From: an uncultured Clostridiaceae bacterium
GTDB taxonomy: Bacteria > Bacillota > Clostridia > TANB77 > CAG-508
Assembly (NCBI GenBank): GCA_947577025.1
Contig: CANPTO010000005.1
Location: forward strand, 31,048-95,047
DNA length: 64,000 nt
Direction of reading: 5' to 3'
Each line of letters begins with the position of its first letter. The first letter of the stretch is position 1. This document shows positions 1 to 64,000 of this stretch, piece after piece. The position numbers were made by a program, and so were the translations under genes. The notes beneath the pieces were generated by a model that was not told the DNA's origin, did no database searches, and was given only the letters and a program-made list of their open reading frames with translations.

Positions 1-69
1 TTCAACTAAATCATCTACATCTTCATCTCTCCAATTTCTTAGAATTAATCTTTTACTTTCTATTATCAT
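1..69 (-). CDS. GNAT-family N-acetyltransferase, first 23 codons only (gene continues off the left edge)
   Basis: ATG at 69-67 overlaps the end of the 53-652 gene. Translation MIIESKRLILRNWRDEDVDDLVE resembles RimJ/RimL-type GNAT N-termini. Confidence 0.5.
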   Translation of the reverse strand, partial: MIIESKRLILRNWRDEDVDDLVE

Positions 70-652
70 TGTTACCTCCATCATATAATTTTTTATTTCT
101 TATATAATCACCTTTAAACTCATTTGATAATATATCCATTTCAATACTATCATAATATCTACCATTAATATATTTGCAATTTCTTCTCCTTCCATATTCT
201 TTGAATCCGCATTTTGTGTAGCACTTTAATGCTCTTTCATTAAAGCTCATTAAATCCAGTTTTATATTATTTAAATTCAAATAGTTAAATCCATAATCTA
301 ATAACATTTTGATTGCTTCTGTTCCATATCCCTCATTCCTGTAATTTTTATCTCCTATAAATATTCCTAAAGTAGCTGTTCTATTAATAGAATCATAATT
401 TTCCAATCCTACTGTACCTATTAGTTTATCTTCTTTTAATGTTATTATAAAAAAGTTATAATTTTTGTTTAAATTTTCCTCAAAATATTGTTTTTCGCTT
501 TCTAATGTTGTTATGTATGCACTTCTTCCAATATAATCTGTTGTTTCAAAATCATTCAACCATTCTGTAAATTTTTCTATATCTTCATTATTTCGTGGTG
601 ATAAATAAATTCTTTCTCCTATTAACTTTTTAAAATATTTCATTTTTACCAA
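53..652 (-). CDS. GNAT-family N-acetyltransferase (RimJ/RimL-like)
   Basis: 199-aa ORF. Has the LSPRNNEDIEKF N-terminal pattern, an acetyl-CoA-binding-like segment LGIFIGDKNYRNEGYGTEAIKMLLDYGF, and NERALKCYTKCGFKEYG. Confidence 0.85.
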   Translation of the reverse strand: MVKMKYFKKLIGERIYLSPRNNEDIEKFTEWLNDFETTDYIGRSAYITTLESEKQYFEENLNKNYNFFIITLKEDKLIGTVGLENYDSINRTATLGIFIGDKNYRNEGYGTEAIKMLLDYGFNYLNLNNIKLDLMSFNERALKCYTKCGFKEYGRRRNCKYINGRYYDSIEMDILSNEFKGDYIRNKKLYDGGNNDNRK

Positions 653-1676
653 CTCCTATCATTAATTTTAAATATTTATCTGTAAATTCTTGTAATTTTT
701 CTTTTCGATTACTTAGTTTATCTATCAATTGATTAGCTTCTTTATAAGCATTTTCATATTCTATATTGGTTATTTCCATTCTATTTAAAGCATCTTTTAA
801 TTCTTCTTCATCAAGTAATATTATTTCTCCTGTGGATGTTACGACAACATCAAGATATAAATCATCTTCATAAGGTACATCTTTTTCTTTGCCAATTTCT
901 CTTGCTATATCAAAATACCATTCTATTATTTTATTATTTTCATTATAAATTGCTGTTAATTTTACTTTTGAATTATAATCATAGAATTCTAACCATTTAT
1001 AATTATTATCCATTATGCACTTACCATTTGGTATCACAATCTTGTCTTCAACTTCAATAAAATTATAAAAATATATGTCTCCTGTAAAATATTTTTCTTT
1101 TACTGACATTACTTTCTGTTTTGATTTATTTGCTTTTCTACCTACATGCCTATCTGCATATCTTTTCTTTAAACTTATCCAATATCTTTGGTCTATTTTT
1201 CCATCTTCAGCTGGTATTTCATTTTCTAAAACTCCACCATTATTTATAATGCTTTTTCTTGATCCAATATTATCTTTATAGCAAACCATTAATACTCTAT
1301 CTATACCTATTTTTTTACATTCTTCTAATGCTAGTCTAATCATTTCTGTTGCATATCCTTTTCTTCTTTCTGATGGTCTTACACCATCTCCAATATGTCC
1401 ACCATTTAGTAATAATTGATTATTTAAATAATGTCTTATATTTACTGCTCCAACAAATATATTTCTTTCTATATCTAAAGCAAAATATGTAGAATCTGGA
1501 ACACTATTTTTAGTTTCTTCTTTTACTTCTATACTTTTTTTATATAAATCGAAATTATGATAATCTGCTTTTCTAATAGCATATGGAATAATTTTTTCTC
1601 CTGAATTACTCCATTCATCCATCATTTCAAATAATTGTTCTCTATATTTTTCTTCTAATTTAACTAATTTTAACAT
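630..1676 (-). CDS. GNAT acetyltransferase fused to a C-terminal DUF402-like domain
   Basis: 348-aa ORF. The N-terminal half has the GNAT core GGHIGDGVRPSERRKGYATEMIRLALEECKKIG. The C-terminal ~150 aa (WLEFYDYNSKVKLTAIYN...WYFDIA...DLYLDVVV) look DUF402-like. Confidence 0.65.
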   Translation of the reverse strand: MLKLVKLEEKYREQLFEMMDEWSNSGEKIIPYAIRKADYHNFDLYKKSIEVKEETKNSVPDSTYFALDIERNIFVGAVNIRHYLNNQLLLNGGHIGDGVRPSERRKGYATEMIRLALEECKKIGIDRVLMVCYKDNIGSRKSIINNGGVLENEIPAEDGKIDQRYWISLKKRYADRHVGRKANKSKQKVMSVKEKYFTGDIYFYNFIEVEDKIVIPNGKCIMDNNYKWLEFYDYNSKVKLTAIYNENNKIIEWYFDIAREIGKEKDVPYEDDLYLDVVVTSTGEIILLDEEELKDALNRMEITNIEYENAYKEANQLIDKLSNRKEKLQEFTDKYLKLMIGVGKNEIF

Positions 1677-1916
1677 ACTATCCTTCCCTTTCTTGTAATA
1701 TAATCAAAAAAGTCTCGCTAAGAAACCTTTTAAGACTCCTTTACAAGACTTTATATATCTTACTTTATAAGTGTAAGTAACATTTATATTTTTGCTACCC
1801 TTTACCGCTCAAAGTTTATTACTTTTAGGTAAACTCTTAAATTATGTTTTTAATTGTAACATATTATCGTAGATCTGTCAAATTTAAAATTTACATAATT
1901 TTTATTGTTTCTAATT

Positions 1917-2786
1917 TTATTCATCTAACATTAATTTTGTTTTCTTGTCTTTTAATCTCTTTAGTTGCTCTTTTTCTACTTGTTTTATACTCTTTTCTGG
2001 TGTTGGTAAATCCTCTGGCATTGTTCCTCCAATATCTTCTATTGCCTTTCTTACCTTTGTTCCAACTTCATAATGTGTTGAAGTCGCTTTGCTACAATTA
2101 TGTATTTTATCCTTCTTTAGTTTTTCTTCCGTTTGAGATATTCTAAATAGGTTAGCAATCAACTCTGTACTTCCCATAAAGTCTAATATTTTTTCGTTAT
2201 CTTTCAAATTTTTTCTTTCGTGTATATCATCTACAGTTAGTCCTCCATATAATCCCATATATCCTGCATTTTGAAATTCTGCATATTCTTGGTTTGTTAT
2301 TACACCTGCATTATGAGCTGCTTCTAATAACATTTGATTCCATTGTTTTATATCTCCACGAATCACTAATCGTTTATTATCTTCATCTAATTGATTAAAA
2401 TAATCAGCAACCTCTTGTCTTCTAGTTTGAATTGCAAAATATGTTTGTCCTAAAGCAATTACTTCTTTTCTTGGATCTCCATTCTGTACTATTAAATAAC
2501 AAGCATATCTTGATAGTTCATAATCTGTTACTTTCTTTTGTGTTGCCCCTGCTTCAACGATTTTGCTGACCTCAGCAAAATCGTCATCAATATTTCTTCC
2601 ACTATTTTGACATGCTAATATTGCTCTATCTATTACTTTTGCAAAATTTCTCCATTGTTTGTATTGTAAAACTTCGCTTAAATCTCTCGCACTCCAATAT
2701 TCAGTTCCATCTTCTCTAATCTTCTTTATTTCTTCAAAGTTTTTATATTCTTCTGCTTGTAAATTACTCAATATTATCATCTCCAC
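1917..2786 (-). CDS. dinD: DNA-damage-inducible protein D-like (BRO-N/DinD family)
   Basis: 289-aa ORF. N-terminus FEEIKKIREDGTEYWSARDLSEVLQYKQWRNFAKVIDRA...YELSRYACYLIVQNGDPRKEVIALGQTYFAIQTRRQE matches the DinD/BRO-N pattern as I recall it. Confidence 0.65.
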   Translation of the reverse strand: MEMIILSNLQAEEYKNFEEIKKIREDGTEYWSARDLSEVLQYKQWRNFAKVIDRAILACQNSGRNIDDDFAEVSKIVEAGATQKKVTDYELSRYACYLIVQNGDPRKEVIALGQTYFAIQTRRQEVADYFNQLDEDNKRLVIRGDIKQWNQMLLEAAHNAGVITNQEYAEFQNAGYMGLYGGLTVDDIHERKNLKDNEKILDFMGSTELIANLFRISQTEEKLKKDKIHNCSKATSTHYEVGTKVRKAIEDIGGTMPEDLPTPEKSIKQVEKEQLKRLKDKKTKLMLDE

Positions 2787-2894
2787 TTTTTAAGTTTTTA
2801 TAATTATATCAAACATTTGTTTAATATTCAAGTGGTTTATAAAAAATTTTAGAAAAAAATATGTATCTTATATTTCTATAAAATACATACTTTA

Positions 2895-3113
2895 AATTTA
2901 AGTTTTATCTCCAAACATTCCTAATTTTTCATTATTAAATTATACTACTCCGCATACCATGTCAACCTCTATCGTTACCTTAATTTTATTATTTTCTACT
3001 CTTTTAACCTTATTTTTACCTTTTCTCTCAAAACTAACAAAATCCTCAAAAACAGTAAATTCCACTATTCTGTCTAATTTTTTAGATATAGCACCGAGCA
3101 ACACTCCACATGG
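2895..3113 (-). repeat. Recombinase 'tail' copy L: last ~57 codons plus ~45 bp of 3' flank of the intact recombinase. Directly repeated at 23590-23813.
   Basis: Base-by-base comparison of 2895-3113 with 23590-23813 shows only scattered mismatches. Homology ends at TAGCAC-N8-ACTCCACATG (3089-3112). Confidence 0.85.
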
Positions 3114-4829
3114 CTTACACATAGGCTGTAGATAGTTTTGACTTACCTCGTATGATGACTGTTGATTTTCTTGATTTTGAACTACCGAGTTTTTCTCGGT
3201 TGTTGAATCTCTACACTTGATTTCGTTTCCAGATTTTAGGATAAAAGTTATAACTCTTGGATTTAACTCTCCATTAATTTCTTTTTCTCCAATTATAACC
3301 TTTTCTATCATTAGTTCAAAAACATCTTTATCAAATTCTGGCATGATTTCATTATCTTTAAACAGAGTTTTAAACTTGTTTAATCCTTGATTTAAACTAA
3401 TTGAATCTTCTAATTCTAGTTGCAAATGCTCTTGTTCTTTTTCTATACTATTTACTTTGTTTTGTAATTTTGCCTTCTTTTCTTGCAAAGTTTCTAAAGT
3501 TATTGTTCCATTTAAGTTTAAATCAATTAGTTTGTCTATCTTTTCCTTTAATATTTGATTTTCTTCCTCTAGCCTTTTAATAGAACTTTCATTACTTTCT
3601 TCTTGTATAATTTCTTCCATTTCGTTTAAGAATGTTTGGATTAACTCTTTATTGTTATTACATAGTAGCTTATAGCTTTCTGTAAATGCTTCTTCTATAA
3701 TATTTTCTTTCATAGCTTTACAATGTGGACAATTTTCTTTTCCATGTTTTACAAATTCCATACATTGCCAAACTGTTATACTATTTTTAGTTCCAGAATG
3801 CCAGTTTCTTCTTGTTAATAAACTTCCACAAAAGCCACAATATAATCTACTACTAAAAGGATATTTCCTACTAAAGTTGCCTTTTCTTCTTCCAGAGCCT
3901 CGTACTCCTCCTCGCTTTTGTAATATTTCTTGTGCTTGATTGAACATTCTTTCAGAGATGATTGGCTCATGATGTTCTTGTATATAGTATTGATTTTCTT
4001 CTCCCATATTGACTACTCTTCTATGGGATATTGGATCTGTTGTATATGTTTTTCCTTGTAAGACATCTCCTTTGTATTTTTCGTTTTTTAAGATTCCTCT
4101 TATTGTTGATTCGTGCCATTTCTTTTTACCTGTTGGTGTTTTATATTTCATATTTGTAAGTTCTTTTGCAATTGTTGTGCAGCCTACTCCTTGACAGTAT
4201 CTTTCAAAGATATATCTTACTATTTCTGCTTCTTCATAATTGATTGATATTTCTTTTGTATCTTTGTCATAGACATATCCTAAACAACCATTATATCCAA
4301 TTAGTTCTCCTCTTTTTTGTTTCATCTGTAAGCCTAGTTTTACATGGGAAGATATATTTTCGCTTTCTTGCTGTGCCATTGCACTTAATACTGTTAGCAT
4401 TATTTCTCCTGATATTTCTAAAGTATTTATTCTTTCTTCTTCAAAGTAAATAGCAATTCCTTTTTCTTTTAATAGCCTTACATATTTTAAGGTATCTACT
4501 GTGTTTCTTCCAAATCTTGATATTGATTTTGTAATTATCATATCAAATTTGTTATTTGTAGCATCTTGCATCATTTTCATAAAGCCATCTCTTTTATAGT
4601 CTAGTGTTCCTGTTATTCCTTCATCTGCATAAATGCCAACATATTTCCAATCACTATTTGCTTTTATTTTTTCTTCATAATACTTTAGTTGGGAATTGTA
4701 ACTGTTTATTTGTTCTTCTTTTTCTGTACTTACTCTTGCATAGGCACATACTCTTAAATTTCCTTTTATTTCTTCTCCTGTTGTTCTATTAATTCGACCT
4801 TTTTTCTTCTCTATAACTTGTACTTTCAA
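2940..4829 (-). CDS. Large serine recombinase (resolvase catalytic domain + recombinase domain + zinc ribbon + coiled coil + C-terminal extension)
   Basis: 629-aa ORF. Catalytic region RVCAYARVSTEKEEQ...SISRFGRNTVD, Cys-rich zinc ribbon CGFCGSLLTRR...WQC...CPHC, then a long coiled coil. Confidence 0.9.
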   Translation of the reverse strand: MKVQVIEKKKGRINRTTGEEIKGNLRVCAYARVSTEKEEQINSYNSQLKYYEEKIKANSDWKYVGIYADEGITGTLDYKRDGFMKMMQDATNNKFDMIITKSISRFGRNTVDTLKYVRLLKEKGIAIYFEEERINTLEISGEIMLTVLSAMAQQESENISSHVKLGLQMKQKRGELIGYNGCLGYVYDKDTKEISINYEEAEIVRYIFERYCQGVGCTTIAKELTNMKYKTPTGKKKWHESTIRGILKNEKYKGDVLQGKTYTTDPISHRRVVNMGEENQYYIQEHHEPIISERMFNQAQEILQKRGGVRGSGRRKGNFSRKYPFSSRLYCGFCGSLLTRRNWHSGTKNSITVWQCMEFVKHGKENCPHCKAMKENIIEEAFTESYKLLCNNNKELIQTFLNEMEEIIQEESNESSIKRLEEENQILKEKIDKLIDLNLNGTITLETLQEKKAKLQNKVNSIEKEQEHLQLELEDSISLNQGLNKFKTLFKDNEIMPEFDKDVFELMIEKVIIGEKEINGELNPRVITFILKSGNEIKCRDSTTEKNSVVQNQENQQSSYEVSQNYLQPMCKPCGVLLGAISKKLDRIVEFTVFEDFVSFERKGKNKVKRVENNKIKVTIEVDMVCGVV

Positions 4830-4896
4830 AATTAACCTTCCTTTCTCAAGTTTAGAGAATCTTTATGTGCTTATTATACATCAAAAGTTAAATTTT

Positions 4897-5082
4897 TCAA
4901 ATACCTATGTGAGTTAAATTATATTCTTGTAAAATATTTTGTTTTAATTCTAAATATCTTTTTTCTTTAATTAATCCTGCATTAAATGTTTTGTTTAGTA
5001 TTGCTATTTTTATACTGCAATTAAAAACATTTTCGTTTAGCTTGATGTTTTTCGTATTATCAAAATTAATTTCGTACAACAT
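4897..5082 (-). CDS. Hypothetical 61-aa protein between the backbone module and the recombinase
   Basis: ORF preceded by AAGGAGG at appropriate spacing. No recognisable motif. Confidence 0.35.
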   Translation of the reverse strand: MLYEINFDNTKNIKLNENVFNCSIKIAILNKTFNAGLIKEKRYLELKQNILQEYNLTHIGI

Positions 5083-5112
5083 AAAAATCCTCCTTAACTT
5101 GAATTAAATTTC

Positions 5113-5154
5113 AAAAAAGGCAACAGAAAAAGCCAGTCGGCTAGCTTCGACTGA
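5113..5154 (-). terminator. Rho-independent-type terminator (minus strand) just upstream of the 61-aa ORF
   Basis: Stem CAGTCG (5134-5139) / CGACTG (5149-5154), followed on the minus strand by a T-rich run (plus-strand A-run 5113-5132). Confidence 0.45.
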
Positions 5155-5268
5155 CTTGATTGTTTTGCATTTTTTGATAATACGATTATATGATGGCATT
5201 TTTATAAAATCAATTCCGTTTTATTTCCCATTTTTCTAAAAATTTTATTTTAAAATAAAATCTTTTTC

Positions 5269-5516
5269 AAGTTCACTTGGTGTACTTTATATTTTGAATT
5301 AATATTTTCAAAAGTTCACTCGGTGTACTTGTCATAAAATTCAATTATTTAGTTCACTAAGTGTACTTGATCTGTAATTTTTAGTTCACCTAGTGTACTA
5401 ATTATCAATATTTTAATAAAATTTAAGTACACTTAGTGAACTTCTTTAATATTTTTGCTTTTTATTTTTAATTTTAAACGAAGAATAGCGGGTTTCAGCC
5501 AGTTCACTCGGTGAAT
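5269..5516. promoter_or_regulatory. Array of six dyad-symmetric 15-bp sites GTTCAC-N3-GTG(T/A)AC (operator/iteron-like)
   Basis: Copies at 5271-5285, 5314-5328, 5352-5366, 5384-5398, 5427-5441 (inverted) and 5502-5516. The same motif array recurs at 16629-16801. Confidence 0.7.
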
Positions 5517-5615
5517 TTCTGCATCATATTTGCTTAAATTTTACATTCTTTTATTAACTCTAGAAGGCTTGTCCTTCTATGTGTATAGGCGATATGTTAA
5601 TGTCGCTTTCCTGCC
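5489..5615. repeat. Conserved ~125-nt non-coding block, copy 1 (copy 2 at 16774-16903)
   Basis: Near-identical run GGGTT.CAGCCAGTTCACTCGGTGAATTTCTGCATCATATTTGCTTAAA...GAAGGCTTGTCCTTC.ATGTGTATA.GCGATATGTTAAT..CGCTTTCCTGCC in both islands. Contains short hairpins (GAAGG/CCTTC, GCGA/TCGC). Confidence 0.8.
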
Positions 5616-5616
5616 T

Positions 5617-7422
5617 TTAGTTTTCTTGTTTTTTCCATCTCTTTATAACATCATCTATTGTTATTTTATCATTATTATTTTTGTCTATTTCTTTCCATTC
5701 TTCTTTCCAAACATTATACACTTTAACATTTTCAGATTTTGGTTCTGGTGAAGGTTTATCCATGCTTATTATAGCAGGTATTGGAGTCGCATCCCCTACA
5801 ACTAGTGATTCTCCTGGTGCTAATATTGGTAATATATCTGCTATTGAATTAGTATTATTAGGTAATAAATTTTTTATATAGTTTTGATCTGTCATATTTG
5901 TTAATCTTAAAGATATAAAATTATTACATTGAGCAAATATTGTATCAGATACTTCACTTGGTCTTTGGCTAACAACCATCACACTTAGACCATACTTTCT
6001 TCCTTCTTTTGCAATTCTTTCTATAGATTTTTTTGAAGCCTCATAATCAGCCCCACCTTTTTTTGGTATATAATTATGAGCTTCTTCACATACAATTAAA
6101 AATGGTACATCATTAGTTTCATTATTTTCATGTTTTAATTTAGAATAATGAAATGCAAAATCAAATGCTAGTCTTGATATTAAACTTACTGTTATGGATA
6201 ATACTTCAAATGGCACTCCACTTAAATCTATAATACTAATATTGGCCTTATTCAAATATCCCAGAAATTGTTTTAAAATTTCACTAAAGTCTTCTGTTTT
6301 ATATTCTGTTTTTTCCTCCTTTTGCGGATTCATAATAAATTCTAATCTTTTATCATTTATTTTATTTTCTAGTCTAACAATGAATCTATCAAATTCACCA
6401 TTAAATGGTCCATTACTTGCTTTTGATGCTGCACTCGTAGAGTTTGGCACAAAATTAAATATATCATTAAAATATTCTTTATTATCTTCTATTAGTTTTG
6501 TTGTGCCATCTTTCAAAACAACTTTTGGTAATTGTTTTTCATTTGCTATTTTATTTATTACTTCGTTATTTAAATTATATATATAATTATATACTTCGTT
6601 AATATTAAAATATATAGGTGTATCATACGTTATTTTTTCAAGGCTTGGATTATACTTTTGTTTATTCAATAATATTGCTTTCCTAAATTGGGAAATTTGA
6701 TTGTGTGAATTATTTTCGTTGCTTTCAATAAACAAAGATTCTAATTCTTCGGAATTCATTAGCCAATATGGTAGCTTCAATTTTTCAACATCTAAATAAT
6801 TCAATGAGAATTTTTCATTTGCTTCTATTGAAAATGCAGATTTATATTCTGAATGTACATCAAATATAACAATATGTGCATTTCTTGTGTTTTCTTTATT
6901 CAAGTTTTTTCCATTTTCTATTCCTACCACTTGTTGCAAAATTTTGGCAACGGTACATGATTTTCCAGAACCTGTTGAACCAACTATACCAATATGTTTT
7001 CCAAAAAAATTATTACCATCTATACACAATTTAACATTATTATCTTGAACTAATTTTCCTAATTCAAAATTATATTTTTCGTTTTTTATAAAAATCGTTT
7101 GTAACACTCTATCATCTGCTATATAAACTTTTTCTGTTGGAGATGGTAATATAGACGTTCCTGGTTTAAATGTTTCTTGAGTTACAATTCCTATTGGTTC
7201 AGTTGCTAAAATATATTTTTCTTTTTCTCTTTCTTCATCATTAATTGCCTTTATATTTTTTATAGTTGCTATCATGAAATCATTATTTCCAACATTGATT
7301 TTTAGATATTTTCCTATTTTTATATTTTCTTTATTTGTTTCAAATTTTTCGAACTCCATTTTTACAGTTACAGTATTTGCCGAACTCTCTAAAACATCTC
7401 CTATTTCTACATTTTCATTCAT
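5617..7422 (-). CDS. HerA-like (DUF87) ATPase, partner of the DUF4297 nuclease
   Basis: 601-aa ORF. Walker A GIVGSTGSGKSCTVAKIL, Walker B-like FLIVCEEAHNYIP, and SVMVVSQRPSEV typical of the HerA/FtsK-like clade. Confidence 0.85.
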   Translation of the reverse strand: MNENVEIGDVLESSANTVTVKMEFEKFETNKENIKIGKYLKINVGNNDFMIATIKNIKAINDEEREKEKYILATEPIGIVTQETFKPGTSILPSPTEKVYIADDRVLQTIFIKNEKYNFELGKLVQDNNVKLCIDGNNFFGKHIGIVGSTGSGKSCTVAKILQQVVGIENGKNLNKENTRNAHIVIFDVHSEYKSAFSIEANEKFSLNYLDVEKLKLPYWLMNSEELESLFIESNENNSHNQISQFRKAILLNKQKYNPSLEKITYDTPIYFNINEVYNYIYNLNNEVINKIANEKQLPKVVLKDGTTKLIEDNKEYFNDIFNFVPNSTSAASKASNGPFNGEFDRFIVRLENKINDKRLEFIMNPQKEEKTEYKTEDFSEILKQFLGYLNKANISIIDLSGVPFEVLSITVSLISRLAFDFAFHYSKLKHENNETNDVPFLIVCEEAHNYIPKKGGADYEASKKSIERIAKEGRKYGLSVMVVSQRPSEVSDTIFAQCNNFISLRLTNMTDQNYIKNLLPNNTNSIADILPILAPGESLVVGDATPIPAIISMDKPSPEPKSENVKVYNVWKEEWKEIDKNNNDKITIDDVIKRWKKQEN

Positions 7423-7428
7423 ATATTT

Positions 7429-8733
7429 TTAAACCTCTTTTCTTAAGTTTAATAAAAACTCTAATTCCTTTAAATTTTCTATTTCTATCATTTCTATATT
7501 TTTACCTAATTTTCCTATATCCTCTGTTTCTTCTTTTCCAATAATAAATAAATCATCTATTTGCATATTTTTTATAGCATATATAAAATTATCAGAATAA
7601 TCAATTAATCTTATATTAAATTCAAGCCAATTGTCTTTTATCTTTTTTTGAGGATTAGCCATAAATTTTTCTTTATAAAATTTTTCTCCTACATATCCAT
7701 TTTCTACTTTTACATTCATCTCATACAATTCTGATATTAACTGAGCTATATAATTTTTATCTACATTCATAATACAAAATGTAGTAGGTTTATGTAATTT
7801 AACTTTCCAACAGTATTTTTCTTTGTAATTTCTTATAAAATTGCTAATTTCTTTATCAAAATTTTCAATCCATTTAGGATTTAGGATAAAACATCTTTCT
7901 CTATAATTCTTATTTAAATTTTGATTTAATTGTTTCCTTTTAATTTGTAATATTTTTTTACGAGAGATTATTTCTTTTGTCCAACGGGTAAATGCTGTAT
8001 CTTTATGTTCTTTTAATAATTTTATTATATTTCTTTTATTTGTTTTTCTTTTATCTGCTATTTTATTTATACTTAAATCTGCAATAGTTTGTATTGCATT
8101 TGGAAAAAATAAATCATCAACATCTTCTTTTGAAAATCCTTGTTCTTGTAGTAATTTTTTATTAATTTCTTTTATTTTTTCATATTTTTCTCCTACTATT
8201 ATCTTAAATCTAGTTAGAAATTGTTGCAAATCAAATTTTAAATCCATATTATTTTCATAAAAATATTTCTTTATTTTTTGCTTGTCATCATCACTTTTCC
8301 TTTTTTTAGAAATTATATCTAATATCTCTTTAGAGTTGCATTTTTTTAAGTATGCTATATAATCTATCAAATATTCTTTATTTTTTGTTTCAATAATTTG
8401 TGTTAAATCATCCAAAGTTATTTTCATTTCACTATCAACTAAATTTGGAAAATACATGTATAATATATACTCTATATTTGCATTAGGATTTTCAGCAAAA
8501 GTCTTCATCATCTGTAAAATTGGTTTATATATTTTTGACAAACTAAATTTCTCTTGACCTTCATGATACTTACATTGTATAGCAACTGTATTATTTCCTC
8601 GTTCAATATCAATATCTTCTATTATTCCCTCTACAGTTATCTCATCATCTTCTGATGCCCTTAAAATTTCTTGTAATGTAATATTAAATTGATATAAAAA
8701 ACCTTGTATTGTTGAATCTGCTACTCTTGACAT
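7429..8733 (-). CDS. DUF4297 (Cap4-like nuclease domain) protein of a DUF4297-HerA defence pair
   Basis: 434-aa ORF. N-terminus GFLYQF...EDIDIERGNNTVAIQCKYHEG matches the GFxYQ ... D/E ... QxK endonuclease pattern of DUF4297. Lies 6 nt upstream of herA-like on the same strand. Confidence 0.8.
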   Translation of the reverse strand: MSRVADSTIQGFLYQFNITLQEILRASEDDEITVEGIIEDIDIERGNNTVAIQCKYHEGQEKFSLSKIYKPILQMMKTFAENPNANIEYILYMYFPNLVDSEMKITLDDLTQIIETKNKEYLIDYIAYLKKCNSKEILDIISKKRKSDDDKQKIKKYFYENNMDLKFDLQQFLTRFKIIVGEKYEKIKEINKKLLQEQGFSKEDVDDLFFPNAIQTIADLSINKIADKRKTNKRNIIKLLKEHKDTAFTRWTKEIISRKKILQIKRKQLNQNLNKNYRERCFILNPKWIENFDKEISNFIRNYKEKYCWKVKLHKPTTFCIMNVDKNYIAQLISELYEMNVKVENGYVGEKFYKEKFMANPQKKIKDNWLEFNIRLIDYSDNFIYAIKNMQIDDLFIIGKEETEDIGKLGKNIEMIEIENLKELEFLLNLRKEV

Positions 8734-8753
8734 AGTTACTCCTTCATATATTA

Positions 8754-9362
8754 TTATAATTTTTTATTTATTTCATCTATCCAACTTTCATCATCACCTT
8801 CAAAGTGTTCAACAAACTTCAATATATTGGTGCTAGAAGTTATATTGTCATCTGTTGATAACTTAGCTACATTTTCTTTCATTTTTTCATAATTGCTTCT
8901 TTTAATTTTGCTAAATAATTCTTTTCTTTGCTCATCTGTAGCTTTATAGTTATCAATGCCAACATACTCTTTTATATATTTACTATTTATAGCTTTACTT
9001 TGGCTTGTTAATTTTATTTCTGCAAAATGTGAAAGTATTATTTGCATTGTACATGGATTTCCAAATATTACAATGTCATCTGCTACCTCTTCTCCATGAA
9101 AATCATTTATCTTTTGTTTTATTTCTTTATATTTTTCTGATGGTCCTTTATCTGTATCACAGAATATTAAAACCAAAGAATATGAATCTGATTGATATTT
9201 TTCTTGGTATCTTGCTATTATTGTATTTATTGATTTTGCATTTACTGTAATAAAATCATATTTGTCGGAAAATACTGCTTTACTTTTTAAAGTTTCAATA
9301 TAATCCAATTCTTCATATCCTTCACATATAATACATATCTTTTTTCCTTTATATTTCCTCAT
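8754..9362 (-). CDS. RloB-like (TOPRIM-related) protein, AbiLii/PARIS-AriB-like partner
   Basis: 202-aa ORF. N-terminus KICIICEGYEELDYIETL and LVLIFCDTD resemble the RloB family. Overlaps the upstream ATPase gene by 14 nt. Confidence 0.65.
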   Translation of the reverse strand: MRKYKGKKICIICEGYEELDYIETLKSKAVFSDKYDFITVNAKSINTIIARYQEKYQSDSYSLVLIFCDTDKGPSEKYKEIKQKINDFHGEEVADDIVIFGNPCTMQIILSHFAEIKLTSQSKAINSKYIKEYVGIDNYKATDEQRKELFSKIKRSNYEKMKENVAKLSTDDNITSSTNILKFVEHFEGDDESWIDEINKKL

Positions 9363-10599
9363 TATCCACCTCCAATAAGGTAGATATTAAGTCTGGTTCA
9401 GGTATTGCTCCAAATTCACCTTTAATATATTTTTCTTGTATATTTGATGTATCTCTTACTCCATTTTCTGCATAACTAAATTCTTTTAGTGAATATAAAT
9501 CTGTTCCATTTTCATCTTTGTCTGTAAACCATATTTGCTCTTTTCTAAACATTCTTTTACAATCTAATAAACTTATATCATGAAGAGTAGCTATTAATTG
9601 TGCATTTTTATTTATTTCATTATTAAACATACTAATTATTGCTCTTGTAATTTTAAAATGCAAACTACTATCTAATTCATCAATTACTAATGTTTTGCCT
9701 TGTTCAATTGCTTCTATTACATAACTTGCAAGAGCTGCTAATTTTCTTGTTCCTAATGAATCAAATATAATGCTTGGTACTGCTTGCCCTTTATAAACTG
9801 ATACTATTTTGATTTGATCCATAAAGTTTTGGTTTTTTAGGATTTTCTCATCTACAACTTTTCCATCTATCTCTACATTTAAGTCTTCAATATACATATA
9901 ATCTTCCAAATACAAATCGGCATTTTTAATAAACTCAACGACTTTTTTTGTTTCATCATCTTTATTTTTTAACATTTGTATTGTTTTTGAATTTGGTATT
10001 TTATTCATATCTACTATTTCAATACTATTTGCTATACCTGTTAATATGGTTTTTATTTTCTCTAGTATTGGGAATTTTTCAATTTGTACTGTATATATTA
10101 AAATATTGTTATTAGAAGCTATATTTAATACTTTTGCTAATTCTTCATCTTGTGGACATTCATATTTTTCATTAATTGTATCTTTTAAAAATATTAGTTC
10201 TTCTTTTTCATTATTATATTGGTCTTTAACTATCTCACACATTTTTTCATATATATACATCATTTTTTTATCATCAAATTTATATTCATATAAATACTCT
10301 TTGTTATCATATATAAATGAAATAGCTTCTTCGCAAATGTTACTGTCTGTAAATATATTTGAATCTAAGTGAATTTCCTTATTTAGTAAAGTTCCTTTAA
10401 TTGCTTTAATACAGTTTATTAAAGTAGTTTTTCCTGTATTGTTTGGACCATAAATAGCTGCGGATTTTAATATATTTAGGTTATCATTTATATTAGTTAC
10501 ATTTGATGAAAACTTTTTTGTTCTCATATCTGCTTTTAAACTCATTTCTATAGCATTATTAAAAGCAAAACAATTATTAAATTTTAAACTTGTTATCAT
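9349..10599 (-). CDS. AAA_21/ABC-type ATPase, AbiLi/PARIS-AriA-like
   Basis: 416-aa ORF. Walker A IYGPNNTGKTTL, Walker B LVIDELDSSLH, and C-terminal QLIATLHD...QIWFTDKD typical of AAA_15/21 ATPases. Confidence 0.8.
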   Translation of the reverse strand: MITSLKFNNCFAFNNAIEMSLKADMRTKKFSSNVTNINDNLNILKSAAIYGPNNTGKTTLINCIKAIKGTLLNKEIHLDSNIFTDSNICEEAISFIYDNKEYLYEYKFDDKKMMYIYEKMCEIVKDQYNNEKEELIFLKDTINEKYECPQDEELAKVLNIASNNNILIYTVQIEKFPILEKIKTILTGIANSIEIVDMNKIPNSKTIQMLKNKDDETKKVVEFIKNADLYLEDYMYIEDLNVEIDGKVVDEKILKNQNFMDQIKIVSVYKGQAVPSIIFDSLGTRKLAALASYVIEAIEQGKTLVIDELDSSLHFKITRAIISMFNNEINKNAQLIATLHDISLLDCKRMFRKEQIWFTDKDENGTDLYSLKEFSYAENGVRDTSNIQEKYIKGEFGAIPEPDLISTLLEVDNEEI

Positions 10600-10725
10600 A
10601 ATAAAACCTCCAATTTATTATTAGTATATCATATTTTTATTTTTTATGCAATAATAACGCATAAAAAATATTGTTTATTATATAATATGCCCACTTTCAA
10701 TTTAAATACACTAATATCTAAAAAA

Positions 10726-10956
10726 TTGCCGTTTTAATTCGTAAATTTTATTCGATTTACGAACTATAACGGCAAAATATTAAAAATACTTACTCTTAAA
10801 TTTTATATCAAGTATTTATATTTACTTGTCGGAAACCTTCGTAAATACCAAATAATTTACGAAAGTTTCCGACATATTTAATTCCCATATTACGAAAATT
10901 AGCAATTTTTCGTAATAAAGATTTTTATATTACGAATTTTTCGCTTTTTTCGTAAT
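10726..10956. repeat. Cluster of four hairpins, each built on a TTCGTAA / TTACGAA core
   Basis: Four inverted repeats (IR). IR1 10726-10775: TTGCCGTTTTAATTCGTAAAT / ATTTACGAACTATAACGGCAA. IR2 10828-10873: GTCGGAAACCTTCGTAAAT / ATTTACGAAAGTTTCCGAC. IR3 10889-10916. IR4 10929-10956. Confidence 0.8.
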
Positions 10957-10963
10957 ATAACTT

Positions 10964-11512
10964 TTATAAGTAACTTACTATATCTTCAAATGTGTCATAT
11001 CCACTTTCACTATTAATATGTCCTGCATTTGGTATTAAAATTTGTTCTGTAGAAATTTTATCTGCAAAATCTTTTTCTATTTCATATTTTACATATGGGT
11101 CGTTGTCTGAATAAAAACAAATAATTTCATTCGCATATTGTTTTACATCTTCTAAATTATCAAAATACATTGATTTATTTACTTTATCATATTCTTCATT
11201 TATTCCTAAATAATTATTAAATCCACATACAAATATTAGCTTTTTTACTTTATTTTCAGTTAAAAACTTTGATATAAACACTGGTGCAATACTATGTGCT
11301 ATTATTGTTGTGTTTTCATTTATTAAGCCTAAATCTAAATAGTATTTAAGTAGTTTACTCCAATTTTCATAATTTTGATACCCTACTCCTATTGGAAATA
11401 GTGGTACATATACTTGTTTTCCATCTGTTGATATAAGATCTTGTAACCAACTAAACCAATTTCCAAATGGACTTCAAAAACTTCCATGTATTATAAAATA
11501 ATTTTCTTGCAT
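10964..11512 (-). pseudogene. YdeN/RBBP9-like serine hydrolase interrupted by one in-frame TGA
   Basis: A single 183-codon frame MQENYFIIHGSF*SPFGNWFSWL...IAHSIAPVF...NAGHINSESGY with TGA at 11476-11474. Only the C-terminal 105 aa appear in the ORF track. Confidence 0.7.
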
Positions 11513-11514
11513 TT

Positions 11515-11982
11515 TTAACACTCCTTATTTATTATATTTTCTTTCTTTGCTAATTTTACTGCATCTTCTATTTGTTCTTTTCCAACATCTCCCCAATTTA
11601 ATAAGTTAATGGTTTCTTTAGGAGTTTTGAAAACTCTTTCATACAGTTTTCCATTATCTAAATCAGCCCTATTTTCAAATATTTTATCAATTTGAGCAAT
11701 CATTCTTACTTGTGCATATGGTTTAACTCTGTTATCTTCTACTAATTGATAACCTAACAGATGAATATTTTTTAATGTTATATTTGCCTCTTCTATAAAT
11801 TCTCTTTTTAATGTATCTTCTATGGATTTATCTTCCAATTCTGGTTTTCCACCTGTTAGTTTATATAATCCATCATCTATTCTTAAAAATATATTTCCAT
11901 CTTCATTAAATACAATTCCATAAACTTGTTTTATTTCTATATCTTTTGGAACTATTCCTTTACACCATTTATAACTAATCAT
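11515..11982 (-). CDS. NUDIX hydrolase
   Basis: 155-aa ORF with Nudix box GGKPELEDKSIEDTLKREFIEEANI. Confidence 0.85.
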   Translation of the reverse strand: MISYKWCKGIVPKDIEIKQVYGIVFNEDGNIFLRIDDGLYKLTGGKPELEDKSIEDTLKREFIEEANITLKNIHLLGYQLVEDNRVKPYAQVRMIAQIDKIFENRADLDNGKLYERVFKTPKETINLLNWGDVGKEQIEDAVKLAKKENIINKEC

Positions 11983-11994
11983 ATTTTTCTACCT

Positions 11995-12588
11995 TTATTT
12001 CAAAATTTCCTTTATATCTTCAATATTATTGAATAATATTCCCTTTAACCCAATATCATTAGCACTTATTATATTTCTTTTAGTATCATCTATTAAAATT
12101 GATTTTTCTATATCTAATTTATATTTTTCAATTAACTTTTTATATATTTTAACATTAGGCTTACTTATATTTTCAAAACAAGAAAATACTCCTCCATCTG
12201 CTACTTGTATTATTTCAAAACTATCCTTAATGTAGTTATAAGTATCTTTTGTTATATTTGAACATAAATATATTTTATATCGCTTTTGTTTTAAACTTTT
12301 ATAGTATTCTATCATTTCTTGTTTTGGCGGTAACATATATTTTAAATTTTCTTTGCTAAGTATCTGTTCTATTTCACTTTTATATTTTTGATTTTCCTTA
12401 ACTAAATATTCTATTAATTCACTATTAGTTATAAACCCATTTAAGCAATCTTTCCATTTCTGATTATGAAAAATTATATCGTTTAATTCTTTTCTTTTAC
12501 TATCTTCTATATTTAGTTTGTCTAAATACGTTTTTGGATTGTAGTCAAGCAACACTCCACCTATATCAAATATTATATTTCTTATCAT
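11995..12588 (-). CDS. HAD-superfamily hydrolase (subfamily IA-like)
   Basis: 197-aa ORF. Motif I IIFDIGGVLL, C-terminal ILIDDTKRNI motif. Confidence 0.8.
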   Translation of the reverse strand: MIRNIIFDIGGVLLDYNPKTYLDKLNIEDSKRKELNDIIFHNQKWKDCLNGFITNSELIEYLVKENQKYKSEIEQILSKENLKYMLPPKQEMIEYYKSLKQKRYKIYLCSNITKDTYNYIKDSFEIIQVADGGVFSCFENISKPNVKIYKKLIEKYKLDIEKSILIDDTKRNIISANDIGLKGILFNNIEDIKEILK

Positions 12589-12831
12589 ATTTACTCTCTT
12601 TCTTAATTTTTAATAATATAGCTATTCGTTATCTTTTAATTTATATTTAACATCTAAAATGTTTTCTTTTTCATCTACGTGAATAAGTATGTTTCTTTTT
12701 TAAAGGGCAAAAAGTAACCTTTTTCTTCTTCTTTAAAATTATCTATTACAATTTTTTGAATATTGTATATATCATTAACATCATTAGTAGTGCATTTCTT
12801 TATTATAATTTTCTTTTCACCTTCCACTCTA

Positions 12832-13977
12832 TTATCCTCTATATCTATTAATAAGCAACTCTCTAAAATATTCAGCTGGATAAATATATTCCTTTTTTCC
12901 ATTTACATTTTTAGTAGTCAAATAATTCCAATTAAAGTCTTTGTTTATTTTTACTGAATTTAATACATTCTTATTTATATATTCATAAAATCTATATCCA
13001 TCATCTGCATATTGAAATTGATTATGATTAAGTGATGCAATAATACTTTTATTGGTTAATTTTTCAAAGGCACAAGTTGGATAATCGGCATATAATTTTT
13101 CTAATAATTTTAACATGTTTTTATCTTTTCTATATAACTCATTTAAATATATTGCAATGCCATTAGCAATCCATTTTATTTCTTCATTTTTTATATCAAA
13201 TAAAAATAATGCTAACTTACTTGCAAAATTTACAGCTTGTATACATTTTCTACCATCAAAATAAAATAATTTCAATCCCCACTCTAATAATTCATCACCC
13301 GATTGCTCTTCAATTACTTTGTTTGCCATTATATTATTGAATGCTGATAATTCATTTGGCATTGGTATATTTAATTCTTTTATTGTTTGTTTTGTTGCAT
13401 ATAATATCATATCTAAACTCCGTTTTTCTTTTACTTTTTCATATATATTTTTCCAACTATCAACTCTATATAAATCTGTTTTATCATTTATATTACCTTT
13501 ACTACTAAATAATATAGTTTCAATTCCTAATTCATTGACTTTTTTACAGTTTGCTATAGAATCATCTATAAACAAATCTATCTGCTCAATTTTACAAATC
13601 TTTGCTTTATCAAAATCACAAATCAATTTATCATAGTGAATATTATTGTTTTTTAATTCTTCAACAGTAGTTTTATATTCATCTGCATATAATGTTTTGT
13701 CCCTTGCTGTAATAACTATTATTTCGTGACCTAAAGCTCTAATTTTATCAATATATTCCGCAACTTTTGGTTTGAACGGTGTGTTTGGAATAACTTTATC
13801 ATAATATTTTCTTGCAAATTCGAGTTCTCGCTCTTTCATCTCTTTTGGCAAATTACTATATGAAATATTTCTATCTTTTAAATATTTTATATCTACATCA
13901 AAAAATTCTGCTATATATGGCATTAAATAGTCAAATGTGTCTGCCATTGTATTGTCTATATCTATTCCTATTTTCAA
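12832..13977 (-). CDS. HAD-like 5'(3')-deoxyribonucleotidase-type domain fused to an uncharacterised C-terminal domain
   Basis: 381-aa ORF. N-terminus KIGIDIDNTMADT...VITAR...LFIDDS (NT5C-like). The C-terminal ~190 aa have no motif I recognise. Confidence 0.6.
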   Translation of the reverse strand: MKIGIDIDNTMADTFDYLMPYIAEFFDVDIKYLKDRNISYSNLPKEMKERELEFARKYYDKVIPNTPFKPKVAEYIDKIRALGHEIIVITARDKTLYADEYKTTVEELKNNNIHYDKLICDFDKAKICKIEQIDLFIDDSIANCKKVNELGIETILFSSKGNINDKTDLYRVDSWKNIYEKVKEKRSLDMILYATKQTIKELNIPMPNELSAFNNIMANKVIEEQSGDELLEWGLKLFYFDGRKCIQAVNFASKLALFLFDIKNEEIKWIANGIAIYLNELYRKDKNMLKLLEKLYADYPTCAFEKLTNKSIIASLNHNQFQYADDGYRFYEYINKNVLNSVKINKDFNWNYLTTKNVNGKKEYIYPAEYFRELLINRYRG

Positions 13978-14002
13978 TTAATTACATTCTCCTTATTTTT
14001 TA

Positions 14003-14437
14003 TTATATTTGTTTTACAAATGCTTTATCTCTATTTTCGTCATATCCTAGTTTTCTATATAATTCATGTGCACATTTTCTATGAAAGCCACTAAATAACC
14101 ATATTCTTGATATATCTTCTTGTTTTGCTATTTCTTCAGCTTTATTCATTAGTTTTGTTGCAATTCCTAATCTTCTATATTCTTCTTTTATTGCTAAATC
14201 CCATATAGTTGCCTCTTTTCCTGATGGCAATGTTAAGATATTTAAAGTTACTGTTCCTACTAAATTATCATTTATATAATAGCCTAATATATGAATATCT
14301 TTATTATTTTGGGATTTTTTATATAAATTTTTCATCTTCTCATAGCTTATATTATTATAAAAAACATTCTTTAATATTTGTTGTAATTGTTCTAAATCTT
14401 TTTCCTCTATATTACTTACTATGTTATCTCTTTTCAT
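14003..14437 (-). CDS. GNAT-family N-acetyltransferase
   Basis: 144-aa ORF. IWDLAIKEEYRRLGIATKLMNKAEEIA plus ...AHELYRKLGY. Confidence 0.85.
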   Translation of the reverse strand: MKRDNIVSNIEEKDLEQLQQILKNVFYNNISYEKMKNLYKKSQNNKDIHILGYYINDNLVGTVTLNILTLPSGKEATIWDLAIKEEYRRLGIATKLMNKAEEIAKQEDISRIWLFSGFHRKCAHELYRKLGYDENRDKAFVKQI

Positions 14438-14506
14438 TTCTTACTCCTACTTTAAATACCTATATTTCTTGCTTACAATTTAATTGATTTATCTTTCTAA
14501 TATATA

Positions 14507-15004
14507 TCAAAAATTAACTGTTACCATTTCTAAATTTTCTATTGCTCTAACTTTTAATCCAAGTATTCTATGAATTGCATATATAACTCCTCCATGTGTA
14601 ACAATTAGAATCTTTTCGTTATTATAATCATTTTTTAACATTTCTAAAAAGTCTAAAATACGATTATCAAATTTTTCAAATGTTTCTCCATTTGGTGGAA
14701 CTGCTTTATTATGCATTAAAAATTGTTTTTCATCAGTATTAGGAGTATTCTCCCAATCACCAAGTCCTCTTTCAATTATTCTTTCATCATAAATTTTATT
14801 TAAATAAGGAACTAAGATTTCAGCAGTTTGCTTTGTTCTTTTTAATGTAGAGCAAAAGCAAATATCAAAATCAGATGGAAAATTTCTTGATTTTTCCTTA
14901 GTATCTTTTAAACCTTTTTTACTCAATTCACAATCAACTTGCCCTTGTAGTAATCTTTTCTCATTATAAACACTTTCTGCATGACGAATTAATGTAATTT
15001 TCAT
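14507..15004 (-). CDS. Histidine phosphatase family protein (phosphoglycerate-mutase-like)
   Basis: 165-aa ORF. N-terminal ITLIRHAESVYN (RHG-type motif) and LIVTHGGVI. Confidence 0.85.
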   Translation of the reverse strand: MKITLIRHAESVYNEKRLLQGQVDCELSKKGLKDTKEKSRNFPSDFDICFCSTLKRTKQTAEILVPYLNKIYDERIIERGLGDWENTPNTDEKQFLMHNKAVPPNGETFEKFDNRILDFLEMLKNDYNNEKILIVTHGGVIYAIHRILGLKVRAIENLEMVTVNF

Positions 15005-15063
15005 AATTATATTGATCCTCCCTAACGTTACTTTATCTTTTTGATTTATAGAAAAACAATTTG

Positions 15064-15462
15064 CTAATCATTTTCAATTATCTCTACTAAAATTCCGTCT
15101 GGATCATTAATAAAGAAATATGATTTTCCTAGTCTCCCTATCTTTATATCTACACTTTCACAAATGCTATTTTGTAATACAAATTCTTTTGCTTGTTCAA
15201 TATTTTGTACTCCTAATGCAAAATGCTTTGTTCCTAGTATTGGCAAATCTGTTACTGTTGCCTTTGCTGTTTCTGGTAAGTCTGTATATTCCTTATAACA
15301 AAATATTTCTAAAACTGTATTATTTAGTTTTAACATATTTATTTTTATACTTTCATCTTCTGCTTTCCAAGATTTAAACTCTTTAAATCCAAACTTTTTA
15401 TAAAATTCTATACTCTTTTCAACATTTGTTACACTTATTGCAACATGATTTATATTAAACAT
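15064..15462 (-). CDS. VOC/glyoxalase-family protein
   Basis: 132-aa ORF. INHVAISVTNVEKSIEFYKK-GF ... HFALGV ... DPDGILVEI pattern. Confidence 0.85.
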   Translation of the reverse strand: MFNINHVAISVTNVEKSIEFYKKFGFKEFKSWKAEDESIKINMLKLNNTVLEIFCYKEYTDLPETAKATVTDLPILGTKHFALGVQNIEQAKEFVLQNSICESVDIKIGRLGKSYFFINDPDGILVEIIEND

Positions 15463-15581
15463 AGTTTCATCATCTCCTATTAATTTTTTCTTTATTTATA
15501 TCACAACTTTACATTTTTTCATAGTGTTTTACCAATATTTGCAAAACATATTTATTCTTACATTTGCTTAATTGCCACAAA

Positions 15582-15655
15582 ATCTCCAATAGAAATAATG
15601 TCAAGAGCGAGTGATAACGAGTTTATTTACTCTTGATATTATTTTTATTGGAGAT
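15582..15655. other. Long imperfect hairpin (26-bp arms) in a 390-nt intergenic region
   Basis: ATCTCCAATAGAAATAATGTCAAGAG ... CTCTTGATATTATTTTTATTGGAGAT. Followed by two TTTTGACCTA(C/T)A direct repeats (about 15706 and 15746). Confidence 0.6.
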
Positions 15656-15979
15656 TAAAATTTTTTCGCAAATGTATGGGGCAAATTTTTCAATATTTTT
15701 GACCTACATAATTTTATAAGTCAAAAAATCCTAAAATTTTGACCTATAAAAAAATAGACATCAGCACATATCTACTGACACCTAATTTTATAAAGATTCT
15801 CTATAACTTATTTTAATAAATTTCCTCTAACACTTGAAATACTTAACATTTCTTTGTATCTACTTACCAGCACAACCTATACCTGTTATGCTTACAGTAG
15901 ATACAATCGTAAATTTTCCAGTATTTCAAACACTTTGCTCAATTTTCTGAGAATAAATTTATGTGTTTCCACTTACCAC

Positions 15980-16135
15980 TTAAGCAATTACTTTAACTTT
16001 CACACCCAAATTTTGATGTTTTTCTTTTCCAAATCTGCCTTTTTCTTCAAAAGCTATAATCTCTGAAACAATATCAAAATCAAGTATTAGCTGTCTTGTT
16101 TTAATTGTAGCACTGCCACGCATTCCACGTGTGTT
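15980..16135 (-). pseudogene. Diverged recombinase 'tail' remnant (proposed right end of island 1)
   Basis: Minus-strand frame NTRGMRGSATIKTRQLILDFDIVSEIIAFEEKGRFGKEKHQNLGVKVKVIA* aligns with the intact tail CGVLLGAISKKLDRIVEFTVFEDFVSFERKGKNKVK. It is out of frame with the 16101-16634 fragment. Confidence 0.6.
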
Positions 16136-16634
16136 GTTTCTCTTTGGTTGCAGTATTATTTGAATGTTGTTTATCGCTCATAGCAGTAAATCTATCTTTG
16201 CAATTTATTTCTGTTCCATTTTTACAAATAAATCTTATTGTATATGGATTTATTGTTCCATCTTCTAATGTTTCTCCTATTACTACTTTATTCATTAAAC
16301 ATTCAAATATATCTTTATCAAATTTCGGCATTATATCTATATTTTTAAATAAACTTTTAAACTTGTTTAATCTTAGTTTAATACTTTCTGTTCTGTTTGT
16401 TTCTTTTAGTAGGTTTTCTATTTTTTGTTCTATTTTAAGTAATTCTACATTTAAGTTATCAAATTTTTCTGTATATTGCTCTTTATTGATTTTTCCTTCT
16501 AAATTTAACTCTAATAGATTAGCAAGTTTCTTGTTTATTTTTTCTTTGTTATTTTCTAATTTACTTACCATTGTTTCTGTAGTATTTTCTTTTAAGATAT
16601 TTTCTATTTCTAATATAATTTTTAATAAGTACAC
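16101..16634 (-). pseudogene. 5'-deleted large serine recombinase (coiled-coil and C-terminal domain only)
   Basis: The 177-aa ORF aligns with residues ~400-570 of the 2940-4829 recombinase: LNKFKSLFKNIDIMPKFDKDIFECLMNKVVIGE vs LNKFKTLFKDNEIMPEFDKDVFELMIEKVIIGE. No catalytic domain upstream. Confidence 0.85.
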
Positions 16635-16801
16635 TAAGTGAACTAATACTTGAATAATCTAAAACTACAAGTTCACTTGGTGTACTAGAAAAATATAACA
16701 AAAGTTCACTAAGTGTACTTGAAAACTTTTTACTTTTTTCATATTCACTTAGTGAACTTTGGTATTAGAATAGCAGGGTTGAGCCAGTTCACTCGGTGAA
16801 T
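16629..16801. promoter_or_regulatory. Second array of GTTCAC-N3-GTG(T/A)AC dyad sites
   Basis: Copies at 16629-16643 (inverted), 16671-16685, 16704-16718, 16744-16757 (TTCAC-TTA-GTGAA) and 16787-16801. Confidence 0.7.
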
Positions 16802-16903
16802 TTCTGCATCATATTTGCTTAAAATTTCTGTTTCTTTATTAACTCTTGAAGGCTTGTCCTTCAATGTGTATATGCGATATGTTAATACCGCTTTCCTGCC
16901 CTC
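16774..16903. repeat. Conserved ~125-nt non-coding block, copy 2
   Basis: Aligns with 5489-5615 with few mismatches. Confidence 0.8.
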
Positions 16904-16997
16904 ATTTCTAATGAGGTATTTTGAGTTTTAATAGTGTTTATGTCTACTTGATTAAATATACCTATCCTTAACTCCTCTTAATTGAAAAACAATGTGC

Positions 16998-17046
16998 TTT
17001 TAAAAATAAGTCAAGGTTGTGCAATAGCACATGCATTTAACCTTGA
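16998..17046 (-). terminator. Terminator after the KAP NTPase gene
   Basis: Stem TCAAGGTT (17011-17018) / AACCTTGA (17039-17046), with a T-run on the minus strand. Confidence 0.5.
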
Positions 17047-17084
17047 GTTATTTTTATAATGCACATTATAATATTGGTAGAGGA

Positions 17085-19700
17085 TTAGACGATAAATTTC
17101 TTATCTTCATTAAGAAATATTGCATGTTTATCATCTGGAATAGTTCTGCTTTGTTCATATATATTCAATAATAATTTTTCATCCTCAGTAAGTTCTCTTT
17201 CAATACTTTTTAAAATATTATCAACTTCATCTATACTAGAAAATTCTTCTATATTTCCTTTTCTCACACTATATCCATAGCCACTACCTACTGATCTACC
17301 AAGCATATCATTTAAAAATCTAAAAATATTTTCTTTATTCAGAATGTTTTTTATATATTCTTTTCTCTCTTTTTTACTTTCTTTCGTTTCATGATAAATT
17401 CCCCATAAATTTTTCTCTATATAATACTTTTCATCTAATATATTTATATTATTATTAATTATATTTTCAACTAATTTTTTTCCTACTATGTTCAATCTAT
17501 CTAATTTTTGATCATATTCTTCTTTCAAATGATTTTTATTATTTTCTATCCAATACTTTAATTCCTTAATACAATATACCTTTGAATAATCATTTCCTAT
17601 TACCTCTAAAAATTCTTCAAATTCTTTTTGAGAGATTTCTATAATTATTTCAGACATAATTATATATATTCTTTGTAAAGCACTTAACCCTAAAAATAGC
17701 ATAGCATCATTATATTCTTTCAAATGTTTATACATAATTTTTAATAGTACAATCTTTTTATCTTTATTTATCTCACTTACATAATATTCTAGAGTTTCAA
17801 AAGTATACTTCTGTATCCAATTGGAATATAAGTTCATTAAATCTATGAATTTTTCTTCTACTACTTTCATATCATTGACACTATTAATTATTCTTATAAA
17901 TTCTTCTATATTTTTATTAATGTTTGTAAATTCATTATCACATTGTGAAAAATACAAATCGAAATATCTAGCATTAAATATTCTTTTACTTTTTACATTT
18001 GTCTTGTAGTCTCCATTATTGTTCTGTCCTATCATATAACTGCCATATTCTGGTTTTATAGATCTATCTTTTTTATAATTTTCTACATAAGGAAACATTA
18101 AAGATAGTATTTCTTCATACTCTTTGTGTTTTTTATTATTAATACTAAATAAATTATCAAAATATTCTTTTGCCTTATTATTAAATCCTCTTGTATCTAA
18201 AGTATATAATTCACTAAACATATGTGTATCTTCTGAAATAAAATATTGCTTATTTCGCCATATTTCTTCATATAATTCTATATCATTACCTTTTATTAAT
18301 TCCAATAGTAATGTATCTTGAAAATTCAAATAATTATTTAATTTATAATTAAAGCTGATTACAGAATTTAGATATATTTTTAGTTCTCTTAAATCGGTAA
18401 TATAACTCGCTAACAGACTTATGACTTTTTCGCATTCTTTTTCATAAGGATTCATTCCATATAAAGACATTAAATTTCTCATACATTTATTCACGATGTT
18501 ATACATAACAGATTCATGTACTTTTGGAATTTTTATTTCTAGTTGAATTATCTTCTTCAAATATTCATAATCAATATTTAAATCTTTTTCAAATATTTTT
18601 TTCATCCTTTCATCATCAAAAGATAATAAATAAATTGTATTATTAAAATTTAATATATTGTTTATTAGTTTAAATAGGAATATAATATTATTTTTATCTG
18701 CTCTTTCAATATTATCAATTATAAATAGTATTTTTTTGTTATTATTCTTTAGATATGCATTTATAATTTTCTTCAATTTATTGTTCTTATCGTAATCAGT
18801 ATAATATTTTCTTATAATATTATATGTGCTTTCATATTTTGTAACATTAAATATTGTATTCATATAAGTTCTTAAAAAATCACTTATATCTTTTATACTA
18901 AAATTAATTCCTATTTTATTCATAATGGAATCAAACATTCCTCTAAACATTGCTTTTTCATCTTCATAAGACCAAGGATCAAAGTCATCAATAACAATTA
19001 TATTTTTTTCCTTTTTTATAATCTTTTTTAAATTATTAATTATTGTGGTTTTACCACTTCCCCATTTTCCTTGTAATGCTAATACAAATTTTTCTCCATT
19101 GTAACAATGCGACACTAATTCATATAATTTATTAATGATATGTCCCCTTTCTAATAAATCATAATCTACCTCTTTTTCTTTTATAAGTATCAAATTATTG
19201 TTTTCTTTGTTTATATTTCCATCATATAAATCTTTTAAATCATATACATTAGTATCTATTTCTTTGTTTTTTATTTTATTAATTTTTCTCACTCGATTTA
19301 ATTCTAACATAGATAGTATAATTATTATTGTAGAACATATGATTATTTTTAATGACATTCCGCTACTATATATATAAATTACAATGTCATAACAAAATAG
19401 TGAAATTATTGAACTGACTAAAAAAGAATCTACATAATTTACTGTTTGCAATTTGTATAAATTCCAAGGTTTAAATTCAAATATTTTTATTAATATCAAT
19501 ACTACTGCAATACCATATAAGAATATAAATTCTTTTCTATCTATTAATTTTGTAAAAATATTTAAATAATCTATTATAAATATCATAAGTAACATTAATA
19601 ATGATTTTTTTAATATATCTGAACATGTATATAACTCATTAAATAATTGTTGATATTTAGTATTCATTGTATCTTTCAATTTCTGTTTTAATTTTCCCAT
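17085..19700 (-). CDS. Membrane-anchored KAP-family P-loop NTPase (Tmn-like)
   Basis: 871-aa ORF. About four N-terminal hydrophobic helices (residues ~30-135), KAP-type Walker A LQGKWGSGKTTIINNL, Walker B-like ILFIIDNIERAD. Confidence 0.8.
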   Translation of the reverse strand: MGKLKQKLKDTMNTKYQQLFNELYTCSDILKKSLLMLLMIFIIDYLNIFTKLIDRKEFIFLYGIAVVLILIKIFEFKPWNLYKLQTVNYVDSFLVSSIISLFCYDIVIYIYSSGMSLKIIICSTIIIILSMLELNRVRKINKIKNKEIDTNVYDLKDLYDGNINKENNNLILIKEKEVDYDLLERGHIINKLYELVSHCYNGEKFVLALQGKWGSGKTTIINNLKKIIKKEKNIIVIDDFDPWSYEDEKAMFRGMFDSIMNKIGINFSIKDISDFLRTYMNTIFNVTKYESTYNIIRKYYTDYDKNNKLKKIINAYLKNNNKKILFIIDNIERADKNNIIFLFKLINNILNFNNTIYLLSFDDERMKKIFEKDLNIDYEYLKKIIQLEIKIPKVHESVMYNIVNKCMRNLMSLYGMNPYEKECEKVISLLASYITDLRELKIYLNSVISFNYKLNNYLNFQDTLLLELIKGNDIELYEEIWRNKQYFISEDTHMFSELYTLDTRGFNNKAKEYFDNLFSINNKKHKEYEEILSLMFPYVENYKKDRSIKPEYGSYMIGQNNNGDYKTNVKSKRIFNARYFDLYFSQCDNEFTNINKNIEEFIRIINSVNDMKVVEEKFIDLMNLYSNWIQKYTFETLEYYVSEINKDKKIVLLKIMYKHLKEYNDAMLFLGLSALQRIYIIMSEIIIEISQKEFEEFLEVIGNDYSKVYCIKELKYWIENNKNHLKEEYDQKLDRLNIVGKKLVENIINNNINILDEKYYIEKNLWGIYHETKESKKERKEYIKNILNKENIFRFLNDMLGRSVGSGYGYSVRKGNIEEFSSIDEVDNILKSIERELTEDEKLLLNIYEQSRTIPDDKHAIFLNEDKKFIV

Positions 19701-19731
19701 TACAATTACTCCGTTTATTTTATTATATCTT

Positions 19732-21217
19732 CTATTTTACATTTAGTTTATATTTTCTATTCCTATTTGCACCTTCTGCTATAATCATTTCTTCTTTTGC
19801 CATTTTTGATAAAATTGCTCTGGTTCTTTGTGATGATAAATTTAATAATTCACTTGCTATATCTGTTGTTATAAATTCATTTTGTTTTAAATAGTTTAAA
19901 ATTTTATCGCTTGTTTTATCGCTTGTTTTATCGCTTGTTTTTATTTTATTTAAAATTTCATTTTCAAATCCATCATGCATAAATATTGTTGTAATAAAAT
20001 AATCTCTTGTTTCATTTGTTTCAAATAATGGTTCTTTTGAACCATTATTTTTTAATGCTCTTTTTATTTTTGGAACACCTGTATTTCTACCTTCTGTCAA
20101 TTTTAACTCTTTTAGAAATTCTCCAATTCTACGATTTCTATATTTTCTTGCTATCATATTTTTATCCTCAATTGATTTTTCGCTTATTGAACGATCTGGT
20201 CCTGGATAGCTTACAATATGAATTCTATTTTCCATTATTCTTACTTCTACTGGCTCTCTTACATCATATCCGCCTATGATAAACTGCATTTACTAATGCT
20301 TCTTCTATTGCCTGATATGGATAATTAAAAAATCTTACCGCTTCTGCTTGTCCATCTATCTTTAAAATCTTTTCTACAATAACAGTGTTTTTAATATATG
20401 TTAAAGCACTCTTTATCATACTATCTATTGGTCCTTTAAATATTTGCTCTGTCATATCATCGCCTTCTGGACCATTTCTTAAATCTACCACTTCTATTTG
20501 TGAATATGGGAAAAATTTTTGTGGTTCATCATTAAAGAACATTAAACCAACATTTAGTGGTTTCATATATTCTGGTGTTCCATCTACTATTCTCATACTT
20601 TTGCATAAATCCATAAAATCCATTGTTTCAGATTCTTTTAGTAAGTCACTTTTGATTTCATATAGATAATTTTGAATTAGTGGCAATTTTAAATCTCTAA
20701 TTTCTGCTTCATGATTCATTCTATCATCAAAAGGTATTGTTCTTGCCATATCATATAGTTCTGTTTGTTCTGTTTCTGTTGCTTTTACTGTACTTGACAT
20801 TTTCCTTATATAATATGAATAACCTTTTGAAAAGTCTTTATCTAATGTTGTTGGACATTTATATGGTCTTGTCTGTCCTCCAAAACACCATACTACTAAT
20901 ATATTTTTTCCTTTATATTGTGCAACATCTACTATTGGTGTATATGATGGTTGAATTAGCTTACATTTTGCTAATAATTCCTTTTGAATTTTATCTATTT
21001 CAGATAATTCAAGTCCTGTTATTGGCATTTTAGGTCTACCATTTTCTTCTTCAATACCAATTAAGATATATCCTCCACCCCAGTTATCTATATCGTTTGC
21101 AAATGCACAGATTGTATGTAATATTGGCTCTGGATTCCAACTTTTCTTTAATTCTAATCTTGCATTTTCTACAATGTTCTCATTTAGTATATTTTCTATA
21201 CTTGTAGGTAATTTCAT
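19732..21217 (-). pseudogene. AlbA_2 (Schlafen-like) / HATPase_c_4 / wHTH ATP-binding protein, split by a frameshift near 20272
   Basis: ORF 20264-21217 ends ...EEALVNAVYHRRI*. ORF 19732-20289 continues in another frame with ...YDVREPVEVRIMENRIHIVSYPGP. Together they form the usual single protein. Confidence 0.75.
19903..19940. repeat. 12-nt tandem repeat x3 (encodes KTSD-KTSD-KTSD)
   Basis: TTTATCGCTTGT repeated three times inside the AlbA_2 gene C-terminal part. Confidence 0.85.
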
Positions 21218-21241
21218 TTTTTCACCTCTTTATTTTTAACT

Positions 21242-22129
21242 TTATTCAAATTGGTTTGCTAACTGGTCTATTGTTATTCCCTCTCCTGTATAACTCCAAT
21301 CTATTTTTATATTATCAAATTCTTCATTTCTAAAATTGTTTAACCTTTCATAATCTACTTTTTCCATTTCAAATTCTAATGATTCTAAATTTTCATTTAT
21401 TCTTCTAATATTAGTACATTTTATTATTGGTTTTATTCCTTTTTCTTTTATAATCCAATTAAGAATAACTTGATTTTGAGTCTTATTGTATTTTTCTGAT
21501 AATTCTAATAATAATGGATAGTTTCTCTTTGCTGTTCTATTTCTTCTTAATGCTTGATATGCAATAAAAGTAATATCATTTTCTTTGCAATAATCTAAAA
21601 TCCCTATATTCTCATTAATTTTACATTCTAAATTGTATACTCCCTCAAAAAAGTCTATTTTTACTTTTTCATTTACTTCTTTCAATTGCTCTAGATTACA
21701 GTTACTTATTCCTAAACACCTAACTTTTCCTGTATTAACTAACCTTTTCATTTCATTATATGTGTCTATTAATGGTAATTTTGTAGCTTTTGGAGTATGC
21801 AATTGTAAATTATCTACATATTTTATATTTAGTATTTCCAAATATTCATTCAACTGTTTTTCTATATCTTCGAATTTTTCTATTGTTGGCTCTATATTAA
21901 CATTTATAAAAACTTTATCTCTAGCCATTGAATTAACATAATTCTTTAAACTTCTTACAACTGCACCACCATTATATAGCATATATAATGATAAGTAGTT
22001 TTGTCCTTTTTCATAAGAATATCTTAATCCTTTTATATCATTTTCTATATTTTCATAATCAATTTTCCATGTTCCTATTCCAATAGGAAATATATCATTT
22101 TTATTTAGCATGGTTTCCTCCTTATTCAA
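21242..22129 (-). CDS. Aldo/keto reductase
   Basis: 295-aa ORF. Overall AKR pattern (GIGTW..., LQLHTP, GISNC, AYQAL). Confidence 0.8.
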   Translation of the reverse strand: MNKEETMLNKNDIFPIGIGTWKIDYENIENDIKGLRYSYEKGQNYLSLYMLYNGGAVVRSLKNYVNSMARDKVFINVNIEPTIEKFEDIEKQLNEYLEILNIKYVDNLQLHTPKATKLPLIDTYNEMKRLVNTGKVRCLGISNCNLEQLKEVNEKVKIDFFEGVYNLECKINENIGILDYCKENDITFIAYQALRRNRTAKRNYPLLLELSEKYNKTQNQVILNWIIKEKGIKPIIKCTNIRRINENLESLEFEMEKVDYERLNNFRNEEFDNIKIDWSYTGEGITIDQLANQFE

Positions 22130-22134
22130 TGTTT

Positions 22135-23511
22135 TTAATAATCTTTATTATACTTTATCAAAGTTTCTTTTAGCCAATTATAAACTCTTATAGTTGATGA
22201 GATACTAACTCGTTCATTTACACTATGGCAATTATCAATTGTTGGAGCAATCGTACAAATATCTAAATTATCTATATTACTTGATATTATTCCACCTTCC
22301 ATACAAGCATGAATTTTTTTAACAGTTGTTTCTCTATTATATAATTCTTTATATGTATTTGCTAGTAATTCTCTTATATATGACTTTTCTTTATATGGAA
22401 AGAAAGGTTTTTTTACATCTAAATTAAACATCAAATTGTACTTATTACACAATCCTTTTATTCTATCTAGTTGCTTTTCTTCTTTATACTCATCAGAACT
22501 TCTTACACTCATTTTAATAATAATCTTATTATCAAGTATATTTATTTTTCCAATATTAGAAGATAATAAAGGAAAATTATCTTCTTTAAATCTTTCTATT
22601 AATCCATCATCTAACTCATTTATAAAATTAATTATTTCATTATAATTGCTTATTTTTTTTAAATTTTGATTACATTGTACTACACTCAACTTTAAATTAT
22701 TATCATCTCTTGATAAATTATAAGATAAGCCTTTTAGTGTTTCATTTATCTTATCTAAATCAAAATTACTACTAAAAACTATAACACCATTATTAGGTAT
22801 TACATTATCTTTTTCACCAATATCGACATGATATAATCCTGTACATTTTAGTTTAGAAATGATATTAAACCCTAATTTAACTGCATTACATCTATCTTTA
22901 TGTATATCATCTCCAGAATGTCCTCCCATCAATCCTGATATGTTCAATTTGTACTTAATATCATTACTTTCTTCATTCAATATTTCTTTACTTATAGTAA
23001 TCGAACACATCCCTGCACTAGAAGATTCTATATCGGCTTCCTTTATACCATCTAAACTAATTAAAGTTTTCCCATTAAGTAAGCTATAATCAAAATTACT
23101 AGCACCTAACATTGTTGTTTCTTCTTGAGTTGTTATCATTACCTCAATATTAGGCATATTTTCATTTTCTTGTAAAATAGCAAGAATAATTGCAATTCCA
23201 ATACCATCATCTGCACCCAAAGATGTATTTTTAGATTTATAATAATCTCCATCTTTATAAAAAGGTATTCCTCTATTTTCAAAATCATATTCATCATTTG
23301 ATACACATACCATGTCTGAATGTGCTTGCAATATTATAGTCTTATTTGAGTTATTATTTTTCTTTAAAAATACAGTATTATATTTTCCTAAACTATATTC
23401 TATATTATTCTTTTTAGCATAGTTGACAAGATATTCAGCAATTTTCTCTTCTTTTCCTGATTCTCTTGGAATTTTCATTATATCTTCAAAATATTCTAAT
23501 GTATTCTTCAT
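22135..23511 (-). CDS. pepD: Aminoacyl-histidine dipeptidase (M20C, PepD-like)
   Basis: 458-aa ORF. N-terminus FEDIMKIPRESGKEEKIAEYL, HSDMV, GADDGIGIA, TTQEETTMLGA. Confidence 0.8.
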   Translation of the reverse strand: MKNTLEYFEDIMKIPRESGKEEKIAEYLVNYAKKNNIEYSLGKYNTVFLKKNNNSNKTIILQAHSDMVCVSNDEYDFENRGIPFYKDGDYYKSKNTSLGADDGIGIAIILAILQENENMPNIEVMITTQEETTMLGASNFDYSLLNGKTLISLDGIKEADIESSSAGMCSITISKEILNEESNDIKYKLNISGLMGGHSGDDIHKDRCNAVKLGFNIISKLKCTGLYHVDIGEKDNVIPNNGVIVFSSNFDLDKINETLKGLSYNLSRDDNNLKLSVVQCNQNLKKISNYNEIINFINELDDGLIERFKEDNFPLLSSNIGKINILDNKIIIKMSVRSSDEYKEEKQLDRIKGLCNKYNLMFNLDVKKPFFPYKEKSYIRELLANTYKELYNRETTVKKIHACMEGGIISSNIDNLDICTIAPTIDNCHSVNERVSISSTIRVYNWLKETLIKYNKDY

Positions 23512-23589
23512 TTTTCCTCCACTATATTCTTGTTTTACCTATATTATCATAAAAAAGCAAAAAAAGAAAGCCTTTTACCAAAGACTTCC

Positions 23590-23813
23590 AATTTAAGTTT
23601 TATCTCCAAACATTCATTTATTTTTCATTATTAAATTATACTGCTCCGCACACCATCTCAACTTCTATCGTTACCTTAATTTTATTATTTTCAACTCTTT
23701 TAACCTTATTTTTGCCTTTTCTCTCAAAACTAATAAAATCCTCAAAAGCAGTAAATTCAACTATCGTATCAAATCTTTTAGATATAGCACCGAGCAACAT
23801 TCCACATGTGTGG
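23590..23813 (-). repeat. Recombinase 'tail' copy R (detached; no recombinase body upstream)
   Basis: Direct repeat of 2895-3113. Homology ends at TAGCAC-N8-ATTCCACATG (23785-23808). Confidence 0.85.
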
Positions 23814-23833
23814 TAAATATAGATATATCTATT

Positions 23834-24292
23834 CTAAAATTCTATTGTATCTCTTTTACTTTTCCATTTATCATAGAATTCTTGATATTTTTGCTTGTTT
23901 TTAGTATCCCCTATATTATCGTAAAATTCAACTAACCTATCATAACCAAAATCTGTAATTAATATATGTTTATTTTCTTCTGCTAAATCTATTACTTCTG
24001 CTAATTTATTAATATCTGGTTTATCATACATATACCAATTTTGCATACACATATATGCTTCATCTTCATCAGGATTATTTTTTATAAATTCTAGTATTAA
24101 TTTTCTAGCTTTATTTTCATTGCCAATATCAAAATAACAGTTTGCTAATTCTATTTTGTTTCTATTTTCAAAGTCATCTTCTAATTTTAAGTTTTCCTCT
24201 ATCAGATTAATAACTTCAATTTCTTTTTTCGAAATATCTTTATCGATATTTCTGTAAAAATTTAATACTGATATATAATCTTCTATTAGCAT
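23834..24292 (-). CDS. Hypothetical protein (helical, possibly TPR-like), possibly 5'-truncated
   Basis: 152-aa ORF. The frame stays open for ~40 further codons upstream without a start codon. Confidence 0.4.
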   Translation of the reverse strand: MLIEDYISVLNFYRNIDKDISKKEIEVINLIEENLKLEDDFENRNKIELANCYFDIGNENKARKLILEFIKNNPDEDEAYMCMQNWYMYDKPDINKLAEVIDLAEENKHILITDFGYDRLVEFYDNIGDTKNKQKYQEFYDKWKSKRDTIEF

Positions 24293-24521
24293 ATATGCTG
24301 TATTTACTGCTTTAAAATGTTTTTTATCAATTATTTCAATGTCTTTAATTTTTTCTTGTTTTGCTATTTCTATAATTAAATTTAAAATTTCTTCATAATA
24401 TTCAATTACTTTTTTATCCTAATTATTTAAGCTCTGTTTCTCTCTAAATCTGAAGCAAGAAGTTGTTTTCATAGTAATACTGTCTATCTTTTGATTAAGT
24501 TCTATTATTTTTTCTACTTTA

Positions 24522-25799
24522 TTATTTTTCATCATTTTCGTCAAATACATCTCCACAATTTGCACAGAATTTTGGCTTAGCTGTTTTGTCTTTTGGTTCC
24601 CAACCACATTTATCACATTTGTATGTTGCTGGCTTTTTGCTTCCACATTCTGTACAGAATTTTCCTGAATTTTTTACTCCACATTTACATGTCCATTCTT
24701 TTAAATCTTGTTGCTTACTTTCTACTTTTTGCTCTTCTTTTGAAGATACAAGAGCTTCCACATCATTTGTATTTTTGGTTTCATTTGATTCTTGCTCCAT
24801 TGCAAATAGAGTATTTGCATCTATTCCACCTGCTTTACTTGCCATATTCATTCCTGCAAATGCAAACATTGGACCTGTAGCTGTATTTGATGCTGCATTT
24901 TTCATTGCTTCTGCTTGTGCTTCTACTAGTGTTGCTGCTGCCATTTTTGGGTTTCCTATAACTGCTCTTCTTTGAAGTTCTTTTATCATTTCTTCATCTT
25001 CTTCTGATGCATTTACTGAATTAACTCCTATTGAAACAATTTCTATTCCTCTTGTTTCTTGCCATTTACGTGATAATACTTCATTTAATGCTTCTGCAAA
25101 TTCCATTGTATGTCCTGGAAGACTACTGTACCTTATTCCCATCTCTGATACTTTTGCAAATGCTGGTTGGAGTGCTGTTAAAAGTTCTGTTTTTAATTGG
25201 CTCTCTATTGTTTCTTTTATATATTTATCTTGTACATTTCCACATACATTAGTATAAAATAACATTGGATCTGCTATTTTGTATGAGTATTCTCCATTAC
25301 AACGAATAGCTATATCTACATCTAAACCTATATTTTTGTCTACCACCCTAAAAGGTACTGGGTTTGGTGTTCCATATTTATTTCCAACTATTTCTTTTGT
25401 GTTAAAATAGTATATTCTTTGGTCATTTGCAGCTCCACCTCCAGTTGTAAAACGTTTGCCCATTGTTTTAAATGTATTTACTATTCCTTTTCCTAAGCCT
25501 CCTACAAAAATACTTGGCTCTGTTTCGTTATTATATATATATTCCCCTGCTTCAGCACAAATGTCTACTACTTTTCCTTGTTCTACAATTATCATACATT
25601 GTCCTTCATTTACTGCAATGACTGAACCATTTGAAATTATATTGTCTGTTCCTTTTGTATTAGAGCTTCCTTCTGTTATTCTCTTTTTTCCTTTTACTAC
25701 TAAAACGTTTGCTTCTAAGCTATCACAATAAAAGTACTCCTTCCATTGGTCTGCTAAAGTGGTTCTTGTAGCTTCACTACCTGCCTTTATTAATCCCAT
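24522..25799 (-). CDS. SPFH-domain (YdjI-like) protein with two C-terminal zinc ribbons
   Basis: 425-aa ORF. N-terminus MGLIKAG...LADQWKEYFYCDSL typical of YdjI-like SPFH proteins. C-terminus CKCG...CTECG and CDKCG...CANCG. Confidence 0.65.
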   Translation of the reverse strand: MGLIKAGSEATRTTLADQWKEYFYCDSLEANVLVVKGKKRITEGSSNTKGTDNIISNGSVIAVNEGQCMIIVEQGKVVDICAEAGEYIYNNETEPSIFVGGLGKGIVNTFKTMGKRFTTGGGAANDQRIYYFNTKEIVGNKYGTPNPVPFRVVDKNIGLDVDIAIRCNGEYSYKIADPMLFYTNVCGNVQDKYIKETIESQLKTELLTALQPAFAKVSEMGIRYSSLPGHTMEFAEALNEVLSRKWQETRGIEIVSIGVNSVNASEEDEEMIKELQRRAVIGNPKMAAATLVEAQAEAMKNAASNTATGPMFAFAGMNMASKAGGIDANTLFAMEQESNETKNTNDVEALVSSKEEQKVESKQQDLKEWTCKCGVKNSGKFCTECGSKKPATYKCDKCGWEPKDKTAKPKFCANCGDVFDENDEK

Positions 25800-25873
25800 A
25801 TTATCTCTTCCTTTCGTGTTTATTTAATTATATAATAACAAAGATATTTAAAATAATCAACTAGCTATTTAAT

Positions 25874-26428
25874 TTACCTTTCTAATTCTTCTTCCATATA
25901 TCTATCTTTTAGTAAACATTTTTTTAATGTATTCCATTCTTTGCATATTTTATCTCTTCTTTGTATGTATTTATTTGAGCGATTTTTTTCATTAATTTCT
26001 ATTAATCTATTATTTTCTATTGAGTCTGTGAAGCCTAAATCTATAAACTTTTTTTCCTTTATATCATAAAATAATGCTTCTATATTATACTCTATTCCAT
26101 CTATTAAATTATTTACATCCCAAATGTCAATTTCTTTGCCATTATATAATATTTTATATCCATTAAAATTATTTATTTTATATTCCAAATTATTTTTCCT
26201 TATATTTTCTAATATATTTTCTTTATTACCGTTTAATACAATTATGTCTAAATCTTTAGTAGATCTATCTAGTAATATATTCCTTAAAAAACCTCCTATT
26301 ATATAAGGCTTGCCTTCTATATTAAATTTACTAAATACATCAAAATATTCATTAAACGCTTCTTCTACATCTTTCACTATTTCTATTAGTTTTGTTTTTA
26401 TGTTATTATTTTGCATAAACTTCTCCAA
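25874..26428 (-). CDS. Small Pol-beta-superfamily nucleotidyltransferase (CCA/poly(A)-polymerase head-domain-like only)
   Basis: 184-aa ORF. IIGGFLRNILLDRSTKDLDIIV matches the GG-x-VRD...DxD head-domain pattern. No body/tail domains. Confidence 0.5.
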   Translation of the reverse strand: MEKFMQNNNIKTKLIEIVKDVEEAFNEYFDVFSKFNIEGKPYIIGGFLRNILLDRSTKDLDIIVLNGNKENILENIRKNNLEYKINNFNGYKILYNGKEIDIWDVNNLIDGIEYNIEALFYDIKEKKFIDLGFTDSIENNRLIEINEKNRSNKYIQRRDKICKEWNTLKKCLLKDRYMEEELER

Positions 26429-26561
26429 ATCTATAATTTTTAAAATATTATTCTACATACTTAATAAATTCATATCTGGTATGATTTCTATTTCCATATT
26501 TTTCTCTTTCATATTTTTCATTATTTAATTTATAACATAATTTAATAATTTGCTTGTCATT

Positions 26562-27059
26562 TTAATTAAAATACTGGCTAGTTTCTTCTAACTTATCAAA
26601 CTGGTTTTGCTTTAACACTTCATATACCACAATTGCTACTGAATTTGATAAATTTAGGCTTCTTAATGTTGAAATCATTGGTATTCTTATTGTTTTTTCT
26701 ATGTATTTTTGCAAAATATCTTCTGGAAGACCTTTCGTTTCTTTTCCAAATAGTAAGAATACTTCATCTAAATTAGAATAATTTGCATCTGAATAACAGG
26801 TTTGACCTTTTGTTGTTACAAAAAACATGTTATTTTCTTCTGGTTTATATTTTTCTAAAAAGGCTTCAAAAGATTTGTGGTTTTCTATTTCTAGTTTGTC
26901 CCAGTAATCTAAACCTGCTCTTTTTAAGGTTTTATCTGTTATTTCAAAACCTAATGGTTCTACTAAATGTAATTTTGCTCCTGTGGCTGCACATGTTCTT
27001 GCTATATTCCCTGTATTTTGTGGTATTTCTGGTTCTACCATAACTATGTTTATTTTCAT
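26562..27059 (-). CDS. trmL: tRNA (cytidine/uridine-2'-O)-methyltransferase TrmL (SpoU family)
   Basis: 165-aa ORF. MKINIVMVEPEIPQNTGNIARTCAATGAKLHLVEPLGF...KRAGLDYW is the canonical TrmL N-terminus. Confidence 0.9.
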   Translation of the reverse strand: MKINIVMVEPEIPQNTGNIARTCAATGAKLHLVEPLGFEITDKTLKRAGLDYWDKLEIENHKSFEAFLEKYKPEENNMFFVTTKGQTCYSDANYSNLDEVFLLFGKETKGLPEDILQKYIEKTIRIPMISTLRSLNLSNSVAIVVYEVLKQNQFDKLEETSQYFN

Positions 27060-27077
27060 TTTTTCTTTACCTTTCTA

Positions 27078-27493
27078 TTAATTGTAAAATATTCTATCTT
27101 TATAAAATTGTATTTGCTCTACAATATGCCCTATATTACCTTCTCCTGCATATTTATCAGTATCAAAAAAGTTCTCATTTTTATCTATCCAATATAATTT
27201 ATTAACTTCTTCTACTAATTCTACATTTTTATTTAATTTACCTACATATACTTCTAGTTCTATATTTGACATTTTATATTGAAAATTCATTAAATGAGTT
27301 AGCTGTATATCTTCTTTTGTTATTCCTGTTTCTTCGCGCAATTCTCTATATGCTGCGTTTAATTCATTTTCATTTTGTTCTACTTTTCCTCCAACTAAAT
27401 TAAACTTTCCTTTATATAGTTTTTTTCTCTTTTACACATAAGTATTTTATTTTCTTCTTTATTATAAACTAATACTATATTAAGTTTCTTCAT
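27078..27493 (-). pseudogene. NUDIX hydrolase with a frameshift in an A7 homopolymer
   Basis: MKKLNIVLVYNKEENKILMCKREK then a shift at the T7 run 27420-27426. With one extra A the frame reads ...KLYKGKFNLVGGKVEQNENELNAAYRELREETGI (Nudix box) into ORF 27078-27341. Confidence 0.7.
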
Positions 27494-27508
27494 TTATTAT
27501 TTTCCTCT

Positions 27509-28204
27509 CTATTTTTTCCACACTCTATGTATATTTTCTTTTTCCTTTTCTTTTAGACATTTAAACATATCTATATCTAACCTATTGCACACTGAAGCTA
27601 GTACATATAAACAGTCTGATACTTCGCTTTCTATTGAGTCATAGCTATATTGCTTGTTTACATCTGTACTCATATTTGTTGCATTTTTTCTTATTGATTT
27701 TGCAAGTTCTCCTATTTCTTCTGTTAGTAGTAACATTCTTTCTTCAATAGGTTGGTCTTCAAAACCTCTTACTGTATTTACTGCTTTTATATATTGTTGA
27801 ACCTCTCTTAAACTATCTGTTTCTTGTAATTTTTCCCATAATGCTTGTTGTTTGTTTTCTTTATTTTTGTCTTCTATTTCATTATTATTTTCTTCTTCAA
27901 CTTCTACCAAATATGCTTTTTCTTCAAAACCACCTTTTTTATCTTTCTTCTCTAAGCGTATCTTTTCTATTTCTTCGTTTTTTAAGTTATGACTCTTCTT
28001 AATCGCTTCTACTACTTCTATTAAGTCTGCCATTTCTTCTGGGCTATGGTCTGCTATAAATTCATTTGCTTCTTCTAATAATTTCTTATCTAATTCTTTT
28101 TTATATTCTTCCTCATTTAACACATAATAATGGCATTTCTTACCTAATGCTTCTATATTTTGTGGTATTTTATCTCTTACTAGTTTGTTATATTTATAAA
28201 TCAT
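27509..28204 (-). CDS. MazG-like nucleotide pyrophosphohydrolase (two MazG-type helical modules)
   Basis: 231-aa ORF. N-terminus YNKLVRDKIPQNI...EEANEF...EEMADLIEV and second module LLLTEEIGELAKSIRK...EVSDCLYVL. Confidence 0.65.
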   Translation of the reverse strand: MIYKYNKLVRDKIPQNIEALGKKCHYYVLNEEEYKKELDKKLLEEANEFIADHSPEEMADLIEVVEAIKKSHNLKNEEIEKIRLEKKDKKGGFEEKAYLVEVEEENNNEIEDKNKENKQQALWEKLQETDSLREVQQYIKAVNTVRGFEDQPIEERMLLLTEEIGELAKSIRKNATNMSTDVNKQYSYDSIESEVSDCLYVLASVCNRLDIDMFKCLKEKEKENIHRVWKK

Positions 28205-28274
28205 TTATTTTTCCTCCATCATTAGTATTATATTGTATAAAAATAAAAAAGTCAATATTTTTGCGAATTTTTGT

Positions 28275-28303
28275 TTGACATTTCAAATTAATTATGTTAT
28301 ATT
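28275..28303 (+). promoter_or_regulatory. Sigma-A-type promoter candidate for the radical-SAM operon
   Basis: TTGACA (28275-28280), 17-nt spacer, TATATT (28298-28303). This would give a ~270-nt leader. Confidence 0.4.
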
Positions 28304-28573
28304 ATTTATACAAACGTTTGAGCGTTTTATAGAACTTTGTTTTTGTCATAGTTCAAAAGTATCTTTGCCACATAGCTCATCCTTTAGTAGTTCCCTACAA
28401 CGTGAAATGTATTCTAAAAATAGATTTTTCTTTTGAAAATAAAAGCTATTTATTTTCACTTTTGGTTAGCGAAAGCAAAAGTTCCATAGTATTTCCTATC
28501 CAAGAACAAAAGTCGAGTTGTTTGGTGGATTACTACGTTCTGCACTACATATATAAAAAGAAAGGTGAATTTT

Positions 28574-29913
28574 ATGGATATTTTAGAAAAACTTACAATA
28601 CTTGCAGATTCTGCTAAATATGATGCTTCTTGTAGTTCTTCAGGAAGCAGACGTGCAAATACAAAAGGTGGCATTGGAAATGGAGATGTTTCTGGCATTT
28701 GTCATAGTTGGGGGGCAGATGGCAGGTGTATTTCTCTTCTTAAAATTTTGATGAGTAACGCTTGTATTTATGATTGCAAGTATTGTATTAATAGGTGCAG
28801 CAATACTGTTAAAAGAGCTACTTTTACCCCAAGGGAAATTGCTGATTTAACAATTCAGTTTTATAAGCGTAATTATATAGAAGGGTTATTTTTAAGTTCT
28901 GCTGTTATAAAAAATCCAGATTTTACTATGGAAAGGTTATACGAAACTGTATTTATTTTAAGAGAAGAATATAAATTTAATCGGCTACATTCATGTAAAA
29001 ACTATTCCACGGTTCAAGTAAGGAACTTATTGATAAATTAGGTGTTTTGGTTGATAGAACTAGTATTAATATTGAGCTTCCTTCTAATGATAGTTTAAAA
29101 TTACTAGCTCCTCAAAAAGAAAAGGCTGGTATTGTTACTCCAATGAAGTATATTTCCAAAAATATTGCAATTTCTAAACAAGAAAAGTCAATATATAAAG
29201 AAAAATTTGTACCTGCTGGGCAAACAACTCAGTTAATTGTAGGTGCAACTCCTGAAACAGATTTAAAAATTATGAAGCTATCTGAAAGTTTATATAATAG
29301 CCTAAATTTAAAACGTGTATATTACTCAGCTTATGTTTCTGTTAATAATGATAAAAACTTGCCTACATTGGATGTCCCTCCTCTTCTTCGTGAAAATAGG
29401 TTATACCAAGCAGATTGGCTTTTACGCTTTTATGGTTTTAAAATTGATGATTTATTAGATGAAAGTCACCCTAATTTTCATACATTGTTAGACCCTAAGT
29501 GTGACTGGGCTCTTCGTCATTTGGAAAACTTCCCTGTTGAAATAAATAAGGCAGACTACAATACACTTTTAAAAGTTCCTGGTATTGGTGTTATTTCCGC
29601 TAAACGTATTATTACTGCTAGAAGAGAATTTAATTTAAACTTTGAGAACTTAAAAAAACTTGGAATTGTGCTTAAACGTGCTCGTTATTTTATTACATGT
29701 GATGGAAAATATTTTGACCCTATAAAAAGTTTTAATCAGAACTTTATTTCTGAAAATTTACTTTTTTTAGAAAGATTATCCACACATCAATCAAGTTATG
29801 TGCAAACTTCACTTTTTGATACTTTGCCTAAGGCACAAGAACTTTCTTATAATTTTAATAAACTTTTACCCACAAAGGAGGACAAACAAAAATGTTTAAC
29901 TGGAATATTATAA
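28574..29913 (+). pseudogene. Putative DNA modification/repair radical SAM protein (TIGR03916-like), broken by two closely spaced +1 frameshifts
   Basis: N-terminal part has KYDASCSSSG and the CIYDCKYCINR radical-SAM cluster. The expected continuation ...FNGYIHVKTIPGSSKELIDKLGVLVDRTSINIELP needs one base removed near 28982 and another near 29010. Confidence 0.75.
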
Positions 29914-30650
29914 ATAAAACATATGTATATGATGGTACTTTTGAAGGTCTGCTTAGTATGGTTTTCGATTGTTATATAAAAAAAGTAATCCCTTTAAGGA
30001 TTGTTTCTAAAAATAGATTAGAAATTAATTTTCTAGATACCATAGAAGAAATTAAAACAGATAATATAAAAGCCAAAAGAATTTTTGATGGAATTCATAA
30101 AAGCATCTCTTATAATACTTTATATAATAGTTATTATGCTTTTCTTTCAGATGGTAACGACAAAGAACTAAACATATTAAAATATATTTTAAATGGCTTT
30201 GTAATTGGTCCTAAAATAGATACTATGCTCTCATTAGATTTTGTTTTTGCAGTATGTTCAATGCGTAAAAGAATGTTAGGGGAAGCTCATCGTTTTAAAG
30301 GTCTACTTCGATTTTCTGAAATTGGTAACAATTTATTTTATGCATCTATTCATCCAGATAATAATATAATAGAAAATTTAGGTCAACATTTTATACGAAG
30401 ATTACCTACTCAAAATTTTATTATACATGACAAAAATAGAAATATTGCATTTTTATATAATACTAAAGAATATAAAATTATTGATAGCTCTTTACTTACT
30501 GTACCAGATATTTCAGAAAACGAAAAAAAATATCAAGAATTATGGACAATATTTTTTAAGACAATTGCTATTAAAGAGCGAACTAACTCAAAGCTTCAAA
30601 TGCAATATATGCCTAAAAAGTATTGGGAGGATTTAATGGAATTACATTAA
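29892..30650 (+). CDS. TIGR03915-like 'probable DNA metabolism protein', usual partner of the radical SAM gene
   Basis: 252-aa ORF. YVYDGTFEGLLSMVFDCY N-terminus and ...HRFKGLLRF...IHPDNNIIE pattern. Overlaps the end of the upstream gene. Confidence 0.75.
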   Translation: MFNWNIINKTYVYDGTFEGLLSMVFDCYIKKVIPLRIVSKNRLEINFLDTIEEIKTDNIKAKRIFDGIHKSISYNTLYNSYYAFLSDGNDKELNILKYILNGFVIGPKIDTMLSLDFVFAVCSMRKRMLGEAHRFKGLLRFSEIGNNLFYASIHPDNNIIENLGQHFIRRLPTQNFIIHDKNRNIAFLYNTKEYKIIDSSLLTVPDISENEKKYQELWTIFFKTIAIKERTNSKLQMQYMPKKYWEDLMELH

Positions 30651-30807
30651 AATATATTAAATAAAAATTTTTTAATTATTAAACTATAGTTCTATATTGA
30701 CCTATAGCTATCTGTAAACTTTACCATATTCATGCTATATTTACTAAAAGGTTAATTGTTTATAACAATTTTGTATTGTTAAATTTCACATAGCATATAT
30801 AAAGGGA

Positions 30808-31182
30808 ATGGTGGTAATAATGGCAATAGATTTTAGTATTATAGGAAAACGTTTAAAACAAGCTAGAAAGGAAAAAGGTCTAACTCAAGAGCAATTAGTA
30901 GAAAAAATGGGAGTTTCTATAGCTTATCTTAGTAAAGTTGAGACTGGAAAAATTCATATTAATTTAGAACGATTATCTCAAATATGTGAAATTTTAAATA
31001 TATCTGAAGGTAAAATACTTAATGGAACTTCTAATAGTTCTGAAATGTATCTAAATTCTGAGTTTAATTCTCTACTTAAAAAGTGTTCTTCTAAACAACT
31101 AAAACTAGCTTATAAAATTTTACGGTTCTATTTTAGAGGAGAATATTTGAAATTATCTATATTTTTAGCTGAAGAGACATGA
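30808..31182 (+). CDS. XRE-family helix-turn-helix transcriptional regulator
   Basis: 124-aa ORF. IGKRLKQARKEKGLTQEQLVEKMGVSIAYLSKVETGK. The start may be the ATG at 30820. Confidence 0.85.
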   Translation: MVVIMAIDFSIIGKRLKQARKEKGLTQEQLVEKMGVSIAYLSKVETGKIHINLERLSQICEILNISEGKILNGTSNSSEMYLNSEFNSLLKKCSSKQLKLAYKILRFYFRGEYLKLSIFLAEET

Positions 31183-31192
31183 TGTCACACTT

Positions 31193-31230
31193 AAAAAAAT
31201 GCACAGGAATATCGTTCCTGTGCATTAATA
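31193..31230. terminator. Bidirectional terminator between convergent genes
   Basis: Stem TGCACAGGAA (31200-31209) / TTCCTGTGCA (31215-31224), flanked by an A-run and T-rich sequence. Confidence 0.6.
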
Positions 31231-31244
31231 GATTTTGCCTAAAA

Positions 31245-32495
31245 CTAATATCTTGCATATTTTACAAAAAACATGCGTATCTGCTCTTGTATTTCTTCTG
31301 ACATTTTAATGTTATATATTTCATTTACTAGCCATATTTTGTACTGGTTTATCTCTTGTGCTGAATATTCATTTTCTTTTTTTATTATCCTATAAACGTA
31401 TATTTCTAAATTATTTTGCTTTTTATTGTATTTTGATATATACAGTAAATCTCCCTCTGCATAATGCTGAGTTTTTATTGATTTTCCCTGTCGTTCCACA
31501 TTTATATACACAAAGCTGTCTCTATTTTTTTCTACATTTATCCATCTATGCTGAAAGTAAATTCGTGGTCCATTGCCACTATGTTTTTCTTTTGGCTGTA
31601 ACAAATTCCCTGCATTTTTCATTACTTCTTTTGGAAACTTATTTGTTAAATCCTTTATTGTATCTAAATTTACATTTGCACTTCCTATTTCTGCTGCATA
31701 AAAAGATGCTGCTATATTTTCTATTTTGTACTTTACAATTATAACTCTCTCATTTCTCTTCTTTAGTTTTATAACATAGTCTCCTATTTCAAGTTTTATT
31801 TTATCATTAGAGTTATCATTTATTACATTTCCGTTTCTAAGTACTAAATTAACTTTTCCTGTTTCTTTACTATCAATATATAAATTTCCATTTATATATT
31901 CAGTACCATGTATGTTTACTGATGTATTTTTTACTTTGGCAGTTTTCTCTTGCTCTGTTATTGCCTCTTGTTTATTACTGCTTTCACTGTTTGTGGATGT
32001 CTTCTTATTTTCTATCGTTCTTTTTGGGAAAATGTATGGAATATTATAAGCTTTTGCTGTATTACATAAGTTGTTATCACATGTAAGAATTATAATGCCT
32101 TTATGTTCTTTACAATAATCAATAATATTATCATCTTGATATTTATATTTTGTATATCCATTTATACATTGGTATTTTTGTTTTTTATTAATCTTTTTTT
32201 CGTAACCTGCTACACATTGGTATTTCTCCCCATTTTGGTCTATTCTGCTCTCTCGTCCAACTTTTCTTATATTATTTCCTAAAATTCCTTTAGCATCTTT
32301 ATGATCATCCAGCTCCTTTATAGTACCTGTAAGAAGTATTATTTTCGATGCTTTTTCTATAATTTGCATAGTTTCATTTGAGTGCAATGCACACACATCT
32401 AAAATGTATTCCCGTCCTTGTACTCCTTTACTTTCTGGTTCTACCTGTTCATCTTTTTTATTTAACATTTCTAATACTTTGTTTAAGAATTTCAT
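31245..32495 (-). CDS. PIN-domain protein with an inserted Cys-containing duplication and two C-terminal barrel-like repeats
   Basis: 416-aa ORF. PIN-like acidic positions in YILDVCAL, LTGTIKELDD and IILTCDNNLCNTAKAYNIPYIF. C-terminal repeats KLEIGDYVIKLKKRNERVIIVKYKI and YAEGDLLYISKYNKKQNNLEIYVYRI. Confidence 0.6.
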   Translation of the reverse strand: MKFLNKVLEMLNKKDEQVEPESKGVQGREYILDVCALHSNETMQIIEKASKIILLTGTIKELDDHKDAKGILGNNIRKVGRESRIDQNGEKYQCVAGYEKKINKKQKYQCINGYTKYKYQDDNIIDYCKEHKGIIILTCDNNLCNTAKAYNIPYIFPKRTIENKKTSTNSESSNKQEAITEQEKTAKVKNTSVNIHGTEYINGNLYIDSKETGKVNLVLRNGNVINDNSNDKIKLEIGDYVIKLKKRNERVIIVKYKIENIAASFYAAEIGSANVNLDTIKDLTNKFPKEVMKNAGNLLQPKEKHSGNGPRIYFQHRWINVEKNRDSFVYINVERQGKSIKTQHYAEGDLLYISKYNKKQNNLEIYVYRIIKKENEYSAQEINQYKIWLVNEIYNIKMSEEIQEQIRMFFVKYARY

Positions 32496-32751
32496 ATGTC
32501 ATCCTCCTTTTGCCATTTTTTAATATTTTGTTTTAGACAACCTCTACCCTCCTTTTTTATTATCAATTATGATGTTATTTATAAACTATGATGTTGCTAT
32601 TATACTACAAATCAACATAATTGTAAACTTTTAATCATTTTTTTATAAATTTTTATAGTTTTCTAATATTTATTTTATAAATCATAATAAAAATTTACAA
32701 AATTTTATTAAATGTAAAGTTACTATTTACAGTTTTAAGGTATTTTATTTC

Positions 32752-32900
32752 TATAAGGGACCAAATTGGTAGGTGACACCTCTTTGGGAATAACCAATTT
32801 CGTCCTTAGATAATTTAAACATTTATATTAATTTTAAATATACGTTTAGGGCGTAACTTATGTAAATCCTTGCAGGTATTCCTATTAGATATAAGCCCAC
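32752..32900. repeat. ~140-nt palindromic intergenic element, copy A (more degenerate)
   Basis: Aligns with the reverse complement of 42166-42313, e.g. CCTCTTTGGGAATA.C.AATTTCG.CCTT.GATAATTT...TTTTAAATATACGTTTAGG.CGTAA...CAGGTATTCCTA. Confidence 0.8.
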
Positions 32901-33035
32901 TAAATTATTTAGTAGCGGTGAATTGTATCAGTGTAAAAAGTGAGTACAAATTTTAATCTGAAAATTATTGAAAATTAAACTAAACTATGTTAGTATTAAA
33001 AATGATAGAATAATATTTAAAGGAGGTTTTTATCC

Positions 33036-35270
33036 ATGAATTTTAAAGAGTGGGAAAATTTTAATAAAATTGGCGAATGGACTAAAGAAATTGATGTTAG
33101 AGGTTTCATTCAGGCAAACTACACTCCATATGAAGGTGATGATTCTTTTTTAGCAAATGCTACTGAAAGAACAAATAAACTATGGAATGAAGTTTTAGAA
33201 CTTTATAAAAAAGAAAGAGAAAATGGTGTATTAGATGTTGATACCAAAACTCCTTCTAGCGTAAATGCATATGATGCTGGTTATATTAATAAAGAATTAG
33301 AACAAATAGTAGGTCTTCAAACAGACGCACCACTAAAGAGAGCAATTATGCCAAATGGTGGTATTAAAATAGTTGAAAAATCTTGTGAATCTTATGGTTA
33401 TAAGGTAGATGAGGAAACTGACTACATTTATAATAATTTAAGAAGAACTCATAATGATGGTGTATTTAGTGTATATACACCTGACATTAGGCTTGCTAGA
33501 AGCTCACACTTAATAACAGGTCTTCCTGATGGATATGGACGTGGAAGAATTATTGGTGATTACAGACGTATCGCTTTATATGGAGTGGACGCTTTAATTA
33601 GTGAGAAAAAGAAAGATTTAGAAGTATTAGATGTAGATGAATTTACTGAAAATGTAATTCGCGAACGTGAAGAAATTCATGACCAAATTATTGCATTAGA
33701 AGATTTAAAGAAAATGGCTGCAAAATATGGTTTCGACATATCAGTTCCAGCTTCAAATGCTAAAGAAGCTGTTCAATGGTTATACTTTGGCTACTTAGCT
33801 GCAACAAAAGACCAAAATGGTGCTGCTATGAGTTTAGGTAGAACTTCTACTTTCTTAGATATTTATATTGAAAGAGATTTAAAAAATGGAAGTTTAACTG
33901 AGGAAGAAGCACAAGAATTAATGGATCACTTTGTTATGAAATTACGTATGATTCGTTTCTTACGTGCTCCAGAATATAATGAACTATTTAGCGGAGACCC
34001 TGTTTGGGTAACAGAAAGCATTGGTGGTATGGGAGTTGATGGAAGAACTTTAGTTACTAAAAACTCTTACAGAGTTCTTCATACATTAGTTAACCTAGGA
34101 CCTGCTCCAGAACCAAACTTAACAGTTTTATGGTCAAAAGATTTACCAGAAAACTTCAAAAAATACACATCAAAAATATCAATTCAAACTTCTTCTATTC
34201 AATACGAAAATGATGACTTAATGAGAACTACTGTTGGAGATGACTATGGAATTGCTTGCTGTGTATCTGCTATGAAAATTGGTAAACAAATGCAATTCTT
34301 TGGTGCAAGAGCAAACTTAGCAAAAGCTTTACTATATGCTATTAATGGTGGTAGAGATGAAAACAGCGGAAAACAAATTACACCTAAGTTTGAACCTATA
34401 ACTTCAGAATACTTAAATTATGAAGAAGTTGCTGAAAAATTTGATAACATGATGGATTATGTAGCAAAAATTTATATTAAAGCATTAAATGCTATTCACT
34501 ATATGCATGACAAATATTCATATGAAGCATTAGAGATGGCTCTACATGATAAAGAAATATTAAGAACAATGGCATGTGGAATTGCTGGACTTTCAGTAGT
34601 AGCAGATTCACTTTCTGCAATAAAATATGCAAAAGTAAAAGTTATTCGTGATGAAACAGGCTTAGCAGTAGACTATGAAATAGAAGGAGATTTCCCAAAA
34701 TACGGAAATGATGATGACCGTGTAGATGAAATTGCAGTAGAGGTTGTAAAAACATTTTTACGTAAGTTACAAAAACATGTTACTTATAGAAATTCAAAAC
34801 ATACATTATCAGTACTTACTATTACATCAAACGTAGTTTATGGAAAAGCAACAGGAAATACACCAGATGGAAGAAGAGCTGGAGTTCCTTTTGGACCAGG
34901 TGCAAACCCATTACATGGTAGAGATACAAATGGAGCAGTTGCCGTAATGAACACAATTGCAAAATTACCATATGAATATTCAGAAGATGGAATATCATAC
35001 ACATTCTCAATTACACCAGGAACACTTGGAAAAGAGTTAGATACACAAGTAGATAACTTAGTAAGTTTATTAGATGGATACTTTAAACAAACTGGACACC
35101 ACATAAATGTTAACGTATTTGATAGGGCCTTACTAGAAGACGCAATGGAACACCCAGAAAAATACCCACAACTAACAATTCGTGTATCTGGTTATGCAGT
35201 AAACTTTATAAAATTAACTAGAGAACAACAATTAGATGTTATTAATAGAACTATACATGAGAAATTTTAA
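33036..35270 (+). CDS. pflB: Formate C-acetyltransferase (pyruvate formate-lyase)
   Basis: 744-aa ORF. Active-site ...GIACCVSAM... and glycyl-radical motif [11 protein letters not shown] near the C-terminus. RBS AAAGGAGG upstream. Confidence 0.97.
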
Positions 35271-35274
35271 AAAA

Positions 35275-35310
35275 TACCAAGACTTCAAACTGAAGTCTTG
35301 GTATTTTTTG
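35275..35310 (+). terminator. pflB rho-independent terminator
   Basis: TACCAAGACTTCA-AAC-TGAAGTCTTGGTA followed by TTTTTT. Confidence 0.85.
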
Positions 35311-35530
35311 GCTCATAAATTTTAATCTTCACAAAGTGCATATGGCAAATGCCCCTAAAAAATAAAAGAAAGTTGCCATTACAATATCAAATGAAATAGG
35401 ACATAAATATTTCATTACTATTGCTACTATTGCATATCCTATTGTAAGTTTTATCACTTTCTTAATCCGTTCTTTCTTAAGCTTTTTTCCTCCATGATAA
35501 TTACTTCTTTATGATAATATTCAATTTTTA

Positions 35531-35908
35531 TTATTTTTTAGAATACTTATCTTTAAGATATGCTTCGGCTGAATACTGTTTTAATTCTCCTATTTTCGGA
35601 TGCGAATGTAATTCAATCTCAAAATCATTGAATAAACTCTCTTTTGAAAATTTCCCTGCAAATCTACAAAAGATCTCTCCTTCATCATTTAAAATTAAAA
35701 CTGTGCAATCTTCAAAATCAGTTTCTTCAACTTCAAACCTTGCACTAGGAGTCAAAACCCACTCTCCATAGTGCATATCATGCCAGTCATGAGCTAAAAC
35801 TACCTCTACTGCCTTTTCGCAAGCTGCTAACATTTTTTCATCTTTTGCTTCCTCTACTTGCCAATAAGTTACGAAACCATCTGTGTCATAAATATTGTTT
35901 TTTTCCAT
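35531..35908 (-). CDS. Hypothetical acidic 125-aa protein
   Basis: ORF with RBS GGAGGT upstream. No motif recognised. Confidence 0.45.
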   Translation of the reverse strand: MEKNNIYDTDGFVTYWQVEEAKDEKMLAACEKAVEVVLAHDWHDMHYGEWVLTPSARFEVEETDFEDCTVLILNDEGEIFCRFAGKFSKESLFNDFEIELHSHPKIGELKQYSAEAYLKDKYSKK

Positions 35909-36043
35909 ATTTTTTACCTCCTACCATTTGGTTTTGTATTGTTAATAAGTTACTATTATCTATATTAACCTGCTAAATATTGCATACAGGAGATTTTTCT
36001 ATAAAATTCATATTATATATTAACATAATTTTTTTTTATAATA

Positions 36044-37024
36044 TCAACCCATTTTGCTTATTTTCTTTAAATATTCCCTATCTTCTATTTTAGAAATTGC
36101 AAAACATTTCTTGCCTAGGTCTTTTAGTCAGGCTCCTATGTGGTATAGTTCTTTATTATCTATTATCATAAATCTATCGTGGAATTTATTTGTTTTCGCT
36201 AATTTTAGAGTAGGATATTCTTTATTGAATTTTTGCATATCTAGTTTTGATATATTGCTTTTCTCTGATGTTAATATCACCACTTCTACATTTTTATTTT
36301 TCTTTGCAAGCATTTTTAATATTGTGTCATCTATGTAATTATCTATAATTAATATTTTTTCTTGGGCTGTTTTTATGATGTCTATTATTAAACTATAGCT
36401 ATCATATATTTGGCCATTAAAGAAAATTTGTTGTTTAAATTCTTCGTCTTTATTCTTTTGTAGTTCATTAAATACTTCGTCAAACTTCTTGTCATGTTCT
36501 AGCATTTTGTATTCTACATTTGTTAGCCTTTCAAATACTTGTCCATTATTTAGTATAAACTTTCGCATTTCTACGAATGCATTCATAATGTTTATACTTA
36601 CTTGAATGGCTATATCATTTTTTAGTAATCCAGATAACATAGCTATTCCTTGTTCTGTAAAAGCATATGGTAAATACTTTTTATTTCTAAATTTGTTATC
36701 TAATGCTTTTGATGTGGTCACAGATTGTGACCACATATTTTCTATTTTTTCTGAGGCGGTCGCAAATTGCGACCACATACTTTCTACTTCATTTTCTGAT
36801 AATTGAAAGCAAAAATTTTCTGGAAATCTTTCTTGATTTCTTCTTACTGCTTCGTTTATTCTTTTAGTTGGATAATGATATAATCTCGCTACATCACTAT
36901 CTAACATTACTTGCTTTCCTCTAATTGTATAAATCAAATTTCTAATATTCTCTGTTTCATATTCTACTACATTTAATTCTTCGTTTACTGGCGCAATATT
37001 ATTTTCTTCATTCATAATTATCAC
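36044..37024 (-). pseudogene. ORF6N (KilA-N-related) domain protein with an in-frame TGA 28 codons before the natural end
   Basis: N-terminal IRNLIYTIRGKQVMLDSDVARLYHYPTKRINEAVRRNQERFPENFCFQL (ORF6N). The frame reads ...ELYHIGA*LKDLGKKCFAISKIEDREYLKKISKMG*, with the TGA at 36130-36128. Confidence 0.7.
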
Positions 37025-37149
37025 ATCCTATTTCAAAGTTTTATTTATTATAGAACATTTGTTTTTAATTGTCAATATTTATTTTTATTTTTGTTGAATT
37101 TTGTATTTTTTTATAGTAAAATTAATCTATACTTTATTAGGAGGAGATT

Positions 37150-37857
37150 ATGAAAGCACGAATTCATTCATTTGAAAGTTTAGGAGCAGTTGATGGGCCA
37201 GGGGTTCGCTTTGTTATTTTTATGCAAGGTTGCTCTTTAAAATGTAAATATTGTCAAAATAGAGATACTTGGGATATTCATGGTGGACAAGAATATTCAG
37301 TAGATGAAATATTGGAGAAAATTTTAAGATTTAAAAATTATATTATGCCTAATGGCGGTGTTACTATTAGTGGTGGTGAACCTCTTCTTCAGGCTAAATT
37401 TTTAATAGAGTTATTTACTAAATTAAAAGAACATAACATTCATACTTGTATTGATACTTCTGGCTCTTTCAATATAACAGATGATATAAAAAAATTAATC
37501 GATTTAACAGATTTATTTTTATTAGATATTAAATGTATAAATGATGAAAAATGTATAGAATTAACTGGTGTTTCAAATAGAAAAGAACTTATCTTTGCAA
37601 AATATTTAAGTGACAATAATAAACCTCTATGGATTAGGCAAGTTTTAGTACCTGGAATTACTGATGATGAGCAAGATTTGCTTGAACTTAAAAATCTTAT
37701 TTCTAGTTTAAAAACAGTAGAAAAAGTAGAAATTCTTCCTTATCATGATTTAGGTAAGTTTAAGTGGGAGCAACTTGATTTGAGGTATCCTTTAGAAGGA
37801 TTTAGAACTGCTGGCAGTGAAGATGTAAAGAGAGCTAAGGATATATTAGGAATATAA
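37150..37857 (+). CDS. pflA: Pyruvate formate-lyase activating enzyme (radical SAM)
   Basis: 235-aa ORF. IHSFESLGAVDGPGVRFVIFMQGCSLKCKYCQNRDTW and GGVTISGGEPLLQ. Confidence 0.95.
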   Translation: MKARIHSFESLGAVDGPGVRFVIFMQGCSLKCKYCQNRDTWDIHGGQEYSVDEILEKILRFKNYIMPNGGVTISGGEPLLQAKFLIELFTKLKEHNIHTCIDTSGSFNITDDIKKLIDLTDLFLLDIKCINDEKCIELTGVSNRKELIFAKYLSDNNKPLWIRQVLVPGITDDEQDLLELKNLISSLKTVEKVEILPYHDLGKFKWEQLDLRYPLEGFRTAGSEDVKRAKDILGI

Positions 37858-37885
37858 AAGGGGCTGTAAAAAAAGGAAAGATTTA

Positions 37886-46982: not shown

Positions 46983-47072
46983 CTAATCATTCTTGTTGTT
47001 TTCTTGGCTTTCTTCATTCTTGTTTTTCAACAATTCTTGAATTAATAACCAAATAAGATCAAAAGATGTCAT
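46983..47072 (-). CDS. Possible 29-aa peptide followed by a terminator
   Basis: MTSFDLIWLLIQELLKNKNEESQENNKND with a strong RBS AAAGGGGGTGA. Minus-strand terminator AGTGGT-CTAGCCA-ACCACT + T-run at about 46944-46972. Confidence 0.35.
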   Translation of the reverse strand: MTSFDLIWLLIQELLKNKNEESQENNKND

Positions 47073-47144
47073 TAGATGTTCACCCCCTTTCGCAAGGAAG
47101 ATAATTGTATTATATAGTATTTTAATCTATAAGTCTATAATAAT

Positions 47145-47324
47145 TCAAAAATCATAATTTTTTATTCCTTTTATTACCTTTTCTATTATTTCTTGGTAGC
47201 AGTCTTCATTACCTCTAGCCATTAACTTTATATAGCCTTCTTTAAATTTTAATATGTATTGTAAAGCTTTCTTATTTCCTTCTTTTGCTTTTATTCCTTG
47301 TTCATAAATATTTTTATATTCCAT
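47145..47324 (-). CDS. 59-aa protein, translationally coupled to the sigma-like gene (Tn916 Orf8-like position)
   Basis: ATG at 47324 overlaps the sigma-like stop (ATGGAATATAA). MEYKNIYEQGIKAKEGNKKALQYILKFKEGYIKLMARGNEDCYQEIIEKVIKGIKNYDF. Confidence 0.5.
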   Translation of the reverse strand: MEYKNIYEQGIKAKEGNKKALQYILKFKEGYIKLMARGNEDCYQEIIEKVIKGIKNYDF

Positions 47325-47685
47325 TTTTGTTCTCCTCCATATAATCTTTTAATTTCTTTAATGCTCTTTTTCTTATAATATAAATTGTATTTTGAATAAT
47401 ATTTAATTTTTCGCTTATTAATTCAGGTTTTAAGTCTTTAAAAAAGAAAAATAGAACCACTGACCTTTCATTTTCGGTCAATGATTCTATTGCTTTCCTT
47501 AAAACTTCATTTTCAAAAACATATTCTCCATTTTTTGCATTTTTGCACAAAAGGACACTATCTAACATTTCTGTTACATATTCATCCTCTAAATCCTCTT
47601 TAATTCTTTCTTCTCTTGATTCTATTTTGTGTTTTTTCTTAAAAAAATCAGAAGCTGTTCCTTTTATAGTCTTATTTAAATTCAC
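47314..47685 (-). CDS. Sigma-70 region-4-type small sigma-like factor (Tn916 Orf7-like)
   Basis: 123-aa ORF. LTENERSVVLFFFFKDLKPELISEKLNIIQNTIYIIRKRALKKLK. Confidence 0.7.
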   Translation of the reverse strand: MNLNKTIKGTASDFFKKKHKIESREERIKEDLEDEYVTEMLDSVLLCKNAKNGEYVFENEVLRKAIESLTENERSVVLFFFFKDLKPELISEKLNIIQNTIYIIRKRALKKLKDYMEENKNGI

Positions 47686-48022
47686 CTCCTATTATTTTTT
47701 AATTTATATTTATTTATGAATTTTACCAATAAGCAATTTGTATTTTATTATTCTTATGTTTTTTATTTTTATATCCTTAGTATTTAAAATACCCCTTCTT
47801 TTAGGTAAAATCCCTCATTATTTTACTATAATAGACGAATATTTTATGTCGAATTATCTGCTTATTTTATGTCAATTTTTGTCGTTTTTGTTTTTTATAA
47901 ATTACATTTTGTTTATTTATATACGTTTTGTAGGTCTTTAATGTAATATTTTACATATTTTTCTGTAAAATTTTCTATGTATAGATTATATTGTTTAACT
48001 TAAAATTATATATGGAAATGGG

Positions 48023-48361
48023 GTGCAATTATTGAATTATAAACTTTCTAACGATACTAATGTAAAAATTGGTTTAAGAATAAGAGAAATACGTGAGAAT
48101 TTAGGATATACAAGAGAAAAGTTTGCTGAGCTATTAGATATTTCAGAATCTACTTTGGCAAATATAAAACTTGGAAGAACATACATATCTCAAAATATTT
48201 TATTAGTTTTATATTCAAAATTTGGAATATCAAGTGATGATATATTACATGGAACTAATAAAACAAATACTACTCAAGATAAAATTAATAGAATTATTTC
48301 TAGTTTAAACAAAGATGACTGTAGATATATTTATAAAATTATTATTGATATATTAATTTAA
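48023..48361 (+). CDS. XRE-family HTH regulator (Tn916 Orf9-like position, divergent)
   Basis: 112-aa ORF. IGLRIREIRENLGYTREKFAELLDISESTLANIKLGR. Confidence 0.8.
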   Translation: MQLLNYKLSNDTNVKIGLRIREIRENLGYTREKFAELLDISESTLANIKLGRTYISQNILLVLYSKFGISSDDILHGTNKTNTTQDKINRIISSLNKDDCRYIYKIIIDILI

Positions 48362-48414
48362 TTATATGAAACATAAGCAAGCCTTTCAGAATAAAACTGA
48401 AAGGCTTGTACGTT

Positions 48415-48750
48415 TTATTTTATATTTTCCAAAAAATCTTTTACAGATGCATTCAATAGTCTAGTAACAGATATTCCTGTTTTTCTATGCATACTATTTA
48501 ATGCTTCAAAATTTTTCTTTCTAAGCATTATACTTCTATATGTTACAGTTTCTCTTTTTGGTTTTTCATAATAATATGGAGAATTTTTCTCAATAAAATC
48601 TTCAATACTAACATTAATAAGTTCACTAATTGTTGCATCATATTTCTTTTTCGATAATTTTAAAAGTTCTGAATATAAAGTATCTTCTATATTTATGGAC
48701 TTTTTAATTGCTTTATTATCTATTTCATATAACCTATCTATTGCACTCAT
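48415..48750 (-). CDS. Tandem ribbon-helix-helix-like protein
   Basis: 111-aa ORF with two similar modules (INIEDTLYSELLKLSKKKYDATISELINVSIEDFI and IMLRKKNFEALNSMHRKTGISVTRLLNASVKDFL). Confidence 0.5.
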   Translation of the reverse strand: MSAIDRLYEIDNKAIKKSINIEDTLYSELLKLSKKKYDATISELINVSIEDFIEKNSPYYYEKPKRETVTYRSIMLRKKNFEALNSMHRKTGISVTRLLNASVKDFLENIK

Positions 48751-48918
48751 ATATTAACCTCCTCATGCTCATTTATGAGTATTTTAATTATAATTATTTT
48801 TATTATTAATTAATACTAGTATGATTTATTCGCATATGAGCATAAACAGGTGGACTTATGTTGATTTTTATAGTATAATAGAAATAGAAAGTTAATTTCT
48901 ATCATAAAGGAGGTTTCT

Positions 48919-49377
48919 ATGAAATTATCTAATAAACTTTTAGAATATTTATATAATTCTACCCAAAATCTAGAATCTGGATTTATTATTACTGATTTAA
49001 CTAATATAATATATGTAAATACATCGCAGCTAAGTAGTAATTTTAATCCTATTAGTGAAGAAAATTATTTAAGTAAAACGATTAGTAAAAAACTTACTAA
49101 AATTATAAAAAAGTTATCTAAATTTAATCAATTTGATGATACTTTGTTGCAAACATATATTAAAGAAGATAATAATTTTGATAAAAATCTTCTTCCAGAA
49201 ATATTTAAAAATGATAAAGCTTTATATCGTACTCAACTAATTTTCCCTATATTTCATAATAATAAAATAGATGGTTTATTTATATGTTTTAAAACAAATT
49301 CTTTCTATAATGATTTTAATATAGAATTTGCTAAAAACATAAGAAATGTTATAGAAGATATGTCGAGTGAGAATTAA
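48919..49377 (+). CDS. Small GAF/SpoVT-C-like protein, co-transcribed with the AbiQ/ToxN-like gene
   Basis: 152-aa ORF, RBS AAAGGAGG. C-terminal ...YRTQLIFPIFHNNKIDGLFICFKTN resembles the SpoVT C-terminal GAF-like fold (weak call). Confidence 0.45.
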   Translation: MKLSNKLLEYLYNSTQNLESGFIITDLTNIIYVNTSQLSSNFNPISEENYLSKTISKKLTKIIKKLSKFNQFDDTLLQTYIKEDNNFDKNLLPEIFKNDKALYRTQLIFPIFHNNKIDGLFICFKTNSFYNDFNIEFAKNIRNVIEDMSSEN

Positions 49378-49404
49378 GAACAAATTTTAGATACAGGAGG
49401 AAAA

Positions 49405-49923
49405 ATGAAAGTATATACAGCTGATGCAAATTATTGTAATTATTTACATTATTATGAACCTAAAATTCCATTTGTAAAAAACGAAAAGGAAAATAGACCA
49501 TTTATAGGAACTTTGTTATGTGTTAATGGAAAGAACTTTTTTGCTCCACTTACTTCTCCCAAACCAAAACACTTAACAATGAAAAATGCTCAAGACTTTT
49601 TAAAAATAGATAATGGGAAATTAGGTGGTATTAATTTAAACAATATGATTCCTATTCCTAAAAGTTGTTTGCAAGAAATAAATATTAGAAGTATTAAGGA
49701 TATAAAATATAGGAAGATGTTGTATATGCAAATGGACTGGATAGAGAAAAACAAAGAAAGAATAAACAAAAGGGCTAAAAATTTATATTTTTTAATTATT
49801 CAAAAGAAAGCAACTACTTACCTAATTGAAAGATGCTGCGATTTTAAATTATTAGAAGAAAAATGCCAAGAATTTATGAATGGTAATTTGATTATGGAAA
49901 ATGAAATTTTATATACTTACTAG
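49405..49923 (+). CDS. AbiQ/ToxN-family type III toxin endoribonuclease
   Basis: 172-aa ORF. MKVYTADANYCNYLHYYEPKIPF...RPFIGTLLCVNGKNFFAPLTSPKPKH...GKLGGINLNNMIPIP parallels the ToxN/AbiQ N-terminal pattern (KFYT...YL..FD.KV...AFIG......YLAPLTSPK..H...LG.INL..MIP). Confidence 0.8.
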   Translation: MKVYTADANYCNYLHYYEPKIPFVKNEKENRPFIGTLLCVNGKNFFAPLTSPKPKHLTMKNAQDFLKIDNGKLGGINLNNMIPIPKSCLQEINIRSIKDIKYRKMLYMQMDWIEKNKERINKRAKNLYFLIIQKKATTYLIERCCDFKLLEEKCQEFMNGNLIMENEILYTY

Positions 49924-49936
49924 TTTATAAAAATAT

Positions 49937-49968
49937 ACAAAACGTCAATAAAAGTATTAACGTTTTGT
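49937..49968. terminator. Bidirectional terminator-like hairpin
   Basis: ACAAAACGT - 14 nt - ACGTTTTGT. Confidence 0.6.
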
Positions 49969-50007
49969 TCTAGTTCTTAATATTATTTAATTATCTTTTA
50001 AAACAAA

Positions 50008-51168
50008 TTAATCATTACTTGGAACTTCAATAGTAACTAATCCTGTTGTTTTTTCAAATTTATTTCCTAACAATTCATTTGCATATTGTTCTAAGTCTTG
50101 TAATGGAAAACAAAGGCTTATTCTTTTATCTGTTGAAATAATATATCTGTTTCCTATTGTTACTGAGCCAACCTTACCAGGTATTAGAAATTCATAATCA
50201 TTTATTTTTATCTTTATTCCATTATTATATTCTTCTGTTATGTTATAATCATCTAGCCATCCTTTTTCTTGTATTTTTGAGTATACTATTGGAGTTGTTA
50301 TTTTTTCAATAGTTGATTCATCTGTTATTTCTACTTCTTTATTAGGGCTTATTATTGTTATTTTATTTGTGTTAAACATTTGCTCTTTTTCTTCGATATT
50401 ATCAAATGTATTTTCTAAAATTGTATCCAAACCTTCTATTCCATATGCTTCATATAATATTCCATCTTTTAGTAAAAAACCTCTATCATTTTGTTTATAT
50501 TTAAATATTTCTACTCCATTATTAAAATTTATTTTATAATCAGGTGCTACCATTGACATTTCGTAATCCATTTCCTTCGTATAAACATCTTTACATTGGT
50601 TTAAAATATATTCTATTGCGGTTTTTCTTTCTATGTTTATTTGCTTATCTTCATTATTAGTAATAGTTATTTTATCTGTTTTAAATATAGCTACATTTTC
50701 AGTAAGTTTTACATCAACTATATCTACTACTTTTCTTAATATGTCTGGATTTATTTTTGTTAAAAATTGAGTATCTTTATTAAACATCATAACAAATCCA
50801 TCATCATCGTAACTATCAAATTTAAATTTTATATTATTGCCTAAATCAACACAATATTCTCCCATAACTGCTAAACCGATTTGTCCAGAATAATTATTTA
50901 ATTTCTTATTTGATATATTATCTCTTATTAGTTTTATTAATTCTTTATCCTTTACAGCTATATCAAAACTTTCCTCTTGCCACCTGTATGTATAAGTTAT
51001 TTTTATATTGTCTTGTTCTTCTAATGTAACAATTTCTTTTGGTACTTTAATTTTATAATGTAAATATTCTATTATTTCTCTGCCTAAACTTGAAAATAAC
51101 ATTGCACTTACTAATATTATTAATATAGCAATCAATACTAAAATTATTATTACCTTTTTCTTATTCAT
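50008..51168 (-). CDS. Membrane-anchored hypothetical protein
   Basis: 386-aa ORF. N-terminal KKKVIIILVLIAILIILVSAMLF anchor; the rest is unrecognised. Confidence 0.55.
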   Translation of the reverse strand: MNKKKVIIILVLIAILIILVSAMLFSSLGREIIEYLHYKIKVPKEIVTLEEQDNIKITYTYRWQEESFDIAVKDKELIKLIRDNISNKKLNNYSGQIGLAVMGEYCVDLGNNIKFKFDSYDDDGFVMMFNKDTQFLTKINPDILRKVVDIVDVKLTENVAIFKTDKITITNNEDKQINIERKTAIEYILNQCKDVYTKEMDYEMSMVAPDYKINFNNGVEIFKYKQNDRGFLLKDGILYEAYGIEGLDTILENTFDNIEEKEQMFNTNKITIISPNKEVEITDESTIEKITTPIVYSKIQEKGWLDDYNITEEYNNGIKIKINDYEFLIPGKVGSVTIGNRYIISTDKRISLCFPLQDLEQYANELLGNKFEKTTGLVTIEVPSND

Positions 51169-51305
51169 TTTTTATCACCAATTTAACCTTTCTATAATTT
51201 AGACAGTTTTTTATATTATTTTTGTTGGTTATTTAATAGCATTATATATTATATATAACATAAGAGTAGAATTTTATCAATAAAAATATCTACTCTTATT
51301 AAAGA

Positions 51306-52709
51306 TTATACAATTTGCTTTTCTATATTTAATATAACATCTTTTCTTCTATATACTGAAAATGTAACTGCTAAACTCATCATGTTAATTATTAAACTTA
51401 TTCCACTGTACGAAATAAGTGGTATGTTAAAATCCGCTTTTATTCCTAAATTTAAATTCATTAATAAATTAAATATGCTTTGTAATATAAATGTAGTTGC
51501 TATTCCTACTATTAATAGTTTTCCATATTCATCTTTTATTTTTATTGAATTTATAATTAGTTTGGTATTTAGTAATATAATCGTCATCACCATTCCTATA
51601 CTGATTATCCAACCATAATGTGCAAGTATAGAAATGAAAGCAAAGTTTGTTCCATCATCAAATATTCTTAAATAGTCCTCTTTAGTTAGGTTATCTTCTA
51701 TTGCTAGCTCCATATCTGCTTCTCCTATTAGTTTTGCTGAATTTATAACTTGTTTTTGTAACATTCCTTGCCAGCCTGCTCCAGTTGGATCTGTTTCTGG
51801 ATAAAATGAGCCAATTATTCTATTCATTCTAAACATTCCATTACTATTAATTAATAAACATGTTATTAATATTATTAATATTGTAGGTATGCTCCACAAT
51901 GTAGTTATATATTTCCTTCTATTTTCTTTTAATTGCAATAACTTTATTGTACTTATTACCAAATAAGTAAGTGCTAATATAATAGCTGATGTTATATAGT
52001 CTACTGCTAAAAATAATATTATTGAAATTATACTTAAAACTATTATTATTTTTAAAAGGCTTATATTAAACTCTTTTTCTTCTATTACTATTTTTATTTT
52101 GCTTTGTTTTTTCAAATTTTGTATGAAACCTACAAATGCTATTATATAAAGTGGCATAGTAAATATAGCAGGAGAAACTCTTGCTATTCCAAAATTCAAA
52201 TATACTCTTCCATAAGTATTTGTGCTAAATATTATTGAAAGAATTATAATAGCAGTTGCTAGTATATATAAATATTTAGAATTTTTTTGTAGTTTTCTAT
52301 AATCAAAAAAATAAATTCCTATACTTAATAATAGACCTATTACTGTACAAATGGCAAATACTATTATAGCTCTAATGTCTCCACCAAAACTAATTATTTC
52401 GTATTTTATAGCTCTAGTAAATGCTACTAAAAATCCAAATGCTAGTGTAATAACTACCATTATTAGTAGTTTCCAGTCTAATTTGGGTTTATGTATTTTA
52501 TTTAGCTTTTTTCCTATTTCTTCTGCTTTTCCCATTTGATTTATTGCTTTTTCTTCCGCTTCTATTTCTTTTATTCCTTCCTGTATATAATTCTCCTTAG
52601 CCTCTTTAATATGATTTTCTAATTCTTCTGATATTTCATTTCTGATAGGTTTGTATTTTATTTGCTCACATACATTATTTAAAAATTCTTTAATTTGCAA
52701 ATGAAACAC
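51306..52709 (-). CDS. PadR-associated membrane protein: N-terminal 'permease prefix' helix domain + FtsW/RodA/SpoVE-like polytopic domain
   Basis: 467-aa ORF. N-terminus IKEFLNNVCEQIKYKPIRNEISEELENHIKE; C-terminal region ...FNIPLISYSGISLIINM... resembles the SEDS signature. Confidence 0.55.
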   Translation of the reverse strand: MFHLQIKEFLNNVCEQIKYKPIRNEISEELENHIKEAKENYIQEGIKEIEAEEKAINQMGKAEEIGKKLNKIHKPKLDWKLLIMVVITLAFGFLVAFTRAIKYEIISFGGDIRAIIVFAICTVIGLLLSIGIYFFDYRKLQKNSKYLYILATAIIILSIIFSTNTYGRVYLNFGIARVSPAIFTMPLYIIAFVGFIQNLKKQSKIKIVIEEKEFNISLLKIIIVLSIISIILFLAVDYITSAIILALTYLVISTIKLLQLKENRRKYITTLWSIPTILIILITCLLINSNGMFRMNRIIGSFYPETDPTGAGWQGMLQKQVINSAKLIGEADMELAIEDNLTKEDYLRIFDDGTNFAFISILAHYGWIISIGMVMTIILLNTKLIINSIKIKDEYGKLLIVGIATTFILQSIFNLLMNLNLGIKADFNIPLISYSGISLIINMMSLAVTFSVYRRKDVILNIEKQIV

Positions 52710-53028
52710 CTCCTAATACTTTATTTATTCCATTACTAAATATTTTCCATTCTTCTTTTCTTTCTTTTAATTGTTTTTTTCCTTTTTCAGTAATAGCATA
52801 ATACTTCCTTTTTTTTGCTGTACTTTCATCCCAATATGATGTAATGAAATTTTCTTCCTCTAAGGAATGTAATATTGGATATAATGTTCCTTCTTTTAGT
52901 TCAAATATATTTTGCGATTTTTCACTTAGTTTTTTTATCATTTGATAGCCATACATATTCTCACTTTTTAGCATTTCTAATATAAGCATTGTTGTACTTC
53001 CTTTTAATAATTCTTTACTTACCTTCAT
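52690..53028 (-). CDS. PadR-family transcriptional regulator
   Basis: 112-aa ORF. LKGSTTMLILEMLKSENMYGYQMIKKL...EGTLYPILHSLEEENFI. Confidence 0.85.
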   Translation of the reverse strand: MKVSKELLKGSTTMLILEMLKSENMYGYQMIKKLSEKSQNIFELKEGTLYPILHSLEEENFITSYWDESTAKKRKYYAITEKGKKQLKERKEEWKIFSNGINKVLGGVSFAN

Positions 53029-53145
53029 TTTCCCCCTCCTTTATGCATAGTTTATCTATGTATTTTTATATATTGTATATCTAGGTATTAAAAATGTCAA
53101 TGGGTAAATAAAAATAGCAGTAATTTCTGCTACTTTTTATAAAAC

Positions 53146-54186
53146 TTATTCATAGTTATAAACTAAATTATATTTATTCAATATACTAATTATCTTTTTG
53201 CCTGTTTCTGATATGTTCATTTCATTTGTAGATTTAATTAAGTCTGTAAATTCTGCTTTATCATAATCAACTACTAGAAGATTATTCTTTTTAACATATT
53301 TAACTTTAACAAATGATAGTGGTGCATCTTCAGCCCATATTCCTATATTTTCATACTCATCTTCTATATTTGCTAGGTTGTTTTTTATCTCGGCTATGTC
53401 TTCTTTTGAAATAGTATTAATTTTTTTTCCTACATATTTTGATATTTCATTTGATGTAATTTCATCAATGTTTATTGAAAGTTCTTCATTTTCATTACAT
53501 GGAATTGTATATTCATATACATCTCCATATCCATCTATGTATTTCCCTTTAATGGTATTTGCCTCAGCTTTACTTGTATAGCCTCCATACATTCCACAAA
53601 CAATAATTGGTTCTTCTTCGTAATCTGTGTGTACAATATCTGTAGATGCTAAGTAAGAATAATGTTCTTTTACATTACTTTTTAATTTTGTACCATCAAA
53701 TATATAAGATAATACTTTATTTTCTATATCATTTGGAAAAATTTTCTTTATGGATTTTGTATGTTCACTACCATCCTTAGGTACTTCATAATTTATAACT
53801 TCATTATTTTCATTAAAAGTAAATTTATATGGTATACAACTTCCTACATCACTACGAATTTTTTCATGTTTGGTGTAGTAACATTCTTCTAAAATATACA
53901 TATATGCATATTTTTCATTTTTTCTTTCATTTACACTTATTCCAAATCCTTTATAATCTGTAAAAACTTGGTAGTCTTCTTTGTTATTATCATAACTTTT
54001 TTCTTTTCGCTCACTTACTATATAATCTATTGCTTTAGAGTATAAAAAGTCGTGGTCTGTTATCCAATTTGTTTTGTTATTTGCTAATATAATTGTTGTA
54101 ACAATTAGTAATAAAACTATTGCCATTATTGTTATGATTACTATACTTTTCTTATTATTCATATATTCTAATCTCCTTTTTTTCAT
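53146..54186 (-). CDS. Membrane-anchored hypothetical protein
   Basis: 346-aa ORF with an N-terminal anchor SIVIITIMAIVLLLIVTTIILA. Confidence 0.5.
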   Translation of the reverse strand: MKKRRLEYMNNKKSIVIITIMAIVLLLIVTTIILANNKTNWITDHDFLYSKAIDYIVSERKEKSYDNNKEDYQVFTDYKGFGISVNERKNEKYAYMYILEECYYTKHEKIRSDVGSCIPYKFTFNENNEVINYEVPKDGSEHTKSIKKIFPNDIENKVLSYIFDGTKLKSNVKEHYSYLASTDIVHTDYEEEPIIVCGMYGGYTSKAEANTIKGKYIDGYGDVYEYTIPCNENEELSINIDEITSNEISKYVGKKINTISKEDIAEIKNNLANIEDEYENIGIWAEDAPLSFVKVKYVKKNNLLVVDYDKAEFTDLIKSTNEMNISETGKKIISILNKYNLVYNYE

Positions 54187-54238
54187 AATATCATAAAAGC
54201 AGATAATTCACAACTATTTATCTGCTTTCTAGTATTTT

Positions 54239-55435
54239 TTACTCTCCACCAACAACTTCTCCAGTAGCTGTGTCTATAAAATATGTAAAACTATCTTCGT
54301 TATATTTAGAATTATTTGTTTGTTCAAATTTTAATTTAACTCTCCATACTTGTCTTATTTTTTCTTCTACACGATAATATAAAAGTTTATTTAATGGATA
54401 ATTTTCAGTAGTTACTGACTCATAATAATGTTCAAAGTTATTTTCTCTTAAATATGCATTACCATTTATTCCTACTATATCTAACTCAATGTTAATATCT
54501 TTAATATTATATCCAATATTTAATTGTTTTTCTTTTACTATTGCTATTTCTTTTGCCTTTTCTTTATCTATTATTATATCTGTATTTTCTGGTGCTTTAT
54601 CTGTATATATAAAATGTTCTAATTGGTTTATTCCTGGTACTATTCCAACTGATATTTCTTCTGATTCATTAACAACACCATTGTACTCTGTATTATATTT
54701 AACCCTCCACATATTCGCATCTTCTGGACTATATTCTGTACTTATATGTTTTTGTAACTTATTTTCAAAGGCACTTTGAGATATATTAAAGCTTACTTCT
54801 TTATGACTATATTTTGATAAATCATATCCATACTTTTTACATATTTCTTCGACTACTGTTTCTACTTCTTCCTGCGTTCCTCTACAATCCTCAATATCTT
54901 TATATGCAATATCAGTAAATATTTTAAAATTTCTAGTGTCTTTTGCATCTATATCTATTAAAAATTTATTTTCTGTTGTTGCCCTATAAAATAAACTATC
55001 ATCTGAAGGGTTATCAGCCAATTCTATTGAGATAATTTTTTCGTTTTCATAACCAAATTTTTTTAATATCTCTTCAAATCTTATTTTTGCTGTCTCTTTT
55101 GTAATAGCATTTTGTTTACTTATATCAATGTTTTTTGAATGCCCTATTCCATACAGTTCATTTTCATTATATTCATAATTATCTCCATAAAAGCTATCAA
55201 CTTTTTCAGGCTCTTTCCATACATTTTCATATATTTTTGTAGTAGCAAATACTATTCCTGATGTTAGAAATATTACTCCACAAGTTCTTGCTGCTACTAA
55301 AACAGTATTTTTTATTGTATTTTTATTCTTTCTTTTCCCATTTTTTAATGCATTTTTTATAACATATTCACATCTAATAGGAATTTCAACTTGCTCTGAT
55401 AAATCATTAAATAATTTTCTATCTAACTCATCCAT
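54239..55435 (-). CDS. Putative anti-sigma factor (single-pass, extracytoplasmic domain)
   Basis: 398-aa ORF immediately downstream of the ECF sigma gene. Short cytoplasmic N-terminus, TM VLVAARTCGVIFLTSGIVFAT, large C-terminal domain. Confidence 0.55.
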   Translation of the reverse strand: MDELDRKLFNDLSEQVEIPIRCEYVIKNALKNGKRKNKNTIKNTVLVAARTCGVIFLTSGIVFATTKIYENVWKEPEKVDSFYGDNYEYNENELYGIGHSKNIDISKQNAITKETAKIRFEEILKKFGYENEKIISIELADNPSDDSLFYRATTENKFLIDIDAKDTRNFKIFTDIAYKDIEDCRGTQEEVETVVEEICKKYGYDLSKYSHKEVSFNISQSAFENKLQKHISTEYSPEDANMWRVKYNTEYNGVVNESEEISVGIVPGINQLEHFIYTDKAPENTDIIIDKEKAKEIAIVKEKQLNIGYNIKDINIELDIVGINGNAYLRENNFEHYYESVTTENYPLNKLLYYRVEEKIRQVWRVKLKFEQTNNSKYNEDSFTYFIDTATGEVVGGE

Positions 55436-55437
55436 AT

Positions 55438-55953
55438 CTATATCCTCCCATATTCTTTATAAATTTTTCTTATTTTATCTTTTGCCCTCGTTCTTTTAGT
55501 TCTTATTGTGCTTTCTTTTATATTCATTATTTTGCCAATTTCTTTATCTGTATATTTTTCCATATAATATAAAAGAATAATTGTACCTTCTTCTTTATTT
55601 AATTTATTACAAATAAAATTAAAATTTATTTTTTCTTCTGCATTATCTTGACTAGTTATTTCATTTTCTAAAATTTCATATGAACATTCTTTTTTACTAT
55701 CTCTACTTTTATAAAATTTATTGCATTCATTAATTAATATTTTTATAACCCATGTTTTAAAATATTGATTATATTTTAGTTTTTTTAATGACTTGTATGC
55801 TAATAACATTGTTTCTTGAATAGCATCAAATACATCATCATCATTTTTTAGTCTAATTTTAGCAATTTTATAAAGTTCACCTTTCATTTGTAACATAAGT
55901 TCTGTGAATGCTATTTCATTACCACATTTAGCTTTTGCAACTAATTCTTCCAT
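55438..55953 (-). CDS. ECF-type RNA polymerase sigma factor
   Basis: 171-aa ORF. Region 2 ...DDVFDAIQETMLLAYKSLKKLK....FKTWVIKILINECNKFY and region 4 ...KYTDKEIGKIMNIKESTIRTKRTRAKDKI. Confidence 0.85.
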   Translation of the reverse strand: MEELVAKAKCGNEIAFTELMLQMKGELYKIAKIRLKNDDDVFDAIQETMLLAYKSLKKLKYNQYFKTWVIKILINECNKFYKSRDSKKECSYEILENEITSQDNAEEKINFNFICNKLNKEEGTIILLYYMEKYTDKEIGKIMNIKESTIRTKRTRAKDKIRKIYKEYGRI

Positions 55954-55956
55954 AAC

Positions 55957-56038
55957 TTCTCCTTTTATTTTTCAAGCTTGATTTACTTATTAGATAGTTT
56001 AAGTTTATAAATTCATTTCATTTTTTATAAATTTTATC
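55957..56038 (-). promoter_or_regulatory. ~82-nt promoter/5'UTR block upstream of the ECF sigma gene, duplicated at 57004-57086
   Basis: TTCTCCTTTTATTTTTCAAGCTTG.TTTACTTA.TAGATAGTTTAAGTTTATAAATTCATTTCATTTTTTATAAATTTTATC is nearly identical in both places. Confidence 0.75.
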
Positions 56039-56087
56039 ATATTTTTATTTACTAACAGAAAAAAGTGGCTTTTGCCACTCTTTAATA

Positions 56088-64000: not shown

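Follow-up and report, generated by a model that had tools for sequence, protein, structure and literature searches.

The window analysed here, a 64-kb stretch of an uncultured Clostridiaceae genome, raises the question of why the 3′ end of a large serine recombinase gene recurs in it, and how the genes between the copies arrived. The original prediction read the copies as attachment sites of islands stacked by serial insertion, with att inside the recombinase ORF. Our comparison with related loci makes it very probable that the region is a tandem array composed of island 1 (3113-16131), island 2 (16132-23808) and a third unit running leftward from 3112; the stacking thus stands, with the inner boundary at 16131/16132 and not at 16125 as first proposed.

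Tail repeats and a shared breakpoint motif

The intact recombinase, which we term Rec1, carries Resolvase, Recombinase and Zn_ribbon_recom domains (Pfam) and is encoded by a 629-aa ORF (2940-4829, minus strand). Its last 57 codons and ~51 nt of 3′ flank make up a 224-nt repeat: positions 2889-3112 recur directly at 23584-23808, with 189 nt at 92% and 41 nt at 85% identity and a one-base indel. The repeat had been reported at 2895-3113 and 23590-23813; its existence holds, but the homology ends at 3112 and 23808. The left copy, tail L (2889-3112, minus strand), provides codons 573-629 now fused to the Rec1 body (residues 1-572; 3113-4829, minus strand; right, or P, end of island 1), with a stop at 2940-2942 and, beyond it, 51 nt of 3′ flank that is conserved. 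The right copy, tail R (23584-23808, minus strand), is an L-type tail at the left (P′) end of island 2. As predicted, it has no recombinase body, tblastn matching only residues 574-629 there. A third, diverged tail is also present, where 15983-16132 translates as TRGMRGSATIKTRQLILDFDIVSEIIAFEEKGRFGKEKHQNLGVKVKVIA; this is tail M (15980-16131, minus strand), which comprises 49 codons plus a stop and forms the left (P′) end of island 1.

Tail M abuts a 5′-deleted second recombinase ORF (16101-16634, minus strand) and lies in a different frame from that body, again as originally described. The remnant, Rec2, is the 3′ third of a serine recombinase (16132-16634, minus strand; right end of island 2) and belongs to a clade of about 59% identity. 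Its ORF matches Rec1 residues 403-544 at 42% identity and continues 10 codons beyond the core to 16101; relative to related locus L012, ~2.2 kb is absent. All three breakpoints carry the motif TAGCAC-N8-AYTCCACRTG, which occurs exactly three times in the 64 kb (3089, 16108 and 23785), against 0.03 expected; 0 of 100 shuffles reached three occurrences. Chance cannot account for the tail repeat, the third tail and the shared motif.

Junctions change partners at an 8-bp core

Sequence comparison shows the breakpoints and the build of the units, identifies rumA as the target, and reveals a single insertion, rumA sites that are empty in related genomes, polymorphism among strains and coding selection on the tail. 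Across 79 related loci, an 8-bp core, CAYGTNGA, links tails to at least seven unrelated left arms, which we grouped ourselves into classes: rumA, Rec1 body, Rec2 body, two further recombinase clades, and classes F and G. All 111 junctions examined carry this core. At the Rec1 body/tail L junction it lies at 3105-3112 (minus strand CATGTGGA; plus strand TCCACATG), and in tails M and R at 16124-16131 and 23801-23808. The breakpoint polymorphism falls exactly at this core, in the 111 junctions and in the proteins alike, as expected if crossover occurs inside the recombinase ORF.

Among the proteins, ~40 Rec1 homologues (87-90% identity) split exactly after "...EPC", at residue ~572. Beyond this one divergence residue they stop at once (...EPC-stop), end as ...EPCGVCYGIKT-stop, or continue into an L-, an M- or a third tail type, in agreement with the predicted exchange of the Rec1 C-terminus upon integration. 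Within the core, GA is invariant and position 6 travels with the right arm, a linkage across junctions that suggests exchange within CAYGT, upstream of GA.

Where both ends of a unit are visible, Rec1 closes 7 of 8 M-tail units, and Rec2 closes 12 of 14 L-tail units. Since tail M is the left (P′) end of island 1, it would be Rec1's own tail in the excised circle; by this reading Rec1's native C-terminus is the middle, M-type copy ending at 16131 and not tail L, to which it is now fused. Circularisation of 16125-23808 had been expected to rebuild a Rec2 body with its tail. No long tail would result: all Rec2-type enzymes read the junction in the third frame, stop 10 codons on and never read the tail ORF. 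The out-of-frame arrangement is a family trait and not decay.

Most of the related loci are short-read MAG contigs, often broken at tails, and some junction combinations could be assembly chimeras; yet the classes recur in many independent assemblies.

rumA as the integration target

The junctions point to the 3′ end of rumA/rlmD, overlooked in the original prediction, as the primary attB. In 25 loci a tail abuts rumA/rlmD at its HVE motif, 11 codons before the stop, where the tail DNA rebuilds the C-terminus of RumA in a frame other than that of Rec1. In these loci rumA/rlmD is a full ORF that shares only 50-66% identity with its counterpart in locus L080, whereas the tails are 77-93% identical to those of the window. 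Three frames overlap at att: RumA (HVECCSVLYLK...), Rec1 (CGVLLGAISK...) and Rec2 (HMWNVARCYI-stop). Both the empty site and the single island for which a search had been proposed were found. In L098 and L100 rumA is uninterrupted and contains a single core, and a recombinase is absent; L080 is a clean single insertion, with rumA/M-tail, 7.4 kb of cargo and Rec1 body/native rumA end (HVECVMVLRLK-stop). Loci L050 (rumA/S1) and L009 (Rec1 body/S1) share an identical right arm, which fits insertion of an extra unit at the rumA/S1 junction.

We found no rumA in the 64-kb window. Homology to rumA-flanked loci runs 23 nt beyond the core into a rumA-like relic resembling a B arm (23809-23831, minus strand), which adjoins a 152-aa gene (23834-24292) and by our reading of the arm sequences matches the rumA arm at 13 of 21 bases. 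With only this relic as an anchor, the array may occupy a secondary or rearranged site. Among conspecific strains the left flank and core are 100% identical and the first units differ.

Unit structure and cargo

Rec1 and the Rec2 remnant are each encoded singly, at the P end of their own unit. Directly upstream of Rec1 is a 61-aa ORF (4897-5082, minus strand), a candidate accessory or regulatory protein with no Pfam match; it precedes every Rec1-type gene (87-98% amino-acid identity), and a homologue (~40-46%) precedes several Rec2-type genes, for example in L008, L009, L041 and L046. Further upstream lie five 15-nt sites, GTACAC-N3-GTGAAC, one of them inverted (5271-5441, minus strand), and similar clusters occur within ~1.2 kb upstream of recombinase genes in nine listed loci. 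A conserved non-coding block (5482-5622, minus strand) is common to both recombinase upstream regions. Its paralogue at 16767-16907 shares 88% identity (the two copies constitute repeat D2), the block is found in more than 45 related loci, and it has no Rfam match. The Rec2 upstream region (16629-17087, minus strand) holds three of the 15-nt sites together with this block.

Island 1 cargo (5617-15462, minus strand) encodes DUF4297-HerA, AbiLi/AbiLii, a Ser_hydrolase fragment, NUDIX, HAD, NT5C-DUF6933, GNAT, His_Phos and glyoxalase proteins. Island 2 cargo (17085-23511, minus strand) comprises a PifA-like KAP NTPase, a frameshifted AlbA_2/HATPase_c_4 gene, an aldo-keto reductase and an M20 peptidase. 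The third unit begins with tail L at 3112 and continues through Bro-N/PDC-S13 and GNAT genes past the window start. The anti-phage cargo noted beside each recombinase is present, as DUF4297-HerA, AbiL, PifA-like and PDC-S13 genes. The suggestion that the left tail opens a further unit is likewise supported, the tail-L/Bro-N unit following rumA, Rec1 bodies and other arms elsewhere (L047, L057, L066, L010). It also stands behind other left arms in L023, L071 and L061, and its continuation is visible in L092. The tail R/peptidase unit similarly has a Rec1 body before it in L015 and, in L035, a recombinase of 48% identity.

Across the 1917-23511 interval, Pfam and PADLOC detected no conjugation module and no relaxase/oriT mobilisation module in any ORF of 100 aa or more; by this survey the units do not qualify as an ICE or IME. 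Prophages and phage satellites were rejected as well: the units contain no phage structural families, and no relatives of the tails were found in IMG/VR.

A model for tail exchange, and its alternatives

We consider it highly likely that the units are mobilised by large serine recombinases of the type that targets rumA (rlmD), with crossover inside the recombinase's own gene. On the recombinase strand, each unit would read tail/P′ arm, cargo, putative operator array, small ORF and recombinase body/P arm. Exchange would take place within the core, which in the host target encodes His-Val-Glu 11 codons from the end of rumA and in Rec1-type elements belongs to the linker that joins the recombinase body to a C-terminal domain of ~50 aa. 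In the excised circle the Rec1 body would be continuous with its own M-type tail, a predicted 621 aa. Integration would split this gene, supplying RumA with a mimic of its 11 final residues (HVECxxVLxLK) that the element encodes, and leaving Rec1 fused either to a few codons of the native rumA end, after a single insertion, or to the next element's tail, in an array such as that of the window. Because the P′ arm mimics the native rumA end, each insertion would regenerate an attB-like site beside rumA at which further elements could enter. What we infer is the sequence in which the elements arrived, that the regenerated attB is usable, and any functional difference between tailed and tail-less enzymes.

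The alternative that survives best, though we think it improbable, is an integron-like platform on which one or a few resident recombinases shuffle passive cassettes (tail/att plus cargo) in trans. Recombinase genes are missing from many units (L011, L038, L005 and the 1.4-kb units of L018, L081 and L082 among them), cargo modules reappear in varying orders, ~20-nt relic P or B arms remain without their genes, and only the first unit differs among conspecific strains. Against this, tail type and recombinase clade are tightly paired in 19 of 22 units with both ends visible, as expected of autonomous elements that decay later, and published work explains such arrays by the accretion of elements that have decayed (CIMEs; PMC5704250). 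The platform and autonomous-element views are not exclusive. An integron proper, with IntI, attI and attC hairpins, was rejected, the recombinases being of the serine family and att a coding tail with an 8-bp core.

The tail behaves as coding sequence: pN/pS is 0.21 in the Rec1 frame versus 0.78 and 1.12 in the other two, and the 56-57-codon ORF is intact in 77 of 81 unique tails, indicating purifying selection. Two sister recombinase clades also possess tail-like C-termini of their own, located upstream of the core (hhalign probability 78% and 93%). One speculative view, which we rate as unlikely, is that the ~50-aa tail is a detachable domain by which the recombinase senses its integration state. 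The enzyme would be full-length from the excised circle, tail-less from a single insertion, and would bear a neighbour's tail when stacked; the same ORF might also yield a free peptide of 54 aa through translational coupling to rumA or Rec2. If so, the tail relay would act as a natural switch of serine-integrase directionality that needs no RDF, and neighbouring islands would depend on one another through it.

A competing account makes the tail an independent gene of ~54 aa that starts at an ATG or GTG in the core and serves as integration target or trans factor (e.g. a directionality factor), its fusion to Rec1 being incidental. Core positions 9-11 are indeed always ATG or GTG, but this RTG is dictated by the RumA Glu-Cys codons (GAR TGY) and is thus not independent evidence of a start codon; by our reading, no left-arm class has an obvious ribosome-binding site before it. 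In L081-L083 Rec1 ends EPC-TGA, followed at once by an ATG and a separately called 54-aa ORF, and a profile search returns mostly small proteins, many beginning exactly at that Met. Rec2-type elements, moreover, conserve the tail ORF although their enzymes never read through it. Conversely, most Rec1/L junctions are in frame without a stop (L081-L083, with their intervening TGA, being the exceptions), and the homologous segment lies inside the sister recombinases' own ORFs. On balance we judge this account unlikely.

Under a duplication origin, paralogous recombinase genes would have left the three tails behind through duplication, deletion and homologous recombination, and no site-specific exchange would be involved. 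This view could draw on the visible decay (5′-deleted Rec2, frameshifted AlbA_2 gene, mosaic modules) and on possible recombination between 224-nt repeats at 92% identity. It is almost certainly wrong and already contradicted: across 111 junctions whose left arms are unrelated, with 25 rumA genes from different species among them, the breakpoints coincide to the base at one 8-bp core; the rumA halves part exactly at this core in L080; and the recombinase proteins diverge at one residue.

Discussion

The comparisons indicate four new features: gut Clostridium genomes contain small non-conjugative islands of defence and other cargo; the tail ORF is under purifying selection and homologous to built-in C-termini of sister recombinases; three reading frames overlap at att; and the window copy is anchored at a 23-nt rumA relic instead of an intact rumA. 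The rumA-type serine-integrase design is not confined to large streptococcal ICEs but also operates in mini-islands, which build up arrays of defence genes in uncultured gut Clostridia. The loci supply a large natural dataset, with over 100 junctions, three types of tail and no fewer than four clades of recombinase, in which the C-terminal domain is hard-wired, swappable or absent. This dataset makes directly testable whether integrated and excised integrase forms differ in activity, a question raised by Ambroset 2016. Engineered serine integrases with switchable directionality may be one use.

Several known systems share features with these islands. Staphylococcal SCC/SCCmec elements use large serine recombinases (CcrAB/CcrC pairs), preserve the 3′ end of the rRNA methyltransferase gene rlmH (orfX) and form tandem elements and remnants; unlike the islands here, to our knowledge their att lies outside the recombinase gene and no C-terminal swap occurs. 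The clostridial Tn4451/Tn5397 elements carry a large serine recombinase (TnpX, TndX) at the element end, with targets that resemble the ends and a 2-bp (GA) crossover, and they excise and insert with no directionality factor; compared by description only, they differ in their low target specificity, and we know of no report of att inside their ORF. SSV1-type archaeal integrases have the attachment site inside the integrase gene. The same holds for prophage Mx8 Int, where, in the account given within PMC4701971, attP lies inside int and integration swaps 112 aa for 13 aa, yielding a less active enzyme. Both Mx8 Int and SSV1-type integrases are tyrosine recombinases, unrelated to Rec1 and Rec2. 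We know of no stacking via a regenerated target in either.

Streptococcus thermophilus CIME/ICE accretion (Pavlovic 2004 and Bellanger 2011, as cited in PMC5704250) involves integration at the att of a resident, often decayed element and, like the arrays here, includes recombinase-less units, whereas the integrases there are of the tyrosine family and the targets are the 3′ ends of tRNA genes or fda. In Dehalobacter, a nested recombinase island of 100-400 kb with conjugative elements and transposons sits at the rumA 3′ end (PMC11578063), making that end, as in our loci, a multi-element hotspot with several recombinases.

The closest relatives are the rumA-targeting elements with a single serine integrase: streptococcal ICEs/IMEs (PMC4701971; PMC5704250), vanG and ICE-r (PMC4120198) and, as cited in PMC4701971, CTn5 of C. 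difficile 630 delta-erm. The original prediction knew of no described family with this architecture, but Ambroset 2016 (PMC4701971) and Srinivasan 2014 (PMC4120198) had published it: rumA serine integrases with att inside the integrase gene, reciprocal 3′-end exchange and tandem insertions. By architecture and target, those elements and ours have in common a site 11 codons from the rumA stop, att inside the integrase gene, reciprocal 3′-end exchange with frame change, and a left end that mimics the RumA C-terminus; stacking is likewise shared, vanG and ICE-r being inserted in tandem (PMC4120198). The published elements are ICEs or IMEs of 45-80 kb that carry resistance genes, whereas the islands here span 5-13 kb, lack conjugation and mobilisation genes and carry defence and small-enzyme genes. 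The hosts of the islands are uncultured gut Clostridium lineages, with the window copy anchored at its 23-nt rumA relic. The streptococcal crossover was inferred to be GA, whereas the linkage seen here points upstream, to CAYGT, with GA two bases further right.

Tail repeats in the window

Rec1, the intact large serine recombinase in this window (629 aa, ORF 2940-4829 on the reverse strand), contains Resolvase, Recombinase and zinc-ribbon domains in Pfam. The original prediction held that its C-terminal tail recurs as a direct repeat without a recombinase body, and both points hold: the last 57 codons plus ~51 nt of 3' flank (tail L, 2889-3112) reappear at 23584-23808 with ~92% identity (tail R, also L-type), with no body attached. 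A third, diverged tail (tail M, 15983-16131) adjoins ORF 16101-16634 (reverse strand), which is the 3' third of a second serine recombinase, Rec2. Comparison with the related locus L012 showed that ~2.2 kb, including the 5' part of Rec2, is missing, in agreement with the 5' deletion noted in the original prediction. The proposed breakpoint motif, TAGCAC-N8-AYTCCACRTG, occurs three times in the window versus 0.03 times expected. Scanning the 64-kb window revealed no rumA and no further tail-type junction; two bare 9-nt matches to the junction core lie near 34,550, outside any tail context.

Tail junctions as recombination breakpoints

We identified ~40 database proteins that are 87-90% identical to Rec1 over its first ~572 residues, all of which diverge after "...EPC/EPR". 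One group has a stop codon directly after the junction, a second has short, unrelated endings (EPCGVCYGIKT*, EPCRMCVLT*), and a third ends in one of three homologous tail types. An alignment of all tail types (A2) was too diverse for a locus search, so we repeated the search with L-type tails only; across 185,579 species genomes this yielded 79 loci, a set that is consequently biased towards L tails. Their hosts are uncultured Clostridium, Clostridiaceae or Clostridia MAGs, with one exception labelled Bacilli, and most of the loci are short-read MAG contigs, prone to break at tail repeats. Together with the window, they contain 111 junctions with a common core, CAYGTNGA on the recombinase strand. 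On the 5' side of this core several classes of sequence recur, each unrelated to the others: the Rec1 body, the Rec2 body, two further recombinase clades (with ~52% and ~48% identity to Rec1), two flanks of non-recombinase sequence, and the 3' end of a conserved gene, rumA/rlmD. Judged from these sequences, the junction is a true recombination breakpoint. At two loci, L050 (rumA joined to the S1 class of right arm) and L009 (Rec1 body joined to S1), the right arms are identical, which fits the insertion of one additional unit at that junction.

Identity between arms starts at the C of CAYGTNGA. The base at position 6 of the core follows the right arm: arms of the S1 type have GTC in every case, be it next to rumA, Rec1 or Rec2, and agreement at position 6 is 85% for junctions with a common right arm versus 42-63% for those with a common left arm. 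Positions 3 and 9 gave no linkage signal at the clustering level used, leaving position 6 as the only informative one. Its linkage to the right arm suggests that exchange occurs inside CAYGT, at one of its invariant dinucleotides, CA or GT. A GA crossover at the 11th codon from the end was inferred by Srinivasan et al. (PMC4120198); we take this GA to correspond to core positions 7-8, which differs from our placement.

rumA/rlmD as the primary target

The left arms point to rumA/rlmD as the primary target of these elements. At 25 loci, a full 23S rRNA (uracil-5)-methyltransferase ORF with TRAM and tRNA_U5-meth_tr domains (RlmD in NCBI nomenclature) reads into the core as ...PVDMFPFTS-HVEC.... 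In the RumA frame, every tail opens with ~33 nt that encode a mimic of the native RumA C-terminus: L tails encode HVECCSVLYLK and M tails HVECVAVLQLK, compared with HVECVTVLRLK and HVECVMVLRLK at native RumA ends. The rumA genes of the 25 loci are just 50-66% identical to that of locus L080, whereas the tails at rumA loci are 77-93% identical to those of the window. Because the tails are far more alike than the rumA genes, the elements appear to be mobile across hosts.

The original prediction had proposed a search for genomes with a single island or an empty site, and both were found. L080 carries a clean single insertion consisting of rumA-M-tail, 7.4 kb of cargo, the 61-aa ORF described below, and Rec1-type body-CATGTTGAGTGTGTGATGGTGTTAAGGTTGAAATAG, and on the right it ends in the native last 11 codons of rumA. 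Loci L098-L101 have an uninterrupted rumA with a single core, and in L100 no recombinase was found in the 7.4 kb downstream of this gene.

Unit structure of the array

Integration can only place a linearised circle between two arms, so each stretch between consecutive cores corresponds to one element. On this logic, island 2 (16132-23808) runs from tail R to the Rec2 remnant and island 1 (3113-16131) from tail M to the Rec1 body, while a third unit starts at 3112 with tail L, continues with Bro-N/PDC-S13, GNAT and helicase genes, and leaves the window leftward. Across loci, units that start with an M tail end in a Rec1 body in seven of eight cases, and 12 of 14 units that start with an L tail end in a Rec2 body. 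By the unit logic, the M copy is Rec1's own tail, and the L tail presently fused to Rec1 is that of the neighbouring unit.

In an excised circle, 572 and 49 residues would be joined in frame (...MCKP-RGMRGSATIKTRQL...). The predicted circular joints are ...CTACAGCCTATGTGTAAGC-CACGTGGAATGCGTGGCAGTGCTACAATTAAAAC for island 1 and ...CAACCAAAGAGAAACAACA-CATGTGGAATGTTGCTCGGTGCTATATC for island 2. A metagenome scan detected joints between the Rec1 arm and an M tail on two contigs, both integrated inside arrays, and no circles with this joint.

The window's own insertion site

Beside the right-hand junction of the array lie a 152-aa gene and 23 nt that resemble the last bases of rumA. We read this site as a relic or secondary attB. 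Eight contigs of the window's species have the right-hand flank in common and diverge in content from the core onward: some carry a peptidase/AKR/AlbA_2/KAP unit next to the flank, others a GNAT-containing unit ending in a Rec2-type gene. The same flank with different first units in conspecifics provides direct population-level evidence of unit exchange at the site. To the right of the array, a MazG-like gene (27509-28204, reverse strand) has relatives of ~70% DNA identity inside the arrays of four loci (L029, L036, L038 and L057), and part of the apparent chromosomal flank may be old, fixed cargo.

The tail as a protein segment

The tail has the signature of a real protein segment. An ORF of 56-57 codons is kept in 77 of 81 unique L tails, variation is highest at third codon positions, and pN/pS is 0.21 in the Rec1 frame versus 0.78 and 1.12 in the other frames; M tails have the same coding pattern. 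A segment homologous to the tail is built into the ORFs of two sister clades of recombinases (the L007 and L025 types), upstream of the core in each case (hhalign probability 78% and 93%); comparison with a third clade was not significant. A coding tail with homologues in sister clades argues for an ancestral C-terminal domain, which by these comparisons is hard-wired in some clades, detached by the att site in Rec1, and outside the translated frame in Rec2. Every Rec2-type ORF passes through the core in a third frame and reaches a stop 10 codons on (e.g. HMWNVARCYI*). A programmed frameshift from Rec2 into the tail was considered and dropped, as inspection of the junction by eye showed no slippery site.

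The first ~33 nt after the core (3080-3112, 16099-16131 and 23776-23808) are used in three frames in different contexts: as the RumA C-terminus mimic, as the Rec1 tail, and as the 10-codon Rec2 end with its stop. This three-frame reading is probably the cause of their near-invariance. In one Rec1 subclade (L081-L083, ~11685-11857) the core is CATGTTGA, synonymous for RumA (Val); it creates a TGA stop for Rec1, followed directly by ATG and a 54-aa tail ORF, an arrangement that looks like translational coupling.

An AlphaFold model of full-length Rec1 shows a disordered linker (residues 542-582) followed by the tail as beta-hairpins, with pLDDT of only 54-61, too low a confidence to support a fold search. 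Pfam returned no match for the tail, the 61-aa ORF or a 75-aa ORF. Searching 1.84 billion proteins with a tail profile retrieved nearly exclusively small ORFs or same-family fragments, with no link to a known domain and no relatives outside the family.

Upstream sequences and cargo

Directly upstream of Rec1 lies a 61-aa ORF (4897-5082, reverse strand), a candidate directionality factor or regulator. Every Rec1-type gene has this ORF in front of it, at 87-98% conservation, and several Rec2-type genes have a ~40-46% homologue in that position. Arrays of three to six 15-nt sites, GTACAC-N3-GTGAAC, precede each recombinase gene and look like operator or accessory-protein sites. The window has five copies at 5271-5441 and three at 16629-16718, in both orientations; related loci contain 126 in total, and the positions checked lie no more than about 1.2 kb upstream of recombinase genes. 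One end of the Rec2 5' deletion falls at such an array. Each recombinase gene is also preceded by a conserved non-coding block of 140-320 nt (5482-5622 and 16767-17087 in the window) with short stem-loops, e.g. GAAGGACAAGCCTTC. The block recurs in over 45 related loci, in some of them with no recombinase beside it, and is possibly a regulatory RNA, an oriT or a promoter region. Rfam gave no match anywhere in window positions 1-26000, the block included.

The cargo genes nearest the recombinases are anti-phage. Island 1 has DUF4297-HerA and AbiL there, island 2 has a PifA-like KAP NTPase and the third unit has PDC-S13; at other loci the equivalent position is taken by Hachiman-type genes (HamA plus a DEAD/ResIII helicase). 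Tail-proximal cargo encodes small enzymes (NUDIX, HAD, NT5C, GNAT, His_Phos, glyoxalase). We found no conjugation, mobilisation or phage genes among ORFs of at least 100 aa between 1917 and 23511, and no tail relatives in viral contigs.

The AlbA_2 plus HATPase_c_4/HTH gene (19732-21217, reverse strand) is split into two overlapping ORFs by a frameshift near 20264-20289, and the database protein P0061 is a deletion fusion of a Rec1 N-terminus to the C-terminal half of the AlbA_2 gene. The Ser_hydrolase ORF (10964-11281, reverse strand) is a C-terminal fragment only (profile positions 74-169). Homology with modules of other loci breaks off at ~10800-10993, beside tandem palindromes at 10887-10965; this may be an internal mosaic boundary. 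An inverted repeat (15581-15656) with 27-nt arms, 93% complementary, and a 22-nt loop lies in the 520 non-coding nt that separate tail M from the glyoxalase gene. A second, unrelated large serine recombinase (43966-45585, reverse strand; 539 aa, 26% identical to Rec1), with small ORFs nearby at 45813-46238 and 47314-47685, possibly marks another integrated element.

Comparison with known systems

The tail-swap architecture, for which the original prediction knew of no described family, is an already reported family trait (PMC4701971, PMC4120198). In streptococci, ICEs encoding a single serine integrase insert into rumA; the 3' parts of the two genes are swapped reciprocally, with a shift of reading frame, so that the excised integrase has a different C-terminus; Mx8 was cited as an analogue and C. 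difficile CTn5 as a further rumA user (Ambroset et al, 2016; PMC4701971). [quoted passage not shown] The rumA 3' end is an established hotspot with nested recombinase islands (PMC11578063), and accretion with decayed elements has been reviewed (PMC5704250). Rec1 resembles the published rumA integrases in this architecture and may be related to them. New here are the small, non-conjugative island format with defence cargo, its host clade, and the finding that the swapped segment is conserved as a domain and has hard-wired homologues. Also new are the overlap of three reading frames at the att site, the match between tail type and recombinase clade, and the relic anchor.
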